Shown piece by piece: positions 1 through 64,000 of a DNA stretch of 64,000 bases; within the stretch, counting starts at the first letter, position 1, and every line of letters begins with the position of its first letter. This stretch comes from Patescibacteria group bacterium. Lineage in GTDB: Bacteria > Patescibacteriota > UBA1384 > XYA2-FULL-43-10 > 1-14-0-10-43-13. The notes under the pieces are model-generated. The model saw only the letters and a program-made list of their open reading frames with translations. It did not search any database and had not been told where the DNA came from. Made by a program: the position numbers and the translations under genes. The stretch covers positions 799,234 to 863,233 of the forward strand of contig JBAZBD010000001.1 in the NCBI GenBank assembly GCA_041671645.1, given 5' to 3'.

Positions 1-13
1 GCTGTTTTTTTGA

Positions 14-41
14 TATAAAAATCCCCGCCGGAGAGGCGAGG
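14..41 (-). terminator. Rho-independent terminator (CCTCGCC-tctcc-GGCGGGG stem followed by a U-run on the minus strand). It is identical to the copy at 1788..1815.
   Basis: GC stem with one G-U pair, then ATTTTT on the minus strand, immediately downstream of the stop of the 56..1720 ORF. A 26-nt identical copy follows the next gene. Confidence 0.5.
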
Positions 42-55
42 AGAGGCAGGTAGTA

Positions 56-1720
56 TCAAACGCGTCTGGCGTTAAAACGCCATTGAATCATCAAGTGAAT
101 TCGCCTATAGAGTTTGATTGGCCGCTTGAGCGCCATTCTTAAATCATAGGGCAATTGTGAAAAAATGAGAATTTGCTTGCCACGATCACCAGCAGCGATA
201 ACAATTCTCTCAGCCCAGGCAGAGCCTAGACTTGGTGCATCGTCATGCCAACGAATTGACCCGGCTACCGAAAGGAGGAAAAAGTTTAGATCTAGCGATT
301 CTTTGCGGATACTTTCGAGCGCTTTCTTGGTCCTTTCAAAATCAAATTGAGTGATCGATCGCAAGATTATCCGCCATTTTTCCCTTGGCCAAGCATGCAA
401 TAGTTTGTGTAATTCTGAATCATTTTCGCAACGCAACAACGCTCCCGAAAAATCGAGTCGAAGTTCTCTTCTGATTCGACTGAGTGACTGAATCGCCTCC
501 TGACGGCCAAAAACTGTTTTTAATAGATTTCTGATCTTGTAGGTAGGCGGATTTTCGTTCAGAAAATCATTTGAAAAGAGCGGGTTCCTGGCCATACTGC
601 TGATCGCCAGGATTTCCATCGAGGAAAATCCCAGTTTGCGGAAATGCTCCTCAAGTATCTCCAGCACAGCTGGAAATATTTCAATATTGTGTTCTATCCA
701 AAGAATCCGCAGGATTTCTTTTCTGCGAGCTTCATCGCTAAACCAATAGCCCCAGCTTGTTGTAGCTTGGCCCCACCTCAGAAGAGCAAGATGGTTGAAA
801 TCTGAACGAGCGAAAGCGCTGACAACTTCATGCCGCCACAAGGGACGACGATGAAAATTCAGGGCGGACTCAAAAACCCATCCCAAAAACCGAGGTGTAA
901 CCTCAAACTCTTTGGCGTACCGAAGAATTTGAGTGATCTCGGCAATTGTCCCATAACGAGAACGAATTGGCTGAAGAGTAATCTCGGCAAATTCTGGTAC
1001 GGATAATCCGATAGACCGTACCAGGTCAATCGCCAATGATATCTCGGCCTCGTTCTCGGCAGAAGTATTTCGATAATAGTAGCCCGACCTAACAATATGC
1101 TTTAGAAAGGAGACAACTGTTTGGCCGCTAAAGCCTTCTGCATAAAATTGGTCGAAGAGAGATTTTGTTTTCTCATATCCCAAAGCCAGGGTTATGTAGC
1201 AGTATTCTCCCCTGCGATCGTTCCACGCCCTCTCAACATCCCAGTATTTTTGCAAAACCGGTGGTTCGGCAATATCGCTCGGCCTTGGCGCCAAAGCGAT
1301 CCCCCTTTCCATTTCATCTTCACGTTTTTGCTCTATAGCAATTATCAGCTTAGACAGAGGGACATGATGCCGAATGCAACTATGTGAGTAACGAAAATCT
1401 ATGGCTCGATGGACTAATTGACTTCGGCCGGTCGCAAGATACTCTGCGATATCGTCTCCATACCAAGTCAACCAAATATGTTCGTTGACGAGCTTGAGAA
1501 ACTCAACAAATATCGATTTACCATATTTGTTCTTGACTGTACTTAAGCTTTTTCTGGCCTCGTTGATGCCAGATTGCGATGGATGATAGTGGGAAACGAC
1601 ATACTCCACTACTTTATCAAAAATGTCATGCCATTCTGGAAGAAGGGCGGCGACGCCTTCAAACAGATTTTGGAATGCTTTTGTCCGAAGACAATCGTCT
1701 TTCCTGGGCATTGTGCTCAC
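56..1720 (-). CDS. Hypothetical soluble protein, 554 aa, of unknown family.
   Basis: Long ORF with no recognisable catalytic motif (no Walker A, no HExxH). It is flanked by identical terminators. Confidence 0.5.
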   Translation of the reverse strand: MSTMPRKDDCLRTKAFQNLFEGVAALLPEWHDIFDKVVEYVVSHYHPSQSGINEARKSLSTVKNKYGKSIFVEFLKLVNEHIWLTWYGDDIAEYLATGRSQLVHRAIDFRYSHSCIRHHVPLSKLIIAIEQKREDEMERGIALAPRPSDIAEPPVLQKYWDVERAWNDRRGEYCYITLALGYEKTKSLFDQFYAEGFSGQTVVSFLKHIVRSGYYYRNTSAENEAEISLAIDLVRSIGLSVPEFAEITLQPIRSRYGTIAEITQILRYAKEFEVTPRFLGWVFESALNFHRRPLWRHEVVSAFARSDFNHLALLRWGQATTSWGYWFSDEARRKEILRILWIEHNIEIFPAVLEILEEHFRKLGFSSMEILAISSMARNPLFSNDFLNENPPTYKIRNLLKTVFGRQEAIQSLSRIRRELRLDFSGALLRCENDSELHKLLHAWPREKWRIILRSITQFDFERTKKALESIRKESLDLNFFLLSVAGSIRWHDDAPSLGSAWAERIVIAAGDRGKQILIFSQLPYDLRMALKRPIKLYRRIHLMIQWRFNARRV

Positions 1721-1787
1721 CTCCTTCTAGATTTCAAAGTCATAATGGTGCTTATTACTTCATACCTTGTATCACGCTCAAAGTCAA

Positions 1788-1815
1788 AATAAAAATCCCC
1801 GCCGGAGAGGCGAGG
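1788..1815 (-). terminator. Rho-independent terminator, the second copy of the 26-nt element.
   Basis: Identical sequence ataaaaatccccgccggagaggcgagga, located downstream of the lipase-like gene stop at 1823. Confidence 0.5.
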
Positions 1816-1822
1816 ATTAGAA

Positions 1823-3607
1823 TTAGCGCTTGTGCAATCCGGAAAATTTAATAGCCGGATATGCGCCACGAGTTCTAGTTTTTGGGGCAGAAAATCCGAC
1901 ACCTGGAATTGTTAGAACAAGATGTCGATCTACCTTGAGATTATTTCCATGATCATCCTGGTAACAGGCGTTTATAATGAAAGTTCGGGCCTGCAGATTT
2001 GGGCTCAAATCAGAGATCATCAAACTTCCGTCACAGGAGGCCAGCAGGGAAATACCTAACTCTTCAGTATCGCCTGGAGCGATAGCGAAATCCATTTCTA
2101 CTGGAGCTGAAGGAAACACCTCATCCGCAGCTATGCTGGGGTCGTACCAGCTGAGGTAGAGCCAATCGCCCGAACCATCATATTGGTCGAAGGTAATGCT
2201 TTTAACCAGGAGTTCGGAATTACCTCTATTGTTCAAAGCAATCGTCCAATTCCACTCGGTATCTGTGGGAGAGGCTTCTATCCTGGAGCTGGGAGTGATG
2301 GTCAATCCAAGCTGGCCGGTAGCGATCGGCCTAGCGTAATTAAGTAACTCCTTAACGCCACCATCGGTGTCTATCAACCCGTCATGGTCATGGATAGTCG
2401 TGATTTTAGTGATAGTTCCAAGAGTCATCTGGCGCAGATCGGTATGATCGGCTAAAGCACTTGCGTTCCCGACTATTAAGTCACTCCATGCTGCACCGGC
2501 TACCAATATGTAATTTACGTTTCCAAGCTGGACATTGGGCAAACCGGAATTTAGTTGAGTGAGAAAACTGCTATTAGCTGCGATCTGAGCGGTTGAGTAA
2601 GTATCGAATGCCGGCAAATATAGACCAGCACGAGCATTTTCCGGTTTATTGAGATAATCGTCCCTAAGATATGACATGATATTCTCAACTCTTCCCAATA
2701 TTGAGCCTTCGTTCGCCCCACAAATCGAGACGAAGGAACGAACATTTTTGGTAGCCTTGCAATATTCCAGAGCATAACGAGAGACCAGCGCTCCCATCGA
2801 ATGAGCCCAAATGTCCATTCGCCGATTTTTGATAGCTAGTACCTTGATACTGTACCCCAGATACCCGCCAGAACTCTCGATGTAGTCGCACCAGCTGTAT
2901 TCGTAGGCATAAATGTTGGAATACCTCTTGCTCGCAATGACTGCCTCGATAAGTCGATCAAAGACGTGCCTGGTGGCATTCCAACCATGAACAAGTATCA
3001 GATCATGGCCATTGGTCATATCGGGATTGGTATAAACCTGGACAAGATCCATTTTCCTTTCTGGCTTGGCCCAGCCCAACTTGCCTATCACGCCTGTGAC
3101 CTTTTTACCAAAGGTCGAGAAGGCTACTCGGTCAATGACGACTTTGGCACCCCATTTGAGGTACTCTGCCGAAGTCGCAGGCAATTTGCTGATCATAGCC
3201 CATTTACCATCTGACAGTTTGGTAAAAAATCCGTAGATGGCAGTGACGGCAGATGTCCTGCCGCCGTAGAGAAGCACTTCCGATGGAAGGTCGATAACTA
3301 TATCATCGTTGACCTCGGCAGAAACTGTAATAGTAACTTCTGGCTCTGACCCCACAGATTTGAAATTAGAAATCGCCGGAGTGCTAGTAGGAGTAGCACA
3401 GTCAATACGCACAGACGTATCTGACAAGAAAGTACCAGCGGGAACAGTGACAGTAATGCCACCGATTGATTTAGAACTGTCGATTTCGGAGTCGGCAGTG
3501 ACCTGAATTTGGCCGGAAGTGCCCGGCTTTGTCAGGTTAGTGCTATTGTTGGTGCCGCAACCGGCGACCAGAGTGACAAGTAACAATACGAAAAAGCAAC
3601 GTAACAA
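1823..3607 (-). CDS. Secreted lipoprotein with an alpha/beta-hydrolase (lipase/esterase-like) core, 594 aa.
   Basis: Lipobox LVAGC at the N-terminus. LILVHGW and AHSMG (GxSxG-type nucleophile elbow) resemble the Bacillus LipA-type lipase fold. Extra N- and C-terminal beta-rich domains are present. Confidence 0.6.
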   Translation of the reverse strand: MLRCFFVLLLVTLVAGCGTNNSTNLTKPGTSGQIQVTADSEIDSSKSIGGITVTVPAGTFLSDTSVRIDCATPTSTPAISNFKSVGSEPEVTITVSAEVNDDIVIDLPSEVLLYGGRTSAVTAIYGFFTKLSDGKWAMISKLPATSAEYLKWGAKVVIDRVAFSTFGKKVTGVIGKLGWAKPERKMDLVQVYTNPDMTNGHDLILVHGWNATRHVFDRLIEAVIASKRYSNIYAYEYSWCDYIESSGGYLGYSIKVLAIKNRRMDIWAHSMGALVSRYALEYCKATKNVRSFVSICGANEGSILGRVENIMSYLRDDYLNKPENARAGLYLPAFDTYSTAQIAANSSFLTQLNSGLPNVQLGNVNYILVAGAAWSDLIVGNASALADHTDLRQMTLGTITKITTIHDHDGLIDTDGGVKELLNYARPIATGQLGLTITPSSRIEASPTDTEWNWTIALNNRGNSELLVKSITFDQYDGSGDWLYLSWYDPSIAADEVFPSAPVEMDFAIAPGDTEELGISLLASCDGSLMISDLSPNLQARTFIINACYQDDHGNNLKVDRHLVLTIPGVGFSAPKTRTRGAYPAIKFSGLHKR

Positions 3608-3687
3608 TTAGTACACCTCCAAAAAGAGATTTTCGTTGTCAAAGGACAACAATTAGTCTTATCTTAGAACAATAACTGGCTGATAGC

Positions 3688-3713
3688 AAACACCTCACAT
3701 ATGTGAGGTGTTT
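3688..3713. repeat. Palindromic hairpin element AAACACCTCACATATGTGAGGTGTTT, copy a of a terminator-like repeat family.
   Basis: Perfect 12-bp arms. It lies 8 nt downstream of the minus-strand VIT gene stop. Near-identical copies are at 33159..33184 and 62388..62413. Confidence 0.6.
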
Positions 3714-3720
3714 GGTTGCT

Positions 3721-4188
3721 TTAGAACGATGTTTTGATGAATTGACCGATAACGAATCCAATCACGATCACCACCATACCGATCAGGAGATGCTCAGAAA
3801 TCGTTTCCCATTTTTTATCTTTTGGCGCAATGATGTAGTTCAATAGACCAAGCAGTAATGTGCCCCAAGCAATACAGATGATGAGGGCAACCGTGGAGGA
3901 GAAAAAGGCCAGAGGGATTAGGAATGAGAGAGCGATCACTAACTTTGAGAAATAAGTGCTTAGGGTGGCTGTCCAAATTTCCTTCTTGGTGTGAGTTTCC
4001 TCAGATTCTTCAGAAATATGAATCCCCAAAGCGTCCGAAAAAGCATCGGCGAATGCAATAGTCAAAACGCCGCCGATTACGACCGCCCTAGTGGCATCGC
4101 TTGCAGTCAAGCCCACTATCAATCCGAGCGTTGTAATAATGCCAGAAGTAGCACCGAAGCTGAAACCGATTTTTGATGAGTGATCCAT
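3721..4188 (-). CDS. VIT1/CCC1-family (DUF125-like) small membrane protein, 155 aa.
   Basis: GFSFGATSGIITTLGLIVGL...AFADAFSDALG resembles the C-terminal half of VIT family proteins, with three or four TM helices. Confidence 0.45.
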   Translation of the reverse strand: MDHSSKIGFSFGATSGIITTLGLIVGLTASDATRAVVIGGVLTIAFADAFSDALGIHISEESEETHTKKEIWTATLSTYFSKLVIALSFLIPLAFFSSTVALIICIAWGTLLLGLLNYIIAPKDKKWETISEHLLIGMVVIVIGFVIGQFIKTSF

Positions 4189-4303
4189 GTGCCTCCCAAT
4201 AATTATGAGCTAACGTTTCCTATGATGTAATTGACTACGACAATCGCCCCGTAAAAAGGGGCGACAATTTGAGTATCCAAAATATAAAGTGCGAATAATT
4301 GTG

Positions 4304-4380
4304 ATGGTCGGGGATGCGAGACTCGAACTCACGACCTCTCGGTCCCAAACCGAGCGCTCTACCAACTGAGCCAATCCCCG
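4304..4380 (-). tRNA. tRNA-Pro (anticodon TGG).
   Basis: The reverse complement folds as a cloverleaf: acceptor CGGGGAT/ATCCCCG, anticodon loop TTTGGGA, T-loop TTCGAGT and an encoded CCA. Confidence 0.85.
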
Positions 4381-4389
4381 AACTAAATT

Positions 4390-4418
4390 ATCTTACATTA
4401 AATCAAGAATTTTTTCAA
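4390..4418 (-). promoter_or_regulatory. Putative sigma70-type promoter for tRNA-Pro (TTGAAA-N17-TAAGAT).
   Basis: Minus-strand sequence ttgaaaaaattcttgatttaatgtaagat, ending about 8 nt upstream of the tRNA 5' end. Confidence 0.3.
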
Positions 4419-4446
4419 TCTTTTCGCGATATTTCTTTGGTATGAA

Positions 4447-6402
4447 CTATTCATACCTCAAAGCTTCCATCGGCGAAAGCTTGCTCGCTCGTCTAGCCGG
4501 ATACACACCAGCCAATAATGAGACTAATGTTGTGACCACAATCATTTCTAAGGCAAAGAGCATTGGGGTAGCGAATATATTGAGACTGCCATCAATTGAG
4601 CTAACCTGCATTAAATAATTGATCAGAGCATTGATCGATTCCCCAAAAATCCAAGCGCCAACAACGCCAGCGATAGAACCAGTCAGACCGAAAAGTAAAA
4701 CTTCATACTCAAAAATCTTTTTGATGTCTCGGTTCGTGGCACCGATCGCCTTCATCGTACCGACCTCGTGTGTCCTCTCAAGCAACGAAATGGTCATGAT
4801 ATTGATAATTCCAATCAAGGCAACCATCAGAGCCACACCGCCGATAATACCTAAGATTATTTCTGTGATAAAAAAGATCTTGTCGACTTTCTTGATTAGA
4901 TCAACGACAGAGGTGGTCTGATAGCCAAGGTCGTCGATAGCATCCCTGGCGGCCTCCACATGCTTCCGATCGCTCACTTTCGCCTTGAGAGAGCTATATA
5001 TCGTGGTCTCATTGATCTTGGCCAATTCGTCGATAGGTAGGAATATCGCCGCGACAAGTTCATCATTGGAAACCCCGACGATTTTCTTTTTTGAGGTAGT
5101 TTCGTGAATGCTGGTCAAATCATTTGTATCCTTCGGCACGACCAAAAACGTAAGGTCCACCGTCTTGTTCAAAGCTGATGTCGGCTCCTTGATATCAAAA
5201 TTTTTGAGTGCTGCTTTGGATATCACTATCTCGTCATTTTCATCAAAACCTTCGCCTGCCACGGCGTACACTCCTTCAAAGGAGAGGGCTGACGCCTCGA
5301 GACCATAGGCGATGACCTGCTGAGCGCTGCTATCAATGGCGATTCTGGCAGTCGAAGTGATCGAAGGACTGACTAGGGTCACGTTTTGCACGTTTTTGAG
5401 CTCGAGGAGGGCGGTCTGATCCAGATGTTTAGTCGAATTTTTGTCGACATTTACATTTATCGTAACGAGAGAATCAAGAGAGGCAAGCTGATTTGAGGTA
5501 ATATTTTGCAAACCCATCCCCAAAGAAACGAGGGTGACGATAGACCCAACCCCCAAAGCTACGCCCAAGGCCGTCAGAAGTGTCCGCATCTTTTTGCTTA
5601 TGAAATGAAGTCGGGAAATCCGCAATATTTCCAGAAAACGAAGAGAGCCCCTCTTCTTTGGCACAAAATATTTCAAGCCATCATCTTCTAGATTATCGGG
5701 TGCAAGCACGCTTCGGGTCGCTTCGCTTTTGACAATCTTGCCATCCTTCATATGCAAAATTTTGTCACCGTAGTGAAGAAAATCCGGATTGTGAGTAACT
5801 AAAACGACCGTCCTGCCCCACTTCGTGCTGATGGTTTTGATCATTCTCATGATTTCAAGCCCCGTCGGCTCGTCCAAATTGCCGGTTGGCTCGTCCACTA
5901 GCAAAATCCAAGGATTGGCGACCAGTGCTCTAGCGATGGCGATCCTTTGTTGCTGTCCCCCAGAGAGTTCCACGGGCTTGTGATTCGCGCGGTCGCTCAA
6001 TTCCACCACAGAGAGCAATTCGCTCGCCCGTACATAAGCTTTTTTGCGGTCAACTCCAGAGAGAATCAGAGGCATTGCGATATTATCAATGGCAGAAAGA
6101 GTAGGAATTAAATTAAATTGCTGGAAAACCATCCCGATTTTGGTCCGACGATATTCCGCGAGTTCTGCCTCGGAAAGTGTGTAGATGTTTTGGTCATGCA
6201 CCCAAACTTGGCCGGCGGTCGGCTTGTCCAGTCCTCCCATCAAGCTAAGCAGGGTCGTCTTGCCGCAACCAGACGGACCGTAAATGACAACAAACTCTCC
6301 CGGCATGATATCAGTCTCAACACCCTTCAAGGCTTCAATATATTGATCTCCTACAAAAAAAGTCTTCTCGAGACCGGAAATTTTGATCACTGGTTTAGTC
6401 AT
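4447..6402 (-). CDS. Fused ABC transporter of MacB/FtsX type, with an N-terminal ATPase and a C-terminal 4-TM permease carrying a large extracytoplasmic domain.
   Basis: Walker A GPSGCGKTT, signature LSGGQQQR, Walker B LLVDEPTGNLD and a MacB-like permease topology. The start is trimmed to the ATG at 6402 (MTKPVIKISGLEK). Confidence 0.8.
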   Translation of the reverse strand: MTKPVIKISGLEKTFFVGDQYIEALKGVETDIMPGEFVVIYGPSGCGKTTLLSLMGGLDKPTAGQVWVHDQNIYTLSEAELAEYRRTKIGMVFQQFNLIPTLSAIDNIAMPLILSGVDRKKAYVRASELLSVVELSDRANHKPVELSGGQQQRIAIARALVANPWILLVDEPTGNLDEPTGLEIMRMIKTISTKWGRTVVLVTHNPDFLHYGDKILHMKDGKIVKSEATRSVLAPDNLEDDGLKYFVPKKRGSLRFLEILRISRLHFISKKMRTLLTALGVALGVGSIVTLVSLGMGLQNITSNQLASLDSLVTINVNVDKNSTKHLDQTALLELKNVQNVTLVSPSITSTARIAIDSSAQQVIAYGLEASALSFEGVYAVAGEGFDENDEIVISKAALKNFDIKEPTSALNKTVDLTFLVVPKDTNDLTSIHETTSKKKIVGVSNDELVAAIFLPIDELAKINETTIYSSLKAKVSDRKHVEAARDAIDDLGYQTTSVVDLIKKVDKIFFITEIILGIIGGVALMVALIGIINIMTISLLERTHEVGTMKAIGATNRDIKKIFEYEVLLFGLTGSIAGVVGAWIFGESINALINYLMQVSSIDGSLNIFATPMLFALEMIVVTTLVSLLAGVYPARRASKLSPMEALRYE

Positions 6403-6664
6403 CGTTTCTCTTCCTGGCCAAAATTTGTTTGAGTTGATCCTCGATGAGCAATAAATCATGCATTGACTCGAACACTGAGAAAGCAAGAGCGAAAACGGCG
6501 ATGGCCGATATCAGCAAACCAGCTATGACCAATATTTTCTTGAGCAGCGAGGCGTCAGGGAAATTAACCAACAGCGATATGACGAATATCAATATCAAGG
6601 CGGCGATAATAATGCCTATAATCAAGACGAGGTAAGAGCCAAATTTTATTAGAAATCTTTTCAT
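6395..6664 (-). CDS. Small two-TM membrane protein, 89 aa.
   Basis: Two hydrophobic helices. It overlaps the ABC transporter start by 8 nt and sits between the FN3 protein and the transporter. Confidence 0.4.
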   Translation of the reverse strand: MKRFLIKFGSYLVLIIGIIIAALILIFVISLLVNFPDASLLKKILVIAGLLISAIAVFALAFSVFESMHDLLLIEDQLKQILARKRNDD

Positions 6665-6666
6665 AA

Positions 6667-7386
6667 TTAGCTATTAAACCATTTCGCAAAGCCCTCAAAG
6701 GCACGCGACAACGCATCGATAATCACTTGGAAAATCGAAAGATCTTTGGCTGGATTTTTGGTCACAAACATCTGATCATCTGACTCGGCAGAATCAGTCG
6801 CGCCCTTGTTCACCGCCTTGATCTTCAGATGATATGTAGTAGCTGGTTTGAGTTTGTCCAGAATAATGGTATGACTCTGGTTTAGGCTCTCCTCTACCGC
6901 GGTCTCTGAGCCATATGATAGAGTTTCGCCATAAAACACCTGGCCGGTCGAGAGTATTTCTGTCTTGAAGGTCACAATCGCTTGAGATTCCGTCTTGCTA
7001 GTCGCGCCAGCTTCGATTTTGATTGCGGTGACTAAAGGCCTCCCAATCACGTCAATCGCCGAGGCGGAAGTAAACGAAATATTTGTGTTTGACACACGAT
7101 AAATATACGCGGCCAATGCAGTCACGTTTGAATCCATGTAGAAATTCAAATCGGTTTGGCCAAGCGTTGAATATGTTTTGCCTCCGTCCCCGCTCCTCTC
7201 GACGGTGACTGTGCCCTTGCCTTTCGGCCACGACAGAGCAAAGCCCGCCGTGTCCTTGGTCGAAATATTCGAAACTGTCAATCTGTCTTCAGCCGAAACT
7301 AATCCGATCTGGAAGAGGCTTATCAGTGCAGCAAGACCCAGGGCGACTAACCATTTTTTCTTGTTTAGAAACATATCTTTTTCCAT
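6667..7386 (-). CDS. Secreted protein with two FN3-like domains, 239 aa.
   Basis: Signal peptide (LVALGLAALISLFQIGLVSA) followed by FN3-like beta-sandwich sequence. It lies 3 nt downstream of the giant gene. Confidence 0.55.
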   Translation of the reverse strand: MEKDMFLNKKKWLVALGLAALISLFQIGLVSAEDRLTVSNISTKDTAGFALSWPKGKGTVTVERSGDGGKTYSTLGQTDLNFYMDSNVTALAAYIYRVSNTNISFTSASAIDVIGRPLVTAIKIEAGATSKTESQAIVTFKTEILSTGQVFYGETLSYGSETAVEESLNQSHTIILDKLKPATTYHLKIKAVNKGATDSAESDDQMFVTKNPAKDLSIFQVIIDALSRAFEGFAKWFNS

Positions 7387-7389
7387 TTG

Positions 7390-10300
7390 TTATTTATCGC
7401 GATCGATCTCTATCTTCCTTGAAACAGTTTGGAGCTTCTCCTGGGCATCCATATGCGTAGCGTCAGAAGGTTTGTATCCAGCTTTGGCAACCAGGAGTTT
7501 GTATTTGCCCTTTGGCAGGACGGTTGAGAATTTGCCCTTTTCGTTTGTGACTGCTGTTCGAATTAATCTTTTGCCTTCGCCGTCCATGATTCTGACTAAT
7601 GCCAATGAAACTCCCGAGTGATTGACGCTATCTAGGACATTGCCCCAAGGTGAGACTTTGACGAAAGACTTGATGTTGACGTACCAAAGCAGTGGGAAGA
7701 GCAGAGCTGAGACCAGGGTGACCGTGTCACGGTGACTGTGAGCCAAGCTATTCAGGATAGAGACGGTGCCAAAAATCAGGAAGCCGAGGGAAACGTAGAC
7801 CAATACTTTTTCGACAACCCCGATTTTCTCGATAAATGAAAATCTCTTGGCGATGCTCTTGTCGTTCATCGAAAGCAAAATATTTGGTACGATCAGTCCT
7901 TCTTGCTCGCTCTTAACCTCGATGATCTGACCCTTTTTGTAGAAACCTGGGGCTTCAGAAACTTCATATAGATCTTTGGTCACCTCAATCTCATATTTGC
8001 CTGGATCAGCGACAAAGCTGAAGTTGCCTTCGATATCAGAATATGTATTGGCTACCGGCCTCTTTGAGAACGAGCCAGGGAAAGTTTGAGTTAATTTGAA
8101 GAGCGTCAGTTTGGCTTGAGCGATTGGGATATAAGTGCCAACCTCAAGTACTCGGCCCCACTTGCGACGGCTTTTCTTGGTGCCGAGAGAGGCAAGGGCG
8201 AAGATCAAAGAGCGAATGTATTCAGGAAGTGAGAATAGAGTGGCGGCATTGGCCAGTGGAGCGGCGGCGGCAGAGATAATCGCTATGCCAGCGACAGCAG
8301 CGGTGCTGGCTGGAGTAGTTGTCGATGTTGGTATGCCAAAGACTACGGGTTGGCCTGAATTGTTGACGCCCACGATTTGCATCTGACCAATAATATCGCG
8401 AACTTTCATGGCTGTGCCAGAGAGATTGGAGATAACAGTATCTAGGACCGATTGCTCCTTGAAAATATCCTTGGTGGCGAAAGTAAAGTCTGTCGATTCG
8501 GCAGTTTGGCCATATTTATCTTTGGAAATGACAGCGAAATGGTAAGTTTTGTTGAAGTCCAAATCGGACAAAACAACTGTATGGAAAGAGTTGAGCCCAG
8601 TATCAACCTCGGTCGTGTAAGGGTATGGAGCAGAAGCGCCATATTTGACTTGAGTGGTGGCTGGAACGGTAGTTTTCCAAGTGATGGTGGCTTGAGCCTT
8701 CTCTGACATCAACTCGCTAGGAGTTGCCTTCACGTCTGATATCTCCAAAGTGCCCTCGCCTGGCTCATCTGGCGGCAGGATAACACAGCCAGAACAATCT
8801 ACAACCGTAGTTGTCTGGAACTCAGCTGCCATACTAGCTGTCTGGTTCTTGGCTAGATCAAAAGAGAATACGGAGTAGTTGAATTGGGTATTTGGCGTGA
8901 CTGTGTCGACATAAGAAGCGTAGCCAGAAGCGTCGACCTGGACGCCAGAGGTTGATTCAGAAATTATATTGTTGCCGTTTTTGACGATAGTGTAGCCGAG
9001 CAACCCAGAGCCAGTGTCAGTACTGGCCTTCCAGCGAAGCATCACTCGGTAGTCAGAGTTGACCCGATCAGAGATGTCGAAAGCTTCTACCTTTTCTAAT
9101 GATGATGGGAGGACCGTATCTAAGATGAAGGTAAGTTCCTCTGACCAAGCGAACTGATTGCCTAGATTATCGTTTGCGGCCACTCTGACGTAGTAAGTGC
9201 CGTCGGCCAGAGCACTGGCACCATCCAAGGTCAGAGAATTTGAAGGAGAAGTCAGCGTAGAGAGAGACAGAGCGTCATTTGCGTTGGCGCAGCCAGAAGT
9301 CTTGCAGATCTTGATACTGTAATTTAAAATTCCTGAATTTGTATCTGTTGCGGCTGGCCAAGTCAAAGTGACGGCTGGCTGATTGTAATATTCAATGTTG
9401 TCGATAGTGTTGGTCTTACCAGATACCGTTGGCTTGCCAGGAGCTGTTGGCTTGTCGCTGTCTGGCTTGCCAGAAGCTTGATTGGAGGCGGCTGAATAGT
9501 TGTCGACGCTATCGATAGCTTCAACTTTGTAATAGTATGTGACACCGCTTGTGACGTTGCTATCAATGTAAGTGGCAGTCGAAGATAGAGTCGTATAAGC
9601 GATCTTGTTCGTACCGATATTTGGTGTGAAATCGGCCTCGGTGGAACGGAAGATAGCGACATTGGCGAAGTCTGTGTCGGTCGGATTGACCCAAGAGAGC
9701 GAAACAGAAGCGCTAGCAGAGAGAGCGGTCAGATTCGTCGGTGCGGATGGCGCTGTGATATCTAGGATAATTGATGCCGAAGCAGTCGGCGACTCATCAC
9801 CATCGATATCTTTGACTTTCAGGTAAACCGTCTTCATCCCGTCAACAGTAGGAGCGGCCAAAGTCCATGACTTGCTGGTTGAGAATGTTTCATACTCGCT
9901 GCCAGAGAAATCAGGAGAATTTGAGACCTTCATTTGTGTGCCAGTGCTAGAAGAAAGCGTAAGTGTTTGATCTATTTGATTTGTCCTAGCCGAAGAGAAT
10001 GAGATCGTGCCAGTCGGCGGGAACCATTTGTTGGTATTGCCGAGATTGATCGAATTTGAAGGATCGATGACCGCACTGCTTAGATTCTTGGAGTTTTCGA
10101 CAGAAAGATAGGAAGTAGAGGTCGAGCCCTTTGGATCAATCTTCCATTGATCTGTACCTGTGCCGCCAGATCTACTGAGCGTGATATTTCCAGCAGAAGT
10201 TCCGTTCAAGCTTAATGCACCGTTGACCGTCTGAGTCGTATCAGAAGCGAAACTAATTGTTCGAGCCGCAGACGCTGTGGCAGATAGATTATTGAAAGTG

Positions 10301-13300
10301 TTAGATCCAGCGACCGTCTGACCTCCGATGCCATTCAAGGTAATCGTTGATGTGCCAGGATCTACCGTCATGCCAGTGAAATCAATATTCCCGCCGATTG
10401 ATACTGATGACGACTCAAGGTTCAATACGTTGGTGTCGTCAGTCGAACCAGTGTATCTAAAGATTCCATTTGTGAATTCATGAGTACCAGAGCCAAGATT
10501 TGCTGTTCCAACGCCATATACGGGATAGGCAAGATAAAGATTTCTTGCAGTTAGATTGTTGTCAACAGCATTTAACGTTGTCCTCTTGCCAGTAGTTATA
10601 GAATAGGCGTAGATGTCACGAGTCGTCGTCACATCAGATGACAGAGTGATCGCGACATCGTTTGTCACACCGGAATAAGCGACTGACCCTTGGCCGAAGT
10701 TTTGGCCAGCGACCGTGACGTCAGATGATGGTCGATAAACAAGGAAAGTCGAAGCAGTAAAATTTGCGCCTGTGTTGACGACGGCATCGCCGTCTGACTT
10801 GTACATCCTGAACGCATATCTGTTGTCACCGTTCAATGTACCACCCGCGTAAGTGTAGAGAACATTTGAGGTAGTGACCGATGAAATCGCGTTGGTAGTA
10901 TTGCCGTTGTGCGCCAACTTCAGATTATAGAAATCATAGGGAGCCGCAGCATAACCTTTTGATTGCAACGTTCCAGTCCCGGTCAAGTCAACAGTTGAAG
11001 TGCCAGGGGTGACAGTGATATTGCTCGTATCCCAATTCCCGCCAACATTGATCGTTCCTGATCCAAGATCAAGCTTATTGCCGATATTTGAAGCATTGCC
11101 ATGCGAAAGACTGCCGGCAATATTTGTTGTGCCGGATCCTAACTTCAAATAGCCAGGGATTGTAGCGTACTCGTTGGTAGAGGTCGAGCCAATAGTCAAA
11201 TTTTTGCACGTTAGATTGTGCGTACTCATATCGACGTAGCCGGCTGGAGTGGTCGTTCTATCTTTTGCGACTATGACATTGCTGTTGCCAAAGTTGAAAT
11301 TGCCAGTTGCCGTAAGAATCCCTGTCGGATCTTGTTGGAATGAAAAGGTTGTAGCAAAATTACTTGGCAATGTTATCGCCTTCTGTGTCATATCAGCAAT
11401 TTGTGGATATATTGCAAGGACTCCCAGTCTTGAATCAGCAGTCAAGTTGTTCACTGTCACGCTGTCGTTGCTCCTAGAGTACACGATGACAGCTTTGCCA
11501 ATACCCATTAGCGTCCCAGGGCCTACTGTGAACGCGCCAGCAGAGCCAGAACCCAAGCCCACAGAGACACCGGCGGTCATAGTAGAAGTAATCCCGGAGC
11601 CCGCCGCAACCAGGCTACCAAAAGTATTATGCATATCAGGGTTGGCAATATTCCCGCTAGACGACTGGGTCCATACGCCGGTAGAGGCGAGAACGCCGAC
11701 TTTGTTTGCAATAATTATGTCACCAGCAATATTAACCGACTTTCCACCGTCAACTAATGTTCCGGCGTTTGCAGTCAATGATTGGGCCGACACATTATCT
11801 TGGAAAGTCCACCCTGCAGTAAGCGTATGATTCGCAAGCAAAGAGATATTATTATTTAGCAAAGTCACATTCGGGTCGATAACCGCATCAACACCGTTGA
11901 AGATAAGATTTCCAAGTACTTGACCATTTGTCGTAATCGTCTTGCCGGTCGTTGTCGGATTGAAGTTGATAGTGCTAGTACCTTCGTTGAACACTGCGGT
12001 TGGATCGGCGGTCATGGTTAAGGAGCCAGCGATATTTAAGGTTTGAGCATTTGCGGTGAATGTGCCGGCGTTAAGAGTAAAGTCGCCATCATCGTTCAAA
12101 GTAGTATTTGCCGAAATTGTCCCGCTGTAGCCGGTGTTGACTGATAGTGATTTGATGTGACTCGTAAAGCTAGCATCAAGCGTCGAATCTTTGGTTGATG
12201 TAGCGTCGAAAATAACATCGCAAGTTGCGCTTGGGATAATATTTGCCGTCCAGTTATCAGCACTTGACCAATTGTCATCCGCTGCTTGGCCGTCCCAGAC
12301 GCAAGTGTTGTTGGCGGCGAACGACACAGAGATTGAATGAGTTGCAGTTACATTTGTAAATGTATATGACGATGGTAAAGTGCCACTGATTGCGCTGCCA
12401 TCGACGACAACATTTGAGATATAATAGCCGTCGCTAGGCGTGATCGTGTACTCCGGGCTAGTCCCATAATTGGCTAAATTATCTCCGAGAGGAGAGATAG
12501 CCCCGTTACTGCCAGCACTTGAGCTAATAGTGTATGTCTTCAAGGTGAATGTGGCGGTGATGGTCTTGTCAGCAGTAATATTTGTTAGTGCCGCACTACC
12601 TGTGCCAGCGGCATCGCCGCTCCAACCAGTAAAGTCAGAAGATACAGCAGGCGTAGCAGCAACTGTCAAATTAGCGCCGTAAGTCACTACTTGTGTCGAT
12701 TGATCGAGATCACCGGTACCATTGCCAGCCTTGCTGATGGTGACTGTGTAACTTCTGATTGTAAATGTGGCCGTAATTGTCTTGTTAGCTGTGATGTTGG
12801 TGAAAGATGCGTCCCCTGTGCCAGTTGCGTCGCCAGACCAACCAGCGAAGGTAGAAGAAGCCGCTGGTGTGGCCACAACCGTTAGATTGGCGCCATAATT
12901 TACTGTTTGGGTTGCCTGATCCAGATCACCCATGCCAGTACCAGTTGTGTTGATAGTAATAGTATAAGTCTTGATTGTAAATGTGGCCGTAATTGTCTTG
13001 TTAGCTGTGATGTTAGTGAAAGATGCGTCCCCTGTGCCAGTTGCGTCGCCAGACCAACCAGTAAAGGTTGAAGAGATGTCAGCTGTCGCGACAACAGTCA
13101 AATTTGCGCCATAATTGACATCTTGGGTTACTTGGTCCAGATCACCCGTGCCAGTACCGGCTTCGTTGATGGTGATAGTGTAGGTTTTGATTGTGAAGAC
13201 CGCAGTAATGGATCTGTCTGCTGAAACATCAGTCAGATAGCAGATGTTGGTAGCGACTGTATCGCAACCAGTCCAGGAAACAAAGTCCGAGGAGGCTGCA

Positions 13301-16300
13301 GCGGTCGCAGTGGTAGTAACGTCTGCGCCAGCGTCAACAATCTGGGTCACCTGGTCGAGACTGCCCGAACCGCTACCGTCAGAGCTGATTGTCACAGAGA
13401 AGTTGTCTAGCGTTGTAGTATTGTTGGTCGCGCCGAAATCAGTTGCAACATTGTCGCCATTTCTAGCTTTGATCTTATAAATATAATTGGTATTTTTGGT
13501 GAGACCAGTATTCGCAAAACCTGAATCTCCGCCCCAGTCAGCGTAGAGCTGCCAGTCCTCTGAGACCTGGGTCGTACCATCAGCGTTTTTGACATAATTC
13601 CAAGTGCTTCCAGCATCAGCTGAAACGGCAATCGCGTATCGTGTATTTGCATTTGGATTGCCATTCTTGTCAACGGTGATTCTAATGCGAGATGACGACA
13701 ATGTTGTGACCGTAGGCTGGCCAGGAACCGCAGCCAAAGTATAGACGGTATCAGAGTTTGAATCTTGGCTACCGCCGCCGTTGTAGACATTTACGTGACG
13801 AGTGTAACCAGTGTTGGCCGAGAGAGGAGTCTCGTTGTAAGAAGTCGAGCCGGCATCGAGATTTCCAGAAAGGCTAGTGTGGGCAGAGTCCTCAACTTTG
13901 TAACCAGTTTCTTCACTGGTAATATCGCTCCAAGTCCAATTGATCTGCGTTGTCGAAGCGGCTGAGCCAGCAAAATCATCAGGAGATTCGACGCCACAAT
14001 TAGAAGTCTCAAAGCTTGATGGCGCGGCGTATGGGCCGGTACCGTTTGCAGTTGAAGTAGCAGAAGCTTTCCAATAATAGGTAGTGGTGTTTGAGAGTCC
14101 AGTAATCTGCTTGCTGGTCGTCGCTGTTGTCAATGTGCCAATGTTGGTTGCCGCCGTATCAGTACCATAAGAAACCGTATAGCTGTCTGCGCCAGTAGCG
14201 GCTGTCCAGGTCGTGGTAGCTTTGGTAGTACAAATATTCGTTATGTTCAATGCTGTTGGAGCGGCTGGAGGAGTGACATCAGCAACTGAGGTCGAGGTGT
14301 AAATAGTTTCAACATTATCGCCATTCTTGGCCTTCACCTTCATCCAATATTGAGTATTGGCAGCAAGATCAACGTTGTCTTTGTCTTTCTTGAATAGATA
14401 AGTCGTTTCAGTCTGCCAGGCCATCGCATTTGGATCGTAGAAATTGCCAGCACCGGCGCCATCATTGGTCGAGTATTGAATATAATAGTTTGTCCCTGCT
14501 GGATTGGCGCTCGCATTAATAGTAGTATCCAGATGCCAAAGGTCTGCGTCAGAATAGTCCCCTGCGACAGTGGTGAAAGTCGGGACATTGGCCAGAGTAT
14601 ATTTGGGCGCCGCATATGCCGGAGCAGAATCACCGCCGGAATTGGTCGCTACTACCTTGGCACAATATTGAGTATTAACTGATTTACTGGCGATAGCCTG
14701 GCTGACTGCATCAGCCGACGTCGTAGTATCTGGTGTACCAGAATATGAAGCGGCAGAACAATCTGCGTTGCCGTCAGCAGTATAGACCTTGTAGCCAGTC
14801 TCGATCGAAGAATTGTCCGTCCAAGTCACATTAAACGTAGTCGACGAAGTCGGAGTAATAGTGACTCCCGTTGCGCTGGCCGGTGCGTCAAGAGCAAAAC
14901 TAGCAGTCACTGCGATATCACCTGCTACGTTTGAGTCAGTTCGAGCCGCGGTCATGACATCATCAGACCAGGAGACGAAGTGGTAATTGGCGGCAGGAGT
15001 AGCGGTAACTTGGGAGCCATTCGCACCGTAATTGACTGTTTGAGGCGTGGAACCAACGACTGAGCCATTGGCGCCAGCAGAGTAAGTAAGAGTGTGAGTA
15101 TCGATGGCAAAACTAGCAGTCACTGATTTATCGGTGATCACATTGGTTTCCGTTCTCGCTGCAGTTAGAACACCATCAGACCATGAAGTGAAGTGGTAAT
15201 TAGCAGCAGGGGTAGCGGTAACTTCTGACCCGTTCGCGCCATAGTCAACTGTTTGAGGAGTTATGCCAACTATAGAGCCGCCCGAACCGGCCGAGTAAGT
15301 CAAGACGAATGCGCTAGGGCCGCCATCAGTAATTGTCCAAGTGTGAGCACTAACTAGATGAGCTCGGCCGTCAGCCGCCGCTCCAAGAGTATACTTTTTA
15401 GTTGCAGCACCAAGAGTCACGTTGCTCTTCACTGCCTGTGCCGACCAGCCAATCAAAATATTACTATAATTAGCGTTAGAAAGTGCCGAGCTACTAAACA
15501 TATTTGTCATATCCGTCACATTAACCACATTCCAGCTGGCCAAGTTTTGGTTGAAGGCTGCCGCGGAGTAGAACATTTGATTCATATTAGTCACAGCGCC
15601 AGTATTCCAATTGCTGATGTTTTGGTTGAAGGCACTGTTGTTCCAGAACATTTCACGCATAGTGGTCACAGAGCCGGTATTCCAACTGCTGATGTTTTGG
15701 TTGAACGCCCAAGCAGACTCAAACATATAGGCCATATTAATCACGTTAGTTGTATTCCAACTACCGATGTTTTGATTAAATACAAAGGCGTTGTAGAACA
15801 TGGCGTACATACTGGTCACGGCACCAGTATTCCAGCTACTAATGTCTTGATTGAAAAGAGAGGAAGACTCGAACATGCAGTACATATCTGTTACGGCTGA
15901 CATATCCCAGCTATTCATCGAGGGTACAGTGTCAATACCGCTATCTCTAAAGGAATTTTTCATTGTTGTCGTACCAGTCGTATTCAAGACATCGGTGGCG
16001 GTGATTTTAAGATTCTTCGTGCCGGAAAAATAACCGTCGGAGTTACCCAGTCGGAGTGGACCGAATTGACTGATTTGAGAAAGCTTTAACTTGTCACCAG
16101 CGTTGTTAAATCTGAATCCAGTAATTGTCCCACCAATTTTGAGATCATAAATACCGCCGCTGGCGTAGGTGTGAGTGGTTTCAGCTTGGTTCCAGGTAGT
16201 GATGGTACTAGTGGAGCTGTCACCCCAGTCAACGATAAAGTTGTAGGTGCCAGTGGATTCTAGGGGCAGATGAATTTGGGTTGCCGTACTGGAACCGCTT

Positions 16301-19300
16301 GAAGTCTTGCTGGTATCCCACCTGGAGAGGAATTGGAGGGCAAAGTTGGCCGTGACGGTGATATCAACGGTGACATTGGTGTCGGTGCGGGCGGCAGTAG
16401 TATTGGCATCTGACCAGTCTACGAAATAATAGCCAGCTGCTGGGGTAGCGGTAACTTGTGAACCGTTGGCACCGTAGTCAACAGTCTGTGGCGATGTACC
16501 AACAACTGAACCATTCGATCCAGCGTTGTAGGTCAAGGTGTAGGTGTTGATAGCAAATGTAGCCGTAACTGAAATATTATCAGCAACATTGAGATCAGTT
16601 CGAGCCGCGGTCATGACATCATCAGACCAAGATACGAAATGGTAGTTAGCAGCAGGAGTAGCGGTAACTTCTGAGCCGCTTGAGCCATGGTCAACAGTCT
16701 GGGGGGTGGTACCGACAATCGAGCCATTGGCGCCAGCAGAGTAAGTAAGAGTGTGGGTGTCGATGGCAAAACTAGCAGTCACTGCGATATCACCTGCTAC
16801 GTTTGAGTCAGTACGAGCAGCAGTCATGACGTCATCAGACCAAGATACGAAATGGTAGTTCGCAGCAGGAGTAGCGGTAACTTCTGAGCCGCTAGCGCCG
16901 TGATCAATGGTCTGAGGGGTGGTACCGACAATCGAGCCATTGGCGCCAGCAGAGTAAGCCAAAGTATGAGTGTCGATTGCGAAACTAGCCGTTGTCGTAA
17001 TGTTGGCCGTGACGTTGGTATCCGTTCGGACTGGATTAGTAGAGTCATTGTCTGACCATTTGACAAAATGGTAATTGGCGGCAGGAGTGGCAACAACTTC
17101 TGAGCCGCTTGACCCATGGTCAACAGTCTGAGGAGAGCTGCCGATAACTGATCCGTTGGCGCCAGAGTTATAGGTAAGGGTGTAGACGGCCAAGGTTGAT
17201 TGGTCGGCAGTAGCAGAATAAGCAGTCGCAACACTATCGCCATTTGTAGCGGCCACGGAGAAAGTATATAGGGTGTTGGCGGTCAGACCGGTCACGGTCT
17301 TGCTCGAACCCCAGGTCGCATAAGCTTGCCAGACAGCTGAATCGCCGAGTGTGCTGTTGGCTTGAACATATTTCGTCGTAGCGCCGTAGACTACTTTGAT
17401 GGCATAAGTCGTATTGGATGGATTGGAGTTTTGGGCAATCAGGACTGGAATAGTAGTCGAAGTGACTGTACCAAAAGTTGGAGTGCCAGGTACATTAGCC
17501 AAAGTATACTTGGCAGCAGTAGAGCTAAATGCTGTTTCGGTATTGTCACCATTTCTAGCTTTGACTTTGTAGGTGTATTGAACATTTGGACTCAAGGAAA
17601 CATTGTCAAATCCAGAAGCACCACCCCAGGCGGCATAGTTTTGCCAGTCTTCAGAAGCTTGATTGGTGCCGTCTGCATGTTTGACATAATTCCAAGTACT
17701 TCCGCCATCAGCTGAGACAGCGATAGCATAAGTAGTAGAAGAGTTGTCAGTAAGTTTGATATTGATGACGCTAGCAGATGAAGCAGCTAGGGTTGGAGCG
17801 TCAGGGGCGGCGGCAAGGGTGTATTTGGGCGCAGCATATGCTGGAGCAGAATCGCCAATTGCATTGGTGGCGATCACCTTGGCACAATATTGAGTATTGA
17901 TTGATTTACTCGTAATAGCTTGGCTAATAGCGCCAGCGGCAGTCGTATAATCAGGAGTGCCAGAGTAACTGGCGGCCGAACAATCAGCATTGCCAGCGGC
18001 AGTATAGACCTTGAAGCCGGTCTCGTTGCTGGAAGCGTCAGTCCAAGTCACTGTAAATCCAGTGGTAGTCAGCGTCCCAATGGCAACTGTGTTTGGCTCC
18101 GTTGGGGCAACGTCGACTGTGGTCTGAGCAGTTCCGCTAGATAGAGCGGTCTCAACATTGTCTCCGTTCTTGGCTTTAACTTTATAGGTATATTCTGTGT
18201 TGGCGGTGAGGCCAGTATTGGTAACTCCAGAAGCGCCACCCCAGGTAGTATAATCTTGCCAGACAGCAGAAGTATCTGAAGAACCGTCCGCCTGGACATA
18301 TTTGCTCAGAGTATCATTGTAAACGGCATAATTGGTGCCGGCTGGGTTGGAATTCTGGTTAATTTTGACGGTTAGAGAGCTCGAGGAAGTGGCGTCTACT
18401 GTCGGAGCAGAAGGTACATTAGCCAAAGTATACTTGGCAGCAGTAGAGCTAAATGCTGTTTCGGTATTGTCACCATTTCTAGCTTTGACTTTGTAGGTGT
18501 ATTGAACATTTGGACTCAAGGAAACATTGTCAAATCCAGAAGCACCACCCCAGGCGGCATAGTTTTGCCAGTCTTCAGAAGCTTGATTGGTGCCGTCTGC
18601 ATGTTTGACATAATTCCAAGTACTTCCGCCATCAGCTGAGACAGCGATAGCATAAGTAGTAGAAGAGTTGTCAGTAAGTTTGATATTGATGACGCTAGCA
18701 GATGAAGCAGCTAGGGTTGGAGCGTCAGGGGCGGCGGCAAGGGTGTATTTGGAAATCGAGTCGGTAGCTGCTGTGGTCTCTCCGTCTCCGTTTCTAGCCT
18801 GAGCGGTGTAGGAATACTGAGTATTTGGCGAAAGGCCAGTATTGGTAAGGGTATTGTTGTTGGTATTCCAAGAAGCAAAACCCGTGCCAGTTCCGGCAGA
18901 TTTAGTAATGTAGAGGCCAGATGAGCCAACGGACAAGTTGGTAAATGTGCCGGTAGCAGAGACTTGGATCGAATCAGTAGCTATCGTCCCGAAGGTGATA
19001 CCGGAAGCGGCCTCGATAGAGGAGTAGGCAGAAGCAGTAGAGGAAGCCTGGCCCAAAACTCCGTTGTAAGCACGGACGTAATTTGTATATTGAGTATTGG
19101 CTGAGAGTGAACCTTGATCATACGCCGAAGCGGATGGGCTCCCAACGTCTGAATCATCGGAGCTCTTTAGAAGTCTGTAGCTAGAGGCACCTGCGACATC
19201 AGCCCAATCCCAAGATATTTGAGAAGCGGTGTTGGCGGTGTGAGTCAAGCTTGCAGGCTGTGCCGGAGCGGAAGTAGCAGTGCCAGCAGAAGAGGCAGAA

Positions 19301-22300
19301 GTTTCGGTGGTGTCACCGTTTCGAGCCAGCGCTTTGACGGAATACAACGTGTTTGAGGTAAGATTTTTCAGGTAATTGACTGTGCCAGTTTCCCAATTTA
19401 CCTTGGTCTTCCAAACCTTTGATGCGCCGCAAGTGCCATCGCCCTGTAGCCATGAGTCTGGAGTTGCGTTGCAGGAAAGAGCAAACTCAGTCCCGGCTGG
19501 ATTTGAGTTGACATTGATTACCGCGGCCATATTATTTCCGCTGGCTGCGCTCCAATCGTAAGCAGTGACAGTGGGGGCATCTGGCGTATTAGCCAAAGTA
19601 TATTTCGGTGCAGCAAAGGCTGGATCAGAATCCCCGTCTGCATTGGTAGCGATCACTTTGGCGCAATATTGAGTATTGATAGTTTTGCCCGTAATGGCCT
19701 GGCTGGTAGCATCTGCGGCAGTGGTATAGTCTGGGGTGCCAGAATACGAAGCGGCGGAACAATCAGCGTTACCAGCGGCAGTGAAGACTTTGAATCCGGT
19801 CTCGTCGCTGGAATTATCAGTCCAAGTAACGGTAAATAAAGTAGAGTCAATCGAAGTGATCGCCACAGTGCTAGCCGCATTTGGCGGAGCCGAAGCGAAC
19901 CAGTTTACATTATTACCGGCGCTCGTAACGTTTGAACCTGAGTTATCGGTATAGATCGCAGTCGCGTTTGCATTTATCGAATCTTTCACTGAAGCATAAG
20001 AGATTGCTCTTGTGCTCTGAGGATCTATAGACCATGTAGAGCCATCAGAGGAAGAATTTAGAGAGATAACTCGACCAGAAGCTCCAGAAACCGTCAGCGC
20101 ACCTGCGATTGTTTGAGTTTTACTTGCCTCAAATTTCAAGGTTTTTGTTGTTGTCGCCCCAGGCTGTATTGTCACAGCGCTAAAAGTGGTATCGCCTGAA
20201 ATATCCTGGATGGAGCTATCTCCTCCATTGAAGACGACCGTGCCAGAATTGTGGGTGAAAGTACCAGCAGTGTGAGTGAAATCATTCGCAACGCTCATAG
20301 TGGTTGACGGAGCAGCGAAGGTACCGTCAGTTTGGATAAAACTACCCACAGTAACTGCATTTGCGCCAGAAGTGAAAGTGCCAGAGGAAACCGTTAGATT
20401 GTTCGAGGCGACAAGAGCGTCAGAAAGCGTAATTGATCCTGTCCCGCCCTGGCTCAAAACAATTTTTTTGTATGCATAGCCAGTAAAGTCACCAAGAGAA
20501 TACGGCGCTAGTCCTGTGTTTATCGTTGCAGCAACAACATTGGTTGATCCATTTATTTTGGAAACTGAATTTGCGCTGGAATTAGTAACCCAGACAAAAC
20601 CGCTTGCATCCACCGCAACACCGCAAGGAGCGCTTCCAACTGTGACTGTCGCAGCTACAGCATTTGTGGCTGTATTTATCTTGGTTACAGTATTTGTACC
20701 TAAATTTGAGACCCAAACAAAGCCGTTGGCATCAGCCGCAACGCCAAATGCATTCGTCCCCGCAGAAACAGTCGCTACAACTGTGTTTGTTGTTGGATTG
20801 ATTTTCGAAACATCACTTGTGCCATAATTCGGAACCCAGACAAAACCATTCAGATCAACTGCGACACCAGCAGGCTGTGTACCGACCGTAATAGTTGCCA
20901 CAACTGTGTCAGTCGTAGCATTGATTTTTGAAACTGTATTGCTATTAAAGTTTGCAACCCAGACAAAACCACTTGAATCGGCGGCGATTCCATAAGCACG
21001 CGCACCGACGTTCACTGTTGCTGCAATTGCATTTGTTGTCGGATTTATCTTGTACGCTACATTGTTCGTACCGCTAGCTACCCAAACAAACCCATTAGAA
21101 TCTATGGCCACGCCATAGGGATCAGAACCAATCGTAATCGAAGCATCTACGCTATTAGTGGAAGCATTAATTTTTGTTAAAGTACCGTTTGATCTGTTGG
21201 TTTGCCAAATAAACCCAGAATTATCAACAGCCACGCCAAATTCGGCCGCTCCGATTGTATGTGTAGTCACTGCGTTTGAAGATGTATCAATTTTTGTCGT
21301 CGTGGTTGCGCCAGAATTTGCAATCCACGCATAAGGAGTTGAAATCGTACCGGCCTGACCAGCCACAGTAATATTGTAAAAATCGTTGCTATTGCTAGCG
21401 ACTGTAGCAGCTGCTGTACCGTTGAAGTTTACCGTTGAAGTCCCTTTGGTGAATGTGCCACCAGTATTATTCCAGCTTCCACCAATATTTATTGTGTAAT
21501 TTCCCGCACTTAGAGTTCCCTCAGCAAGATTCAACGCTCCATCATCATTCAAATCCGCGCCGAGAGTAACCGTATCCGTGTAGCCAGTATTGATAGAGAG
21601 AGATTTGATGTGAGCAGTGAAACCGCTATCGAGAGTTGACGCCTTGGTCGAGGTGGAGTCAAAGACGACATCGCAAGCAGCATCAGGTACAGTATCAAGA
21701 GTCCAGTTCTCAGCTGTACTCCAATTGTTCCCTGTACCGCCGCCATCCCAAACACAACCAGGCAAAACGTCCCAATTGGTCACATTCACACCCTTGGTCC
21801 AGTTGGTCGGGCTTATTGGATTGGCCGCGTTATTCTTCGAATTTGAGACTGAAACATAGTCGACAGTCCACTGATTATCCATGCTCGTGCTTGGAGTGAT
21901 TTCCCATTGTGCACCAGTACCGTTGCGTTGAAGTGTTAACAAATTATCAGCGATACCGGTAGCGGTCCACTGGCCAGTCACAGTCTGATTCGTGCCTGGA
22001 TTGAAGCTGATCGTCCGAGCAGTCGAAGTCGTCATTGTAAAATTGTAAAATTCAGTCGAGCCGCCAACGACTTGGGCCAAGCTCGCAGAATTGAGCTCTA
22101 CGGTACCGTAGTTGTTGCTGAAAGTACCTCCGTCCCGAATAAAATCACCACTAACTTTCATGGTGCCGTTTGGAGCTGAAAAAGTACCAGTGTCCTGAGC
22201 AAAGTGTTTTGTCTCTACGTTGTAGCCATAAGCATTGAATGTATTCGCGAGCGTAATATTCAGCGAATGCTCGACAAGTAAAGTGTCCTGAGTCACGACT

Positions 22301-25300
22301 GTACCGTTAGCAGAGTTTGCAGATAATTGGTAGAACTGGTTGCTGCCGCATTTAACATAGTATGTGTTGGCAGAGTTGATATTGTTGATCCATACCGCGC
22401 CGTCGTTATTCACAAACGTACCACCGCCAGACATGTCGAAGAGGAAGTCAGTGGCAACATCATTGGCGTCAAGTGTTAGGACCTGGGCAGGCGCGTTAAA
22501 TGTACCGCCATAGAGATAAAAATTGTAACTTTTAATTGTAACGGTGGCTGTGTTGCTGTTGAAGGTGCCCGAGATAATAGTAGTAGAATAACCGTTCAAG
22601 ACCAAGGTTGAAGAATTGGAATTAAAAGTGCCGCCGTTTAAGTATAGTCCGCCTACTGTCACAGTGCCTGTACCAGCATTGAAAACAGCACCAGACTCAA
22701 CATAGAAGCTGCCCATGTCGCTAGAAGTAAATGTGGCAGTGGCATTGATTGTACCGTAAATATATGCGCCAGAAGAACCAACACTTGCACCTGGGGTATA
22801 AACTTTTGAAGCCGGGATATGAAGAGAATAACTAGTCGAGAGTACATTGGAACCATCGACACTGAACAAGATTTTTCCATTCGCGTCAGAACAATTATCA
22901 GCAGTCGCAAGAATAGTATTGGTCATCGGGCCAGAGTCTTCATAGGTGAGAGAAACCAGGTAAGAGTAAAGCGACAAGCCCGTGATGTCGCTAGAGCCGG
23001 CCGCAACAGTCACAATATTACCAGCTGAATAATTGCCATCTTCGAAGAAAATTGTAATAACTGTTCCGGCGGTAACACCGCCGGCGACGAAATCAAAAGC
23101 GCCATTCCCATCGGTTGCCATTGTCTGTTTTGCACCACCATTAACCGAGGCAGAAACATTTTGCCCAGAGCCAACATTCCCCTGCCCAATTCCCTGATAT
23201 GCAGTACCCGAGATATGACTGCCGAGCCAGTTGGTATTATTACTACCAGATGCAGTTGAGTTGGTCGGTGCGATTGGTCGAGAATTTAGATTGTTTGAAT
23301 CAGAATAAGTAACACGATCGACTGTCCAAGGCGACATCCCACTGGTGTTCGCATTTATCTTCCATTGGCCCGAGCCTGCAGTGCCGTTGAGCTTCATGAC
23401 AATGTTATTCCCAGCCGCGCCCTGTATTGTGAGCGCTCCAGAAATAGTCTGGGTTGAGTCTGCTGCAAAAGATAATGTCTTGCCAGCAGTGGCACAAGTA
23501 AAGCTAGAAGGAGCGTTGTCGCCAGAGATCACCGATTCTTGAGCAGTATCAAATGTCACGACATAAGGCGAGAAAGTGCCGCCAGCCGTCGTAGTCAGAT
23601 TGCGTCCGATTGTAATATCGCTACCTGAGAAATAAGCGCCTGAGCTGATAGCCGCATCGCGCCCAACAACAACTGCATAAGACGGCGATAAATAGCCGTT
23701 CGTCACAGAAAAGTCATTCGATACCGTAAAGCCAGCACTATAACCTACTGTCCCATCACCAGTGTTTGCGTAAATATAATTATAGATAGGCGGAACGTTT
23801 GTAAACGTATATGGATTGTAACTGCTATTAGCAGGAATTGAGCCAATTTTGAAAGTACCATTGGCGTTATTGAAAGTACCGCCAGAGATATTCCAAGTAT
23901 AATCACTATAATATCCGTTTGAGTCAGTTGTAATAGTCAATGTGCCCGAAGTAGATGTAAATGTACCACCGCTCATCGCAAATGATGCGTTTAGCATAGT
24001 AATCGTAGCAGTGTCACCATTAAATGTAGCACCGGTGCTAACCGTAATTTGATAATTTGATAAGGTCAAATTTGAAGTGTTAGCATTGAAAGTACCGCCA
24101 GAGAAAGTAGGAGTAGCCAAGATGTGAGTACCGCTACCAGCATTGAACTCGCCGCCAGCCTGATAAAATGAGCTGGAAAGAGTGAGGTTATTGGCTTCCA
24201 TCTCAACAATGCCATCGTTATACATACCATAGGCGTTTACATTGCCGCCAGGAGTAAACATCGTATACTGAGTGACATAAAGATCATACATAGTACTGAG
24301 AGTCGAACCAGAGACCGAGAAATCAGAGAAACAGCCGCAGTCATCAGCAATCGCTAAATCTGCGTTTGTAATAGCCCCTGCGGTATAGTCACTGTAAAGA
24401 GTGGTCTTGTATCGATACATATTGAGACCAGTTTTGTCTATGGCGGATTCAGGCAAATAGACGATACTGCCGGAATTGTAGCTCGGATCATTATCAATAA
24501 AGATGGTGACTGGTTTGCCAGCAACAAGCTCGACCCCGCTAAAGGAAAAAGTACCACCGGAGCCAGTGACGCCCGACATCTTTCCGCCACCGTTTGAGGT
24601 AATGGAAATCGGGATATCAGCGCCCAAAACGCTGCCGCCGATACCATCGTAAATTGTGCCGGAAATCGTATTGCCGCCAGAATATGTAACTGTTAATTTT
24701 GGATCGAGTGCCGTACCATCATTTTCTGCAAAGTAGCCATAGAAGTAGACACTATCATAATCGGCATTTATGGTTGGCTGACTATCTGCAGCATCAGCAG
24801 TGATTCTAAGACCAAGCTTCGTAACACCAGATGTACTAATAGCTGCTAGACCGCTTGCATTCATCGCGAAATCGTTGTATCCCATATCGTTGTAACTGGC
24901 GTACGGAATCGCAGATGCAAATGCAGTTGTTCCGAAAGTGTCGTAATCCGATGCTTGAAGCGAAGTGTTGCTAGAAGGGTTCGAGGAATACAGACCCAAA
25001 CTCGAATTCCAACCCGAAGGGTCACCCATCTTGTATGCGCCATATACGGAAAAATTGGCAGCTGAGATAGTCGCGGTGTTTGGGATGCTAGAAGTATCAA
25101 AGAGAAACGCACTTCTTGAGACGTAAGCCCAAGCAGCGTTGTTGCCAGCGGCGATTGCGGCCATATCACCGCTTGTTCCGTCATCAGCAGCGCTATATCC
25201 GCCAGACCTTATGGAAGCCCAGTCCCAATTGCTCCTACTGCTGTAAGTGTACCCATCAACAGACGTGACTTCAGTATGAGTATTTGGATAATAAATAACA

Positions 25301-27273
25301 TCAGTATCAATCTTCATGTCAGACTTTGGCGCTGTCTCTTGCCAGACAAAGCTTGAATCCAAGCTGCCTTCGATCTTTTTGGCTTCGACTGCGACAACCT
25401 TGTCTTGGCCAGTCTCATCTTTGACGACTTCACCAGTTGAGGCATTTACATCAAAAGCTTCTGGCTTGTCTCTGAATTTGAGATCGTCTTTGACGACGAC
25501 AGTCTTGTTTTCTTTGGTCTCTGGGTCGGTGACGACAACACTTCCTTCTTTCCCGCCATCAGTCTTGGTCACATTCCACTGGAAATTCTTCGGCGCGTCT
25601 TCGCCCTTGATTGTCTTCCAGAGACGTACACCATACTCAGAGATGTCAAATTCAAATTTGAGGTTACCGTCATCGGTTGTGACCTGGCTATCCTCAGCCA
25701 AAATCTGTGGTGCAATCCATTTGGAAAGCGCGTTTCTGGTATCTTCGGCCATCTTCTGGTCAGGAGTGTTGATATCGGCCCAAGCCACTTTGCTGTCAGT
25801 TCCCTTTGATTTTGATAAAACTGGATTGCCATCGACGTCTTTCAGGGTCACCGTATATTTGTCGCCAGTTTGTCGAGACTCGATTTCATAGCCAATCTTG
25901 TCTTTGAAAACTTTGACAGTAGAGGGCATCTGGTCAAAAAGCACATATTCGGGCGTATCGATGGAATGATTTGGGTTGATATCCTTCCAGCTTGAGTCAG
26001 CCTTGGCATAATCTTCTTTGTAGTGGACAAGGCCGGTATAGGACTCTAGAGTCTTGGTGCCGTTCTTGTTGTCGATTGTCTTGGTAGTCTCTGTGCGATC
26101 AGCGACAATCTCATTTGGATTGGCCAAAATCTGGTCAGTGCCGTTGTTTGAAATAGTAGTATTCTTCTGGCCCTCTTCTTTGGCGATGACAAATGAATAT
26201 TCCTGGCTCCATGGCGACCAAGCGCCAACAGAGTCCTGATAGCGAACGCGAGAGTAGTAGGTTCCTTCGGTGAGTAGAGTTGTTAGCTTGATATTTGTCA
26301 GTTCGTCTTTGGGCTCTGTCTTTGTCTGATCGAAGATCGGAGAAGCATAATCGCCAGATTTGGTCGAAATCTGCCACTCTGAAGCGTTTTGCGTGTCATT
26401 GTCGATATCAAGATAAGAGCTAGCGCTTAGGGTCTGAGTATTTCTAAACAAGCTTTTGTCAGCAGTGAACGAGAGACCGGTTGGTGTATTTGGAAGTCTA
26501 GAGTAGAGCAAGGTCAAAGAGTGCAAAACAGGCGAAAGACTAGCGTCGCCAGTCGAAAGGGTCAAGCGTATGTAGAGAGTCTCGGAATCGGCCATCTCAA
26601 GGACATCGCTCGAAAACAAAATGTTGTCAGTAGAAAATTCCTTTTTGACAGCACCGCCGTTGAGTACTTCGCTGGCCTCGATCGAAAGCCAATCGACAAA
26701 CTCACCCTTGGCCGGGGTGTAGGCCAAAATCGCGTTGCCAGATTCCTGGTACTGATTTTGTGTAATATCTGAGTCTAACTTCGCACTTTGGGAAAGAGAG
26801 AGAGAATTGGGGTTATCGGCTGTCGAAAGTCCAGAAATAGTCCAACTCTGCCAAGCTTCCTGTGTGCCCCAAGCCACTTGTGAAGAGGCGAAAGTGCGAA
26901 TGACGCTGGTAGCAAAAACGGAGGTGAAGATAAGGGCCACGATGCCAGACATGTAGCCGGAGAGTGAAACCCAGTGAATTGCAGAAGCAAACGGGCTCAT
27001 GTGCCACTTGTAGTACCATCTGAATTTCATCCGAAGATTGTTGTGGAGGGTGGCGAAGACTGGAAAAGTAACCTTGGTCGAACGCTGGATCAAAATGATT
27101 TCACGTTCAAGCTGAGCTTCCTTCTTTTGGAGCTCTTTTTGCTTCTCCGCGACAATCACCTCTTCTTTGGTGAGACCTTCAATCGCTGCCTTGTCCTGAG
27201 GCAACAAAGTGTACTTCTCCAAAGGTGCTTTTTTGGAAAAATGACTGCGGAAAAATTTGCGTAGGCCCTTCAA
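7390..27273 (-). CDS. Giant cell-surface protein (adhesin-like), 6,627 aa. From N to C it has a cytoplasmic coiled tail and TM signal-anchor, many FN3 domains, a YVTN 7-blade beta-propeller, WxGGG..NW beta-helix repeats, Listeria-Bacteroides repeats, DUF285 repeats and a C-terminal TM with CarbopepD_reg-like modules.
   Basis: Single uninterrupted ORF. TTG start at 27273 with an AGGAGG RBS 4 nt upstream. The TM MSGIVALIFTSVFATSVI sits about 115 aa from the start. Recognisable repeat classes are listed in the findings. Confidence 0.8.
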   Translation of the reverse strand: MKGLRKFFRSHFSKKAPLEKYTLLPQDKAAIEGLTKEEVIVAEKQKELQKKEAQLEREIILIQRSTKVTFPVFATLHNNLRMKFRWYYKWHMSPFASAIHWVSLSGYMSGIVALIFTSVFATSVIRTFASSQVAWGTQEAWQSWTISGLSTADNPNSLSLSQSAKLDSDITQNQYQESGNAILAYTPAKGEFVDWLSIEASEVLNGGAVKKEFSTDNILFSSDVLEMADSETLYIRLTLSTGDASLSPVLHSLTLLYSRLPNTPTGLSFTADKSLFRNTQTLSASSYLDIDNDTQNASEWQISTKSGDYASPIFDQTKTEPKDELTNIKLTTLLTEGTYYSRVRYQDSVGAWSPWSQEYSFVIAKEEGQKNTTISNNGTDQILANPNEIVADRTETTKTIDNKNGTKTLESYTGLVHYKEDYAKADSSWKDINPNHSIDTPEYVLFDQMPSTVKVFKDKIGYEIESRQTGDKYTVTLKDVDGNPVLSKSKGTDSKVAWADINTPDQKMAEDTRNALSKWIAPQILAEDSQVTTDDGNLKFEFDISEYGVRLWKTIKGEDAPKNFQWNVTKTDGGKEGSVVVTDPETKENKTVVVKDDLKFRDKPEAFDVNASTGEVVKDETGQDKVVAVEAKKIEGSLDSSFVWQETAPKSDMKIDTDVIYYPNTHTEVTSVDGYTYSSRSNWDWASIRSGGYSAADDGTSGDMAAIAAGNNAAWAYVSRSAFLFDTSSIPNTATISAANFSVYGAYKMGDPSGWNSSLGLYSSNPSSNTSLQASDYDTFGTTAFASAIPYASYNDMGYNDFAMNASGLAAISTSGVTKLGLRITADAADSQPTINADYDSVYFYGYFAENDGTALDPKLTVTYSGGNTISGTIYDGIGGSVLGADIPISITSNGGGKMSGVTGSGGTFSFSGVELVAGKPVTIFIDNDPSYNSGSIVYLPESAIDKTGLNMYRYKTTLYSDYTAGAITNADLAIADDCGCFSDFSVSGSTLSTMYDLYVTQYTMFTPGGNVNAYGMYNDGIVEMEANNLTLSSSFYQAGGEFNAGSGTHILATPTFSGGTFNANTSNLTLSNYQITVSTGATFNGDTATITMLNASFAMSGGTFTSTSGTLTITTDSNGYYSDYTWNISGGTFNNANGTFKIGSIPANSSYNPYTFTNVPPIYNYIYANTGDGTVGYSAGFTVSNDFSVTNGYLSPSYAVVVGRDAAISSGAYFSGSDITIGRNLTTTAGGTFSPYVVTFDTAQESVISGDNAPSSFTCATAGKTLSFAADSTQTISGALTIQGAAGNNIVMKLNGTAGSGQWKINANTSGMSPWTVDRVTYSDSNNLNSRPIAPTNSTASGSNNTNWLGSHISGTAYQGIGQGNVGSGQNVSASVNGGAKQTMATDGNGAFDFVAGGVTAGTVITIFFEDGNYSAGNIVTVAAGSSDITGLSLYSYLVSLTYEDSGPMTNTILATADNCSDANGKILFSVDGSNVLSTSYSLHIPASKVYTPGASVGSSGAYIYGTINATATFTSSDMGSFYVESGAVFNAGTGTVTVGGLYLNGGTFNSNSSTLVLNGYSTTIISGTFNSNTATVTIKSYNFYLYGGTFNAPAQVLTLDANDVATDFLFDMSGGGTFVNNDGAVWINNINSANTYYVKCGSNQFYQLSANSANGTVVTQDTLLVEHSLNITLANTFNAYGYNVETKHFAQDTGTFSAPNGTMKVSGDFIRDGGTFSNNYGTVELNSASLAQVVGGSTEFYNFTMTTSTARTISFNPGTNQTVTGQWTATGIADNLLTLQRNGTGAQWEITPSTSMDNQWTVDYVSVSNSKNNAANPISPTNWTKGVNVTNWDVLPGCVWDGGGTGNNWSTAENWTLDTVPDAACDVVFDSTSTKASTLDSGFTAHIKSLSINTGYTDTVTLGADLNDDGALNLAEGTLSAGNYTINIGGSWNNTGGTFTKGTSTVNFNGTAAATVASNSNDFYNITVAGQAGTISTPYAWIANSGATTTTKIDTSSNAVTTHTIGAAEFGVAVDNSGFIWQTNRSNGTLTKINASTNSVDASITIGSDPYGVAIDSNGFVWVASGTNNVAYKINPTTNAIAATVNVGARAYGIAADSSGFVWVANFNSNTVSKINATTDTVVATITVGTQPAGVAVDLNGFVWVPNYGTSDVSKINPTTNTVVATVSAGTNAFGVAADANGFVWVSNLGTNTVTKINTATNAVAATVTVGSAPCGVAVDASGFVWVTNSSANSVSKINGSTNVVAATINTGLAPYSLGDFTGYAYKKIVLSQGGTGSITLSDALVASNNLTVSSGTFTSGANAVTVGSFIQTDGTFAAPSTTMSVANDFTHTAGTFTHNSGTVVFNGGDSSIQDISGDTTFSAVTIQPGATTTKTLKFEASKTQTIAGALTVSGASGRVISLNSSSDGSTWSIDPQSTRAISYASVKDSINANATAIYTDNSGSNVTSAGNNVNWFASAPPNAASTVAITSIDSTLFTVTWTDNSSDETGFKVFTAAGNADCSAASYSGTPDYTTAADATSQAITGKTINTQYCAKVIATNADGDSDPAFAAPKYTLANTPDAPTVTAYDWSAASGNNMAAVINVNSNPAGTEFALSCNATPDSWLQGDGTCGASKVWKTKVNWETGTVNYLKNLTSNTLYSVKALARNGDTTETSASSAGTATSAPAQPASLTHTANTASQISWDWADVAGASSYRLLKSSDDSDVGSPSASAYDQGSLSANTQYTNYVRAYNGVLGQASSTASAYSSIEAASGITFGTIATDSIQVSATGTFTNLSVGSSGLYITKSAGTGTGFASWNTNNNTLTNTGLSPNTQYSYTAQARNGDGETTAATDSISKYTLAAAPDAPTLAASSASVINIKLTDNSSTTYAIAVSADGGSTWNYVKHADGTNQASEDWQNYAAWGGASGFDNVSLSPNVQYTYKVKARNGDNTETAFSSTAAKYTLANVPSAPTVDATSSSSLTVKINQNSNPAGTNYAVYNDTLSKYVQADGSSDTSAVWQDYTTWGGASGVTNTGLTANTEYTYKVKAKNGDNVETALSSGTAQTTVDVAPTEPNTVAIGTLTTTGFTVTWTDASSNETGFKVYTAAGNADCSAASYSGTPDYTTAAGAISQAITSKSINTQYCAKVIATNAIGDSAPAYAAPKYTLAAAPDAPTLAASSASVINIKLTDNSSTTYAIAVSADGGSTWNYVKHADGTNQASEDWQNYAAWGGASGFDNVSLSPNVQYTYKVKARNGDNTETAFSSTAAKYTLANVPGTPTFGTVTSTTIPVLIAQNSNPSNTTYAIKVVYGATTKYVQANSTLGDSAVWQAYATWGSSKTVTGLTANTLYTFSVAATNGDSVATAYSATADQSTLAVYTLTYNSGANGSVIGSSPQTVDHGSSGSEVVATPAANYHFVKWSDNDSTNPVRTDTNVTANITTTASFAIDTHTLAYSAGANGSIVGTTPQTIDHGASGSEVTATPAANYHFVSWSDDVMTAARTDSNVAGDIAVTASFAIDTHTLTYSAGANGSIVGTTPQTVDHGSSGSEVTATPAANYHFVSWSDDVMTAARTDLNVADNISVTATFAINTYTLTYNAGSNGSVVGTSPQTVDYGANGSQVTATPAAGYYFVDWSDANTTAARTDTNVTVDITVTANFALQFLSRWDTSKTSSGSSTATQIHLPLESTGTYNFIVDWGDSSTSTITTWNQAETTHTYASGGIYDLKIGGTITGFRFNNAGDKLKLSQISQFGPLRLGNSDGYFSGTKNLKITATDVLNTTGTTTMKNSFRDSGIDTVPSMNSWDMSAVTDMYCMFESSSLFNQDISSWNTGAVTSMYAMFYNAFVFNQNIGSWNTTNVINMAYMFESAWAFNQNISSWNTGSVTTMREMFWNNSAFNQNISNWNTGAVTNMNQMFYSAAAFNQNLASWNVVNVTDMTNMFSSSALSNANYSNILIGWSAQAVKSNVTLGAATKKYTLGAAADGRAHLVSAHTWTITDGGPSAFVLTYSAGSGGSIVGITPQTVDYGANGSEVTATPAANYHFTSWSDGVLTAARTETNVITDKSVTASFAIDTHTLTYSAGANGSVVGSTPQTVNYGANGSQVTATPAANYHFVSWSDDVMTAARTDSNVAGDIAVTASFALDAPASATGVTITPTSSTTFNVTWTDNSSIETGYKVYTADGNADCSAASYSGTPDTTTSADAVSQAIASKSVNTQYCAKVVATNSGGDSAPAYAAPKYTLANVPTFTTVAGDYSDADLWHLDTTINASANPAGTNYYIQYSTNDGAGAGNFYDPNAMAWQTETTYLFKKDKDNVDLAANTQYWMKVKAKNGDNVETIYTSTSVADVTPPAAPTALNITNICTTKATTTWTAATGADSYTVSYGTDTAATNIGTLTTATTSKQITGLSNTTTYYWKASATSTANGTGPYAAPSSFETSNCGVESPDDFAGSAASTTQINWTWSDITSEETGYKVEDSAHTSLSGNLDAGSTSYNETPLSANTGYTRHVNVYNGGGSQDSNSDTVYTLAAVPGQPTVTTLSSSRIRITVDKNGNPNANTRYAIAVSADAGSTWNYVKNADGTTQVSEDWQLYADWGGDSGFANTGLTKNTNYIYKIKARNGDNVATDFGATNNTTTLDNFSVTISSDGSGSGSLDQVTQIVDAGADVTTTATAAASSDFVSWTGCDTVATNICYLTDVSADRSITAVFTIKTYTITINEAGTGTGDLDQVTQDVNYGANLTVVATADISSTFTGWSGDATGTGDASFTNITANKTITATFTIKTYTITINTTGTGMGDLDQATQTVNYGANLTVVATPAASSTFAGWSGDATGTGDASFTNITANKTITATFTIRSYTVTISKAGNGTGDLDQSTQVVTYGANLTVAATPAVSSDFTGWSGDAAGTGSAALTNITADKTITATFTLKTYTISSSAGSNGAISPLGDNLANYGTSPEYTITPSDGYYISNVVVDGSAISGTLPSSYTFTNVTATHSISVSFAANNTCVWDGQAADDNWSSADNWTANIIPSATCDVIFDATSTKDSTLDASFTSHIKSLSVNTGYSGTISANTTLNDDGDFTLNAGTFTANAQTLNIAGSLTMTADPTAVFNEGTSTINFNPTTTGKTITTNGQVLGNLIFNGVDAVIDPNVTLLNNNISLLANHTLTAGWTFQDNVSAQSLTANAGTLVDGGKSVNIAGDIIIANKVGVLASTGVWTQSSSGNIANPDMHNTFGSLVAAGSGITSTMTAGVSVGLGSGSAGAFTVGPGTLMGIGKAVIVYSRSNDSVTVNNLTADSRLGVLAIYPQIADMTQKAITLPSNFATTFSFQQDPTGILTATGNFNFGNSNVIVAKDRTTTPAGYVDMSTHNLTCKNLTIGSTSTNEYATIPGYLKLGSGTTNIAGSLSHGNASNIGNKLDLGSGTINVGGNWDTSNITVTPGTSTVDLTGTGTLQSKGYAAAPYDFYNLKLAHNGNTTNAISSVTTSNVLYTYAGGTLNGDNRYAFRMYKSDGDAVVNTGANFTASTFLVYRPSSDVTVAGQNFGQGSVAYSGVTNDVAITLSSDVTTTRDIYAYSITTGKRTTLNAVDNNLTARNLYLAYPVYGVGTANLGSGTHEFTNGIFRYTGSTDDTNVLNLESSSVSIGGNIDFTGMTVDPGTSTITLNGIGGQTVAGSNTFNNLSATASAARTISFASDTTQTVNGALSLNGTSAGNITLSRSGGTGTDQWKIDPKGSTSTSYLSVENSKNLSSAVIDPSNSINLGNTNKWFPPTGTISFSSARTNQIDQTLTLSSSTGTQMKVSNSPDFSGSEYETFSTSKSWTLAAPTVDGMKTVYLKVKDIDGDESPTASASIILDITAPSAPTNLTALSASASVSLSWVNPTDTDFANVAIFRSTEADFTPNIGTNKIAYTTLSSTATYIDSNVTSGVTYYYKVEAIDSVDNYSAASNQASGKPDSDKPTAPGKPTVSGKTNTIDNIEYYNQPAVTLTWPAATDTNSGILNYSIKICKTSGCANANDALSLSTLTSPSNSLTLDGASALADGTYYVRVAANDNLGNQFAWSEELTFILDTVLPSSLEKVEAFDISDRVNSDYRVMLRWKASTDTGSGLLGYTIVKNGNNIISESTSGVQVDASGYASYVDTVTPNTQFNYSVFSFDLAKNQTASMAAEFQTTTVVDCSGCVILPPDEPGEGTLEISDVKATPSELMSEKAQATITWKTTVPATTQVKYGASAPYPYTTEVDTGLNSFHTVVLSDLDFNKTYHFAVISKDKYGQTAESTDFTFATKDIFKEQSVLDTVISNLSGTAMKVRDIIGQMQIVGVNNSGQPVVFGIPTSTTTPASTAAVAGIAIISAAAAPLANAATLFSLPEYIRSLIFALASLGTKKSRRKWGRVLEVGTYIPIAQAKLTLFKLTQTFPGSFSKRPVANTYSDIEGNFSFVADPGKYEIEVTKDLYEVSEAPGFYKKGQIIEVKSEQEGLIVPNILLSMNDKSIAKRFSFIEKIGVVEKVLVYVSLGFLIFGTVSILNSLAHSHRDTVTLVSALLFPLLWYVNIKSFVKVSPWGNVLDSVNHSGVSLALVRIMDGEGKRLIRTAVTNEKGKFSTVLPKGKYKLLVAKAGYKPSDATHMDAQEKLQTVSRKIEIDRDK
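12757..12850. repeat. About 95-bp perfect intragenic repeat, copy 1. It is the coding sequence of a 72-aa Listeria-Bacteroides-type repeat unit.
   Basis: The sequence gattgtaaatgtggccgtaattgtcttgttagctgtgatgtt.gtgaaagatgcgtcccctgtgccagttgcgtcgccagaccaacca recurs 216 bp later. Confidence 0.7.
12972..13068. repeat. About 95-bp perfect intragenic repeat, copy 2.
   Basis: See copy 1. The period is 216 bp, or 72 aa. Confidence 0.7.
17489..17828. repeat. 340-bp perfect intragenic duplication, copy 1. It encodes an FN3-type segment.
   Basis: The stretch from ggtacattagccaaagtatacttggcagcag to gcaagggtgtatttgg is identical base-for-base to 18413..18752. Confidence 0.85.
18413..18752. repeat. 340-bp perfect intragenic duplication, copy 2.
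   Basis: Identical to 17489..17828. The period is 924 bp (308 aa, roughly three FN3 domains). Confidence 0.85.
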
Positions 27274-27312
27274 CTTCCCTCCTGCGACAACCAGTCTTAT
27301 TATTATGAGTAT

Positions 27313-27341
27313 ATTTTAACAAGAGAAGTGAACTCGTTCAA
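27313..27341 (-). promoter_or_regulatory. Putative promoter of the giant gene (TTGAAC-N17-TAAAAT), with a GTGAAC-tc-GTTCAC inverted repeat overlapping the -35 element.
   Basis: Minus-strand sequence cccttgaacgagttcacttctcttgttaaaat, about 35 nt upstream of the RBS. Confidence 0.25.
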
Positions 27342-27429
27342 GGGCAAAAGAGGGTCTTGGCTGTTGATAAGATACAGAAAAATAGAACAAATTTATTTGC
27401 CTCATATTTGTCTTTGCTAGACTAGATAA

Positions 27430-28158
27430 TTAGTAAATTTTCTTTTGCAAATTTTGACGGATTTTCCACGAATCAACTATCATTTTGAGCCCATCTTTCA
27501 ATGGGTTGACAGTCGAATGTGGATCATCGTGCCAGGTGATCCCCTCCTCCTTTATTTTGTATCCTAATTTTTTGGCAATAGCTAAAACTTCAATATCGAA
27601 AGAGAAGTCAAATATGGTCAGCTTCTCGAAAATCGCTCCGGCCGCCTCTTTCGAAAATAATTTGAAACCGCACTGTGTGTCTTTGATCCCAGGCGTCACA
27701 AGGGCTTGGATCATCCAGTTCAAAGCTCGGCTGCCCGCTCTTCGAGTGAATGACTGTGGGATGGCTAATTTGCCACCTTTGCAGTATCTGGAGCCGATGA
27801 CGACATCGTATTTATCGATATGGGCAAGAAGTTTGTCGACCTGTTCGATTGGGGTAGAATTATCAGCATCGGCGAATAACACATACTGGCCCTTTGCCAA
27901 TTTGATTCCGTCCTGCACTGCACCACCCTTCCCGCGGTTCTGTTCGCCTTCGTAGATCACCAGATTCGGAATTCTGTCCACAAAATGTTCGGCGGAGCCA
28001 ACCGTGTCATCAGGGGATGCATCAATTGCAACTATCGTTTCGACGATGAAGTCTTTGGTTTTAACATATTTTTCTATCGCTTCCAGAATAACGTGGATCC
28101 GTTTTTCTTCACGATATGCCGGAATCACAATTGATAAATAGATTTTCTCGTCCATCAA
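27430..28158 (-). CDS. GT2 polyprenol-phosphate glycosyltransferase (DPM1/GtrB-like), 242 aa.
   Basis: Matches the dolichol-P-mannose synthase family through LSIVIPAYRE, the DAD motif (FADADNSTP) and GSRY. Confidence 0.8.
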   Translation of the reverse strand: MMDEKIYLSIVIPAYREEKRIHVILEAIEKYVKTKDFIVETIVAIDASPDDTVGSAEHFVDRIPNLVIYEGEQNRGKGGAVQDGIKLAKGQYVLFADADNSTPIEQVDKLLAHIDKYDVVIGSRYCKGGKLAIPQSFTRRAGSRALNWMIQALVTPGIKDTQCGFKLFSKEAAGAIFEKLTIFDFSFDIEVLAIAKKLGYKIKEEGITWHDDPHSTVNPLKDGLKMIVDSWKIRQNLQKKIY

Positions 28159-29993
28159 AGTCCTATTTTGTGATTAATATTTGGTCTGGGATAATCAAGA
28201 TATTTGATCGGATACGGAGATTTGGGCGGATGTTGCTTCAAGTCTTCCGGAGTAATGTTGTAGACCAGGATAGAGCCACCAATAATCGCCTTTGGCTTAA
28301 TATCGTCAAGCCAGTTGTACGACCATTTGCCCTCTTCTGGACCACGTAATTTTGACAATTGATAGAAAGTCGCAGAGACAGCCAACCAGCCCGTAGTGGG
28401 TCCGTAGCTAGAATGCCAGTCTGTACGACTTGGCAAGTAATAGGTGGGGACTGAACCGAAATAATCCACCTTAATATTCGTGATATTATTGTCGCCTACG
28501 TATTTCTTGAGTCGGAGAAAGTCCTGGCCCCAATCAAGTGAAGAGTCAACTAGCCTGGTGTAGCGCTTGTCTTTGGGGGTGAGTTCATTGAAATACGCGA
28601 TGAAATTAGGGAAATTTGAGATTGTTGAAACAGCTAAATATGCCAGAAGAATAACTAGGGCGATCTGCATCCGACCCAGTTTCCGCCAATTCCAGCTGGG
28701 ATTCACAATTGGATAAATTGCATAACCGATCATCAATAATACGAAGGGAATCGTTGGCATGAGATGACGAATACCAATGTTCAGCGAACCCTGCAATGTG
28801 ATAGCCCAGTAAATAACCCATGGCACGATTAGGAGCGAGAGCATCCATTTGATTTCTTTTTGCTTTGGCCAATTACGAATTATCGAATAAACAGAAAAGA
28901 AAAACATAGCTATGATTGGTAAGGGAGTTTTGAGCAACCAAGCGACCGGGAAATACCAGGGGATTGATTTGTCAGAAAGATGACCCCAAATAAAGGTTGC
29001 ATTGCCACCGCCAACACGGCCGATAACTAGGAATATTCCCAGGATATAGTGGCCAAGTGCTCGCAAGTACGGATTATTTTCAAATAAGTGGAGAAAGTTT
29101 CTAAGGGGCAAAGTCCTCGCATCGGACGTCATATTTGTGTCTATCAATTGATGCTCGATAGCAGGCGGAGTCTTCCAAACCAAAGGTAGGTAAACCAACC
29201 AGACGACCACCAATGAGATCAGACTGACATATACTAGAGGCATGAAATTTGCAACAAAATTATGCCGGAAGCCTTTCTCCTTTCTATCCAAAACGGCCCG
29301 AACTACCACGAGAATGAAGAAAATCGGGAACAGCAAAACCCCAGAAAACTTTAGGAGTTCAGCTATCCCGAGCGCAACTCCGGCAAGCAAAATGCTCGAC
29401 AAAGTTTTCTTAGTGACCGCCTTGTCAAAGGCATACGTCGCCAAGACAAAACCAAATGCCGCCGCTACGTCGGTAGTGACTAGCCGGCCGTGAGCGATGA
29501 CGTCAGGGTAAAGCGCATATAGGAAAAGGATGACTACGCCGACTTTCCAGCCGAAGAGCTCAATCGCCCACTTGAAGAGCAACAGGCCCAGCCCAATCAT
29601 GAGCAGCATCATCGGAAGTCTGGCAAGAGAGAATACTTCGGCAGGATCGTTGCCTTGACGATAAATCATGCTCCAGCCCGATTCCCATTGGTTTATGTCT
29701 TTGAAGCTTGAATCGTCCTCTGGACCCTTGATCTTACTATTCATGACGAGAGGAACACCGGCCAGAACTTTCGCCAGAGGCGGATGCTCTGGATTCAATC
29801 GATAATCTTGATCTTTTAAGTAGGTATAGCCAGCGGGAATATGTGCGATTTCATCGACAATAGCAGAATCACCCGGCGTGTTTCCGATCCCTCGGGAGGA
29901 AAATAGGGCGAGCAAGAACATAAACAGGAGAATCCCCGCAGGCACGAAATATTTATATTGTATTTTACTGCAGATCCTCTTTAGCAATTTCAT
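28155..29993 (-). CDS. GT-C glycosyltransferase of PMT_2 / GT39-like type (phospholipid-carrier-dependent, YkcB/ArnT-like), 612 aa.
   Basis: DEIAHIPAGYTY...NPEHPPLAKVL is the DE-x-H plus PPL signature of PMT/ArnT-type GT-C enzymes. About 11 TM helices and a C-terminal soluble domain are present. It overlaps the neighbouring genes by 4 nt and 29 nt. Confidence 0.7.
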   Translation of the reverse strand: MKLLKRICSKIQYKYFVPAGILLFMFLLALFSSRGIGNTPGDSAIVDEIAHIPAGYTYLKDQDYRLNPEHPPLAKVLAGVPLVMNSKIKGPEDDSSFKDINQWESGWSMIYRQGNDPAEVFSLARLPMMLLMIGLGLLLFKWAIELFGWKVGVVILFLYALYPDVIAHGRLVTTDVAAAFGFVLATYAFDKAVTKKTLSSILLAGVALGIAELLKFSGVLLFPIFFILVVVRAVLDRKEKGFRHNFVANFMPLVYVSLISLVVVWLVYLPLVWKTPPAIEHQLIDTNMTSDARTLPLRNFLHLFENNPYLRALGHYILGIFLVIGRVGGGNATFIWGHLSDKSIPWYFPVAWLLKTPLPIIAMFFFSVYSIIRNWPKQKEIKWMLSLLIVPWVIYWAITLQGSLNIGIRHLMPTIPFVLLMIGYAIYPIVNPSWNWRKLGRMQIALVILLAYLAVSTISNFPNFIAYFNELTPKDKRYTRLVDSSLDWGQDFLRLKKYVGDNNITNIKVDYFGSVPTYYLPSRTDWHSSYGPTTGWLAVSATFYQLSKLRGPEEGKWSYNWLDDIKPKAIIGGSILVYNITPEDLKQHPPKSPYPIKYLDYPRPNINHKIGL

Positions 29994-31500
29994 TTTGTCC
30001 CTCCAAAATATTTGACCTCTTTGTTGATTTCGTAGTCACTCTGAAAACTTCAAGATATTTACCAAACATCAGCCGAGTCTGTGATTCCATAGCTGGGATG
30101 GAAGAAAAGAAAATGTTGGAAATCGGCATTACAAATGGGGTCAGGCACCAGTCGAGTAGAATTCGACCAAATGGTTTCCTGCCTTGTCTCTTCGGCATCA
30201 GAAGGGTAGAAATCACAAGTGTGACAATCATACCGAGCCATGCGATAGTCAGCATTTTGATATACACTCCGCGAAAGCTATATGCCAAAATGTCTCCCTG
30301 AAAGGCAGAGCCGAAAAAAACCGGAATCCAGGCTGAAGTGATCAGGACCAACGATGTCGTCGACCAGGAGATATGTGATTCCCATAATATCAAAGCGTTC
30401 GCCCACCTGTCAAAAAACGGTATTTTGTGGTTTCCTATCGTATTTTCCATCACAAAAGGGATGTCTGACACACCCCAAGCCCAACGTTTTTTCTGCAAAT
30501 ACTGCTCACGCATAGTATTCCTGAAAGTGTCAGCCAAGACTGCGTCCTGATAGATTGGAGTATACATCGGTACCACTTCGTGACAGCCGTCAAACCGATA
30601 ATAAGTTCGCCAAAACTGATGGCCGTCTTCCACAATCGTCTTGGTCGACCAGAAATCTGTTTGGACTAGTGCGGCTAGACTCTGTGCATGGGCAGAGAAA
30701 TTACGAAGCCGAGAAGGTCTTGTCGTAACAATTAATTGCCAAAAAGACGAACCCATCGCCATCAACCGATTCATCATCGGCACGTCCCAAATATTGTTGA
30801 AAAACATAGGCAACGGCTGAAAACTTTTGTGGATGGGATCGGGATCAGTGACATATTTATAAGTCAGATCGAGGAGATAATTTTTGTCCATGATATGGTC
30901 CGAATCCATCGTTGTCACGACCACATTTTCGTAAGGAATTTTCTCTTTGTCGATTTGTTCGAGTACCTTTCTGGCCGCGTAGGTGATGTTCCCACCTTTA
31001 CCGATCACTTCACCGGGAATATCCTTGGGATGCATTACGGTCATGAAAAGATGAAACTTCTTGCCGTGCTTTTCGGTTAATATTTTGGAATACTCCCCTG
31101 CCCGTTCTTTGTCGCGCTCCTCCGTCCCCAAGACATAAATAACATGATCCTGCGGGTAATTCGAAGTGAGAACGGAACGAATAGATGATTCTAGAATTTC
31201 AATATCTTCCTTGTATGTCGGAACAATCACAAGATGATATATCTCCTTCCATTTGCCGTCCGTCTGGTCTAATTTTGCTTGCCAATCAGTTTTCATGTCA
31301 CGTCGATAATTTCGATAACCCAGGATTAACCGATAAGACATCACAAATGTTCTTATCAACCAGTAAGTTAGATAAAAAATCATGTAAATAGCAAATACTT
31401 TTGGCGAGACTAGGACAACGACGAAAGGCAAAAGCAATATTGACCAAGAAATCAAACCGGGGAGTACTTCAAACAATCTTTTGTATTTCCAGGTGTTCAT
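29965..31500 (-). CDS. Membrane-embedded processive GT2 (cellulose/chitin/hyaluronan-synthase-like), 511 aa.
   Basis: D, DxD (TMDSDH), (T)ED and QKKRW (QxxRW) motifs, with TM helices on both sides of the catalytic domain. Confidence 0.7.
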   Translation of the reverse strand: MNTWKYKRLFEVLPGLISWSILLLPFVVVLVSPKVFAIYMIFYLTYWLIRTFVMSYRLILGYRNYRRDMKTDWQAKLDQTDGKWKEIYHLVIVPTYKEDIEILESSIRSVLTSNYPQDHVIYVLGTEERDKERAGEYSKILTEKHGKKFHLFMTVMHPKDIPGEVIGKGGNITYAARKVLEQIDKEKIPYENVVVTTMDSDHIMDKNYLLDLTYKYVTDPDPIHKSFQPLPMFFNNIWDVPMMNRLMAMGSSFWQLIVTTRPSRLRNFSAHAQSLAALVQTDFWSTKTIVEDGHQFWRTYYRFDGCHEVVPMYTPIYQDAVLADTFRNTMREQYLQKKRWAWGVSDIPFVMENTIGNHKIPFFDRWANALILWESHISWSTTSLVLITSAWIPVFFGSAFQGDILAYSFRGVYIKMLTIAWLGMIVTLVISTLLMPKRQGRKPFGRILLDWCLTPFVMPISNIFFSSIPAMESQTRLMFGKYLEVFRVTTKSTKRSNILEGQNEIAKEDLQ

Positions 31501-31829
31501 TGGTGAGATAGATAATAAATTTCCAAAATCATTACAAGTGCTACTGCCAAGATATTGCCGATGAAGAGGAGATAGCCAATTTCGCGTTCTCTTTTGAAGG
31601 AAGAAAAGGCCAAAACAGTGTTGAGAATCAGAATGATGAAAAGCAGTTTGATTGGGTAAACACCGATTCTGATATAGACAAAAATGTCTGGAGAGCTAAG
31701 CAAGAAATGCCAGATAAGATAATCTACAAACGACCAGATTAGGGAAATAGAAAACAAATACCGATTCACGATATCGTCAACCAGAAATTCCTTCAGGAAC
31801 GGACCAAGGGTGGTTATATATTTTTTCAT
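31497..31829 (-). CDS. Small polytopic membrane protein (possibly a GtrA-like flippase partner), about 110 aa.
   Basis: Three or four TM helices, 4-nt overlap with the processive GT2 gene. The start is trimmed to Met9 to avoid overlap with tRNA-Thr. The GtrA assignment is inference from context only. Confidence 0.35.
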   Translation of the reverse strand: MKKYITTLGPFLKEFLVDDIVNRYLFSISLIWSFVDYLIWHFLLSSPDIFVYIRIGVYPIKLLFIILILNTVLAFSSFKREREIGYLLFIGNILAVALVMILEIYYLSHQ

Positions 31830-31842
31830 ATTTTTTGTATTT

Positions 31843-31918
31843 TGGAGCCGCATTCGAGATTCGAACTCGAGACCTCCACTTTACGAAAGTGTTGCTCTAC
31901 CAGCTGAGCTAAAGCGGC
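31843..31918 (-). tRNA. tRNA-Thr (anticodon CGT).
   Basis: The reverse complement folds as a cloverleaf with anticodon loop TTCGTAA, T-loop TTCGAAT and CCA encoded. There is one T-T mismatch in the acceptor stem. Confidence 0.8.
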
Positions 31919-31919
31919 A

Positions 31920-31993
31920 TGGAGCGGGTAGTGGGAATCGAACCCGCGACTCATCCTTGGGAAGGATACATTTTACCACTAAACTATACCCGC
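31920..31993 (-). tRNA. tRNA-Gly (anticodon CCC).
   Basis: The reverse complement folds as a cloverleaf: acceptor GCGGGTA/TACCCGC, anticodon loop TTCCCAA, T-loop TTCGATT, discriminator U and CCA encoded. One C-A mismatch lies in the T-stem. Confidence 0.75.
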
Positions 31994-32145
31994 ATTAATA
32001 ACGACGATATTATCTACTACTAGAAAATTTATCACTTTGGGGTTGAAAAAACAATCGCTTGCCAATATTTTGTGTAAATAGAAATTCCAAGCTTGAAGAT
32101 CACTCAGAAAAATTGTATAGTTATTGCAAATCAAGAAAGGATTTC

Positions 32146-33153
32146 ATGGAACAGAAAAAAGTTATATTGACAGGAGACAGACCGACAGGCAAACTTCACC
32201 TCGGTCATTTTGTCGGTTCACTCCAAAATCGAGTCAAATTGCAACATGAGTATGAACAATTCATACTGATAGCCGACCTCCAGGCCCTGACAGACAACTC
32301 TGAAAATCCGGAAAAAATTAGGTCAAATGTCCTCGAAGTAGCCCTAGACTACCTAGCGGTTGGAATAGACCCGGAGATTTCCACAATATGTATTCAGTCC
32401 GAACTGCCCGCACTTTCTGATTTGACAATGTACTACTTAAATCTCGTCTCGCTTGCCCGACTTCAACGCAATCCTACAGTTAAAGATGAAATGAATCAAA
32501 AAGGCTTTGGAGCTGAAGTCCCTGCCGGATTTTTGACATATCCGATCAGCCAAGCCGCCGATATATCTGCATTTAAGGCAACTTTGGTACCAGTCGGCGC
32601 TGACCAGCTCCCGATGATTGAGCAAACCAACGAGATCGTTCGCAAATTTAATCGTGTTTACAATTCCAACGCATTAGTTGAATGTGAAGCACTAGTATCC
32701 GAAACTGGTCGACTTCCTGGTATCGACGGTAGCAACAAGATGTCCAAGTCCCTTGGCAACTGCATATATCTCTCAGATTCAGCTGAGGAGATCAAACAAA
32801 AAGTCATGAATATGTACACCGACCCGGATCACATCCATGTCGAAGATCCAGGAAAAGTTGAGGGGAATACTGTATTCGCCTATCTCGACATTTTTGATGA
32901 AAACAAAGACGAGATCGCGAAATTAAAAGAAGAGTACAAAAAGGGCGGCCTTGGCGACGTAACACTTAAGAATCGTTTGAATGATATTTTGCAGGAATTG
33001 CTCAATCCAATCAGAGCAAAGCGCGAAGAATTGGCCAAAGACCCAGATGCAATTATGAAAATTTTGGAAAAAGGCTCAGAGAAAGCTCGGGCAATTACTG
33101 GCAAAACGTTAGAGGAAATTAAATCTGCGATGAAGCTGGATTATTTCGCATAA
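32146..33153 (+). CDS. trpS: Tryptophan--tRNA ligase.
   Basis: Class I HIGH-type motif TGKLHLGHF and KMSKS. Length and conservation fit TrpS. The ATG at 32146 has an AAAGGA RBS. The upstream extension in the ORF track is rejected. Confidence 0.9.
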
Positions 33154-33158
33154 GATTC

Positions 33159-33184
33159 AAACGCCTCATATGTCTGAGGTGTTT
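33159..33184. repeat. Palindromic hairpin element AAACGCCTCATATGTCTGAGGTGTTT, copy b of the repeat family. It is the likely trpS terminator.
   Basis: Starts 5 nt after the trpS stop. The arms AAACGCCTCA / TGAGGTGTTT are shared with copies a and c. Confidence 0.55.
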
Positions 33185-33238
33185 CCGATATCCACTTCAT
33201 TGATTTTTGAGTCCAAATTTGTTATAATCCATTCTATT

Positions 33239-33287
33239 GCGGGGGCGTAGTTTCAGCCAAAGGCTGATCAGCCTCTGGCTGACAGTT
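33239..33287 (+). pseudogene. tRNA-Asp 5' fragment (GGGGGCGTAGTT...CAGTTGG) interrupted by a 30-nt double-hairpin insertion.
   Basis: gggggcgtagtt and cagttgg match nt 1-19 of the intact tRNA-Asp at 33564. Between them lies tcagccaaaggctga-tcagcctctggctga, two tandem hairpins. Confidence 0.5.
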
Positions 33288-33294
33288 GGAAAAT

Positions 33295-33573
33295 ATGCAT
33301 TTTGTTTATTTCTTAAAAAGTATTACCAACGGAAAGTATTACGTCGGTCAGACAGATCGCGAACCTTCTGTACGTTTACAAGAGCATAATTCTGGCCATA
33401 ATTCATGGACAAAAAAGAATGGCCCCTTCGAACTGATTTACCACGAAAGTTATGCATGCAAAGAAGATGCTAGGAGGAGAGAAAACTTTTATAAATCTGG
33501 TATTGGCAAAAGGGTTATGAAAGCGATAATCGAGATATTTGTTAATAAGGAAAAACCAACTACGGGGGCGTAG
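33295..33573 (+). CDS. GIY-YIG nuclease family protein (YhbQ/UPF0213-like), about 92 aa.
   Basis: VYFLKSITNGKYYVGQT...RLQEHN matches the GIY-YIG core. The ATG at 33295 is preferred over the upstream TTG. The 3' end overlaps tRNA-Asp by 10 nt. Confidence 0.65.
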   Translation: MHFVYFLKSITNGKYYVGQTDREPSVRLQEHNSGHNSWTKKNGPFELIYHESYACKEDARRRENFYKSGIGKRVMKAIIEIFVNKEKPTTGA

Positions 33574-33640
33574 TTCAGTTGGTTAGAACGCCACACTGTC
33601 ACTGTGGAGGTCGCCGGTTCGAGCCCGGTCGCTCCCGCCA
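33564..33640 (+). tRNA. tRNA-Asp (anticodon GTC).
   Basis: Cloverleaf with acceptor GGGGGCG/CGCTCCC, anticodon loop CTGTCAC, T-loop TTCGAGC, discriminator G and CCA encoded. Confidence 0.9.
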
Positions 33641-33723
33641 TATGTTGGTTTTTCCTTAAGAATAATGTCTCTCTAGCAGGTCTGGGGCAGAGGCCCGCCC
33701 ATCCTCGACTGGGCTCCCGCCAT

Positions 33724-33756
33724 AAAAAAGGATAGCTCTTCGAGCTATTTTTTTGT
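33724..33756 (+). terminator. Rho-independent terminator (ATAGCTC-ttcg-GAGCTAT followed by T7), possibly bidirectional.
   Basis: A6 run, 7-bp stem, tetraloop and T7. It sits directly after the 12-nt repeat of the tRNA-Asp 3' end (gctcccgccata at 33715..33726). Confidence 0.6.
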
Positions 33757-33825
33757 TGCAGAGCCGTCAAGACTCGCACGAGATTAGCGTATTTGATATA
33801 ATCAAAAAAATAAATTGGAGTTAGA

Positions 33826-34815
33826 ATGTCTGAGCATAATCTTGGCGCGAGTAAAAGCGATACAAAATTTTCAGCATCGGATGAACAAGTTAATCCAATA
33901 CAACCTGGCGGTCCTTTGCCAGACCATATGCTATGGGAAACCAGTGTAGATCAGAATGATCCATCAATAGAATTGGGTATTACAACACCTGATGGCGATT
34001 ATTTTCCATTCGATCATGGCGAATCGCTAATTATGATCATGATGGCAGATGGCCAGAGACAACCATTTGTTAGACTGAAAAGTGGCCAGGAAGTCAGGTT
34101 TGAATCTTGGAGATTATCAAGAAGACAAGAATTTGCTGAAGTATTAGACAATGTCGACGAAGATTATAAGGCAGCATATCTCGCGGCACTGGAAGACTTC
34201 CCCCATCTTGACCAGATGCAAGTCGAATTGGCAACTTCCCAGCAATATCCAAATCTGAAGTATACTGGCGGCTTTTGGCGAAAACCTCAAAGCGACGCAG
34301 ATGCTCCAAAAATTGTTGTTATTATGGGGCAAAATGGGCTATATGAACAGCTACTAATCGATCGAGAGCTCTCGGCCAGAAAAAGTGCTGAGATAATCGG
34401 TATCGATTTCGAGGTGATGAAAGAACACCCAAATATTTTAAAACTTTTTATTTTCCTCCATGAAATCGGCCATGTTGAGGATTATATAACAAACTTTCGC
34501 AAGAAAAGTGAATTAGACGGTTCTGATCCAGTGCAGGCAAAACGAGAAAAACGCAATCGAGAAATGGTCACTTTGCCTATTCCTGGAGTAAGTCCAGATT
34601 TGGCGAGACGAATGTACGACAGCGGAGAGCTCCAAACATACTACGCAAAATATCAACAAAATTACCAAAGGATTAGAGGGTTAATGTCGGTTGAAGAATT
34701 GCTAGATGCCAACGAGATTGCTTACCATGAGCTCCCGTCAGAGAGATATGCTGATCAACGGGCAGGAGAGATATTAAGAAAACATTGGAACGTATTAATC
34801 AATCACACCAAATAG
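33826..34815 (+). CDS. Hypothetical protein with an HExxH zinc-metallopeptidase motif, 329 aa.
   Basis: LFIFLHEIGHVEDY (HEIGH). It has its own TGaTATAAT extended -10 element and a GGAG RBS. No signal peptide is present. The family is not recognised, though ImmA/IrrE-like is possible. Confidence 0.55.
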   Translation: MSEHNLGASKSDTKFSASDEQVNPIQPGGPLPDHMLWETSVDQNDPSIELGITTPDGDYFPFDHGESLIMIMMADGQRQPFVRLKSGQEVRFESWRLSRRQEFAEVLDNVDEDYKAAYLAALEDFPHLDQMQVELATSQQYPNLKYTGGFWRKPQSDADAPKIVVIMGQNGLYEQLLIDRELSARKSAEIIGIDFEVMKEHPNILKLFIFLHEIGHVEDYITNFRKKSELDGSDPVQAKREKRNREMVTLPIPGVSPDLARRMYDSGELQTYYAKYQQNYQRIRGLMSVEELLDANEIAYHELPSERYADQRAGEILRKHWNVLINHTK

Positions 34816-34886
34816 TGATGTATTAATTCGAGATAAAAATGTATTCAGACCGATAGTTCTAACTTCCGCCACTATGCCCCGCCGTT

Positions 34887-34928
34887 AAGAATCACCAATC
34901 TTTGTAAAAATTGGTGATTCTTTATTTG
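34887..34928 (+). terminator. Rho-independent terminator (12-bp stem AAGAATCACCAAT / ATTGGTGATTCTT followed by a T-run).
   Basis: Long perfect stem followed by TTATTTG. This argues against the ORF-track start of the next gene at 34911. Confidence 0.6.
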
Positions 34929-34994
34929 CTAATACTCTTGCATTTAGGTCAAGATCGTTGTACTGTGGAGCTGATAATTAATAGAAAGGGTGTT

Positions 34995-35750
34995 ATGTCC
35001 TATTGGCTCATTCCGATCGCGATCTTGGTCTTTTCTGCCCTCAGAGTCGTTCAGCAATATGAAAAAGGTGTCGTTTTCCGCCTTGGTAAGGTCATCGGCG
35101 AGCGAGGCCCAGGTTGGCGAATTATGATTCCGATCATAGACATTATGCGCAAAGTTTCCTTGCAGATAATCACCATGCCGATTCCTTCACAGAAAATTAT
35201 CACGAAAGACAATGTTTCGATCGATGTAGCCGCTGTCGCCTACTTTCAGATCGTTGACGCGACCAAATCCTTGGTTGCAATTCAGAATGTTGTCTCAGCC
35301 GTGAATCAAATTTCCCAGACCACGATTAGAAATTTTGTTGGACAATTCACACTTGATGAAGTATTGTCCGAGACCGATAAGATAAATAAGAAGGTCAAGA
35401 ATATCATCGACACTCACACTGAGGCCTGGGGCGTTTCAGTCAAAACTGTAGAGATCAAAGATATTCAACTCCCAGACACAATGCAACGAGCGATGGCCAA
35501 ACAGGCCGAAGCTGAGAGAGAAAAGCGGGCCAAAATCATCGCAGCTGAAGGTGAATTTCAATCAGCAGATCAGCTTGGCAAGGCCGCCGATGTCATAGCT
35601 AAGCATCCAATTGCTCTGCAACTTCGCAATCTCCAGGTCTTGTCCGAAATAGCAGTGGAGAAGAATTCGACAATTGTCTTCCCATCCCAACTATTCTCAA
35701 GCGTTGATAACTTGAAAAAATTCGTGGGCGACGAGATAAGTTCTAAATAG
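34995..35750 (+). CDS. SPFH/band-7 (stomatin/HflK-like) membrane protein.
   Basis: N-terminal TM followed by the [12 protein letters not shown]...[25 protein letters not shown] core and a C-terminal coiled coil. The ATG at 34995 has an AAAGGG RBS. Confidence 0.8.
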
Positions 35751-35772
35751 TTCATACAATTTCATACATAGA

Positions 35773-35805
35773 AAATTGCCCCGCCACACTGGGGCAATTT
35801 TTTTG
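35773..35805 (+). terminator. Rho-independent terminator (AAATTGCCCC-gccacact-GGGGCAATTT followed by T7).
   Basis: 10-bp stem followed by a T-run directly after the SPFH stop. Confidence 0.7.
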
Positions 35806-35807
35806 TC

Positions 35808-35837
35808 TTGAAATTTATAGTAAGAAATTGGTAAGAT
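35808..35837 (+). promoter_or_regulatory. Putative promoter of eno-gpmI (TTGAAA-N18-TAAGAT).
   Basis: cttgaaatttatagtaagaaattggtaagat lies about 35 nt upstream of the eno ATG. It shares the hexamer pair with the tRNA-Pro promoter. Confidence 0.35.
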
Positions 35838-35870
35838 GAGTGAGCATTATTATTTATTGGAAGGCATTGA

Positions 35871-37157
<1,287 letters not shown>

Positions 37158-37171
37158 TCGAATCTAATATT

Positions 37172-38689
37172 ATGAAACAGAGCGACAGAAAAGTTGCGCT
37201 GATTATTTTGGATGGCTGGGGATATAGTCCAGACACAGAGCACAATCCGATCAGTATCGCCGAGACTCCATGTTTTGATCGTTTGTGGGGAAAATGTCCT
37301 CATGCTTTTCTGGAAGCTAGCGGCGAGGCAGTCGGTCTGCCCGCTGGGCAAATGGGTAATAGCGAGGTTGGCCATACCGTAATTGGAGCTGGCAAAATAG
37401 TCTACACTGATCTGGCAAAAATTTCTAAGGCCGCAAGAGAAAAAGAACTTTCAACAAATTCAGCTTTGATTGCACTCTTTGACCACGTGAAAGAATACGA
37501 CTCGGTACTCCATGTTGCAGGACTGATTGGTCCTGGCGGAGTCCACAGCCATTCGGAGCACCTCTACGCTTTCCTCCGAGCCGCCGACAGAGCCGGGATT
37601 AAGAAGATAGCCATCCACGCCTTCATGGACGGCCGCGATACTCCTCCCCAAAGCGGACGACAATACTTGAAGGAACTAGAAGAAGTAGTCGACGAGATTG
37701 GAATTGGTTTTATTGCCACAGCTTCAGGAAGGTTTTACGCTATGGACCGAGACAACAACTGGGATCGGCTCCAAATGGTGGAGAATATGATATTTGATGG
37801 CAAGAGCGGTCGGCGCGAAAGTCGAAAACCGTCAGAAGTAATTGCTGAGCTATACGAACATGGTATTATAGACGAACATATTGAACCAACAATGTTCTTG
37901 GATGATTCTGGGATAAGTTACCAAATCGGCAAGAATGATGGCGTATTTTTGTTTAATTTCAGAAAAGATCGGGCCAAGATGATGACGAGCAAAATCATCG
38001 AAAGAGGCAGGGGCAATAACAACTTTTTGGTTACTATGACAGAATATGATAAAAGCTTCCCCTGTCTACATGCGTTTACCGAAGAAATCATCGAAACTAC
38101 CGTTGCCAAGGAGATCTCGAGAGCAGGGATGAGACAGGCTCATATCGCAGAAACCGAGAAATTCGCCCATTGCACATATTACTTGAATGGCGGGAAGAAG
38201 GAGCCATATCCCGGAGAAGAACATATCCTTGTCGAGAGTCGAAAGGACATCAAGACTCACGACCAGGCCCCAGAAATGAAAGCAGAGGAAATAACGGAAA
38301 AAGCTATCGAGCAGATAGAGATTGACACAAATTTCATCTTCATAAACTACGCAAACCCAGATATGATCGGTCACACCGGCAATAGAAGTGCGGCCGTTAA
38401 GGCCATCGAATCCCTCGATTGCCAATTGGGAAGGCTCGTTCAAAGAGCCGAAAAATCAGGTTACAATATTCTAATTACCGCTGACCATGGAAATGCTGAG
38501 GTTATCTTCGACGCCGTCACGAAGCAACCTCATACGGCTCATACCACAAACAAAGTCCCCATCATCTATTCGGGTGGAGAGGGGCACACACTTTCGGACG
38601 GGAATCTAAGTGATATCGCGCCCACAGTGCTATCCTTGCTGAAGATACCAATCCCCGAAAGCATGACTGGCAAAATATTGCTTAAATAA
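37172..38689 (+). CDS. gpmI: 2,3-bisphosphoglycerate-independent phosphoglycerate mutase.
   Basis: LIILDGWGYS, NSEVGHT, the ADHGN motifs and a length of about 505 aa. Confidence 0.95.
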   Translation: MKQSDRKVALIILDGWGYSPDTEHNPISIAETPCFDRLWGKCPHAFLEASGEAVGLPAGQMGNSEVGHTVIGAGKIVYTDLAKISKAAREKELSTNSALIALFDHVKEYDSVLHVAGLIGPGGVHSHSEHLYAFLRAADRAGIKKIAIHAFMDGRDTPPQSGRQYLKELEEVVDEIGIGFIATASGRFYAMDRDNNWDRLQMVENMIFDGKSGRRESRKPSEVIAELYEHGIIDEHIEPTMFLDDSGISYQIGKNDGVFLFNFRKDRAKMMTSKIIERGRGNNNFLVTMTEYDKSFPCLHAFTEEIIETTVAKEISRAGMRQAHIAETEKFAHCTYYLNGGKKEPYPGEEHILVESRKDIKTHDQAPEMKAEEITEKAIEQIEIDTNFIFINYANPDMIGHTGNRSAAVKAIESLDCQLGRLVQRAEKSGYNILITADHGNAEVIFDAVTKQPHTAHTTNKVPIIYSGGEGHTLSDGNLSDIAPTVLSLLKIPIPESMTGKILLK

Positions 38690-38691
38690 CG

Positions 38692-38720
38692 AAAAATCGA
38701 CCCTGAATGGTCGATTTTTC
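38692..38720. terminator. Bidirectional rho-independent terminator (AAAAATCGACC-ctgaat-GGTCGATTTTT) between convergent gpmI and the PPIase gene.
   Basis: A-run, 10-bp stem and T-run, located between the stops at 38689 (+) and 38740 (-). Confidence 0.7.
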
Positions 38721-38739
38721 TAGTGTAGGATATTTGTGT

Positions 38740-39783
38740 CTATTTTATATCATACATTTTCAAAATAAAACTTTTGTCCTTGAGCTCAGAAATCCAATCA
38801 GCAAATTTTTTCTGTAAAATCCCACCCCTGCTTTCTACTTTGATAATGTGCCAGCCGTAGATAGTCTTGACCGGTTCAGACACTTCTCCAACTTTTGTGC
38901 CGAAGGCGACGTCGGAGAATTCCTGAACCATCTCACCGTCTGCAAATGGCTCAAGTTTGCCCCCGTTTGGAGCGCTACTTGAGTCTTCTGAGTATTTCTT
39001 GGCCGCTTCTGCGAAATCAAGTCCGCCGCTAATTTCTGCTTTTATGGAATCTGCCTTGACTTTGGCTTTTGCGATATCGTCAGCAGAGGCGTTTTCAGCC
39101 ACTCTGATCAAGATATGGTCAACCGTAACCTTTGCGATAACTTTCTCATTTAGTTTGTCTCTCATAATCTGGATTCTGACTAATTGCCTAAACCTTTTCA
39201 GATTTATTCCGTACATTTCGTTCAGTATTTTTTCAACTTTGTCCTGGCCACCATTTTGCTGAACAATACCGTCGATAACTTGGTCTTCGTCCTGCTTGGT
39301 AACTTTGACTTTGTATTTGACAGCCTGGATCTGGATAATTTTATTTTCGATTAATTGGTCTACAATTTGCTGATCAATTTCCTTGAAATCTACTGAGGTC
39401 TCCATCTGAGTTGCCTCATAGAAATGATGGATATAATCAGACTCCGCCGTGTACGAGTCGTAAGTGATGAACTGATAATTCACGACCGCAATTGGATAAG
39501 GAATAAAACTAGTTGCGAATTTTACATTTTTCGACTGCGATTTGAATCCGTAGATCATAACTCCTGTCACAACAACGTAAGCGACAAATATGACAATAAA
39601 TATCCCGACAATCACCGATGTTTTCTTGTAGAGCGGGCTGGCCATAAACTCCTTGCATTTGATCGCTCGGATTTTCGTCCAGCATGCAGAACAAAAACTA
39701 GAAACTGGTTTTGGTATTTTAATCTTATCAACCCAAATAAATAACTTTTTCAATCTCTTAAATACGTCCTTATCAATCTTCAT
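38740..39783 (-). CDS. Membrane-anchored parvulin-type peptidyl-prolyl isomerase (PrsA/SurA-like).
   Basis: N-terminal TM, a SurA-like chaperone region and a C-terminal PpiC domain (FSDVAFGTKVGEVSEPVKTIYGWHIIKV). An alternative start at 39645 (MASPLYKK) also has an AAGGAG RBS. Confidence 0.7.
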   Translation of the reverse strand: MKIDKDVFKRLKKLFIWVDKIKIPKPVSSFCSACWTKIRAIKCKEFMASPLYKKTSVIVGIFIVIFVAYVVVTGVMIYGFKSQSKNVKFATSFIPYPIAVVNYQFITYDSYTAESDYIHHFYEATQMETSVDFKEIDQQIVDQLIENKIIQIQAVKYKVKVTKQDEDQVIDGIVQQNGGQDKVEKILNEMYGINLKRFRQLVRIQIMRDKLNEKVIAKVTVDHILIRVAENASADDIAKAKVKADSIKAEISGGLDFAEAAKKYSEDSSSAPNGGKLEPFADGEMVQEFSDVAFGTKVGEVSEPVKTIYGWHIIKVESRGGILQKKFADWISELKDKSFILKMYDIK

Positions 39784-39828
39784 ATAGCTTCCTTTTAATG
39801 TGAGTTTATTATAGTTTCTTTGTCTTCT

Positions 39829-40398
39829 CTACACAAGCCCACCCCAGCTGGAGGTCAAGAAGACTATCGTGATGGCTAGCACAGTAATCGTCGCGTAAGT
39901 AAAAAACTTGTTGTCTGTATGCTTAGCCAGAACAGTATAGCAAAATCCGACGAAAAGATAAGAAACCGCTGCGATTATCAATCCCTGGCTAGTTGGATCG
40001 ACCAAAAAATAACTCAATATCAGGAAAACCTCGAGGATAATCAGAGAAAAAAGTACAAGATAAATCAACCGCTTGTCTCCGAGAATACCGATCTTTTGCT
40101 CGACATATGTGAATAAGTATGAAAATATGATCAGTGTTCCGATCATCGCGAACCAAAGGGGCAGGGACATTTGATATAAGACAGAATATAGGGCATGGCC
40201 AGATGTAAATGAAAGCAAGATTAGCGTAAATATTGGTGAAAGTTCCCGCCATATGACAAAAAGACCAAAAACAGAAATCCCGATCATCGTATACAAAAGA
40301 AAATCGCTAGACACATTTTGGGCATAGGTGAAAACACCCCAGGCCAAAATGGCTGTGAGCATAGATTTTCTAGTAAATTGACTCTTCAGAAAAGCCAT
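39829..40398 (-). CDS. Hypothetical polytopic membrane protein, 189 aa.
   Basis: About six TM helices and no recognisable motif. The start overlaps the LCP stop (TAATG). Confidence 0.45.
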   Translation of the reverse strand: MAFLKSQFTRKSMLTAILAWGVFTYAQNVSSDFLLYTMIGISVFGLFVIWRELSPIFTLILLSFTSGHALYSVLYQMSLPLWFAMIGTLIIFSYLFTYVEQKIGILGDKRLIYLVLFSLIILEVFLILSYFLVDPTSQGLIIAAVSYLFVGFCYTVLAKHTDNKFFTYATITVLAITIVFLTSSWGGLV

Positions 40399-41822
40399 TA
40401 ATTTTTGGTCGAATTATAATCTTTACCAATATAGATCGCAATTTCGGAGGAAGGATTTGCTGGCGCAGTTTTGCCTGCAGTAACCCCAACCTTGAGGAGA
40501 GAAGAAAGATCGTCGAGCGCTTTCTTCTTGTTTCCATTTGAATAGTCGTAAATAACCGTTTTCTCCATCACTGACTTGGCATTTGAGACTGTCAGCACAT
40601 CAACTTCCCCCGATCGAGCTAACTCTTTGGACAGATTTGTGGCCAGGCCGGGCGTGCCAGAAGCGTTATAAATTTCTATCTTTGCAGTCGTACCCGCCGG
40701 TTCATCAAAAATGTTTTTGATCATGCTATTGATTTTGATGTAATTACCACCCTTCGGCAGAAGGTGATAGGTCCCGTCAGATGAACTCTCCAAATAACCA
40801 TCTTTGCCGGTGTTCAACACCTTGGTGCTCATATTGTTCCTGTCAATTTTTGAAGCTAGCGAAAGAAATTCTTTTAGTTCTGGCAGGGACATATTCGTTT
40901 TCATAGAATCGCCGAGTGTGTTAATTAAATCCAATATCTTCTTGGGGTTAGCCAAGGTACCGCCAGCCGTTGCCTTCTCCTTTACGGCAGTCAAAATTTG
41001 TTGTTGTCTAGCCGCTCGGTCGAAATCGCCTCCGCTAGTCCCATGGCGAGATCTGGCATATTTGAGAGCAGTTTTGCCGTCCAAATGATGCTGCCCGGCT
41101 TTGATATAAAATGGAGCGTATCCCTCCATTTTGTCGTCTGGGAACTCAGGATCGTAGATATCGCTCGCCACTGTGACGTCAATTCCGCCCAATTGATCAA
41201 TTAGCTTTTCGAATCCGCTGAAATCGGTGGATACGTAATAATGAATTGGAATATCAAAAAGTTTTGAAATTACGTCGCTTTCGTAATTGGCGCCAGATGT
41301 AAGCGCCTCACCTCTACACTGGCTAAGCTTCTTTTTGGTGCAATTCTTCGCCAGATAGGAATTATAGCCGATCGAGAGTGCGGAATTTATCTTGGCTTCC
41401 CCACCACTTGGCATTTTGACCCAGAGATCACGAGGAATCGAAATCATAGCGGCTTTGTTGTCAGAAGGTCTAACGCTCAGAATCATAATCGAGTCAGTAA
41501 GCAACCCTCCGTCATGGCCGACTCCGCCTGATCCGAATAGCAGGATGTTGATTCTATTTTCTTTTTGTCCCTTGAGGATATCTTTGCTGCCGTATATGGT
41601 TTTGATCAGGTCTGCTCCGTTGCCAAACCCATTCTCAAAAATTTTTGATCCTGAGGAAATAGCATAAGATATGACCGATATTCCGAGTACAACAATAATT
41701 CCCAATATGATAAAGAAAATTTTCCAGAGCCTTTTCTTCTTTGATTGAGCTACAACTGGTTGGTCTTCGGTCTTTCTGACTTTTCGTCTCAAAAACATTA
41801 AAATATCCGCTATTTGTTTCAC
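40398..41822 (-). CDS. LytR-CpsA-Psr (LCP) family cell-envelope phosphotransferase with a C-terminal LytR_C domain.
   Basis: N-terminal TM followed by ILLFGSGGVGHDGGLLTDSIMILSVRP...ISIPRDLWV, the LCP core. Confidence 0.85.
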   Translation of the reverse strand: MKQIADILMFLRRKVRKTEDQPVVAQSKKKRLWKIFFIILGIIVVLGISVISYAISSGSKIFENGFGNGADLIKTIYGSKDILKGQKENRINILLFGSGGVGHDGGLLTDSIMILSVRPSDNKAAMISIPRDLWVKMPSGGEAKINSALSIGYNSYLAKNCTKKKLSQCRGEALTSGANYESDVISKLFDIPIHYYVSTDFSGFEKLIDQLGGIDVTVASDIYDPEFPDDKMEGYAPFYIKAGQHHLDGKTALKYARSRHGTSGGDFDRAARQQQILTAVKEKATAGGTLANPKKILDLINTLGDSMKTNMSLPELKEFLSLASKIDRNNMSTKVLNTGKDGYLESSSDGTYHLLPKGGNYIKINSMIKNIFDEPAGTTAKIEIYNASGTPGLATNLSKELARSGEVDVLTVSNAKSVMEKTVIYDYSNGNKKKALDDLSSLLKVGVTAGKTAPANPSSEIAIYIGKDYNSTKN

Positions 41823-41854
41823 TAATCAATAGTATCAAAAACGAGGGCGAAGGT

Positions 41855-42217
41855 CTAGCTTTTGGGCTGTGAAATCTTTGGTGCAAAAGCATAGACTGGC
41901 AGAACAGGCTTTTCAAAATTTCTGGTTTGAATGTCAGACATTTGAGCAACAACTGGAATATCCAGACTAAATGCCAAACTATTTGCAACACTAACCCCAA
42001 CTCTTACTCCCGTGTATGGCCCAGGGCCTGGATTAACTACAATTGCTGAGAGATCTGACTTTTTTTTGCCAGCGTCTTTCAAAATACGCTCAATGTTGGA
42101 GAGCAACTCTTCGGTATGATTGTGTACCACTCGCCAATTTAATGAGCCGACTAAACTTTCTCTGTCATAGAGACAAAGTCTGGCTTCCCAATCTGCTGTA
42201 TTTATCTCAAGTATCAT
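41855..42217 (-). CDS. tsaB: TsaB-like (YeaZ) protein, N-terminal domain only, about 120 aa.
   Basis: AIVVNPGPGPYTGVRVGVSVANSLAFSLDIPV matches the GPGSFTGlRiG motif. The start ATG overlaps the tsaE stop (ATGA). It is much shorter than canonical TsaB. Confidence 0.6.
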   Translation of the reverse strand: MILEINTADWEARLCLYDRESLVGSLNWRVVHNHTEELLSNIERILKDAGKKKSDLSAIVVNPGPGPYTGVRVGVSVANSLAFSLDIPVVAQMSDIQTRNFEKPVLPVYAFAPKISQPKS

Positions 42218-42636
42218 CGGTATTCTACCTCTCTTGAATTTTCGTCGATGTATTTGAACATAATGGTTTTCGTTCGCTCTTTGGGAATTAACTTGGATAT
42301 TTTCTCTGGCCACTCAATTACACAAATGCTTTTGCCGTCCGCAAAATATTCCTCGAGCCCAATTGAAATTGCATCATCCTCGTTTGCAAGCCGGTAACAA
42401 TCTACATGCACCATTTTACGGTCCGTAGCTTCAATCTCATACTTTTTCATAATAGTGAAGGTCGGGCTTGTGACTGGGTTGGTAATACCCAACGCCTCGG
42501 CAAAAAATTTCGTAAACGTGGTTTTCCCAGATCCGAGATCGCCTTCCAGGGCCAAGATTTGGCCATCGCAAACCTCACCAGCTATGTCAGCGGCGAATTC
42601 AGACATCTCACCCAAATTATTCAGAACTTTTTTCAT
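42214..42636 (-). CDS. tsaE: tRNA t6A biosynthesis ATPase TsaE (YjeE).
   Basis: P-loop GDLGSGKTTF followed by SPTFTIMKKY, in a typical 140-aa protein. Confidence 0.8.
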   Translation of the reverse strand: MKKVLNNLGEMSEFAADIAGEVCDGQILALEGDLGSGKTTFTKFFAEALGITNPVTSPTFTIMKKYEIEATDRKMVHVDCYRLANEDDAISIGLEEYFADGKSICVIEWPEKISKLIPKERTKTIMFKYIDENSREVEYR

Positions 42637-42681
42637 TTGGTATTCAAATAATCAATGCAAAGAGGATTTCGACAAATATGA

Positions 42682-43422
42682 TTATAACTTAATCTCCTTC
42701 CCCTCTTCCAACTCCCCATTTCTTTTTTTTTCTTCGCCCCTGTTCAAATCACCAAATATTTTTTTGGACTCTTCACTTTCGAAAACGGGACTCTTCATTC
42801 TTTCGGACAAGTTCTTCTTTTTTATCAGAGTCTTGGCCTCTCTTTCAAGATGTTCATACTTTTTATGAGTTCCTGGCTTTTGGTCTGGCAGGTTCTCTAT
42901 GTGATGCTCGTGGAGATTTATAATTCTCTTTGCCACTAAATATGGGTTGGGAATCGACAAGAACTGAAAGTTTTCCCTCTCTCCTGCGGTCTGAATCATC
43001 ACGTCACCGAAATGTAACAGAGTCGGAAAAATTCCATTAATTCGTGCATTCACATCCTGGACCTGATGCAAATGTAATTCTGAGATCTGGCGATGGAAGA
43101 ATCCGGCTTGATCAATATCGACAATCCTTCTGTCAGTGACGATATAAACATCTAGATAGTAGGAAATAAAACCATAAAGCTGAAGGCCTATGGTAAACAA
43201 TAGATAGATACTCAAAAGTAGCATAAGCGAAAGTCTGAGCAGGCCGTCTAGCGATTGGCCGTAGGCAATGAAATAGTAAATCGCGAAAATTGCAGGCACG
43301 ATCATAAACAAACCAATCCCGGCAAACGGGACATAGTTGAACCAGTGTTTCCTGATCAGCAGAAAAACTTTTTCTTCTTTTTCTTGGCTAGGGAATAATT
43401 TGTCTTCGTCTGTTTTGGCCAT
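42682..43422 (-). CDS. Membrane protein with a bacterial PH domain (bPH_2/YdbT-like).
   Basis: Two TM helices followed by YIVTDRRIVDIDQAGFFHRQISELHL...FGDVMIQTAG, the bPH_2 pattern. The C-terminal tail is Lys/Glu-rich. Confidence 0.55.
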   Translation of the reverse strand: MAKTDEDKLFPSQEKEEKVFLLIRKHWFNYVPFAGIGLFMIVPAIFAIYYFIAYGQSLDGLLRLSLMLLLSIYLLFTIGLQLYGFISYYLDVYIVTDRRIVDIDQAGFFHRQISELHLHQVQDVNARINGIFPTLLHFGDVMIQTAGERENFQFLSIPNPYLVAKRIINLHEHHIENLPDQKPGTHKKYEHLEREAKTLIKKKNLSERMKSPVFESEESKKIFGDLNRGEEKKRNGELEEGKEIKL

Positions 43423-43423
43423 T

Positions 43424-43624
43424 TTAGGGTAATTCGACTATTGCGAATATTAATGTTGTCACAATGATAGCGACAGAAACGATAGAATAAATCACTATGG
43501 CAAGCTTGGAAAGGTCACCCGAGTAGCCAAAACGCCAGAGATGATAAATCCCCACGCCGCTGTAGATAACGAAGGCGAGGACAACACAAAGATAGATTAC
43601 GATAACAGCATAATTATAATTCAT
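43424..43624 (-). CDS. Small two-TM membrane protein, about 66 aa.
   Basis: Two hydrophobic helices. The start is trimmed to Met14 to abut the queH stop. Confidence 0.3.
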   Translation of the reverse strand: MNYNYAVIVIYLCVVLAFVIYSGVGIYHLWRFGYSGDLSKLAIVIYSIVSVAIIVTTLIFAIVELP

Positions 43625-44205
43625 TCTAGGCGTCCTTCCGCTTTTGAATCCTTGCATCCGCAAAAAGTTGGAGACTCCAAATCATGATTTTTGGCATAAT
43701 TTCTTCCCTTCCAGTAACCTTTGCGGAAATCTTGATAATAAAACGTCAAACCATAGTCGAGAGCCCTCTCGTTGCAAATCTCGACAATTTCGTCGTGGTC
43801 TTTGTACGGAGAACAAAGTAAGGTGGTAGTAAAATAATTAATCTTCAGCTGTTTGGCCTGTTCAACTGTCTGCTGTATTAGAAGAGAGTTGCAAAAGCGA
43901 CAGCGGCGTCGGCGGTATCGATCAATCTCAGTAATATATTTGATTGAACTCTTGTCCTTGTACGGGGCTATGATATCGAGGAGGTCATCTGGATGATGCT
44001 CTGGCAGAATAAGCTGAATGTCATTCTCCTGGCAATAATTTTCGATATTTTCTCGCCTTTTCTGGTATTCCTCGTGCCCATCGATTTCGGGATTGTAAAA
44101 GAAGGCTACAGGCACAAATCCGGCCTTTTGGAGCTCAGCAAAAACATAGCTGGCGCACGAGGCGCAACAGGTATGAACAAGAATTTTCCGAATTTTGCTG
44201 GTCAT
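43621..44205 (-). CDS. queH: Epoxyqueuosine reductase QueH (DUF208).
   Basis: LVHTCCASCASY (conserved CC..C cluster), a further Cys pair CRFC and a length of about 190 aa. Confidence 0.75.
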   Translation of the reverse strand: MTSKIRKILVHTCCASCASYVFAELQKAGFVPVAFFYNPEIDGHEEYQKRRENIENYCQENDIQLILPEHHPDDLLDIIAPYKDKSSIKYITEIDRYRRRRCRFCNSLLIQQTVEQAKQLKINYFTTTLLCSPYKDHDEIVEICNERALDYGLTFYYQDFRKGYWKGRNYAKNHDLESPTFCGCKDSKAEGRLE

Positions 44206-44207
44206 CT

Positions 44208-45257
44208 TTAGAAAAGACTATTCTTCTGGCTATTCTTTATTTTTAAATGGTCGAATGCCAGTGGTGTCACGATTCTACCACGATTTGTCCGATTTATGAA
44301 GCCTAGCTGTAACAAATATGGCTCGATCACATCCTCAATCGTATCCTTGTCCTCCGAAAGTGCGGCCGCAATTGTTTCAAGCCCCACTGGTCCGCCGCCG
44401 AATTTTTCGATAATGCAGTTGAGATATTCTCTATCATTTCGGTCGAGACCGATTTCATCAATATTGAGCTTGGAGATCGCTTCGCGAGCAATCGGCTGGT
44501 CGATCTTGCCATGATGTTTCACCTCCGCGTAGTCCCTGACCCGCTTCAAGATACGGTTGGCAATTCGAGGAGTGCGACGCGATCTCTTGGCAATCTCACC
44601 CTTGCCCTCATTGTCGATAGAAACATTTAGTAAATCAGCTGAGCGATTGATGATTTCAGAAAGTTCAGGATCAGAGTAAAATTCCAGCCGATGAACCAAA
44701 CCAAACCGATCACGCAAAGGAGACGAAAGAGAGCCAAATTTGGTGGTGGCGCCGATAAAGGTAAATGGTTCGAGATTGATTCTCATGCTACGGGCCGACG
44801 GGCCCTTGCCAACAACCAAATCAACGACATAATCTTCCATCGAAGAGTATAATACCTCTTCGAGATTGCGATTCAGTCGATGAATTTCATCAATAAATAG
44901 GACGTCGCCCTTCTGAAGATTGGTTAAAATTGCCACTAAGTCGCCCGCTCGCTGAATAGCGGGGCCAGAAGTAACCTTGATCCCGACACCAAGCTCATTG
45001 GCGATAATGTGGGCCAAGGTTGTCTTGCCAAGTCCTGGAGGGCCGTAGAGTAAAATATGTTCGATTGAATCGCCCCTTCTTCGCGCTGCTTCAATCACGA
45101 TTGCCAGATTGCTCTTGATCTCATCTTGGCCGACATAATCTTTCAGCGCTCTCGGGCGTAGGGAGCTATCGAACCTTTCGTCCTCAGAAGAAGCCTCTTC
45201 GCCGGAGACGAGGGTAGAAATATCAGTTTCTAAATTTTGTTCTAGATCTCTATCCAT
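44208..45257 (-). CDS. ruvB: Holliday junction helicase RuvB.
   Basis: AAA+ motifs [14 protein letters not shown] and DEIHRL, plus the C-terminal winged helix. Confidence 0.95.
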
Positions 45258-45330
45258 GAGGCCATTATAACAAAAAGAGAGCTCAATACTAGCTCCCTGC
45301 TCCTATTTGATCTCCATCCGTAAATAAAGC

Positions 45331-45897
45331 CTAGCTTTTCGCTAGTTTTTTGAGACACCAGCGAATTTTCTCCTCCGTGGTAATAATTTCGGCTGGAATT
45401 TTGTTGATGAAAGATGCAATCTCGTTTTTCTTGTAGCCGAGAGACTCTAATGCATCGAAAAGGTCGTTGTTTTCTCCGCCAGCGAGGACATTGATATTCT
45501 GATCTCCCGACAACTTCGACTTCAATTCAAGGATTATTTTGGCCGCCACTTTCTTGCCGATTCCTGGAACGGCTGTAAAGAAATTTAAGTCGTCAGAAAT
45601 GATAGCACGAATTATCTTGTCCGACTTGCCTGATGACATAATATTCAATCCAGCCTTCGGTCCAACCCCCGATACAGTGATCAATTTCTCGAACATATTT
45701 AGCTCGTCGAATGACTGGAAGCCGTAAAGATCATCTAGATCTTCGCGAATATGTTGGTGGATGAATAATTCCGTTGACTCGCCGTTGGCCAAGACGGTAG
45801 CTGAGTCGACATTGACGCCATAACCAACCCCGCCAGTTTCTAGAATAATGAAACCGGTCCGGCTGACCACAACTTTTCCTTTCAAATATGAAATCAT
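45331..45897 (-). CDS. ruvA: Holliday junction DNA helicase RuvA.
   Basis: MISYLKGKV...GVGYGVNV OB-fold, HhH motifs (GVGPKAG, VPGIGKKVAAKI) and a C-terminal RuvB-binding domain. Confidence 0.9.
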   Translation of the reverse strand: MISYLKGKVVVSRTGFIILETGGVGYGVNVDSATVLANGESTELFIHQHIREDLDDLYGFQSFDELNMFEKLITVSGVGPKAGLNIMSSGKSDKIIRAIISDDLNFFTAVPGIGKKVAAKIILELKSKLSGDQNINVLAGGENNDLFDALESLGYKKNEIASFINKIPAEIITTEEKIRWCLKKLAKS

Positions 45898-47018
45898 TTT
45901 CGCAACAGCTCGATAAACAACCGTTCATAGCTATCAACCATTTTCTCGATATCAAATTTTTCTCGGGCATGATTATGAGAAGCGACGGCCATTCCTTCGT
46001 ACTCAGCGTCGCCAAGAGAATCAATTTTGCGAATCGCTTGCTCGAGACCGCCAACACCAGTCTTGGCTATCACCCTTCCTCGATCAACTTTCCCCTCTGC
46101 CGGATCAATTAAATATCCGGTTTTCCCGTCGATGATGAGTTCGGGCGCTGAGCCGTTCGCATATACAATCGCTGGCTTTCCAGCCGCCATACTTTCCGCC
46201 ATCACTAGACCGAACGCTTCTTCCACTTGCATCGGATTTACCAACGCGATACTTCCAGCCAACAATTCGCTCTTCTCCGCATCATTCACTTCGCCCACAT
46301 AAAAAATCTGCTGATTATCAATTTGCGGCTTTATTCTTTCCTCAAAATATAATTTGTCCTCGAGACGAGGATAGCCCCCTGCGATTTTCAATTGAACGCC
46401 TGCCTTCTTGGCTGCTTCAATCGCAAGATGGACACCTTTCTCCTCGGTGATACGGCCCAGAAAAACGAAATAATTACCTTTTTCAGTTGTGAACTTTATT
46501 TTTGAGAGGTCTATCCCATTGTAAACGAAATTGTGGTATTCAATGGAGTCGAATATTTCTTGTTGGTGTTTGCTAACCGTAACCAAAGAGACATTCTTCA
46601 TTTTGCTTATTTCAGTATATATCCTAGCACGGTAAGGTGGGGAACCAACAGGAGCATGGATGGTTGAGACGATTGGTTTATTTATCAGACTTGCGTGCAT
46701 GAGAAAACGCCACCCTATGTTGTCGTGGATAACATCAAAATCTTCTTGAAGCCGGACTATCTCATCTAACGCCTTATTCTTGTAATGCTCATTCAGGGCC
46801 TCAAACCCAGAGGAGCACAGTTCGGCGTCTTCTCGAATACTCTTTTCGATAACGGGTACAAGTTTGGCGCTGGTTTCTGAATTAGAAGATGCGAAAAGTG
46901 TGACGTTATGACCGCGCTTGACTAGGCCCTCGGCCAACCAAAAAGCTATTCTATTGACCCCGCCACTCTTCGAAGGAGGAACCGGATCCAATAATTCGGC
47001 CAATATCGCAATTTTCAT
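45894..47018 (-). CDS. GT4-family (GT-B) glycosyltransferase.
   Basis: N-terminal GGV..RIAF..A..L..GH.VT fold and the C-terminal E..G....EAMA.G.P motif. Confidence 0.8.
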   Translation of the reverse strand: MKIAILAELLDPVPPSKSGGVNRIAFWLAEGLVKRGHNVTLFASSNSETSAKLVPVIEKSIREDAELCSSGFEALNEHYKNKALDEIVRLQEDFDVIHDNIGWRFLMHASLINKPIVSTIHAPVGSPPYRARIYTEISKMKNVSLVTVSKHQQEIFDSIEYHNFVYNGIDLSKIKFTTEKGNYFVFLGRITEEKGVHLAIEAAKKAGVQLKIAGGYPRLEDKLYFEERIKPQIDNQQIFYVGEVNDAEKSELLAGSIALVNPMQVEEAFGLVMAESMAAGKPAIVYANGSAPELIIDGKTGYLIDPAEGKVDRGRVIAKTGVGGLEQAIRKIDSLGDAEYEGMAVASHNHAREKFDIEKMVDSYERLFIELLRK

Positions 47019-47020
47019 TT

Positions 47021-48196
47021 TTAATTCGCAATTAATGATTTGTAGAGTTTCTCAATTTTCTTCGAAATTTCTGGCCATTGGAATTTTTCGACTGCCCGCT
47101 TGTGGCCAGCTTCGCCCAATTTTAATCTCAATTTTTCATCCGAGAGCAGACGAATAGCATATTTGGCGAAGCCGTGGATGCTATTGTAACCACTAACTAG
47201 ATACCCGTGTTCACCGTGTTGGAGCACGTATGGTACTCCCCCACATTTAGTGGCTACTACTGGGACCTTAGAATACATCGCCTCGGCCAATACGATACCG
47301 AAGGCTTCATAGATGGTTGGTGAGATCAACACTTGTGACATCCTATAGAAAGCAACTTTTTCTCGGACATTGGAAATATAGCCACAAGCAGTCACCCTCT
47401 TCTCAAGTCCGTATGAGCTTATCATCTCTTTCAGTTCAGGCGAGGTGTCTGTGTAGGCCCCAATAATTAACAGATGCGCGTCAGGGATCTTTTTGGCGAT
47501 CAGATCAAAAGCTTTGATCGATCTGTCCAAGCCCTTCCGAAGATCAGTCATCGATCCGAAAACCAGGACATATTTCTTGTTTTCAGGGATTTTGAATTTC
47601 TTCCTTACGTCTCTTCTCGGTTCCGATTCACTCACGATATTAATATCGATGCCATTTGGGATTATTCGGAGTCGATCGATATTGATCTCTGGATATTTCC
47701 GCTTCAGCAACGCCTTCTCGTAGTCGGAGACACAGATGGTAGCAGAGGAATTTCTGATGACTGGAACGGTCAGCATCCGCTCAAAATATTTTCGAATATT
47801 TTTGACTTTCTCGGTATCAAAAACGTTCCAAGGATGATAATGAGGCGTGAAAACATATGGCTTCTTCTTGCATTTGGCCGCAATGGCGCCGACCTGGGAG
47901 GATTGGCAAAGTGTGCCATGAACATGGAGCACATCAAAGTCATGCTCTAACAAATAGGATAATAGAGTTGGAAAAACGACTTGATTGGCCGGCTCATCGA
48001 GTGGATAGGCTGGCAACACTACAATTTTGACCCCTTCAAGCTTGAGCGACTTCTTGAAGCTGGCCAATTCTCCGATATCACTAGTAATGATCGTGACGCT
48101 GTGGCCCAACTTGACCAAGTTTTTTGAAATATTAAAGACGTGACGCTCCTGGCCACCACCGTAATAAAATCTTTGACAAATTTGAATAATTTTCAT
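47021..48196 (-). CDS. GT4-family (GT-B) glycosyltransferase.
   Basis: GG.ERHV..ISK.L...GH.VT at the N-terminus and EAFGIVLAEAMYSKVPVVAT at the C-terminus. Confidence 0.8.
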   Translation of the reverse strand: MKIIQICQRFYYGGGQERHVFNISKNLVKLGHSVTIITSDIGELASFKKSLKLEGVKIVVLPAYPLDEPANQVVFPTLLSYLLEHDFDVLHVHGTLCQSSQVGAIAAKCKKKPYVFTPHYHPWNVFDTEKVKNIRKYFERMLTVPVIRNSSATICVSDYEKALLKRKYPEINIDRLRIIPNGIDINIVSESEPRRDVRKKFKIPENKKYVLVFGSMTDLRKGLDRSIKAFDLIAKKIPDAHLLIIGAYTDTSPELKEMISSYGLEKRVTACGYISNVREKVAFYRMSQVLISPTIYEAFGIVLAEAMYSKVPVVATKCGGVPYVLQHGEHGYLVSGYNSIHGFAKYAIRLLSDEKLRLKLGEAGHKRAVEKFQWPEISKKIEKLYKSLIAN

Positions 48197-48213
48197 GTTT
48201 GCTTCCCTGACTC

Positions 48214-49290
48214 CTATTTATTCTCAGTTGATGTAGTATTATTTCTAATCTTGTTAATTTCTCTCGCTCTTCTTAATACTTCTGCGGCGTAGGCGACGCT
48301 GTGCGGACCCTTACGACCCTTTTTCTCGACATAAAACAACGCATGTTCTCCTTGATTTGTCGGCACGTATTTAAAGCTACCCGCTCCAGTTACATCTTCT
48401 TTATTGACAATATCGTCTATGGCCTCATCAAGTTCTGGCTTTGACCCACCAACTTTTACTTTAGCAACTTTATCGATACTATTTTCGAACATCGGAATAT
48501 CATTTCCACTATCACCCGCTACGATCCCAGAGTCAATATCTAATTCTTCAACTAAGTAATTGATCGCGTCCGCTTTATCAAGTGCCAATAGATCCACATA
48601 GTAGAGGCTTTTGCCCCCGTCTAATTTCTGGATTTGACAAACTGAGACCCTGAATTTTGGAAATAATTCCGTGAATCTATCACGGACACTCTGCATCTTC
48701 TGAATATTACCTTCGAACTGAAGGCTAACTTTGAACTCTTGGTTCTCTAGATATGGTGCTCCGTCCAGGAACGCTTGTTCTTCGGCTGGCCACTGGAATT
48801 GTAATTTTAATTCTTGGTCGGAAGCTGACTCACCATCAATTTCTTCTTTGGCAGTCTCTACCACTTCCTTGCGGTTGAATCCTGTTGCCAACACGCGTTC
48901 TCGATATTTTGAATCCGGGACATAAAACAATTTATCTCCCTCTCGCTTTAATACCCAGATCTGTGAACCCACCGAACTACAAATCGCTTGGAAATAGGGC
49001 AGTTCTCCTTTGGCGATTCTTTCCCCCACTACCTGAATTTGATTTCCTGTATCAGCAATAATTGGGTAGTTCTCTCTCTTGGCCCCGTCAAACAGTATTT
49101 TGGTTGTTTCTGGTTCGCTCGGGAGAAAAGCTGTGTCATCAATATCGGTAAAAACCGCCACGGATTCTCCGTTGCTTTTCCTCTGGGCGTCTAGCATCGC
49201 GACCAATTCAGAATCAGTATAAGCTGACGGCGCTTCCTCGGCTGGGCTTTCTAGATCGATGCCATAGTTTACTTCGCCACGGTCTATCAT
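48214..49290 (-). CDS. HAD-IIB (Cof/sucrose-phosphatase-like) sugar-phosphate phosphatase.
   Basis: Motif I VFTDIDDT (DxDxT) and motif IV AGDSGNDIPMF (GDxxND), with a cap-type insertion between them. Confidence 0.7.
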   Translation of the reverse strand: MIDRGEVNYGIDLESPAEEAPSAYTDSELVAMLDAQRKSNGESVAVFTDIDDTAFLPSEPETTKILFDGAKRENYPIIADTGNQIQVVGERIAKGELPYFQAICSSVGSQIWVLKREGDKLFYVPDSKYRERVLATGFNRKEVVETAKEEIDGESASDQELKLQFQWPAEEQAFLDGAPYLENQEFKVSLQFEGNIQKMQSVRDRFTELFPKFRVSVCQIQKLDGGKSLYYVDLLALDKADAINYLVEELDIDSGIVAGDSGNDIPMFENSIDKVAKVKVGGSKPELDEAIDDIVNKEDVTGAGSFKYVPTNQGEHALFYVEKKGRKGPHSVAYAAEVLRRAREINKIRNNTTSTENK

Positions 49291-50279
49291 TTATCTTTCC
49301 CTTTTAAGTAGTGTGAGGCCTCTTCTGGCGGCATAGTATTGATGATGATTTCGCTACCCAATTCAAATCCTCCGTAGCGTGAAACCCTGGGCGCAATTTC
49401 CATGTGCCAGTGATATGAAGCTGAGTCATCAAATATGGTCGGTAGTGTATGAATATAGAAGTTTAGAGGTGGATTGTCAAGAGTTTTGTCGATCATTTGG
49501 AGCACCTTGTGGGCCGCTTCGGAGAATTCTTTCATGCTAACTTTCGAAGTCATCTCAAATTGGCTCTCATGACTCTTCGGCATTATCCAAGTTTCAAATG
49601 GAAATCGGGAGGCATAAAAGTTGAAGGCAATAAATCGGTCATTTTCATAAACAATTCTCATCTTCTCTTTCTTCTCGTGCCGAATCATGTCGCAATAGAC
49701 ACAGGTACCATTGATACCAAAATATGTATCAGAGCCGTTCAACTCTCGGCCGACCATGTTAGAGACAACTCCTGAGGCAAAAATCTGGGCATGAGGGTGA
49801 TCTATCGAAGCACCTGCCTCAGCTCCATGATTGTAAATTGGCACAATCGAAGAAATCTTCTCGTGATCCTTCATCCAGATATAACGGTCGCGGATAACTT
49901 CGAACAATTCGTCCAGTATAGCCTGCGGCATCTTGAACAGGGTCATCTCGTGCTCTTTGACGATGACGACTTCATGGTCGCCTACCGAAGCCCGAGCGCG
50001 ATAAAATCCTTCCTCGGGATAGAAGCTTCGAACGCTCTTGTGCGATTCGTCCTCAAGGAAAGCCGGAAAACGATTCTCTACAACATAGACGTGAGGAGTC
50101 TGGCATTTTCGTACTTTTTCGTTTTGTTTGTAGCCCTCGGAATCGACGCAAAAAGGACAATTCGTCTTGTCGGCTACCTTAACACTTTTGGGGATAATAA
50201 AATCACGAGGCCGTTTGGCACGCTCCGGCGCTACAACAACCCAGTCACCGGTGATAATATTTTGACGTAATTCAGGCAT
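49287..50279 (-). CDS. galT: Galactose-1-phosphate uridylyltransferase-like HIT-family nucleotidyltransferase.
   Basis: N-terminal CPFC zinc motif and the HPHAQI histidine triad (a HxHxQ variant). Confidence 0.7.
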   Translation of the reverse strand: MPELRQNIITGDWVVVAPERAKRPRDFIIPKSVKVADKTNCPFCVDSEGYKQNEKVRKCQTPHVYVVENRFPAFLEDESHKSVRSFYPEEGFYRARASVGDHEVVIVKEHEMTLFKMPQAILDELFEVIRDRYIWMKDHEKISSIVPIYNHGAEAGASIDHPHAQIFASGVVSNMVGRELNGSDTYFGINGTCVYCDMIRHEKKEKMRIVYENDRFIAFNFYASRFPFETWIMPKSHESQFEMTSKVSMKEFSEAAHKVLQMIDKTLDNPPLNFYIHTLPTIFDDSASYHWHMEIAPRVSRYGGFELGSEIIINTMPPEEASHYLKGKDK

Positions 50280-50377
50280 GATTCCCTCCGGTCAAATGTT
50301 CAATGATCAAGTGTCAATTTTCAACTAATTTTGAAATTAAAAAAATGAAATGATCATTGATAACTGATACTTGATAA

Positions 50378-50899
50378 TTAATCGGCCTTTAGCCGATTGT
50401 TGGTTTGTGCGTGTGTAATCGCAACTGCCAGGGCGTCTGCCGCATCATCTGGCTTGGGGCAATCTTTCAGATCGCAGACGACCCGCACCATCTCCTGCAT
50501 CTGCTTCTTGTCCGCCCTGCCATACCCAGTCAGGGCTTGCTTGACCTGGAGAGGCGTATACTCGAAAACTGGCAGACCATATTTCAATCCGGTCACGACT
50601 GCCACGCCTCGCGCCTCTGCCACCGATATGACCGTAGTCGCGTTCTTGAAAAAGAACAGCTCCTCCACAGCCATTTCGTCTGGTCGGTTCTTTTCAATTA
50701 TATCACAAAGAGAGGTGTAAATATGAAGTAACCGCTTCATTTTGTCGGTCTTGGGCGGGGTAATAACACAGCCATATTTGAGCGGTTTGATCTTGTCGCC
50801 GCTCTTCTCGATCAGCCCCCAGCCAAGAATTCCGGTGCCAGGATCAATTCCTAGAATCCTGACGGATTTAGTTTTCAGTTTACAGTTTACAGTTTCCAT
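50378..50899 (-). CDS. ruvC: Crossover junction endodeoxyribonuclease RuvC.
   Basis: RILGIDPGTGILGWGLIE, with an RNase-H fold and conserved acidic residues. Confidence 0.9.
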   Translation of the reverse strand: METVNCKLKTKSVRILGIDPGTGILGWGLIEKSGDKIKPLKYGCVITPPKTDKMKRLLHIYTSLCDIIEKNRPDEMAVEELFFFKNATTVISVAEARGVAVVTGLKYGLPVFEYTPLQVKQALTGYGRADKKQMQEMVRVVCDLKDCPKPDDAADALAVAITHAQTNNRLKAD

Positions 50900-50965
50900 T
50901 TATTTTTTGTAATTAAAAATTATTAATTGATAACTAATTGAAAACTGCTAACTGACAATTGCTAA

Positions 50966-51697
50966 CTATAAGTTCGCGTTGCTATATACATTGTTCACAT
51001 CATCGAGGTCGTCTAAATGATCGATAATTCTTTCGATCATTTCTTTCTTGTCATCAGCCAAATCAATATAATTGGAAGCAATTTGTACTGCCTCGGCTGA
51101 ATCAACCTTGATGCCAGCAGACTCTAAATTAACTTTGACTGAATGGATATCAGTGAAGGCGCAGGTGACAACGATCAGATTCTCTTCTTTGTCAAAATCT
51201 TCTGCCCCAGAGTCGAGAATTGCCATTTCAATATCATCGGGACTGATTGAATTTTTACTGAGATCAATAATCATCTGGCCTGTTTTCTTGAACAAATATG
51301 AGACCGAGCCGGCCGAAGCGAGAGAACCGCCATTTTTGTTCAAAACCGTTTTGATTTCCCCAAGCGCTCTGTTTTTGTTGTCAGTCAAGCATTCGATAAG
51401 GATGGCAACCCCTGCTGGACCGTATGCCTCGTACGTAATTTCTTCGAGTGCTGCGCCACCGTCAAGACCGCCAAGACCACGCTTGATCGCTCGATCAATA
51501 TTGTCCTTCGGCATCGAAACAGACTTGGCATTATCAACGGCAACTTTAAGCCCTGGGTTCATCGTCACATCGCCAGATTTGCCATCACGAGCCGCAATAG
51601 TGACCAACTTCGCCGCTTTAGTGAAAACTTTGGCCCGCTTGGCGTCGATCACGCCCTTCTTATGTTTGGTCGTCGCCCATTTACTATGTCCTGACAT
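50966..51697 (-). CDS. yebC: YebC/PmpR family DNA-binding regulatory protein.
   Basis: MSGHSKWATTKHKKGVIDAKRAK is canonical. The ATG at 51697 has an AAGGAAA RBS. The 16-aa upstream extension in the ORF track is rejected. Confidence 0.9.
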   Translation of the reverse strand: MSGHSKWATTKHKKGVIDAKRAKVFTKAAKLVTIAARDGKSGDVTMNPGLKVAVDNAKSVSMPKDNIDRAIKRGLGGLDGGAALEEITYEAYGPAGVAILIECLTDNKNRALGEIKTVLNKNGGSLASAGSVSYLFKKTGQMIIDLSKNSISPDDIEMAILDSGAEDFDKEENLIVVTCAFTDIHSVKVNLESAGIKVDSAEAVQIASNYIDLADDKKEMIERIIDHLDDLDDVNNVYSNANL

Positions 51698-51803
51698 AAT
51701 TTCCTTGTCATCCCGAACTTGTTTCGGGATCTTAATTACAAACAATAGCGCCCATCTCTGGACACTATTGTTATAACAAACTTCAAACTATAAATCTATC
51801 TAG

Positions 51804-53609
51804 CTAATTGGTGAATTGGAAAGTAGAAGTGATTTTATCCTGAGTTGCCGATAGTTCGCCCGGACTGAAATGAATCCAATATACCTTGGAATTATGTTCT
51901 GCAGCTATTTGATAATATGCATCGCCGATTCCACCAGTTAAATATTTGTAGGCCTTTTCTCCATCTAATGTTGTGACGGCTATCTCTGAATTCGTAACAT
52001 CATTTCGGATAAAGCTATCTAAAGTCTTATCGTCGTTGTTAAATTTTGTAAATTCGGCAAGAGAGCTAACTGTCTGAACAATGATATTTGGTGAATAGGC
52101 TTCATTTTGCGTACCACTATTTTTTATAGCTTCATTCTTAGGAGAATTAAACGTGGCAGAGTCTGCTAAGACTCCTTTGGTCCAGTCAGCGGGGTATTTT
52201 ACAGAGTAGCCAAAAGCTGTGTCTGTATATGTCTTCCAAGTCAGAGTTTCGTCGTAAGTCAACGAATCGGCAATCAAACGAGCTGTCTCGATCTTTGCAT
52301 TTAGGTCAGAATAATCACCATTTTTAATCTTCTCCGCGATCTGTCTCGAGGATCCAACTCCGTCACATACATCTTCCTTGAGGGCAAGGCGCGCCGCCGC
52401 CGAGTCAGCAGTCATAGCCGCAGAAGATGAAGTGATACTTATTTCAATATTTGGAAATTCACTGTTAAGCGCAGTAACAACCTTCAGAGAACTACTCGGA
52501 GAACACTCACTGTTGAAATAATCGTAGACCAGCAGACTCTTATTGCTTAACTTTTTGACCATCAATACCTCCGGTATGGCTTGCGCACCGAACATGTTCG
52601 TTTGCAAATCTGCAACCGACCAAGAAGTATCTACCTTGACCTGGCTATAGGATGTATTAATTACAGGCAGTCCTTGAATATAAGCCTTTGCTTGGGCGCT
52701 TATGTCAAAAGATTTATCAGGGTCAAAATGAACAATTCCATTTTTGCCGTCAGAACTAGATATAAATTTGCCACCATATCCATCTTTTAGATTGTCGATC
52801 AGGTTAAGCTTCATGCTGGACCAATCTTGCGGATATTTAAGAGTGAATCCGACTTCTGTATTTGTATATGTCTTCCAGCCGAGGGTAGGATCAATCGCAA
52901 ATGTATTCAAAATATTCTTTTCCGTGGTGGTCAGATCGCTATCTACTTTTTTGTTCAATGAACTAATTTTATAAATATGACCGCTGCTTTCTAAAACAAT
53001 TACATATCCGCTGACATCTCCCGCTTGTGTCGCCGAATATGCGGTCTGACCAGCAAAAGTAATTTGTTTACTGTCGGAGAAACCAGATGTTTTCACATAA
53101 TCAGCAAGAGTCGCGGGCTTCGCTCCACCCAGACCGCCATAAGTGTCGCTAATACTAGCGTAGTAAGTCACCCCCATATTCGGGAAGACGGCTGCTCTTG
53201 AGGTAGGGTTTGCGACAGCATAATCATCGTTTGTTTTTTTGGTTTCTGGACTAGTTAGAGCGATAGAATTGGCGCCGAATACCGTTGCGGCATCAGCAAG
53301 CGTCCAATCAGTTGGGTATTTGATTGAATAACTAAACGCGGTGCTAGTGTATGTCTTCCAATCTGCAGTCGCGTCTACTGCTGTTGTCGTTGTGGTCGTG
53401 TCAGTCGTGGTAACCGTTGAAGCTGTGTCATCGCTTGATTTGGAGTTGATATAGCGATAGTAATAGGCGCCGGCAGCGACTACGAGAAGGAGGACGACGA
53501 GAGCCAATAATAGAATTACTTTGCTTCGTACTTTGGTCGATAGCACAAAACTTTTGTGCGATTCTGTCTTCTCCGTTTTTTGATCCATATTAATCTCTCC
53601 CTCTTTCAT
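51804..53609 (-). CDS. Hypothetical membrane-anchored surface protein with a Thr-rich linker and three similar repeats (WKTYT.T.FGYS.KYP.DW).
   Basis: N-terminal TM, a poly-Thr stretch and a thrice-repeated 20-aa motif at the start of repeated domains of about 170 aa. Confidence 0.5.
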   Translation of the reverse strand: MKEGEINMDQKTEKTESHKSFVLSTKVRSKVILLLALVVLLLVVAAGAYYYRYINSKSSDDTASTVTTTDTTTTTTAVDATADWKTYTSTAFSYSIKYPTDWTLADAATVFGANSIALTSPETKKTNDDYAVANPTSRAAVFPNMGVTYYASISDTYGGLGGAKPATLADYVKTSGFSDSKQITFAGQTAYSATQAGDVSGYVIVLESSGHIYKISSLNKKVDSDLTTTEKNILNTFAIDPTLGWKTYTNTEVGFTLKYPQDWSSMKLNLIDNLKDGYGGKFISSSDGKNGIVHFDPDKSFDISAQAKAYIQGLPVINTSYSQVKVDTSWSVADLQTNMFGAQAIPEVLMVKKLSNKSLLVYDYFNSECSPSSSLKVVTALNSEFPNIEISITSSSAAMTADSAAARLALKEDVCDGVGSSRQIAEKIKNGDYSDLNAKIETARLIADSLTYDETLTWKTYTDTAFGYSVKYPADWTKGVLADSATFNSPKNEAIKNSGTQNEAYSPNIIVQTVSSLAEFTKFNNDDKTLDSFIRNDVTNSEIAVTTLDGEKAYKYLTGGIGDAYYQIAAEHNSKVYWIHFSPGELSATQDKITSTFQFTN

Positions 53610-53698
53610 CTTGTTCCTCTCAGTCAGTTAGTGAACACATTGATTTTAAAATTGTATCTAGCTTTTATTGTACAACAAAAATAGTTTGGACAATAGTT

Positions 53699-54565
53699 TT
53701 ATAAGCTGTTTCCAAGTTTTGATCGCGATAATTTACCCGCCTTGTCGATTTCGAAGCAGATGTCCCCGTCCTGATCGGTGCGGGAGATTTGGATATTGTG
53801 CTGATTCAGCCCATCGAGCGTTTCCTGGTTGGGATGACCGAATTGATTGTTTAGCCCATCTGAAATGACAGCAAACTCTGGATTTGCTTTATCATAGACA
53901 GAGCTTAAATAAGCATTTTTGGAGCCGTGATGGGCGACTTTGACGACTGACTCCTTGGACAAATTCGGAAGCAGATCAGACTGTCTATCCGCTTCGATGT
54001 CACCAGTAAGGAGGAAACAATTTTCTTGGGCGCAAAAATCCAAGACGAGCGAAGAGTTGTTGAGATTGTCAATTTTCTGCTTCACATATTCTCCTCCCGG
54101 ATAGAGAAAGCGAATCTGGCCAGGTGGGACTTCAATTGTTGAATCAATTTGTGGCACCGACAGGGACAGATTTTTGTCCTTCAAACTGTTCAAAAACTTT
54201 AGATATTGATCTGACTCAGCCACCACTCCAGTGCCGTAAACCTGACCAACGGTGTAGCGAGCTAAGACTTCATTGATCCCGACAATGTGATCGGCGTGTG
54301 GATGAGGAAGTATGATGAGATCGATTTTTCTGTCTTCCAGAGCCATCATTTTCGGTAATTTTTCCAAGACTTTGGCATCTGGCCCGCCGTCAATTAGTAT
54401 TTGGAAATCGCCCTTGGATATCATGGCCGCGTCTCCTTGGCCAACGTCGAAATAACAAACTTTGGTCAAGTCTGTGGCTGGAGAATTGAAAATCAGAAAG
54501 ATAAAGGAAATCGGCAGGAGCAAAGATACCATGATTATTTTTTTGGCGTGTTTTCTCATGATCAA
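53699..54565 (-). CDS. comEC: ComEC/Rec2-type metallo-beta-lactamase domain protein (C-terminal module of ComEC encoded as a separate gene).
   Basis: Own N-terminal TM. CYFDVGQGDAAM and LIILPHPHADHIVG form the MBL-fold HxHxDH motif. The ATGA overlap with the upstream ComEC membrane gene implies translational coupling. Confidence 0.75.
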   Translation of the reverse strand: MIMRKHAKKIIMVSLLLPISFIFLIFNSPATDLTKVCYFDVGQGDAAMISKGDFQILIDGGPDAKVLEKLPKMMALEDRKIDLIILPHPHADHIVGINEVLARYTVGQVYGTGVVAESDQYLKFLNSLKDKNLSLSVPQIDSTIEVPPGQIRFLYPGGEYVKQKIDNLNNSSLVLDFCAQENCFLLTGDIEADRQSDLLPNLSKESVVKVAHHGSKNAYLSSVYDKANPEFAVISDGLNNQFGHPNQETLDGLNQHNIQISRTDQDGDICFEIDKAGKLSRSKLGNSL

Positions 54566-56001
54566 AAAGTTAGCGAAGCTAGCGGAACACGAGCTAAATA
54601 ATGAATTGCCAAGATAACGTATTCGAGCATCGGCCAGAGCAGGAGGGCAATGGCTTGAGCGAAAGGCGCCCAGATGAAGCCCAAAATTATGGCGACAAAA
54701 GTGAATAGCATGATCCAGGCCACGCTCCAGACGACCAAGAGATTGGCAATCGGCGAGATCAATGAAATTGTTCGGAAATTGTAGAAAATGATCGGAATTA
54801 CGGCGAGCTGAGCCGCCAGAGTCTCACAGGTCATCTTGGCGAAGTCAGGTGTTTCGGAACGCTTCGAGATTTTTTGATACAAATCAGAGAGCAATGGAGC
54901 GAGATATATGATACCGATGAAAGCGGCGAATGAAAGTTGGAAGCCGAGATCATAGAATAATAGATACGGATTTTGCAGCAACATAACAAGCGCAGTCAGA
55001 GTCAAAATATTGAGCTGATCAGCCCTCCGGCCGTAAGTCGTGCCGAAAAGAATCAGCATCGAGAAGATTCCGGCTCGGACAACCGAAGCGGAGCATCCGG
55101 TCGCCAAGATGAAAATGATGACGAAGATTAGTCCGGCCCAAAACGATCTCTTCTTGCCCAGAAACCCAGCAAGGACCCAGGCTAGAGCGATCGTAATGAT
55201 AGTGACGTTAAATCCCGAAAGAGCCACGATGTGAGTCAGCCCCGTTTTCTGGAGATCATCCTTCAGCCCCTGGCTCATATTGGATTGGCTGCCAAGCAAG
55301 ATTCCACTAGCGAGCGAGGCGTGTGGCTCAGGCAGGGATCGGCTGATCAGACTGGCTGATTTCTCTATTGCCAAGAAGAGCGCACCCTTAACCGTCACCC
55401 AGATAGAGCTATCCTGCCCAACGATCGTAATCTGCTCGCTCTCTAAGATGCCATAAATCCCCTTCCCTTTGAGATATCCTGGATAATCAAAATCTTCAAT
55501 TTTCTCTGGTTTGACTATTTTCCCATTAATCTCTAATTTGTCGCCATATCGATAAATCGGAAAAACTGGAGCCTTCAGAAGCAAACGAGTTTTCTTGCCT
55601 GCCTCGGCGGCAGACGGGCCATTTATATCCGCCAGTACTGTCAATTTTTGATTGGTCGCCGTCACCGCCGGTCGCTCCGCCACGACGACATTAAAGCTCG
55701 CGCTTTGGTCAAAAATGAGGCTGGGCGTGCTTTTGTAGGAAAAATATGATAAATAGAAAAGTCCAAGGGAGAAAAATAAAAAGGCAAAGGAGATCAGGAC
55801 CAGCCCCCGTAATTTAAGAAGAAAATTGATGAAAGCGGTCAGAATGAGAGCGCAAAATAGAAAAATAAACAGACGGAAATCTGCTAAATAATTGAGAGTC
55901 AGGAAATTCGCAAAAGTTAGGCCAACCAAAAATGAGATCGCAAGAACTGTGAAAAGACGAAAGGGATAAAATAAATTCTCCCACCAATCTTTGAAAAGCA
56001 T
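54562..56001 (-). CDS. comEC: ComEC/Rec2 membrane channel module (DUF4131 plus Competence domain).
   Basis: Polytopic membrane protein with THIVALSGFNVTIITIALAWVL (ComEC 'SGxH' region). The combined size with the MBL gene, about 767 aa, equals canonical ComEC. Confidence 0.75.
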   Translation of the reverse strand: MLFKDWWENLFYPFRLFTVLAISFLVGLTFANFLTLNYLADFRLFIFLFCALILTAFINFLLKLRGLVLISFAFLFFSLGLFYLSYFSYKSTPSLIFDQSASFNVVVAERPAVTATNQKLTVLADINGPSAAEAGKKTRLLLKAPVFPIYRYGDKLEINGKIVKPEKIEDFDYPGYLKGKGIYGILESEQITIVGQDSSIWVTVKGALFLAIEKSASLISRSLPEPHASLASGILLGSQSNMSQGLKDDLQKTGLTHIVALSGFNVTIITIALAWVLAGFLGKKRSFWAGLIFVIIFILATGCSASVVRAGIFSMLILFGTTYGRRADQLNILTLTALVMLLQNPYLLFYDLGFQLSFAAFIGIIYLAPLLSDLYQKISKRSETPDFAKMTCETLAAQLAVIPIIFYNFRTISLISPIANLLVVWSVAWIMLFTFVAIILGFIWAPFAQAIALLLWPMLEYVILAIHYLARVPLASLTF

Positions 56002-56061
56002 ATTGATTTAGGATTTGAGAATACTATATCATAAACGAAGGGATTAATAAGGAATACCAAT

Positions 56062-56538
56062 ATGAAAAGCAAAAAAGTACAACCAGATACAACAATAGAA
56101 TCAGAGCAAAAGATTGCCGAGCTGACCCTTGGCTGGCAGAGAACTCAAGCTGATTTTCAGAATTTCCGACGCCAGGTCGAGTTAGATCGGCAGAAACTGC
56201 TCAAGACGGCTAGCGCCCAGGTGCTGGAAGATATTTTGCCGGTGTTGGACAACTTCCAGCTTGCGGCCAAGCACGCTCCGGCAGAATTGGAAAATAATAA
56301 TTGGGTTATCGGCATCAAACAGATCGAGAAACAGCTCGAAGGCATCCTGGCCAACGAGGGCTTGGTAAAAATAGAAACAATCGGCCAACAATTTAACCCA
56401 GAATTTCATGAAGCAATCGAGCATCTCTCCTCCGACAAACCAGAAAATGAAATTGTGGAAGAAGTTTCGTCTGGCTACACTTACGAGACCATCGTCCTCC
56501 GACCAGCAAAGGTAAAGGTCTCTTCAGGAAAACAATAA
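56062..56538 (+). CDS. grpE: Nucleotide exchange factor GrpE.
   Basis: Coiled-coil N-terminus, LEDILPVLDNFQLA and the C-terminal beta domain. Confidence 0.9.
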   Translation: MKSKKVQPDTTIESEQKIAELTLGWQRTQADFQNFRRQVELDRQKLLKTASAQVLEDILPVLDNFQLAAKHAPAELENNNWVIGIKQIEKQLEGILANEGLVKIETIGQQFNPEFHEAIEHLSSDKPENEIVEEVSSGYTYETIVLRPAKVKVSSGKQ

Positions 56539-56664
56539 GCCCTAATTTACAGAAGAACCAAAAAAGTCGGCCTAGCCGTCTTTTTTGATAGGGGGTCTTG
56601 ATCCGTCCTTCGTTAAAACTACGGAGGATCAACCCCTCCGTAGCTCCTGCGGAGCAAAGGGGGG

Positions 56665-56694
56665 TTGACAAAATGTAAAGTCTACTTTACATTT
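56665..56694 (+). promoter_or_regulatory. dnaK promoter (TTGACA-N17-TACATT) overlapped by a perfect 11-bp inverted repeat, AAATGTAAAGT-ct-ACTTTACATTT, a candidate heat-shock operator.
   Basis: Consensus -35 hexamer. The inverted repeat spans the spacer and the -10 element. It is neither CIRCE nor HAIR. Confidence 0.4.
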
Positions 56695-56727
56695 TAGATA
56701 GTATTATTTTATTAACAAGGAGTTCAT

Positions 56728-58632
56728 ATGTCCAAAATCATCGGTATCGACTTAGGTACCACCAACTCAGCTGTCGCTATTATGGAAGGTGGCGAAGCCA
56801 AGATTATCACTTCCTCAGAAGGCGGACGAACCGTCCCCTCAATCGTGACTGAGACCAAAAAGGGCGACCGATTAGTCGGTCAATTGGCCAAGAGACAAGC
56901 TGTCACAAATGCAGAAAACACTGTTTTCTCGATCAAACGTTTCATCGGTCGTAAGTTCGACGATGCTGACGCACAGGCAGATATCAAGAAAATGCCTTAT
57001 GGCGCCAAGAAGGCCTCTGATGGATCGATCCGAGTCAGCATGATCGGTCAAGAGTACAGCCCACAAGAAATCTCTGCCTTCATCTTGCAGAAATTAAAGA
57101 CCGATGCTGAGACCTATCTCGGCGAGAAAGTAACAGAAGCCGTCATTACTGTGCCTGCCTATTTTAATGATGCTCAGCGCCAAGCGACCAAAGATGCTGG
57201 CAAAATTGCAGGTCTCGAAGTCAAAAGAATTATCAACGAGCCGACCGCGGCCGCTCTTGCTTACGGACTAGACAAACAGAAGAATGAAAAAATCGCTGTT
57301 TACGACCTCGGTGGCGGAACATTTGATATTACCATTTTGGAGCTGGGCGATGGCGTTTTCGAAGTCAAAGCAACCAACGGTGACACTCATCTCGGCGGCG
57401 ACGACTTTGATCAGCGAATCATGGACTACATTATCGATGAGTTCAAGAAGGATCAGGGCGTCGATCTACACGCCGACAAAGCAGCAGTCCAAAGAGTCAA
57501 GGAAGCAGCCGAAAAAGCCAAAATTGAGCTCTCGACCGCTCTTGAGACTGAAATCAACCTACCTTTCATCACCGCTGATGCCTCCGGTCCAAAACATTTG
57601 ACCCTGACAATCAAACGCGCTGATCTCGAAAAAATGGTTGGCGAGTTGATCGAAAAGACGATGAAGCCATGCCAGAAGGTCTTGGACGACGCTAAGATGA
57701 AAAAAGAGGATATCAATGAAGTGATCCTGGTCGGTGGCATGACACGTATGCCAGCCGTTCGTGAGGCAGTCAAGAAATTCTGGGGCAAAGAGCCAAACCA
57801 TTCCGTCAATCCTGACGAGGCCGTCGCTATCGGTGCCGCTATTCAGGGCGGAGTCTTGGCTGGAGATGTCAAAGATTTGCTCCTGCTAGACGTGACTCCA
57901 CTCTCTCTTGGAATCGAAACTTTGGGCGGTGTCTCGACCAAATTGATCGAGCGCAATACTACTATCCCAACCAGCAAATCACAGATTTTCTCTACCGCAG
58001 CTGACAATCAAACTTCTGTAGAAATTCATGTCTTGCAGGGCGAGCGCGAAATGGCCGCCGACAACAAGACGCTTGGCCGATTCATGCTTGATGGCATTCC
58101 ACCTGCCCCACGCGGCATTCCACAGGTCGAAGTTTCCTTCGACATTGACGCCAACGGCATTGTGAATGTCAAAGCTACCGACAAAGCAACCAACAAAGAG
58201 CAGAGAATCACTATTACTGCTTCGAGCGGACTATCTGAATCTGAAATTGAAAGAATGAGAAAAGAAGCCGAAGAGCATGCTGACGAAGACAAGAAGAAAA
58301 AAGAGGCTGTCGAAGTCAAAAATATGGCTGACACATTGATCTATACTGCTGAAAAGACACTAAAAGACGCAGGAGACAAAGTTGATTCTAACTTGAAATC
58401 TGATGTCGAGCAGAAAATCCAAGCCTTGAAGGACGTCAAAGACAAAGATAATCTCGAAGAGATCAAGACCCAGACAGAATCTCTCAGCACTGCTCTGCAG
58501 GAAATTGGCAAGAAGATGTACGAACAGGCTGCCAAAGAGCAACCAAAAGCCGACGGTGCGAAGGAAGAGGAAAAGGCCGAAGAACCCAAAAATAATCCGC
58601 CAGCTGGCGGAGATGAGCCAAAAGCTGAATAA
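56728..58632 (+). CDS. dnaK: Molecular chaperone DnaK (Hsp70).
   Basis: [18 protein letters not shown] and the rest of the canonical Hsp70 sequence. The RBS is AAGGAG. Confidence 0.97.
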
Positions 58633-58748
58633 TTTGCTTCCATATTTGCCCTCTATTGCTTAGAGGGCAAGATGGAGTTAAAATTATAGAGATCTGGTTT
58701 TGTCCGATTTCAACTTAACATGGAGGGTCCCCTCAGGGGGAAAGTTTT

Positions 58749-59408
58749 GTGAATTTGTTTCGTAATCCTATCTTTATACTTTTCTTCGTCGTCGCCCTAA
58801 TCGTGTCGATCGTCTGGAGTTATATTTCGAACAAGAAAACTAATACTCCGGTCACGACCGAGACGACTGAGACGACAACAACAGACACACCCAAGGTGAC
58901 CAATCTGACAAACCTTGACCCTGTCGACTTCGACTCGACCTTGAAGGGATATCTCGATATCGCAGCCACTAAGTCAGCGGAGATCAACAAGGATTACAAG
59001 TTGGCCGATATCGAAGTAGAGATAGGCCAATCCCTCCAACCAGCCGACGCCACTATTCGATATGCGTACAATCTCGGGGCCACAGACACAAGCAATTGGA
59101 TAATTTCATTTGCCCAGGACACCGGCAGTTATGTTCGTTCGCTTATCCCAAGTGAGGATTATCTCGGCCACCCCAAGCAGATTGACACGACACTCTGGAA
59201 ATTTAATTACGTCACCGCTCTGCAATTGGCTGAGAAGAATGGCGGCCTCGAATACCGTGAGAAAAATTCTGACTTTTCCAGCGTCAAAATGAGTTTGAAA
59301 CATACTGGCGAAAAAGCCTGGCTCCTCTGGAGTGTGGAGTACAAAGGTACGACCAGCGGCCTAACTGTCCTAATCGACGCAAACTCAGGTGACAAAGTCA
59401 CTCAATAA
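58749..59408 (+). CDS. Membrane-anchored protein with PepSY-like repeats, 219 aa.
   Basis: GTG start. N-terminal TM and a Thr-rich linker. WLLWSVEYKGTTSGLTVLIDANSGDKV resembles the PepSY motif. Confidence 0.45.
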   Translation: MNLFRNPIFILFFVVALIVSIVWSYISNKKTNTPVTTETTETTTTDTPKVTNLTNLDPVDFDSTLKGYLDIAATKSAEINKDYKLADIEVEIGQSLQPADATIRYAYNLGATDTSNWIISFAQDTGSYVRSLIPSEDYLGHPKQIDTTLWKFNYVTALQLAEKNGGLEYREKNSDFSSVKMSLKHTGEKAWLLWSVEYKGTTSGLTVLIDANSGDKVTQ

Positions 59409-59493
59409 AGCAGTAATATATAAGCTTATAAGTCCGATAAGCGCTCTGCTACTTGCTTACCAACTTAGGATTTATAGCTAATTGCTTATTTTT

Positions 59494-60144
59494 ATGTCAA
59501 CAGATTATTACAAAACTTTGGGTGTCTCAAAATCGGCCTCGGCCGAGGAAATCAAAAAAGCTTATCGAAAGCTTGCTTTGGAGCACCATCCTGATCGAGG
59601 CGGCGGCAACAATTCCGACGCCAAGTTCAAGGAGGTCAACGAGGCCTATCAGGTCCTCTCTGACCCCGAGAAACGCAAGACATACGATCAGTTTGGCGAT
59701 GCCGCCTTCAAAAACGGTGGAGCTGGGGCTGGAGGCTTTGGCGGATATCGACAGGGCGGATTCCAGGGCGACTTTTCTGATTTTGACTTCTCTGGATTCG
59801 GATTTGGTGGAGGAATTGGAGATATTTTTGAAGACTTTTTCGGCGCCCAGATGTCTCAGGTCCAAGCCGAATTACAAATTTCCCCTGCTCAGGCCGTACT
59901 TGGGGATAAAGTTTCCGTCCAGATCAATGGCGAGAATCTGGAGTTCTCTCTTCCCGCAGGCACAAACGATGGCACTTCATTCCGTTTTCAGGGCAAGGGT
60001 CGTGCAACACGAAATGGCCGCAAAGGAGATCTCATCCTAACAATCAAAATTGTAATGCCAAAACACCTGACAAAGGAACAGCAAGAACTCTGGCAACGTC
60101 TCCGCGACGAAGAATCCAAGAAAAAAGGTTGGTGGGGCGCTTAG
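59494..60144 (+). CDS. dnaJ: J-domain co-chaperone (DnaJ/CbpA-like, lacking the zinc-finger domain).
   Basis: DYYKTLGV...HPDR J-domain, a G/F-rich region and a single C-terminal DnaJ_C-like domain. No CxxCxGxG repeats are present. The ATG at 59494 is preferred over the TTG at 59482. Confidence 0.75.
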
Positions 60145-60170
60145 CGCCCCCTTAACCACGCTAAGCGTGG
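60134..60170 (+). terminator. Tandem GC-rich hairpins (GGGGCGC-tta-GCGCCCC and CCACGC-taa-GCGTGG) at the dnaJ stop. They are a possible terminator.
   Basis: Two perfect palindromes, the first including the TAG stop. There is no clean U-tract, hence the low confidence. Confidence 0.3.
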
Positions 60171-60354
60171 TGGCGGTAGGCCAAAAAAGGATTACCCCGC
60201 AGGGGACCCTTTGGGTCAAATTTTCCTAATTACAGATATTAATTTGATATTCGTAATTTGAACGATCCGTAATCCGTTATGTTGTTTCTTGACTTGAAAC
60301 AAGAAAAAACCGATAATAGAAGAAACAAAAAGGTAAGTTAGAGGGGTAAAAAGA

Positions 60355-60864
60355 GTGCAGCTTCCTAGTGTGGATGTTTTTATCGGGTTGTTATTCTTAG
60401 TCGGCATCGCCTACGGCTTTATTTTGCAACGAGAAAAAACGATCACGACACTGATTTCTGTCTACATCGGGCTGGTCGTTGCATCGAGCTTCTCCGGAAC
60501 AGTATTTGACTTCTTCAATGGCAACAAGGTGATTGCCAATCAGATTTGGATCAGAGGCAACGCTTCAAATCCGACAATAGCGATCGTAATATTCTTGATC
60601 ACTACTTTCCTCGTCTCGGGAGCAATCAACTCAAAATCAAAAAAAGGTGACGGCAGTATTTCTCTCCTCGAGACGATTGTCTACAGCGCTCTGATGATGG
60701 CCCTAATCCTCTCCTCCATCTTGGGATTCCTCCCCGAAGCGACCAGAACCCACTATATCGAAACTTCTATGTCCGCAAAATATCTTTGGAATATGCGGAC
60801 ATTATTTGTAGTTTTACCCCCGATCATGTTGGTCTTCCTGAATTGGAAAAGAAAAGAGAAATAG
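60355..60864 (+). CDS. Polytopic membrane protein, possibly CvpA-family, 169 aa.
   Basis: GTG start with a GAGGGG RBS. Four TM helices. The N-terminal pattern resembles CvpA only weakly. Confidence 0.35.
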   Translation: MQLPSVDVFIGLLFLVGIAYGFILQREKTITTLISVYIGLVVASSFSGTVFDFFNGNKVIANQIWIRGNASNPTIAIVIFLITTFLVSGAINSKSKKGDGSISLLETIVYSALMMALILSSILGFLPEATRTHYIETSMSAKYLWNMRTLFVVLPPIMLVFLNWKRKEK

Positions 60865-60978
60865 CAGAAAATTATTACTTATTAGTTCTTAATTTTTATT
60901 CAATTATTAATTAATAATTATAAATTGATTAGAAATTAAGCCGAAGGCTCCCCTTCGGGGGAAATCAATTATTAGAAA

Positions 60979-61350
60979 TTGAGGAATATGCTTTTACTTC
61001 GTTGGATCTTAAATACTTTGGTTCTTTTGCTAGTTAGCTACCTTGTGCCTGGTGTAAAATTTTCAGGGTTTTGGGCCGCTTTGATCACTGCACTAGTCTT
61101 AGGTTTACTGAACGCTCTAGTAAGACCGCTGATCATCTTACTCACCTTGCCTGTCAATTTCCTGACCCTTGGTTTCTTCACTTTGGTCATCAACGCTCTC
61201 ATGTTCTGGCTCGCCAGCACCATCGTCAAAGGATTTGATATCGCAGGATTCTGGCCCGCTTTCATCGGCGCTTTGGTCTATTCGATCATCATCATGATCA
61301 TAAATATGATGACACTCAAACAACCGCCTAAGCAAACGATCAAAAAATAG
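60979..61350 (+). CDS. Phage-holin-4-like (DUF360/YvlD-type) small membrane protein, 123 aa.
   Basis: YLVPGVKFSGFWAALITALVLGLLNALVRPLIILLTLP...LINALMFWLAS is the characteristic PF04020-type sequence. Confidence 0.55.
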   Translation: MRNMLLLRWILNTLVLLLVSYLVPGVKFSGFWAALITALVLGLLNALVRPLIILLTLPVNFLTLGFFTLVINALMFWLASTIVKGFDIAGFWPAFIGALVYSIIIMIINMMTLKQPPKQTIKK

Positions 61351-61434
61351 TTCTGATCTATTTTCACCTGATATCAAAACATTGCTTTCAGAGTTGATTT
61401 TTTGTTGGAAATTATGTATTATAACAGCTAATGT

Positions 61435-61509
61435 GGGCTGTTAGCTCAATGGTAGAGCAGTGGCCTTTTAAGCCATTGGTTCTGGGTTCGAGTCCCAGGC
61501 GGCCCACCA
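61435..61509 (+). tRNA. tRNA-Lys (anticodon TTT).
   Basis: Cloverleaf with acceptor GGGCTGT/GCGGCCC (two G-U pairs), anticodon loop CTTTTAA, T-loop TTCGAGT and CCA encoded. Confidence 0.9.
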
Positions 61510-61543
61510 AAAAAAGTTTCTGATTCGTCAGAGACTTTTTTTA
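61510..61543 (+). terminator. Rho-independent terminator (GTTTCTG-attcgt-CAGAGAC followed by T7).
   Basis: A-run, 7-bp stem and T7, directly after tRNA-Lys. Confidence 0.65.
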
Positions 61544-61649
61544 TTGACCAAATCAATCAATAATGATATAGTTCTATACATCTTAAAGCTTTCAAAGAAA
61601 GCCTTGGGAAGCACGCTGGAATGCGTGACACTACTCCGGAGGGTCTCAA

Positions 61650-62240
61650 ATGACCACATTATCAGTAGCACAAGTTGCAGAAACAGGTGCCCTTGAAGCT
61701 GGCGTAATTTATAATTATGCGACCAGCGCCGCTATCAAAGCGGCTCGACTACGACTTGCTAACATGCGCGATCAGTTGGCAGGAATTATCGCTGAAACAG
61801 ATTTGTCCGATACCGCACATGGTGATGTTGACGCAGGTGTCGTGAATGATGCGATACAGTGCGGCGCCCTTTTGACAGCGATCGACAATCTTGACTTTGA
61901 GATTAGCAATCCGAATCTCATAATAGTCGACTGGATGGACCACGGGCCAGAACCCAAGGTTGTCCCCGGGACGGAAATCACCGCCCTTTTGGATGGAGAA
62001 GAAAAGTCCTGGATATTCCTGGATTCGCTGGACTTGACGTACGGAGAGCATTCGCCAGAGATTACCAGCCGATTAATTACAATTAGTAGCACCATCGGCG
62101 AAGCGATCTTCGGCAGTTCAGCCGAAGATGAGATTACCATTCTGAAGCCCATCAGAGGGCAAAGGAACAGAAAGGTGAAAATCCTTTCAATCGAACCGTG
62201 GCCACCCCGAGCCACAAAAAAACGCAGTAACAAAGATTAA
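61650..62240 (+). CDS. Divergent GreA/GreB-family protein, with a C-terminal FKBP-like GreA domain and an atypical N-terminus, 196 aa.
   Basis: The C-terminal ITISSTIGEAIFGSSAEDEITILKPIRGQRNRKVKILSI aligns with the GreA ISxxSPIGxALxGxxxxDxVxVxxPxGxxxxxI motif. The N-terminus is not a typical coiled coil. Both strands are open here, and the segment looks richer in GC than its neighbours. Confidence 0.5.
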   Translation: MTTLSVAQVAETGALEAGVIYNYATSAAIKAARLRLANMRDQLAGIIAETDLSDTAHGDVDAGVVNDAIQCGALLTAIDNLDFEISNPNLIIVDWMDHGPEPKVVPGTEITALLDGEEKSWIFLDSLDLTYGEHSPEITSRLITISSTIGEAIFGSSAEDEITILKPIRGQRNRKVKILSIEPWPPRATKKRSNKD

Positions 62241-62270
62241 CTGCTTCCCCAAATAGTTCGTATTTAGCCC

Positions 62271-62304
62271 GGCACCGTCCCCAAGACGGTGCCTCGCTTT
62301 TTTT
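62271..62304 (+). terminator. Rho-independent terminator (GGCACCGTC-cccaa-GACGGTGCC followed by T7).
   Basis: Perfect 9-bp stem followed by tcgcttttttt, after the GreA-like gene. Confidence 0.7.
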
Positions 62305-62387
62305 GTATAGCTCAATTCGCTTCGGAGGACACTTCGACACGACTGACCGATCTGTCGACTCGTCTACAAGGAGCTAATCATTTCTTT

Positions 62388-62413
62388 AAACGCCTCACAT
62401 ATGTGAGGCGTTT
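62388..62413. repeat. Palindromic hairpin element AAACGCCTCACATATGTGAGGCGTTT, copy c of the repeat family.
   Basis: Differs from copy a at one base pair (G-C versus A-T). It lies downstream of the minus-strand gene ending at 62451. Confidence 0.6.
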
Positions 62414-62450
62414 AACACAGTGCCCGTATCGGATAGAGAACGAAATAATG

Positions 62451-63812
62451 TTAGTTGAAATGGTTAATATCGTTGTTATTGTCCACGACAGGATTCTCTG
62501 TTTCTGGAGTCGGAGTCGAAATTGGAGGTGCAGTTGAGGTAAAGGTGGAAATTGGGGTAGCTGTGATTGTAGCAGGGGTGGATCCTTGAGCGCGGCCTGT
62601 CATTTTCAGATCTATTTTTCTGTTTCGATAGAGAAAGAATCCCAGCAATAGCAATCCGAGTAAAAGAGCGACGCTGCTCCAAAACCAAGGGTTCTGAAGT
62701 AATCCGGAAGACCAATCATTCTGAATCACGATTGGAGTTGCATAGGCTTTCTCTGGATCGACCTGAAAGGTAAGTTCGTCTGCCGCTTTGGTCGTCTCTG
62801 TCGCTGTAGTAGAGAGTGCATATGCTTTATGGACGCCCGCTTCTATGCCGTCGCTGACTGTGATACTCCATTTGCCCTCTGCATCGGTTGTGACAGATTT
62901 TGTGATCAGTGTGCTAAAGACATAGACTGTCACAAGAGAGTTCGGCTTGGATATACCCTTAAAGGTTAGATTGGTTAGAGATTTTTTGTCTTGAATGTTG
63001 GCGACAACTGCTTGGTCAGAATTTAATAATATTGTGGTTTCTGAACTAGCGCTAATCTTTTTGATTTCTTTTTGAAATTTCTTCTCGCTATCTGGCATTG
63101 TCGGCGCGACTAGTACGGGCGCCTCTGCTGTAGCTGGAACTGGCGTCTCTGTCATGACGGCTGGTGTCTCTGCTGTCGCGGCGGGTGTCGTAGCAGCAGG
63201 GGTAGCAGTTGTGGCAGAGCTTGGAGTGGTGGTCTTTTTGGTTGTGCTTGGAGTTGTGGGTGTAGTATCGGCTGGGTTGGTAGCTGGGACATCTGGTGTT
63301 GTCGGAGTATCTGGTATCGGGTCTGGGATGACTGGTGCTGCCGCTATGGTGTAGCTACCTCCTGAGACAGAAGACAAAATATTGGCTGGTTCATCGCCTG
63401 AGCTGACGACTTGGCCACCCGACAAGGAAATTGTGGCTGTGCCGGCATTCGTGCCTTTGACTACCAAAGTGTAAACGGTAATGGTACCAACACCATCACC
63501 AGTCGAACCACAGCTGAAACTTAGCGATGGGGTGCTTGGGTCGGTAGTACACATAGAAACGGAGCCTTTGGTCAGGCTCACCACGGTCAAGTTGCTGACT
63601 GATACGCTTGCCTTGTAAACCGACATATTTTGGCCGCCGCCATCTGCAACGATACCAACTGAAAATTCCTCGCCGACAGTATGGCTACCTGTTGCTGAGC
63701 TCACCGAAATTGTGGCTGTGTTTGCTGCCCGTATAGGGGTAATTGCTCCAAAGATAGCAACTATCGCTGAGATAGTGACAATAGCACTAGTTTTTTGTAT
63801 TACGTTGAACAT
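62451..63812 (-). CDS. Membrane-anchored surface protein with an N-terminal cohesin-like domain, a Pro/Thr-rich linker, an Ig-like domain, a C-terminal TM and a cytoplasmic tail.
   Basis: Signal peptide. About 120 aa (ATISVSS...GTITVYTLVVKGTNAGTATISLSG) has a cohesin-like beta-sandwich pattern. PTTP repeats are present. The TM WFWSSVALLLGLLLLGFFLY is followed by RNRK. The ATG at 63812 has an AGGGAG RBS. Confidence 0.5.
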   Translation of the reverse strand: MFNVIQKTSAIVTISAIVAIFGAITPIRAANTATISVSSATGSHTVGEEFSVGIVADGGGQNMSVYKASVSVSNLTVVSLTKGSVSMCTTDPSTPSLSFSCGSTGDGVGTITVYTLVVKGTNAGTATISLSGGQVVSSGDEPANILSSVSGGSYTIAAAPVIPDPIPDTPTTPDVPATNPADTTPTTPSTTKKTTTPSSATTATPAATTPAATAETPAVMTETPVPATAEAPVLVAPTMPDSEKKFQKEIKKISASSETTILLNSDQAVVANIQDKKSLTNLTFKGISKPNSLVTVYVFSTLITKSVTTDAEGKWSITVSDGIEAGVHKAYALSTTATETTKAADELTFQVDPEKAYATPIVIQNDWSSGLLQNPWFWSSVALLLGLLLLGFFLYRNRKIDLKMTGRAQGSTPATITATPISTFTSTAPPISTPTPETENPVVDNNNDINHFN

Positions 63813-63826
63813 ATCCACTCCCTAAA

Positions 63827-64000
63827 TTATTTATTCCAGTTTGTAAGTAAGGTCGCAAAGTCTAGTTCATCCACAACCCTATCTCTATTGTAGTCAGCCA
63901 TTACATTCTTTGGTGCACCCCAGTTTCCAAGCATACTAGCAAAGTCAAGCTCATCGATGGCGCCATCATTATTTATATCGCCACTTTTGTGGATGATGAG
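63827..64000 (-). CDS. C-terminal end of a dockerin-containing protein (the gene continues beyond the window).
   Basis: The minus-strand translation ends ...GDINNDGAIDELDFASMLGNWG...ADYNRDRVVDELDFATLLTNWNK*, two canonical dockerin Ca-binding repeats. Confidence 0.6.
   Translation of the reverse strand, partial: LIIHKSGDINNDGAIDELDFASMLGNWGAPKNVMADYNRDRVVDELDFATLLTNWNK

Follow-up and report, generated by a model that had tools for sequence, protein, structure and literature searches.

A glycosyltransferase block and a giant surface protein/type VII ABC gene cluster in a Berkelbacteria-type genome: evidence for two separable modules

Genes of the locus

We analysed a 64,000-nt window from an uncultured, ultra-small Berkelbacteria-type (Patescibacteria/CPR) bacterium, in which a 27-kb chromosomal stretch carries eight genes, all on the minus strand (Table 1). 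The open reading frames and their translations reproduced the coordinates, domains and spacings given in an initial annotation, whose genes, strand, spacing and domain families proved correct against these data and Pfam. Four of the genes form a glycosyltransferase (GT) block, here called module A; the genes for the giant protein, the two-FN3 protein, the hairpin and the ABC protein are called module B.

Table 1. Features of the 27-kb stretch and its flanks (positions in the window)
Feature	Position	Strand	Basis or remark
tRNA-Gly(CCC) + tRNA-Thr(CGT)	31843..31993	-	ARAGORN, Rfam; immediately upstream of GT block
Small membrane protein, 110 aa, GT block gene 1	31497..31829	-	ATG at 31829
Membrane GT2, processive-synthase motifs (D, DxD, ED, QKKRW)	29965..31500	-	Motif conservation
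GT-C glycosyltransferase, PMT_2/GT39-like	28155..29993	-	Pfam, AF2 model
GtrB/DPM1-like GT2, soluble, 242 aa, polyprenyl-phosphate sugar synthase type	27430..28158	-	Glycos_transf_2
Intergenic gap, 156 nt, promoter-like site + Shine-Dalgarno	27274..27429	-	Consensus scan, sequence
Giant surface protein, 6,627 aa, TTG start	7390..27273	-	ORF uninterrupted
Two-FN3 protein, secreted or anchored	6667..7386	-	3-nt gap after giant ORF
Two-TM hairpin, 89 aa	6395..6664	-	2-nt gap after FN3 gene
Fused type VII (MacB/FtsX-type) ABC	4447..6402, from M29	-	8-nt overlap with hairpin gene
Lipoprotein, possible accessory neighbour	1823..3607	-	Weak alpha/beta-hydrolase (lipase-like) matches

The first gene of the GT block encodes a small protein with at least two transmembrane (TM) segments and no Pfam or NCBIfam match; in related loci, its orthologues (48-54% identity) likewise stand before the GT2 gene. 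It could start at 31853 or 31829, and the ATG at 31829 clears the tRNA-Thr gene (31843-31918). The next product had been described as a processive QxxRW GT2, a view borne out by its motifs, since 13 orthologues show no deviation at D199/D201, E291/D292 or Q336-W340, but not by its Pfam score (21.7 bits), which lies under the cut-off of 23.3; the other matches are faint ones to CelA/BcsA only. Such a synthase-like GT2 is unexpected in simple protein O-glycosylation. The GT-C enzyme scores above cut-off with both PMT_2 (36.2 bits, cut-off 26.1) and PMT (26.2 bits), its residues D47-E48 are nearly invariant, and the best solved-structure match of its AF2 model (pLDDT 87.7) is Pmt4 (E 5.5e-8). Some orthologous GT-Cs carry a fused GtrA, and no GtrA flippase was detected here. 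The GtrB-like GT2 matches Glycos_transf_2 (5e-26), and its best NCBIfam matches, all under cut-off, are AglJ, a Dol-P-hexose transferase, PgfS and PpgS. Pfam profile searches thus confirmed the families first assigned to the GT-C, the GtrB-like GT2 and the ABC. Between the GtrB-like and giant genes, the 156 nt contain a promoter-like site by consensus scan (27341-27313), the TTG at 27273 is preceded by a Shine-Dalgarno sequence, and no terminator-like site was found.

Ser and Thr together make up 25.3% of the giant protein, which has Pfam matches to Flg_new_2 (ten), DUF285, fn3, NHL and CarboxypepD_reg. A predicted cytoplasmic N-terminus and a single N-terminal TM segment (102-120) precede an extracellular part of ~6,200 aa comprising an NHL propeller, fn3, Flg_new_2 and DUF285, with a membrane-proximal FN3 plus helix at ~6177-6285. 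The C-terminus consists of a TM segment (6322-6340), a CarboxypepD_reg domain, two further TM segments (6490-6508 and 6520-6538) and a second CarboxypepD_reg domain. An orthologue of 7,072 aa (L087) shares 57% identity with residues 5070-6627. Giant residues ~6177-6285 have a paralogue in the small FN3 protein. In the predicted structure of the latter, a signal/anchor helix is followed by two beta-sandwiches and a further helix at the C-terminus, and the best matches in a fold search were tandem FN3 pairs. The C-terminal helix is amphipathic and conserved, with I222, A225, L226, A229, F230 and W236 invariant in the family, as is an LNQSHT motif. Full-length matches are either free-standing proteins of 234-245 aa or make up the final ~200 residues of longer proteins (464-4,313 aa).

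The 89-aa hairpin has two TM segments joined by a short outside loop (FPDAS in the window, YPEAT in the family consensus) and a charged cytoplasmic tail. A homologue lies immediately upstream of the ABC gene in every orthologue examined, the two genes overlapping by 4-8 nt or being spaced by 1 nt. The ABC protein (ABC_tran 1e-32, MacB_PCD 1e-17, FtsX 5e-20) is ordered as NBD, TM1, a ~220-aa extracytoplasmic core domain and three TM segments. It aligns end to end with the NCBIfam MacB model, although its 297 bits fall short of the cut-off (966), and its ATPase domain scores well against the DevA and LolD models. Walker A, Walker B and the signature motif show no change across 28 orthologues. 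About 80 orthologue clusters were found at >=42% identity; the few with a source name are labelled as Berkelbacteria or Patescibacteria.

Conservation of the two modules in relatives

Module B was found in four of the six ABC clades, with ABC identities of 49-74%. P0004 (74%) encodes a large protein (at least 1,507 aa), a 264-aa FN3-like protein, an 89-aa protein and the ABC; P0016 (59%) has a 7,072-aa giant followed by 231-aa and 97-aa proteins, the ABC and L10/L12, and P0025 (57%) has 5,255-aa and 1,588-aa proteins, then 231 aa, 100 aa, the ABC and L10/L12. Depending on the lineage, the FN3 protein stands alone or is joined to the large protein at its C-terminus: in P0035 (54%) a protein of 2,502-3,017 aa with a terminal FN3 module precedes a 91-aa protein, the ABC and LepA, and in L098, L111 and L113 (49-50%) a large protein with fused FN3 is followed by a 105-aa hairpin, the ABC and a lipoprotein. 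A tblastn comparison confirmed that the giant C-termini (45-47%) and the FN3 proteins (40-41%) are homologous, as are the hairpins. The genes downstream vary (tRNA-Pro/VIT1, L10/L12/TGT, LepA or lipoprotein/FeoB). In two more distant loci, L030 and L015, the MacB-type genes are split and immediately preceded by large proteins with a terminal FN3 plus helix. P0011 (59%) keeps the hairpin and lacks the giant and FN3 genes within 10 kb, and in the most distant clade (P0074, 43%) the upstream genes are surface-protein-like and unrelated. The sample comprises one candidate lineage and the two distant loci, and shared descent contributes to the pattern. The recurrence of the four genes among varying neighbours, the FN3 fusion and the hairpin/ABC overlap support the view that module B is a functional unit, and such a unit has apparently not been described so far.

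The four-gene GT block is conserved in ~20 loci and is immediately preceded by tRNA-Gly(CCC)/tRNA-Thr(CGT) in 10 of 10 related loci, with or without a giant gene. The giant N-terminus directly follows GtrB in 7 of 14 lineages, with a gap of 64-313 nt in six related ones; in three more the giant-ABC segment is inverted beside the block, within ~5 kb, so that both modules share a neighbourhood in 10 of 14. The other four carry the block without any giant, three homologues of the giant N-terminus lack it upstream, and one genome has block and ABC module on a single contig, separated by ~28 kb. There is no GT-block gene within 10 kb of the ABC in L081, L083, L087 and L090, and no ABC within 10 kb of the block in L121-L124; among the other contigs seen, none spans block, ABC and a complete giant gene in one orientation. 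Given that the block persists without the giant and giant N-termini occur without the block, it looks like a general lipid-linked glycosylation operon, for which the giant protein is plausibly one substrate among others. The order of the giant C-terminus, FN3, hairpin and ABC genes is conserved, whereas the GT block is separable. The initial view that the neighbourhood is a dedicated system, not a chance one, holds for the ABC half, on the synteny of module B and the FN3 fusion; it does not extend to a strict unit of all eight genes.

Proposed mechanism and alternatives

We favour, with a confidence slightly better than even, the explanation that the stretch consists of two adjacent, separable modules. 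Module A would carry out lipid-carrier-dependent glycosylation outside the membrane, with the giant protein as a possible acceptor. The giant would be a Ser/Thr-rich fibre of adhesin-type repeats, exported by Sec under the direction of its own N-terminal signal-anchor and tethered to the membrane by both ends, the C-terminal one presenting an FN3 domain and amphipathic helix immediately outside the membrane; the small FN3 protein may be a detached copy of this element. The ABC is most likely not a pump for the giant protein. It may act together with the hairpin, which has its charged tail on the ATPase side, and ATP hydrolysis would move its outside domain so as to act on the FN3/helix base, as in FtsEX, LolCDE and YbbAP. 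Such mechanical work on the fibre base could serve assembly, insertion or release of the anchor, or switch the conformation of the fibre. Gene content, domain families and the patterns of synteny and fusion are observed; the ABC-FN3/helix contact, the direction of the work and the glycosylation acceptor are our inferences.

All eight genes are co-oriented and closely packed, the modules are neighbours in most lineages, the GT-C is PMT-like and a quarter of the giant is Ser+Thr, all of which would suit a single dedicated system for the glycosylation, export and assembly of a giant adhesin. We nevertheless think this unlikely, as four lineages keep the block at its tRNA anchor without the giant, the block can be ~28 kb from the ABC module or missing upstream of giant N-termini, and the GtrB-giant gap is never closed and holds a promoter-like site in the window. 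Moreover, the convergent arrangement is not independent evidence because a single inversion explains it. Alternatively, a lipid-linked or polymeric glycan made by the GT block might be extracted and exported by the ABC, as DevBCA does with heterocyst glycolipids, the giant gene being an insertion between the two. Although the two GT2s, the ATPase-domain scores against DevA and LolD and the shared neighbourhoods are consistent with such glycan export, the ABC tracks the giant/FN3 side, each module occurs without the other within 10 kb, and a DevB/MacA-type adaptor gene is absent, making this explanation very improbable.

A functional link might also be lacking altogether, with the hairpin and ABC forming a general envelope transporter, for instance for peptide resistance or hydrophobic-compound extraction, or pairing with the lipase-like lipoprotein, as YbbAP does with TesA, and the giant merely sitting in a conserved gene order. 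Among the MacB relatives of monoderm bacteria, systems for resistance or extraction predominate (PMC5985334, PMC12646458), the loci all come from related organisms, and P0011 has hairpin and ABC without a giant. Lipoprotein homologues lie immediately downstream of the ABC in L098, L111, L112 and L113, as the lipoprotein lies near it in the window, and one adjoins the GT block in L118. However, a search around the ABC in L083 and L087-L090 found none. The four-gene unit persists while its flanks change between lineages, several of them have the FN3 module as a fused part of the large protein, and FN3/helix-terminated large proteins precede the split MacB-type genes of L030 and L015. The absence of a link is thus doubtful, and the mechanical action on the fibre base remains the reading that we prefer.

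Comparison with known systems

The ABC shares its NBD, four TM helices and TM1-TM2 outside domain with the type VII ABC systems FtsEX-EnvC/PcsB/RipC, LolCDE-LolA, YbbAP-TesA and MacAB, in which the outside domain, moved by ATP hydrolysis, acts on a partner and no substrate is carried from the cytoplasm (PMC5985334, PMC7668044, PMC12646458). It differs from them in its partner genes, which encode a giant anchored fibre, a hairpin and a two-FN3 protein ending in a helix, with no MacA/DevB adaptor, EnvC/PcsB-type coiled-coil hydrolase activator or LolA, and its score is far under the MacB equivalog cut-off. For module A, there are precedents for the glycosylation of Ser/Thr-rich surface proteins by a GtrB-type enzyme and a GT-C (PMC12041528, PMC5856776), namely Pgf of S. 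mutans beside the adhesin gene cnm, streptococcal GtrB/PgtC2 and actinobacterial Ppm1/Pmt. As in these systems, genes for a GtrB-like GT2 and a GT-C adjoin a Ser/Thr-rich surface protein gene here; PgfS is among the best NCBIfam matches of the GT2, and the GT-C model is closest to the protein O-mannosyltransferase Pmt4. Unlike in these systems, the block adds a QxxRW synthase-like GT2 and a small membrane protein, and four of the 14 lineages keep it with no giant gene.

LapA/LapBCE and SiiE/SiiCDF offer another parallel, as there too a repeat-rich adhesin several thousand residues long is encoded beside an ABC and small membrane proteins. In the type I secretion systems of LapA and SiiE, the ABC is an exporter with six TM segments, which relies on an adaptor and an outer-membrane duct and recognises its substrate by a C-terminal secretion signal, whereas the ABC here is of the four-TM MacB type, adaptor and duct genes are absent, and the giant has an N-terminal signal-anchor and C-terminal TM segments. 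In the accessory Sec loci (GspB/Fap1/SraP), glycosyltransferases and dedicated machinery are clustered with a very large Ser-rich adhesin that is glycosylated in the cytoplasm. The present locus resembles them in concept, bringing glycosyltransferases and handling machinery together with such an adhesin; however, SecA2/SecY2/Asp genes are absent, and glycosylation would take place outside the membrane, from a lipid carrier.

Gene content of the locus

The eight minus-strand genes recognised in the initial annotation, together with their spacing, were reproduced by the ORF list and translations, and profile searches of each protein matched the domain content claimed there. The start of the small TM protein was placed at 31829 rather than 31853 because the longer ORF would overlap tRNA-Thr. 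The remainder of the window holds ordinary chromosomal genes (TrpRS, enolase, iPGM, RuvB, QueH, ComEC and DnaK).

Features of the locus, in window coordinates
Feature	Position	Strand	Remark
tRNA-Gly(CCC) and tRNA-Thr(CGT)	31843-31993	-	tRNA-Thr at 31843-31918
Small TM protein, GT block	31829-31497	-	ORF list and translation
GT2 (511 aa)	31500-29965	-	ORF list and translation
GT-C (612 aa)	29993-28155	-	ORF list and translation
GtrB-like GT2 (242 aa)	28158-27430	-	ORF list and translation
Intergenic gap, 156 nt	27274-27429		between GtrB-like GT2 and giant ORF
Giant ORF (6,627 aa)	27273-7390	-	ORF list and translation
FN3 protein	7386-6667	-	3-nt gap after giant ORF
Hairpin protein (89 aa)	6664-6395	-	2-nt gap after FN3 gene
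ABC protein (start probably M29)	6402-4447	-	8-nt overlap with hairpin gene
Lipoprotein	1823-3607	-	weak lipase/alpha-beta-hydrolase matches
554-aa ORF	56-1720	-	downstream of lipoprotein; no Pfam match, no TM segment

The giant surface protein contains at least 10 Flg_new_2 domains, DUF285, several fn3 domains, an NHL propeller and two C-terminal CarboxypepD_reg domains. Its Ser+Thr content is 25.3%, and it has one TM segment at residues 102-120 and three more near the C-terminus. Residues ~6177-6285, immediately before the TM segment at 6322-6340, are a paralogue of the second FN3 domain and the start of the C-terminal helix of the neighbouring FN3 protein. Tandem DNA repeats of 213-216 bp (81-85% matching) occur in the giant gene at 12756-13194 and 16420-16989; they correspond to Flg_new_2 repeat units and are candidate sites of length variation and of assembly breaks. 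The giant itself was not found in the protein collection searched. A partial paralogue (P0121, WC227_00005) at the very start of the same contig is 50% identical over the N-terminal ~640 residues, and the genome therefore has at least two giant genes.

The AF2 model of the FN3 protein (pLDDT 79.5) has an N-terminal signal/anchor helix, sandwiches at residues 37-106 and 119-208, and a C-terminal helix at 218-238. The best matches in a fold search were tandem FN3 pairs, for example neogenin FN5-FN6 (E 3e-7), and the protein is predicted from the model to consist of two FN3 beta-sandwiches in tandem. Its Pfam matches to fn3 and Pur_ac_phosph_N fall below cut-off, and an exact-sequence look-up returned no identical entry in the protein collection. 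In the family alignment, LNQSHT is invariant in the second domain and a highly conserved helix (consensus SIFQIIxxALxxAFxGFxKWFN) lies at the extreme C-terminus. Full-length matches among 1.84 billion representative proteins are either free-standing (234-245 aa) or form the last ~200 residues of proteins of 464-4,313 aa.

Members of the hairpin family consist of two TM segments joined outside the membrane by a very short loop (YPEAT; Pro invariant) and end in a charged C-terminal tail, so that almost all of the protein lies in the membrane or cytoplasm. Such a predicted placement suits a modulator of the ABC protein better than a bridge to the fibre.

The ABC protein matched ABC_tran in Pfam (1.2e-32), MacB_PCD at residues 302-519 (1e-17) and FtsX at 547-672 (5e-20), and it has four hydrophobic segments. 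GPSGCGKT, SGGQQQR and DEPTGNLD are invariant across 28 orthologues. Wherever an orthologue of the ABC protein has a name, the label is Berkelbacteria or Patescibacteria, and a protein 100% identical to it is encoded on an 867,751-bp contig labelled Patescibacteria group bacterium. The intact ATPase motifs and the predicted layout of four TM segments, with a large outside domain between TM1 and TM2 and an FtsX domain at the C-terminus, assign it to the type VII superfamily (MacB/FtsX fold). It is not MacB proper of a MacAB-TolC pump, as it scores 297 bits against a cut-off of 966, and no gene with an HlyD/MacA-type adaptor domain was found near ABC, either in the window or across 10 related loci.

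Recurrence of the giant, FN3, hairpin and ABC genes

Related loci retain this group of genes at decreasing ABC identity. The locus of P0004 (74%) encodes an incomplete protein (1,507 aa or more), then an FN3-like one of 264 aa, one of 89 aa and ABC; that of P0016 (59%), a 7,072-aa protein with Flg_new_2 and fn3 domains followed by proteins of 231 and 97 aa, ABC and then L10/L12; that of P0025 (57%), proteins of 5,255 and 1,588 aa followed by 231 aa, 100 aa, ABC and again L10/L12; and that of P0035 (54%), a protein of 2,502-3,017 aa, a 91-aa protein, ABC and then LepA. The correspondence goes beyond similar size, the genes being homologues of those in the window. In tblastn searches with the window proteins, the last 600 residues of the giant had 45-47% identity and the FN3 protein 40-41% identity in related ABC loci, and a hairpin homologue was found beside every ABC orthologue in the loci examined. 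The 7,072-aa giant (locus L087) is 57% identical to that of the window over residues 5070-6627. In the window, L087 and L090, spacing among the FN3, hairpin and ABC genes is tight, with gaps of 1-2 nt or overlaps of 8 nt.

Six ABC clades, less than 60% identical to one another, cover the loci examined; four of them have the large-protein/FN3 arrangement. In P0035 and in the clade of L098, L111 and L113, the FN3 module is the C-terminal end of the large protein and there is no separate FN3 gene. The clade of P0011, from genome GCA_964543385.1, has hairpin and ABC alone, downstream of MnmA, and in P0074, which represents the most distant clade (43%), other secreted-protein genes lie upstream. 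Flanking genes vary while the four-gene unit persists, and this, taken with the FN3 fusions, argues for a functional link rather than shared gene order. Of the reading in the initial annotation, the weaker claim that the ABC half is no chance neighbourhood is supported by the recurrence of the unit in 4/6 clades and by the fusions.

Several further loci were observed at the edges of this family. Upstream of the most distant hairpin/ABC pair (L085 4368-9701; 43%) are several secreted proteins with shared C-terminal motifs, among them a 314-aa protein with a C-terminal TM anchor; none has a Pfam match. We take these motifs and the anchored protein to recall the WxL/DUF916-type surface-complex clusters. 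A scan of genome contigs with the ABC alignment on Walker motifs, in which the other matches were unrelated ABC genes from many phyla, gave two loci (L030 2799-12850 and L015 1-5857) from more distant genomes, one labelled Gammaproteobacteria, 38% GC. Here large proteins ending in FN3 and an amphipathic helix directly precede split genes for a MacB-type ATPase and permease, and an N-terminal extension of the L030 permease might replace the separate hairpin.

The GT block and its genomic setting

The GT block comprises the small TM protein, the 511-aa GT2, the GT-C and the GtrB-like GT2. The last has a clear GT2 domain (Pfam, 5e-26) and in NCBIfam it scores best against Dol-P-hexose transferase, AglJ, PgfS and PpgS, all far below cut-off; this soluble GT2 resembles polyprenyl-phosphate sugar synthases at a level below the family cut-offs. 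The GT-C passes the Pfam cut-offs for PMT_2 and PMT, and its acidic D47-E48 in the first outside loop is conserved in at least 90% of sequences. Its AF2 model (pLDDT 87.7) is closest in fold to the fungal O-mannosyltransferase Pmt4, followed by STT3, ArnT and Pmt1/2, and it is a GT-C fold transferase with an acidic first-loop motif. The 511-aa GT2 is divergent and below the Pfam cut-off; it has TM segments at both ends, and D, DxD, ED and QKKRW are invariant in 13 orthologues. Its matches to CelA/BcsA are faint (E 1e-4 and 0.06), and sequence searches of solved structures with this synthase-like GT2 and with GT-C gave nothing significant. No GtrA-type flippase is recognisable in the window's block, whose small TM protein matches nothing in Pfam or NCBIfam. 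In two clusters of GT-C orthologues (P0235 and P0243; 753-771 aa) the enzyme is fused to a GtrA domain (PF04138).

Metagenomes scanned with the GT-C sequence yielded 26 loci, about 20 of which have all four genes of the block together, with GT-C identity of 55-75%. Clustering at 90% identity left 14 informative lineages, including the window. A homologue of the giant N-terminus directly follows GtrB in 7/14 (the window, L095, L099-L101, L103, L104, L105 and L106). In three others (L098; L102/L111/L112; L113), the large-protein/hairpin/ABC segment is convergent with the GT block at a distance of ~4.5 kb, FeoB and a lipoprotein lying in the interval; the L102 sequence ends before ABC. This was rejected as independent evidence of GT-ABC coupling, because one inversion of the giant-to-lipoprotein segment interconverts the arrangements. 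The remaining four (L118, L109/L110, L121/L122 and L123/L124) have no nearby giant. Conversely, for three homologues of the giant N-terminus the 10 kb upstream contain no GT genes. One 460-kb contig of the P0035 genome carries both the GT block and, ~28 kb from it, the ABC module; between them is a QueH-RuvB to ComEC-DnaK segment, which the window has as well.

The GtrB-to-giant junction is always a gap, of 64-313 nt. In the window it contains a predicted promoter-like site with an extended -10 and a predicted Shine-Dalgarno sequence, and no terminator-like site was found in it. Judged by gene content and order, the GT half is a separable neighbour of the giant, FN3, hairpin and ABC genes.

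In 10/10 loci tested (L097, L099, L101, L103, L104, L106, L113, L118, L121 and L123), the tRNA-Gly(CCC)/tRNA-Thr(CGT) pair immediately precedes the GT block on its strand, with the giant present or absent, which makes the block a stable landmark. A tRNA-bounded genomic island was rejected, since the pair is kept beside the block in loci without the giant; in addition, no integrase or transposase domain was found in the genes scanned between 56 and 31,853, and the composition shift is small and tracks the amino-acid bias of the giant. In the window the first gene of the GT block starts just 13 nt from tRNA-Thr, and the tRNAs and glycosylation genes may be co-transcribed.

Other observations concern the P0035/P0201 genome. 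The order QueH-RuvB-(RuvA)-S6PP-GT4-GT4 is syntenic between the window (43621-50279) and L123 (12609-21093); in that genome the segment has the GT block on one flank and the ABC module on the other, and in the window it is off to one side. In L123 (1-7405, minus strand), a different fn3 protein of 2,319-2,372 aa is encoded divergently ~3.4 kb upstream of the GT block, with a Peptidase_C39_2 protein and a LiaF-like small TM protein in between.

A GtrB-type synthase combined with a GT-C enzyme is an established route by which sugars are transferred, outside the membrane, from a lipid carrier. Documented targets are Ser/Thr-rich surface proteins, as with Pgf, encoded next to the adhesin gene cnm (PMC5856776), and with GtrB/PgtC2 of streptococci (PMC12041528); unlike these, the window block has an additional synthase-like GT2. 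Adjacency in 7/14 lineages and 25% Ser+Thr point to the giant as a likely candidate substrate of the block. Two features, its additional synthase-like GT2 and its independence of the giant gene, suggest a wider role for the block than glycosylation of the giant and point to a lineage-wide surface-glycosylation pathway that is not private to one adhesin.

Proposed role of the ABC half and relation to known systems

Since the giant has its own N-terminal signal-anchor, Sec is the simplest export route for it. Rather than transporting substrates out of the cytoplasm, type VII ABC proteins use ATP to drive movement of an outside domain, which in turn acts on a partner (PMC5985334, PMC7668044, PMC12646458). 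Given this mode of action and the signal-anchor, we propose that the ABC protein, tuned by the hairpin, would work on the membrane-proximal FN3/helix base of the fibre, assembling, inserting or releasing its anchor or switching fibre conformation. Contact between ABC and the FN3/helix element is inferred from comparative evidence, namely gene fusion and gene order. We tentatively suggest, with less than even confidence, that these proteins form an unrecognised type VII class, in which a MacB-fold machine with its hairpin is coupled through an FN3/C-terminal helix element, either free-standing or fused to the fibre, to giant CPR fibres and powers their anchoring, release or switching.

Other explanations were weighed against this proposal. 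The ABC protein may be a general envelope transporter that only neighbours the giant, as would suit the P0011 clade with its hairpin and ABC alone. A lipase-like lipoprotein conserved near ABC in some loci agrees with this too and is reminiscent of the ABC-hydrolase pair YbbAP-TesA: homologues of the window lipoprotein (22-28% identity, E 1e-18 to 1e-33) lie directly downstream of ABC in the inverted-arrangement loci L098, L111, L112 and L113, and in L118 one lies next to the GT block. Against it stand the persistence of the four-gene unit and the FN3 fusions. A glycolipid exporter is a further, much less likely alternative. The single eight-gene glycosylation and export system of the initial annotation finds support in the conserved giant/FN3/hairpin/ABC unit and fails on the GT block as an inseparable member, which occurs without a nearby giant in 4/14 lineages.

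Attachment to other cells is the presumed way of life of ultra-small CPR bacteria, and their giant surface proteins are prime candidates for mediating it. A fibre organelle driven by the proposed FN3/helix-coupled machine would probably serve these cells to hold on to their hosts. The four-gene unit offers a testable handle on the assembly and control of giant fibres, namely which helix binds which domain and what effect ATP hydrolysis has.

A search for giant proteins with MacB/ABC in Patescibacteria, Berkelbacteria and Saccharibacteria found nothing relevant in the searchable literature, and a preprint on giant genes (10.1101/2023.11.21.568195) does not treat the arrangement of giant, FN3, hairpin and ABC. 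Taken singly, the components come from known families; what appears new is that giant fibre, FN3/helix element, hairpin and type VII ABC occur as a conserved set. Type I systems for giant adhesins have a six-TM ABC exporter, an adaptor and an outer-membrane duct, whereas the window cluster has an ABC of MacB type and no adaptor or outer-membrane duct domains in Pfam searches; membership of that class was rejected, as was, on domain content, the accessory-Sec analogy. If our proposal is true, the FN3/helix-bearing fibre would extend the short list of partners known for type VII ABC systems (EnvC/PcsB, LolA, MacA and TesA) by one of a new kind.

What the first reader, a model, noticed from the sequence alone, without database searches (positions are those of the whole stretch)
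7390..27273. A 19.9-kb single ORF encoding a cross-phylum mosaic surface protein
The ORF has a TTG start behind a strong AGGAGG RBS. It opens with a 115-aa cytoplasmic coiled tail and a signal-anchor, so it is N-terminally membrane-tethered rather than LPxTG- or S-layer-anchored.

The roughly 6,100-aa ectodomain strings together several repeat classes:
- many FN3 domains
- a 7-blade YVTN beta-propeller (approximately 20465..21330)
- WxGGGxxNWS..NW beta-helix repeats
- 72-aa Listeria-Bacteroides-type repeats
- six or seven Mycoplasma-type DUF285 repeats (FNQNISxWNTxxVTxMxxMF; approximately 15430..15960)

These repeat families are normally associated with different phyla, so their co-occurrence in one protein is unusual. 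A protein of this size in a small genome is a large investment, consistent with host-cell or particle attachment.
Basis: partly seen in the sequence, partly recalled or inferred. Interest (0 to 1): 0.75.

Follow-up and report, generated by a model that had tools for sequence, protein, structure and literature searches.

The report
Giant modular surface protein of Patescibacteria
A real, uninterrupted 6,627-residue gene in a tiny-genome Patescibacteria (CPR) bacterium encodes a modular cell-surface fibre of a kind already reported for this group, but it is framed by a conserved long export signal and a conserved C-terminal membrane anchor for which I found no prior description.

Summary
The ORF is real. 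It lies at window 7390..27273 on the minus strand, has 6,627 codons with no internal stop, and starts at a TTG behind AGGAGG. It comes from an 867,751-bp Patescibacteria MAG contig and is already deposited (MFA6963897.1, auto-named "BspA family... surface protein"). FN3, Flg_new, a 7-repeat YVTN propeller, 6 PARCEL/DUF285 repeats and beta-helix-like modules are confirmed.

- The protein is not simply N-terminally tethered. Its last ~330 aa form a conserved membrane module (3 predicted TM passes plus two transthyretin/CnaB-like sandwiches). This module sits within 40 aa of the C-terminus in 53 of the 56 relatives that carry it full-length.
- The N-terminus is a conserved extended signal sequence (invariant ST..H..R..WYYxWH..H) with a canonical signal-peptidase site in 68 sequences.
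- "Cross-phylum mosaic" is an artefact of Pfam names. The same toolkit recurs in Berkelbacteria-like relatives; only the DUF285 block is unusual.

A GT2/PMT-like/GT2 trio upstream and a small FN3 protein plus a MacB-type ABC transporter downstream are syntenic in relatives.

Best reading: a Sec-exported, C-terminally anchored, probably glycosylated adhesin or fibril. It is a new variant of a known kind, of moderate interest.

The parts
7390..27273 (-). Giant ORF, 6,627 aa plus stop codon (deposited as MFA6963897.1)
27313..27341 (-). Promoter-like site: TTGAAC, 17-nt spacer, (TG)TAAAAT
   Evidence: This is a consensus match only.
27278..27283 (-). AGGAGG ribosome-binding site, 4 nt before the TTG start
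26887..27273 (-). Extended signal sequence, aa 1-129: charged helical tail, conserved n-region motif, h-region, and c-region ending T-F-A|S
   Evidence: Cleavage is inferred, not shown.
26974..27087 (-). Conserved n-region motif, aa 63-100 (Q..ST....H...R..WYYxWH....H). T66, H77, W86, Y87, Y88, W90, H91 and H100 are invariant in 68/68 sequences.
26908..26973 (-). Hydrophobic h-region, aa 101-122
24676..26886 (-). Conserved 'head', aa 130-866. It is all-beta with no Pfam, NCBIfam or PDB-sequence match and is 37-60% identical in relatives.
23236..24675 (-). Module A1, aa 867-1346: small beta-sandwich, GGTF beta-helix-like units and a cap
   Evidence: No database match.
21778..23235 (-). Module A2, aa 1347-1832: a paralogue of A1 ending in a cap
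21343..21762 (-). W-x-GGG-x-NWS..NW start plus beta-helix-like unit, aa 1838-1977
20512..21342 (-). YVTN/NHL-type beta-propeller, 7 repeats of 41 aa, aa 1978-2254
19918..20466 (-). Beta-helix-like unit plus cap, aa 2270-2452
17203..19863 (-). FN3 array I, 9 domains, aa 2471-3357. It contains the 300-nt pair that is 98% identical (17477-17776 and 18401-18700).
16372..17199 (-). Flg_new_2 array I, 4 copies, aa 3359-3634
15463..15909 (-). PARCEL/DUF285 repeats, 6 x 25 aa, aa 3789-3937
14926..15315 (-). Flg_new array II, 2 copies, aa 3987-4116
13420..14862 (-). FN3 array II, 4-5 domains, aa 4138-4618
12385..13416 (-). Flg_new_2 array III, 5 copies, aa 4620-4963
10030..12306 (-). Second W-start beta-helix-like region ending in a cap, aa 4990-5748
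8464..10026 (-). Membrane-proximal FN3/Ig-like array plus an amphipathic juxtamembrane helix, aa 5750-6270. This block is conserved in 30 relatives.
7393..8376 (-). Conserved C-terminal membrane module, aa 6300-6627
8236..8313 (-). Module helix H1 (predicted stop-transfer TM), aa 6321-6346. It is followed by a short helix H2 and a K/R cluster (KKSRRK).
7867..8157 (-). Transthyretin/CnaB-like sandwich 1 (CarboxypepD_reg), aa 6373-6469
7663..7806 (-). TM3-TM4 helical hairpin, aa 6490-6537
7399..7644 (-). Transthyretin/CnaB-like sandwich 2 (CarboxypepD_reg), aa 6544-6625
6667..7386 (-). Small secreted protein with 2 FN3 domains (239 aa), 3 nt downstream with no terminator between. It is a paralogue of the giant's juxtamembrane segment and is syntenic in L006 (40% identity).
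4447..6486 (-). MacB-type fused ABC ATPase/permease (679 aa). It is syntenic in L006 (59% identity) and L074 (56%).
27430..28158 (-). GT2 (GT-A) glycosyltransferase. Its best sub-threshold matches are polyprenyl-phosphate sugar synthases (AglJ, PgfS, PpgS).
   Evidence: Syntenic in L005, L012, L013, L015, L029, L035 and L039.
28155..29993 (-). PMT_2/PMT-type (GT-C) membrane glycosyltransferase, 612 aa
   Evidence: above the Pfam cut-offs; synteny
29965..31500 (-). Second GT2-like protein, 511 aa (Pfam score just below cut-off)
   Evidence: synteny

Best explanation
This is a genuine giant, modular cell-surface protein of a Berkelbacteria-like Patescibacteria (CPR) bacterium. It belongs to a family defined by its two ends rather than by its middle.

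Proposed mechanism
1. A conserved extended signal sequence (aa 1-129) targets the nascent chain to the Sec pathway. It has a long cytoplasmic n-region with an invariant ST..H..R..WYYxWH..H motif, an h-region, and a c-region ending T-F-A|S. It is probably removed by signal peptidase I.
2. About 6,200 aa of beta-rich modules are threaded out.
3. Translocation stops at helix H1 of a conserved C-terminal module. That module has three predicted TM passes, and its two transthyretin/CnaB-like sandwiches lie on the positively charged side, which is presumably cytoplasmic. This module is the anchor.
4. As a result the conserved N-terminal 'head' (aa 130-866) sits at the distal tip. The variable cassettes (beta-helix modules, YVTN propeller, FN3, Flg_new, PARCEL) form a stalk or binding array, as in stalk-type Gram-positive adhesins.
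5. The adjacent GT-A/GT-C/GT-A genes probably O-glycosylate this Thr/Ser-rich (25%) protein outside the membrane.
6. The co-transcribed small FN3 protein and the MacB-type ABC transporter are conserved accessories of unknown role.
7. The most likely function is attachment to a host cell or to particles.

What is shown and what is inferred
- Shown: ORF integrity, domain content, family-wide conservation of both termini, synteny.
- Inferred: cleavage, topology, glycosylation, adhesion.
For: ORF and source
- The ORF is intact and the start is supported by homologues.
- The source is a Patescibacteria contig of 867,751 bp.

C-terminal module
- Exhaustive phmmer with the last 358 aa found 582 cluster representatives at E<=1e-10 and 44 at E<=1e-30.
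- 56 of the top 150 carry the full-length module, and in 53 of those 56 it ends within 40 aa of the C-terminus. Host protein lengths range from 373 to 5,960 aa.
- The AF2 model has pLDDT 84 and the order helix, helix, sandwich, long helix, helix, sandwich.
- The sandwiches match transthyretin-like and CnaB folds with TMt 0.73-0.76.
- Net charge over 29 sequences is +4.5 after H2, +2.1 before TM3 and +1.7 after TM4, against +0.3 in the TM3-TM4 loop and -0.3 before H1.

N-terminal signal
- In 68 sequences eight positions are invariant, and there is an SPase-I-like -3/-1 pattern with Pro at -6.
- Of the 56 full-length module carriers, 12 have the long motif (median 2,521 aa) and 28 have short signal peptides (median 794 aa).

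Conserved head and variable middle
-.

Synteny
- The GT2/PMT/GT2 trio lies directly upstream in L005, L012, L013, L015, L029, L035 and L039 at 51-85% identity. This includes loci whose ORF shares only the signal motif.
- The small FN3 protein and MacB lie downstream in L006, and MacB-like genes lie downstream in L043, L056, L064 and L074.

Other sorting signals and precedents
- No LPXTG, lipobox, PEP-CTERM or RTX motif. No SLH, ESPR or SecA domain.
- Precedent for GT-A plus GT-C genes clustered with the adhesins they O-glycosylate: the S. mutans Pgf cluster (PMC12041528).
- Precedent for giant membrane proteins with adhesion domains in CPR: Vampirococcus (PMC8080830).
Against: - Nothing here is experimental.
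- The h-region is of TM length (about 22-29 aa), so the N-terminus could stay uncleaved as a signal anchor.
- Placing two transthyretin/CnaB-like sandwiches in the cytoplasm is unusual for that fold. It rests only on the positive-inside rule. The AF2 inter-domain geometry is unreliable (pTM 0.48).
- Synteny may partly reflect simple collinearity among related genomes. The GT genes could equally serve cell-wall polymers.
- N-motif proteins without the C-module exist (L033, L043, L056, L062, L064, L074), so the two ends are separable.
- The central ~3,100 aa are not corroborated by an independent assembly.
Confidence: 0.6

Rival explanations
1. Two-ended anchoring. The N-terminal hydrophobic segment is an uncleaved signal anchor, so the polypeptide is held in the membrane at both ends. 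It would form a giant surface loop or coat (an envelope scaffold or S-layer substitute) rather than a projecting fibre with a distal head.
For: - The h-region is of TM length.
- The strongly conserved cytoplasmic n-region would make sense as a permanent cytoplasmic domain.
- AF2 predicts a continuous helix over aa 94-119.
- Both ends co-occur in at least 12 large proteins.
Against: - The -3/-1 small-residue pattern with Pro at -6 is conserved across 67 sequences, although the flanking residues vary. That is hard to explain without cleavage.
- Proteins with the same C-module use ordinary short signal peptides in the same position.
- The two ends are separable.
Confidence: 0.2
2. The gene is real, but its central part (about aa 1980-5070) is mis-assembled. 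Repeat units could be collapsed, expanded or mis-ordered, or swapped with the paralogous giant gene that sits at the contig end, so the stated length and domain order would be wrong.
For: - A 300-nt pair that is 98% identical lies 924 nt apart within FN3 array I.
- A paralogue (P0008) is truncated by the start of the same contig.
- 52 of 76 related ORFs are cut by contig or locus ends, so these genes do break assemblies.
- No independent assembly spans the middle.
Against: - All other internal DNA repeats are only 60-91% identical, diverged enough to assemble uniquely.
- The frame stays open for 19.9 kb.
- Both flanks are collinear with independent assemblies over 2,025 and 1,593 residues.
- Composite blocks of the middle recur in P0037: the W-start/YVTN/cap block at 47% identity over 628 aa, and the four Flg_new copies at 70%.
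- There is no composition break.
Confidence: 0.12
3. One reading: a cross-phylum mosaic assembled by horizontal acquisition of repeat families from Listeria/Bacteroides, Mycoplasma and other lineages.
For: - The DUF285/PARCEL block was found in none of 209 relatives, so that one cassette may be a recent acquisition.
- Module order differs between relatives, which shows shuffling.
Against: - All other classes recur within the same CPR family.
- DUF285 is reported across bacteria, algae and giant viruses, so the family names do not mark phyla.
- GC content is uniform across the gene.
Confidence: 0.05
4. The protein is a shed or secreted factor (enzyme scaffold, toxin carrier or predation factor) rather than a cell-attached adhesin.
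For: - Giant Omnitrophota proteins are proposed to act in cell-wall degradation (10.1101/2023.11.21.568195).
- The head's weak structural resemblance to carbohydrate-binding modules and phage baseplate proteins.
Against: - No catalytic, toxin, peptidase or SecA domain was detected in any of the ten overlapping pieces.
- A conserved polytopic C-terminal module argues for retention.
Confidence: 0.05

Closest known systems
Giant membrane/surface proteins of CPR bacteria (e.g. Ca. Vampirococcus lugosii; PMC8080830)
   Same: - Reduced genome.
- The longest proteins are membrane-localised and carry adhesion-type domains, including fibronectin.
- They are proposed to form a fibrous surface and mediate host attachment.
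   Different: - Those proteins are 1,392-4,163 aa and come from Absconditabacteria; this one is 6,627 aa and from a Berkelbacteria-like lineage.
- The passages I retrieved from that paper by term search describe no shared N-terminal signal motif or C-terminal module. I did not compare the sequences directly.
Stalk-type Gram-positive adhesins (MSCRAMM / CnaB-stalk proteins such as SdrD and Cnm) together with the S. mutans Pgf glycosylation cluster (PMC12041528, PMC5856776)
   Same: - Order of signal peptide, distal conserved domain, repeat stalk and C-terminal retention element.
- CnaB/transthyretin-like sandwiches.
- GT-A plus GT-C genes clustered with the adhesin genes they O-glycosylate.
   Different: - No LPXTG or sortase signal. 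Retention would be by a polytopic membrane module.
- The sandwiches are predicted to lie on the cytoplasmic side.
- The GT2 gene is far below the PgfS equivalog cut-off (49 vs 500 bits), and the GT-C gene is PMT_2-type rather than YfhO-type.
Extended signal peptides of autotransporters and two-partner secretion proteins (ESPR; PMC2805444)
   Same: An unusually long signal sequence with a conserved N-terminal extension ahead of an otherwise ordinary n/h/c signal, associated with very large passengers. Here the long motif also goes with larger proteins.
   Different: - Unrelated sequence, with no ESPR Pfam hit.
- The extension is about 100 aa.
- There is no beta-barrel translocator.
Giant genes of Omnitrophota (10.1101/2023.11.21.568195)
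   Same: Ultra-small bacteria investing in enormous, largely extracellular multi-domain proteins. Some of those with complete C-termini have C-terminal TM and intracellular regions.
   Different: - Those reach 30,000-85,804 aa, have numerous TM regions, and most carry SecA DEAD-like domains or C39/S8 peptidases.
- None of these features is present here.
Giant1-5 extracellular proteins of Apilactobacillus kunkeei (PMC12863079)
   Same: Surface proteins of 3,000-8,000 aa taking up several percent of a small (1.5 Mb) genome (abstract).
   Different: A different phylum. I did not compare sequences or anchoring.
BspA / PARCEL (DUF285, TIGR02167) repeat surface proteins
   Same: Six bona fide 25-aa PARCEL repeats. 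This is the source of NCBI's automatic name.
   Different: The repeats cover about 150 of 6,627 residues, and no LRR_5/BspA-type leucine-rich repeat was detected. The deposited name describes about 2% of the protein.

Membership tests
PARCEL / DUF285 repeat proteins (PF03382, TIGR02167) | Tandem repeats of about 25-26 aa scoring above the curated cut-offs | tested here: met
   - PF03382: 168 bits against a cut-off of 25.
- TIGR02167: 69.1 bits against a cut-off of 30.
- 6 repeats at aa 3789-3937.
BspA family leucine-rich repeat surface protein (the name in the NCBI record) | BspA-type leucine-rich repeats (LRR_5-like) | tested here: not met
   No LRR family appears among the Pfam or NCBIfam hits of any of the ten pieces. 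The name evidently derives from the DUF285 block.
YVTN-family beta-propeller (TIGR02276) | Repeats of about 40 aa above cut-off, in a number sufficient for a closed propeller | tested here: met
   117.3 bits against a cut-off of 27.85. 7 repeats with 41-aa spacing, the first weaker. No structure was predicted for this part.
Flg_new / Flg_new_2 (InlB B-repeat-like) | A domain of about 65-73 aa above the Pfam cut-off | tested here: met
   160, 130 and 79 bits against a cut-off of 23.6. 11 copies.
Fibronectin type III | Pfam fn3 above the gathering score | tested here: met
   Up to 82 bits against a cut-off of 25. 13 central copies.
Sortase-anchored LPXTG adhesins (MSCRAMM type) | A C-terminal LPXTG-like motif, then a hydrophobic segment, then a short basic tail | tested here: not met
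   No LP.[TSA]G or NP.TG anywhere in the protein. The C-terminus is a 330-aa polytopic module instead.
S-layer / SLH-anchored proteins | SLH or another wall-binding domain | tested here: not met
   No such Pfam or NCBIfam hit.
T1SS RTX giant adhesins (LapA / SiiE / MpIBP type) | RTX nonapeptide repeats, a C-terminal T1SS signal and an HlyB-type ABC transporter | tested here: not met
   - A single chance GGxGxD match.
- No HemolysinCabind hit.
- The neighbouring ABC transporter is MacB-type: PRK10535 at 297 bits, full length.
Autotransporter / TPS extended signal peptide (ESPR) | The ESPR sequence motif and an outer-membrane translocator | tested here: not met
   No ESPR or autotransporter hit. 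The resemblance is functional only.
Omnitrophota-type giant proteins | More than 30,000 aa, numerous TM regions, and SecA DEAD-like or C39/S8 domains | tested here: not met
   6,627 aa. TM-like segments occur only at the two ends. No SecA or peptidase hit. Criteria taken.
Pgf-like protein O-glycosylation cluster | A polyprenyl-phosphate sugar synthase (GT-A) plus a GT-C transferase encoded next to the substrate adhesin | tested here: inconclusive
   - GT2: 92 bits against the Pfam cut-off. PMT_2 and PMT are above their cut-offs.
- The arrangement is conserved in 7 further loci.
- The match to PgfS is only 49 bits against a 500-bit cut-off.
- Glycosylation itself cannot be tested here.
CPR family with the C-terminal TM / transthyretin-like module (unnamed; defined here) | A module of about 320 aa (hydrophobic helix pair, K/R cluster, sandwich, TM hairpin, sandwich) at the extreme C-terminus | tested here: met
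   - hmmsearch with the A2 profile: 414 bits, profile positions 5-317.
- 40-52% identical to the closest members.
- 53 of 56 full-length members carry it within 40 aa of the C-terminus.
CPR family with the extended N-terminal signal motif (unnamed; defined here) | Q..ST..H..R..WYYxWH..H, then an h-region, then Pro(-6) and small residues at -3/-1 | tested here: met
   All invariant positions are present in this protein. 76 metagenomic loci plus 12 or more proteins share the motif.

The most novel reading that the evidence does not exclude
The two conserved ends may be the signature of a surface-protein display system of Patescibacteria for which I found no description. Its parts would be a dedicated extended signal sequence (invariant WYYxWH motif) recognised by a specific targeting or processing partner, and a C-terminal polytopic anchor whose two cytoplasmic transthyretin-like domains couple the giant ectodomain to something inside the cell. 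It would work together with a linked GT-A/GT-C glycosylation trio and a MacB-type mechanotransmission ABC transporter. This would be a CPR counterpart of LPXTG/sortase or PEP-CTERM/exosortase sorting, used to mount rapidly shuffling host-binding cassettes.
Probability: 0.3. Interest if true: 0.7.

Novelty: new variant of a known kind. Interest (0 to 1): 0.5.

Why it matters
How ultra-small CPR episymbionts recognise and hold on to hosts is largely unknown beyond type IV pili. This protein itself is an (unusually large) example of the giant surface proteins already noted in CPR genomes.

The analysis shows that such proteins in Berkelbacteria-like lineages share two things:
- A recognisable export signal and membrane anchor.
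- Linked glycosyltransferase and ABC-transporter genes.

That gives a simple sequence handle (the WYYxWH signal and the C-terminal module) for cataloguing the surface-exposed, fast-evolving repertoire of these organisms from fragmentary metagenomes. It also singles out the conserved distal head as the first candidate for a binding domain.

It corrects the deposited name as well. 'BspA family LRR protein' describes about 2% of the molecule.

Tried and rejected
- Word-index homology searches with the C-terminal 358 aa and with the 29-sequence module alignment returned nothing. The exhaustive phmmer search then found hundreds of relatives, so those two negatives are method artefacts.
- The look-up of encoding contigs could not locate the paralogue P0008.
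A 6-sequence alignment worked but found only 3 genome loci.
- The afdb50 fold library was unavailable.
- Foldseek against the PDB matched only the individual sandwiches of the C-module, never the whole module (TMq <= 0.24).
- PDB sequence searches with the head profile and with the two beta-helix-like regions found nothing meaningful.
- Cluster look-ups for taxonomy returned mostly unnamed metagenome proteins, so I cannot say whether the C-module is restricted to CPR.
- Rejected anchoring mechanisms: LPXTG, lipobox, PEP-CTERM, RTX/T1SS, SLH, autotransporter.
- Rejected the idea that the N-motif or the C-module occurs in other genes of this window. Only the giant ORF has them.


Full report

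The window holds one ORF at 7390..27273 on the minus strand. It has 6,627 codons with no internal stop, and there are no N bases in the window. It begins with TTG at 27273. AGGAGG lies at 27283-27278, four nt upstream. A promoter-like TTGAAC-17-(TG)TAAAAT site lies at 27341-27313.

The TTG is the first possible start after the upstream stop. It aligns residue-for-residue with the ATG starts of relatives (MLSFEKIFKK..., MFSFNNFFKNRFKK...).

The exact protein is already public. It is MFA6963897.1, 'MAG: BspA family leucine-rich repeat surface protein [Patescibacteria group bacterium]', and IMG calls it 'YVTN family beta-propeller protein/surface protein'. It sits on a contig of 867,751 bp, so the gene is 2.3% of that contig. 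The surrounding genes are ordinary CPR housekeeping genes: enolase, iPGM, RuvABC, DnaK, an aminoacyl-tRNA synthetase, LytR, ComEC and five tRNAs.

**2. Anatomy**

I ran Pfam and NCBIfam on ten overlapping pieces, then self-derived HMMs. The order of parts is:

| Residues | Part |
|---|---|
| 1-129 | Extended signal sequence |
| 130-866 | Unique 'head' |
| 867-1346, 1347-1832 | Two paralogous modules, each a small sandwich, GGTF beta-helix-like units and an 85-aa 'cap' |
| 1838-1977 | Start of a beta-helix-like segment, marked by W-x-GGG-x-NWS..NW |
| 1978-2254 | Seven 41-aa YVTN repeats |
| 2270-2452 | Beta-helix-like unit plus cap |
| 2471-3357 | Nine FN3 |
| 3359-3634 | Four Flg_new_2 |
| 3789-3937 | Six 25-aa PARCEL/DUF285 repeats |
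| 3987-4116 | Two Flg_new |
| 4138-4618 | Four to five FN3 |
| 4620-4963 | Five Flg_new_2 |
| 4990-5748 | Second W-start beta-helix-like region ending in the fourth cap |
| 5750-6270 | Membrane-proximal FN3/Ig array |
| 6300-6627 | C-terminal membrane module |

- The 'WxGGG...NW repeats' are in fact two occurrences of a module start.
- The protein is 25% Thr+Ser.
- The head, the beta-helix-like units and the cap have no Pfam, NCBIfam or PDB-sequence match.

**3.

Hydrophobic helices at aa 6321-6346, 6490-6512 and 6519-6537 alternate with two CarboxypepD_reg domains.

An exhaustive phmmer search of 1.84 billion representatives with the last 358 aa gave 2,313 hits at E<=1e-3, 582 at E<=1e-10 and 44 at E<=1e-30. 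The weakest hits probably share only the generic sandwich. Of the best 150 hits:
- 56 contain the whole module.
- In 53 of those 56 it ends within 40 residues of the C-terminus.
- The carrier proteins range from 373 to 5,960 aa.

Named members are Candidatus Berkelbacteria, Candidatus Uhrbacteria and unclassified Patescibacteria. Most are unnamed metagenome proteins.

AlphaFold2 with a 29-sequence alignment gives a confident model (pLDDT 84). Its elements are:
- helix 22-47
- helix 50-64
- sandwich 74-170
- long helix 172-213
- helix 218-238
- sandwich 245-326

Foldseek matches the sandwiches to transthyretin-like and CnaB domains (TMt 0.73-0.76). No solved structure matches the module as a whole (TMq <= 0.24).

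Across 29 sequences, positive charge concentrates after helix 2 (net +4.5), before TM3 (+2.1) and after TM4 (+1.7). The TM3-TM4 loop (+0.3) and the segment before helix 1 (-0.3) are neutral. By the positive-inside rule (established knowledge) the most likely topology is:
- ectodomain outside;
- one stop-transfer pass (H1);
- both sandwiches cytoplasmic, on either side of a TM hairpin.

This topology is an inference.

**4. The N-terminus is a conserved extended signal sequence, not obviously a permanent anchor**

The first ~860 aa have relatives at 37-51% identity. One is a partial paralogue (P0008, WC227_00005), which is the first gene of the same contig.

A metagenome scan with the N-terminal alignment returned 76 loci. 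In a 68-sequence alignment:
- T66, H77, W86, Y87, Y88, W90, H91 and H100 are invariant.
- S65 is conserved in 66/68 and R81 in 67/68.
- After about 22 hydrophobic residues there is Pro at -6 (38/66).
- Position -3 is T/V/A/I/S in 63/67.
- Position -1 is A/V/S/G in 67/67, with Ala in 60.

That is the canonical signal-peptidase-I pattern, which would place cleavage after Ala129 (T-F-A|S-S).

Independent support comes from the 56 proteins carrying the full C-module. Twelve start with this long motif and 28 start with ordinary short signal peptides. The long motif goes with larger proteins: the median is 2,521 aa against 794 aa (Mann-Whitney p = 5e-5, not corrected for relatedness).

The closest functional analogy is the extended signal peptide of autotransporter and TPS proteins (PMC2805444), though there is no sequence relationship. 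Cleavage is inferred. Because the h-region is of TM length, an uncleaved signal anchor remains a serious rival.

**5. A conserved frame around a shuffled middle**

After the head the relatives diverge into an NHL propeller, a W-start beta-helix plus LamG, or GLUG repeats.

I searched with this protein's modules against 209 related proteins and ORFs. Hits per module:

| Module | Relatives with a hit |
|---|---|
| W-start | 16 |
| cap | 19-25 |
| FN3 types | 18-29 |
| Flg_new | 7-9 |
| YVTN | 3 |
| Juxtamembrane FN3 array | 30 |
| DUF285 | 0 |

P0037 combines W-start, YVTN, cap, Flg_new, beta-helix and the C-module.

The phylum labels in the Pfam names are historical. DUF285 alone appears in papers on Lactococcus, Mycoplasma, diatoms, pelagophytes and algal giant viruses. 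The DUF285 cassette is the only element that looks unusual here.

**6. Assembly integrity**

Evidence in favour:
- Most internal DNA repeats are 60-91% identical.
- L008, from a different 413-kb contig, is collinear with aa 4-1978 in one 2,025-residue alignment at 58% identity.
- L006 (a Berkelbacteria MAG) is collinear with aa 5070-6627 at 57%, and P0018 with aa 5341-6626 at 53%.
- P0037 reproduces the W-start/YVTN/cap block (47% over 628 aa) and the four Flg_new copies (70%).

Remaining concerns:
- One 300-nt pair is 98% identical (17477-17776 and 18401-18700).
- 52 of 76 related ORFs are cut by contig or locus ends.
- A paralogue is cut by this contig's own start.

Both ends are therefore corroborated. 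Copy number and order in the central ~3,100 aa are plausible but unverified.

**7. Neighbourhood**

*Upstream, same strand.* There is a GT2 (92 bits), a PMT_2/PMT-type GT-C membrane transferase (above the Pfam cut-offs) and a second GT2-like gene. The GT2's best, sub-threshold NCBIfam matches are polyprenyl-phosphate sugar synthases: AglJ, dolichyl-phosphate hexose transferase, PgfS and PpgS.

This trio lies directly upstream of an N-motif ORF in L005 (56-68% identity) and in L012, L013, L015, L029, L035 and L039 (51-85%). Some of those loci have an ORF that shares only the signal motif and not the head.

*Downstream.* Three nt after the stop, with no terminator, lies a 239-aa secreted protein with two FN3 domains. 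Its FN3 plus amphipathic helix resembles the giant's juxtamembrane segment. Next comes a MacB-type fused ABC transporter (PRK10535, 297 bits over its full length).

- Both genes are syntenic in L006 (40% and 59% identity).
- MacB-like genes directly follow complete N-motif ORFs in L043, L056, L064 and L074.
- In L074 a 41%-identical copy of the small FN3 protein forms the C-terminus of a 3,218-aa ORF.

GT-A plus GT-C genes clustered with the adhesins they O-glycosylate outside the membrane are established for the S. mutans Pgf cluster (PMC12041528; PMC5856776). I therefore infer, but have not shown, that the giant Thr/Ser-rich protein is a substrate. The role of the ABC transporter is unknown.

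**8. Mechanism proposed**

See the best explanation (confidence 0.6). In short:
- Sec export is driven by the extended signal, which is probably cleaved.
- The protein is retained by the C-terminal module.
- The conserved head sits at the distal tip of a long, probably glycosylated stalk of shuffled cassettes.
- The function is attachment.

Rivals are two-ended anchoring as a surface loop (0.2), mis-assembly of the middle (0.12), a true cross-phylum HGT mosaic (0.05) and a shed factor (0.05).

**9. Comparison with what is known, and novelty**

Giant membrane proteins with adhesion domains, proposed to mediate host attachment, are already described for CPR. In Vampirococcus they are 1,392-4,163 aa (PMC8080830). 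Very large surface proteins in small genomes are also known elsewhere: A. kunkeei Giant1-5 (abstract) and Omnitrophota.

This protein fails the defining tests for:
- LPXTG, SLH, RTX/T1SS and autotransporter anchoring;
- the Omnitrophota giant-protein type;
- BspA-type LRR, despite its deposited name.

Three things appear to lack a prior description in Pfam, NCBIfam, the PDB and the literature searches I could run:
- the conserved WYYxWH extended signal;
- the C-terminal TM/transthyretin-like module;
- their linkage to a GT trio and a MacB-type transporter.

I therefore rate the finding a new variant of a known kind, with interest 0.5. The protein as such is not surprising for CPR, but its framing modules are a useful lead that I found described nowhere.

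Noticed in passing
Outside the window: first gene of the same 867,751-bp contig (P0008, WC227_00005): A second, partial family member (841 aa, 47% identical to the head) is cut by the contig start. The genome therefore holds at least two such genes, and the assembly probably breaks inside one of them.
   Followed up: partly
window 6667-7386 (-); L074 14401-15003: The small secreted 2-FN3 protein downstream is a paralogue of the giant's juxtamembrane FN3 plus amphipathic helix. In L074 a 41%-identical copy is fused as the C-terminus of a 3,218-aa N-motif ORF that lacks the C-module.
   Followed up: partly
window 4447-6486 (-); L006, L043, L056, L064, L074: A MacB-type (mechanotransmission) ABC transporter gene directly follows N-motif ORFs in several independent loci. 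Its role is unknown.
   Followed up: partly
window 17477-17776 and 18401-18700: A 300-nt FN3-coding duplication, 98% identical and 924 nt apart. It is either a recent duplication or the one place where short-read collapse or expansion is realistic.
   Followed up: partly
window 23236-23493, 21778-22029, 19918-20157, 10030-10275 (-): An 85-aa 'cap' module (...TISF..TQTV.G.L...G..GN.I.L......W.I.P......Y..V..S.N...) occurs four times and recurs in 19-25 relatives. It has no Pfam, NCBIfam or PDB-sequence match, so it is an unannotated domain family that terminates the beta-helix-like units.
   Followed up: partly
window 26974-27087 (-): The cytoplasmic n-region of the signal has three invariant histidines and an invariant WYYxWH in 68/68 sequences. 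That is far more conservation than export alone needs and suggests a dedicated binding partner.
   Followed up: no
window 53699-54565 and 54562-56001 (-): ComEC appears split into two overlapping ORFs, a Competence domain protein and a metallo-beta-lactamase domain protein.
   Followed up: no
window 51804-53609 (-): A 601-aa hypothetical protein has two weak PsbP-like hits, which is odd for a non-photosynthetic CPR organism.
   Followed up: no
window 56-1720, 1823-3607, 33826-34815: Three sizeable ORFs have no family assignment or only a weak one. The one at 1823-3607 has weak alpha/beta-hydrolase hits, and a 22%-identical homologue follows the giant gene in L005.
   Followed up: no
L002/L014 (Ga0172374_1000695) 10001-20088: In this relative the head (775 aa, with an aberrant C-terminal tail) and a downstream ORF of more than 2,555 aa are separated by 96 nt. 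This is probably a frameshift or assembly error splitting one giant gene.
   Followed up: no
method note: The word-index protein search returned nothing for the Ala-rich C-terminal module, whereas exhaustive HMMER found hundreds of relatives. Negative results from the word index are unreliable for low-complexity membrane segments.
   Followed up: yes

Follow-up and report, generated by a model that had tools for sequence, protein, structure and literature searches.

The Giant Gene and Its Surroundings

The stretch of DNA analyzed here, referred to as the window, comprises 64,000 nucleotides from a Patescibacteria MAG and contains a giant gene together with several genes of DNA recombination and uptake:

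7390..27273, minus strand: giant gene of 6,627 codons that starts at TTG (from the ORF list and its translation)
44208-45257, minus strand: RuvB (Pfam)
45331-45897, minus strand: RuvA (Pfam)
50378-50899: RuvC (Pfam)
54562-56001: ComEC (Pfam)

The 19.9-kb ORF of the giant gene is unbroken. Its product matches the Pfam families fn3 (E = 1e-23 for the whole protein), Flg_new_2 and Flg_new (InlB-type B-repeats), DUF285, and NHL, and no enzymatic domains were detected in it. Four transmembrane-like segments appear in a hydropathy scan of the protein, one toward its N-terminus at aa 102-129 and the others toward its C-terminus at aa 6322-6347, 6490-6508, and 6520-6538. The approximately 6,190 aa between the N-terminal and the C-terminal segments probably form the ectodomain, which combines NHL-type repeats and InlB-type B-repeats with fibronectin type III (FN3) modules and a DUF285 region. 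The giant protein is thus predicted, with the anchoring taken from the hydropathy scan, to be a membrane-anchored surface protein with an extracellular stalk containing FN3 modules. Upstream of the gene lie three glycosyltransferases (GT2, GT39/PMT-like, and GT2), and downstream lie a small secreted FN3 protein and a fused ABC/FtsX transporter. Since RuvA, RuvB, RuvC, and ComEC are all encoded in the window, the organism carries genes for homologous recombination and for DNA uptake.

The best genome-level relatives of the giant gene come from MAGs of Candidatus Berkelbacteria (55% aa identity) and Saccharibacteria (48% aa identity). Among the GTDB genomes and JGI metagenomes scanned, no relative exceeded the 66% aa identity of one metagenome contig (L042). 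In the protein database, the best match reached 69% aa identity (P0001), and the matches returned were all shorter than about 840 aa. One further locus, found through a neighboring gene, has 76% DNA identity, and its contig stops ahead of the giant gene (L099).

Modular Organization of the FN3 Region

When the FN3 region is divided at KYTLA, its recurring linker motif, the modules of aa 2462-3362 fall in the order A1-D1-E-X-B1-C-A2-B2-C′. C′ is followed by four InlB-type repeats, the DUF285 region, two further InlB-type repeats, the modules A3-D2, and, further downstream, module B3. The features discussed below are the following, listed in the direction of the gene:

18753..19017, minus strand: FN3 module X, gene-upstream of repeat copy 1 (edge alignment; Pfam fn3 E = 8.6e-5)
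18412..18752, minus strand: repeat copy 1, consisting of FN3 module B1 (aa 2842-2946) and the KYTLANVP of the next module (to aa 2954)
17829..18411, minus strand: 583-bp spacer with the rest of FN3 module C and all of FN3 module A2 (offset-924 identity profile)
17488..17828, minus strand: repeat copy 2, consisting of FN3 module B2 (aa 3150-3254) and the KYTLANVP of the next module (to aa 3262)
17188..17487, minus strand: remaining part of FN3 module C′, which follows copy 2 and marks where the repeat ends on its 3′ side
16333-17183 and 14887-15333, minus strand: two arrays of 213-nt InlB-type B-repeats, which flank the DUF285 region
13414..13746, minus strand: FN3 module B3, the closest diverged paralogue of B (59% DNA and 61% aa identity)
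12756-12845 and 12972-13061, minus strand, within 12756..13061: imperfect pair of 90 bp with one mismatch

Apart from B1 and B2, the FN3 module pairs of the giant gene are 45-75% identical at the DNA level, and no paralogue of B lies between 100 and 59% DNA identity. The spacer modules are not part of any high-identity repeat, with C and C′ 62% identical in DNA and A2 70-75% identical to A1 and A3. The FN3 units near 14625, 17830, and 19600, which the earlier note described as neighbors of the repeat with about 80% identity, belong in fact to the A subtype (A1, A2, and A3, at 14559-14841, 17781-18063, and 19560-19842), and their DNA identity is lower, at 67-77%.

An Exact Copy of One Module and Its Linker

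The two copies of the repeat form a maximal exact match of 341 bp without a single mismatch (17488..17828 = 18412..18752), which bears out the earlier observation that 17489..17828 and 18413..18752 agree at every base and extends it by one base pair. According to an all-against-all comparison of shared 25-mers, no exact direct repeat in the window is longer than this pair, and those that follow it in length, of 47, 46, 43, and 43 bp, all lie within the giant gene. An exact match of 341 bp arising by chance in 64 kb is ruled out. The offset between the copies is 924 bp, or 308 codons, and is therefore in frame, so that the 113 aa encoded by the one copy (K2842-P2954) recur unchanged in the other (K3150-P3262). 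With no difference in 341 bp, the 95% upper bound on divergence is 0.88% per site, compared with 45-75% identity among the other module pairs, which upholds the claim that zero divergence implies either a very recent copy or gene conversion. The GC content of the block (0.457) is close to that of the giant gene (0.475) and gives no signal of foreign origin.

On the gene strand, identity begins 2 nt ahead of the Lys codon in KYTLAAAP and ends directly past the Pro codon of the KYTLANVP that follows. The block thus consists of module B (105 aa) and the first eight codons (24 nt, KYTLANVP) of the module that follows, and the position of its edges at these two motifs means that the copied piece is one domain plus a linker. 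The two edges differ in character. Beyond the high-coordinate edge, identity at offset 924 is random at once (about 8 of 30 positions), because module X, which precedes copy 1, and module A2, which precedes copy 2, are unrelated in DNA and leave the repeat with a sharp 5′ edge. Beyond the low-coordinate edge, identity falls to about 60%, the level of the C and C′ modules. The 24 nt encoding KYTLANVP are the same at the starts of C and C′, whereas other copies of this motif differ at 3-6 bases.

That the repeated segment belongs to the FN3 type, as previously proposed, is supported by structure prediction. The AlphaFold2 model of module B is all-beta (pLDDT 83), and among the top 50 matches listed by a Foldseek search of the PDB, essentially all are FN3 or FN3-type (cytokine-receptor) domains, with TM scores up to 0.65. 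Pfam fn3 matches module B alone only weakly and below threshold (E = 0.044), and its sister modules at E = 1e-3 to 1e-4. Judged by its modeled fold, module B is a fibronectin type III domain.

Two simple origins of the pair can be set aside. A tandem duplication with a 924-bp period, as the earlier note had it, does not describe the locus, since only 341 of the 924 bp are repeated at that offset and the copies are interspersed, with C and A2 between them. Tandem Repeats Finder (TRF) reports no array there; within the gene it finds only arrays of 75, 213, and 216 nt and one 13-nt repeat of 1.9 copies. B has a KYTLA motif at either end, and replication slippage from one to the other is also rejected, since the two motif copies differ at 5 of 15 bases (AAATACACCCTTGCC versus AAGTATACTTTGGCT) and slippage would yield adjacent copies rather than the interspersed ones observed.

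Identity Patches in the InlB-Type Repeats

Shorter stretches of identity occur in the InlB-type repeats of the same gene. A second perfect pair of about 95 bp, reported earlier at 12757/12972, proves to be imperfect (92 of 95 bases match at an offset of 216) and of InlB rather than FN3 type. It contains exact runs of 43 bp (12756-12798) and 46 bp (12800-12845) separated by a single mismatch, and it sits within 216-nt Flg_new_2-type units that are 83% identical overall, in which a longest run of 46 has a permutation P = 0.003. The two 213-nt arrays likewise have exact patches of 35-47 bp in common, in two registers (offsets 1659 and 1872). Across the InlB-type arrays, runs of 35-47 bp are clustered in units that are 78-84% identical (P = 0.002-0.01 by permutation), a test that responds to conversion and to locally stronger purifying selection alike. 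These patches are therefore only suggestive of gene conversion.

Origin of the Identical Modules

The absence of any module between 100 and 59% DNA identity to B makes a single recent, module-precise copy the best reading of the pair. We consider it somewhat better than even, at a probability of about 55%, that B1 and B2 go back to one FN3 module that was duplicated very recently and not in tandem, as an ordinary by-product of recombination. One copy of B, carrying along the initial 24 nt of the module after it, would have been written into a second inter-module junction of the giant gene, most likely the A2|C′ junction. The 3′ joint probably formed within the conserved KYTLANVP linker and the homeologous module of C type, as these 24 nt are the same in C and C′ although the bodies of the two modules are only 62% identical. 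At the 5′ joint, at most approximately 7 nt of microhomology (CCAAATA) would have been available. Such an event may have been a template switch or an illegitimate recombination anchored by homology. A 5′ joint lacking homology is unusual for classical gene conversion, though it is no proof of a template switch. The duplicate would have persisted because it neither shifts the frame nor disrupts a domain. The event shows no sign of having been programmed and has the look of a side effect of recombination between modules that resemble one another.

Comparison with relatives bears on both the age and the direction of the copy. In L042, which is 66% identical in aa over the region, paralogous modules flank the A module. 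They are 87% identical in protein and 80% identical in DNA, their longest exact run is 23 bp, and 40 codons differ synonymously and 14 non-synonymously. This divergence at silent sites indicates that old duplicates in the gene family drift under purifying selection, and the zero divergence of B1 and B2 thus points to a separate, recent event. With respect to direction, A1 and A3 here, as well as the A modules of L042 and of two further relatives (L043 and L002), are directly followed by a KYTLAN.P module with an NSNP motif. A2 alone is followed by B, and taking out B2 restores the usual order of A and an NSNP-type module. However, taking out B1 would likewise leave a plausible X-C order, and in two other relatives (L044 and L045) the NSNP motif, searched with simple motif patterns, is not found directly after the A module. 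Module order is shuffled between relatives, so that orthologues are only partly informative of the ancestral order, and both the direction of copying (B1 to B2 or the reverse) and the choice between insertion and replacement are inferred only from module order in relatives at 55-66% aa identity.

The main alternative to a one-step copy is long-term conversion, in which paralogous B modules of long standing at both sites are kept identical by repeated intragenic gene conversion and the block represents a conversion tract. The homology of the C and C′ flanks, at about 62%, would fit an older duplication of a B-C unit, the clustered patches in the InlB-type arrays suggest that conversion acts in this gene, RuvABC is encoded, and in L042 the module after A also resembles the module before A. 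A downstream flank with about 60% homology is what a conversion tract would have, but the upstream flanks are unrelated, and a tract would have had to begin at the first codon of the module without an upstream anchor, given that X and A2 have no DNA homology. Identity also decays gradually at neither edge. This differs from the perfect in-frame repeats of 295 bp (L030) and 353 bp (L081) in other giant ORFs, which have shoulders of 70-90% identity; together with a 217-bp repeat (L002), such repeats, which are not rare and are to be expected in genes of this type, were found in 3 of approximately 98 related loci. With C and C′ saturated at 62%, the boundary of conversion would need to be very sharp and stable, and the 40 synonymous differences between the equivalent paralogues of L042 indicate that no homogenization is ongoing there. 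We therefore regard long-term conversion as doubtful, though as the strongest competitor of a single recent copy. Less probable again, and in our view unlikely, is an error of assembly or polishing, in which a longer array was collapsed to the wrong number of B-C-A2 units or slightly different copies were made identical. An exact repeat of 341 bp is longer than typical short reads and k-mers, and the path X-B-C-A2-B-C′ is the one expected of a collapsed (B-C-A2)n-B array. In addition, repeats are reported to fragment short-read assemblies of giant genes (bioRxiv 10.1101/2023.11.21.568195). A homologous giant gene illustrates the risk: the loci L002 (Berkelbacteria MAG ELA735) and L046 (JGI Ga0194052) agree at every base over 9,789 bp and over another 5,532 bp, yet a 213-bp InlB-type unit present twice in perfect tandem in L002 occurs once in L046, a difference that represents either true population variation or assembly collapse. 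The warning that the repeat is a hotspot for assembly collapse is thus reasonable. However, the four junctions X|B, B|C, A2|B, and B|C′ require at least two copies of B in one genome, so that an artefact may alter the number of cassettes or erase differences between copies but would not create the duplication. The source contig, at 867,751 bp, is roughly as long as a complete Patescibacteria genome, a length pointing to long reads or to careful curation, and the 19.9-kb ORF is intact. Moreover, an independent Logan assembly of SRR18595301 is 100% identical to the window over 7,587 bp (24391..31977, including the first 961 codons of the gene), which shows the consensus to be accurate in that part; the Logan contig stops 2.9 kb into the giant gene, well short of the 341-bp repeat. 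Exact-protein look-ups for the gene in other samples led only to the source contig and to this Logan contig, and both the number of B copies and their exact agreement are those of one assembly.

It has also been considered that the identical copies were selected as a device for varying the length of the stalk, in the manner of Periscope Proteins, or the antigenicity of the surface. The gene is predicted to encode a giant surface protein with an FN3 stalk, recombination between B1 and B2 would change its length by 308 aa in frame, and the difference of one unit between L002 and L046 shows that copy number can differ between two assemblies of a homologous gene. Against this, there are only two identical copies, which are not adjacent, and the other modules are 45-75% identical and form no tandem array of high identity. 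Devices of the known kinds were also sought and not found. The giant gene contains no homopolymer of 8 or more and only one simple-sequence tract, (AG)5 at 26795, on which grounds phase variation by slipped strands is rejected. Inverted repeats are negligible (only 10 shared inverted 25-mers in the whole window), and the 30 flanking ORFs scanned gave no Pfam match to a recombinase, integrase, or reverse transcriptase. Switching by inversion or by a shufflon is rejected on these grounds, and a target of a diversity-generating retroelement is rejected by the zero differences between the copies and the lack of a reverse transcriptase domain among the ORFs scanned. Selection as a variation device is accordingly the least probable of the explanations weighed here, and highly improbable in itself.

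Consequences of the Proposed Recent Duplication

If B1 and B2 are the result of a recent duplication, the identical copies would now bracket a cassette, B-C-A2, of 924 bp or 308 codons. RecA/RuvABC recombination could delete or amplify this cassette, which comprises three FN3 domains, with the reading frame kept. In simulation, recombination between B1 and B2 leads to in-frame products of 6,319 or 6,935 aa, and the presence of RuvA, RuvB, RuvC, and ComEC in the window makes such recombination mechanistically plausible. The pair thus marks a place where in-frame, three-domain length variants could arise, and it also flags a site of the assembly whose copy number needs verification. More generally, it may offer a snapshot of how a giant modular surface protein grows, with a whole FN3 domain copied in frame and bounded by linkers, caught before mutations accrued.

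A further proposal is that the 341-bp copies act as the hinge of a length-variable stalk in a host-attachment protein of an uncultivated Patescibacteria episymbiont, with variants in the population carrying 0, 1, 2, or more B-C-A2 cassettes, a single one of which would be captured by the assembly. We hold this to be quite improbable. If it were true, the Periscope principle would extend to CPR bacteria by way of a heterologous cassette of three domains.

Comparison with Known Systems

The repeat had been likened to those of phase-variable adhesins, with which the locus shares a surface protein gene containing repeats. The likeness does not go further, since there is no invertible segment, simple-sequence tract, or recombinase here, and recombination would preserve the frame and produce length variants rather than an ON/OFF switch. 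Nor does the gene have the character of a variable-length adhesin, as a many-copy tandem array of high identity is lacking. In Periscope Proteins, tandem arrays of highly similar domains vary in number among strains (PMC8201768). The giant protein resembles members of this group (SasG, Aap, Rib/alpha C, and Sgo_0707) in its predicted surface location and in a stalk built of beta-sandwich domains, and its DNA-identical domain copies could conceivably recombine to change the length of the stalk in frame. However, Periscope Proteins contain many near-identical tandem repeats, whereas the giant gene has no such tandem array of high identity and its two identical copies are parted by C and A2. The remainder of the stalk follows the usual rule that neighboring domains are diverged, unlike the arrays of Periscope Proteins.

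A broader likeness exists to the giant bacterial surface proteins known from metagenomes, for example those of Omnitrophota and Clostridia, which include a class of >30,000 aa (10.1101/2023.11.21.568195). These, like the predicted product of the giant gene, are membrane-anchored proteins of several thousand residues with adhesion-type repeats (FN3, Listeria-Bacteroides repeats, and LRR-like DUF285), and the internal repeats of their genes likewise complicate assembly. The protein described here, from a Patescibacteria MAG, is far smaller than that class at 6,627 aa.

With intragenic gene conversion in bacterial surface proteins, the locus has in common a perfect in-frame block among diverged paralogous modules, as well as the smaller patches of this kind in the InlB-type arrays of the giant gene. 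Unlike a classical conversion tract, the block has one edge without flanking homology and no shoulders of intermediate identity, which fits an insertion at a linker better. Nothing found here indicates programmed variation, and the copy of B is most likely one more example of a familiar type of event, in which one FN3 module was copied together with its linker into a second junction of the same gene.

Organization of the giant gene and its 3′ neighbor

Directly downstream of the giant surface-protein gene lies a gene for a small secreted FN3 protein (6667-7386). This protein shows homology to the C-terminus of the giant ORF on L042 (L042:about 5600-6250), the metagenome contig carrying the closest relative found. 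In L042, the counterpart of the small FN3 protein is fused in frame to the giant ORF, and this ORF is without the transmembrane and transthyretin-like C-terminal part that is present in the giant protein of the window. Thus, the difference between the two loci is one of module or gene fusion or fission.

Within the giant gene, InlB-type arrays at 14887-15333 and 16333-17183 flank the DUF285 region and have exact patches of 35-47 bp in common, which occur in two registers with offsets of 1659 and 1872. Such a mosaic of exact patches hints at conversion tracts of small size.

The Logan contig of SRR18595301, an independent assembly, ends at 24391, 961 codons into the giant gene. Repeats of at least 25 nt are absent from this position of the window; strain-level polymorphism or a coverage drop are possible causes of the stop. 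The numbering of NCBI accessions MFA6963893 to MFA6963898 (3721-28155) fits four proteins between the VIT1 and GT2 proteins; only three ORFs were counted there, encoding an ABC/FtsX transporter, the small FN3 protein, and the giant protein. The public annotation may have split the giant gene or called an extra small ORF.

Other features of the window

At the start of the window, ATAAAAATCCCCGCCGGAGAGGCGAGGA forms a 28-bp exact direct repeat (15-42 and 1789-1816), its copies located just 3′ of a pair of consecutive genes on the minus strand (56-1720 and 1823-3607). Read on the minus strand, ATAAAAATCCCCGCCGGAGAGGCGAGGA consists of a GC-rich hairpin and then a T-run, and with these elements the pair resembles a duplicated terminator. 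Pfam gave no match for the 554-aa ORF that the copies enclose.

The window also encodes recombination and competence proteins, all inside 12 kb of one another:

44208-45897, RuvB and RuvA
50378-50899, RuvC
53699-56001, ComEC in two adjacent ORFs (metallo-beta-lactamase domain, 53699-54565; Competence domain, 54562-56001)

Perfect repeats in other giant genes

One Berkelbacteria population is represented by two assemblies, L002 (MAG ELA735) and L046 (JGI Ga0194052), which share one stretch of 9,789 bp and another of 5,532 bp at 100% identity. In their homologous giant gene, a perfect 213-bp InlB-type unit is present in two copies in L002 (9577-10006) and in one in L046 (9644-9856); a second difference between them starts near L002:15535.

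Perfect in-frame repeats also occur in the giant ORFs of two other fetched loci, one of 295 bp with a period of 567 (L030:7206-8067; 2,564-aa ORF) and one of 353 bp with a period of 429 (L081:7016-7797; 2,287-aa ORF). Both have shoulders at 70-90% identity, whereas the exact FN3-module pair of the window has sharp edges.
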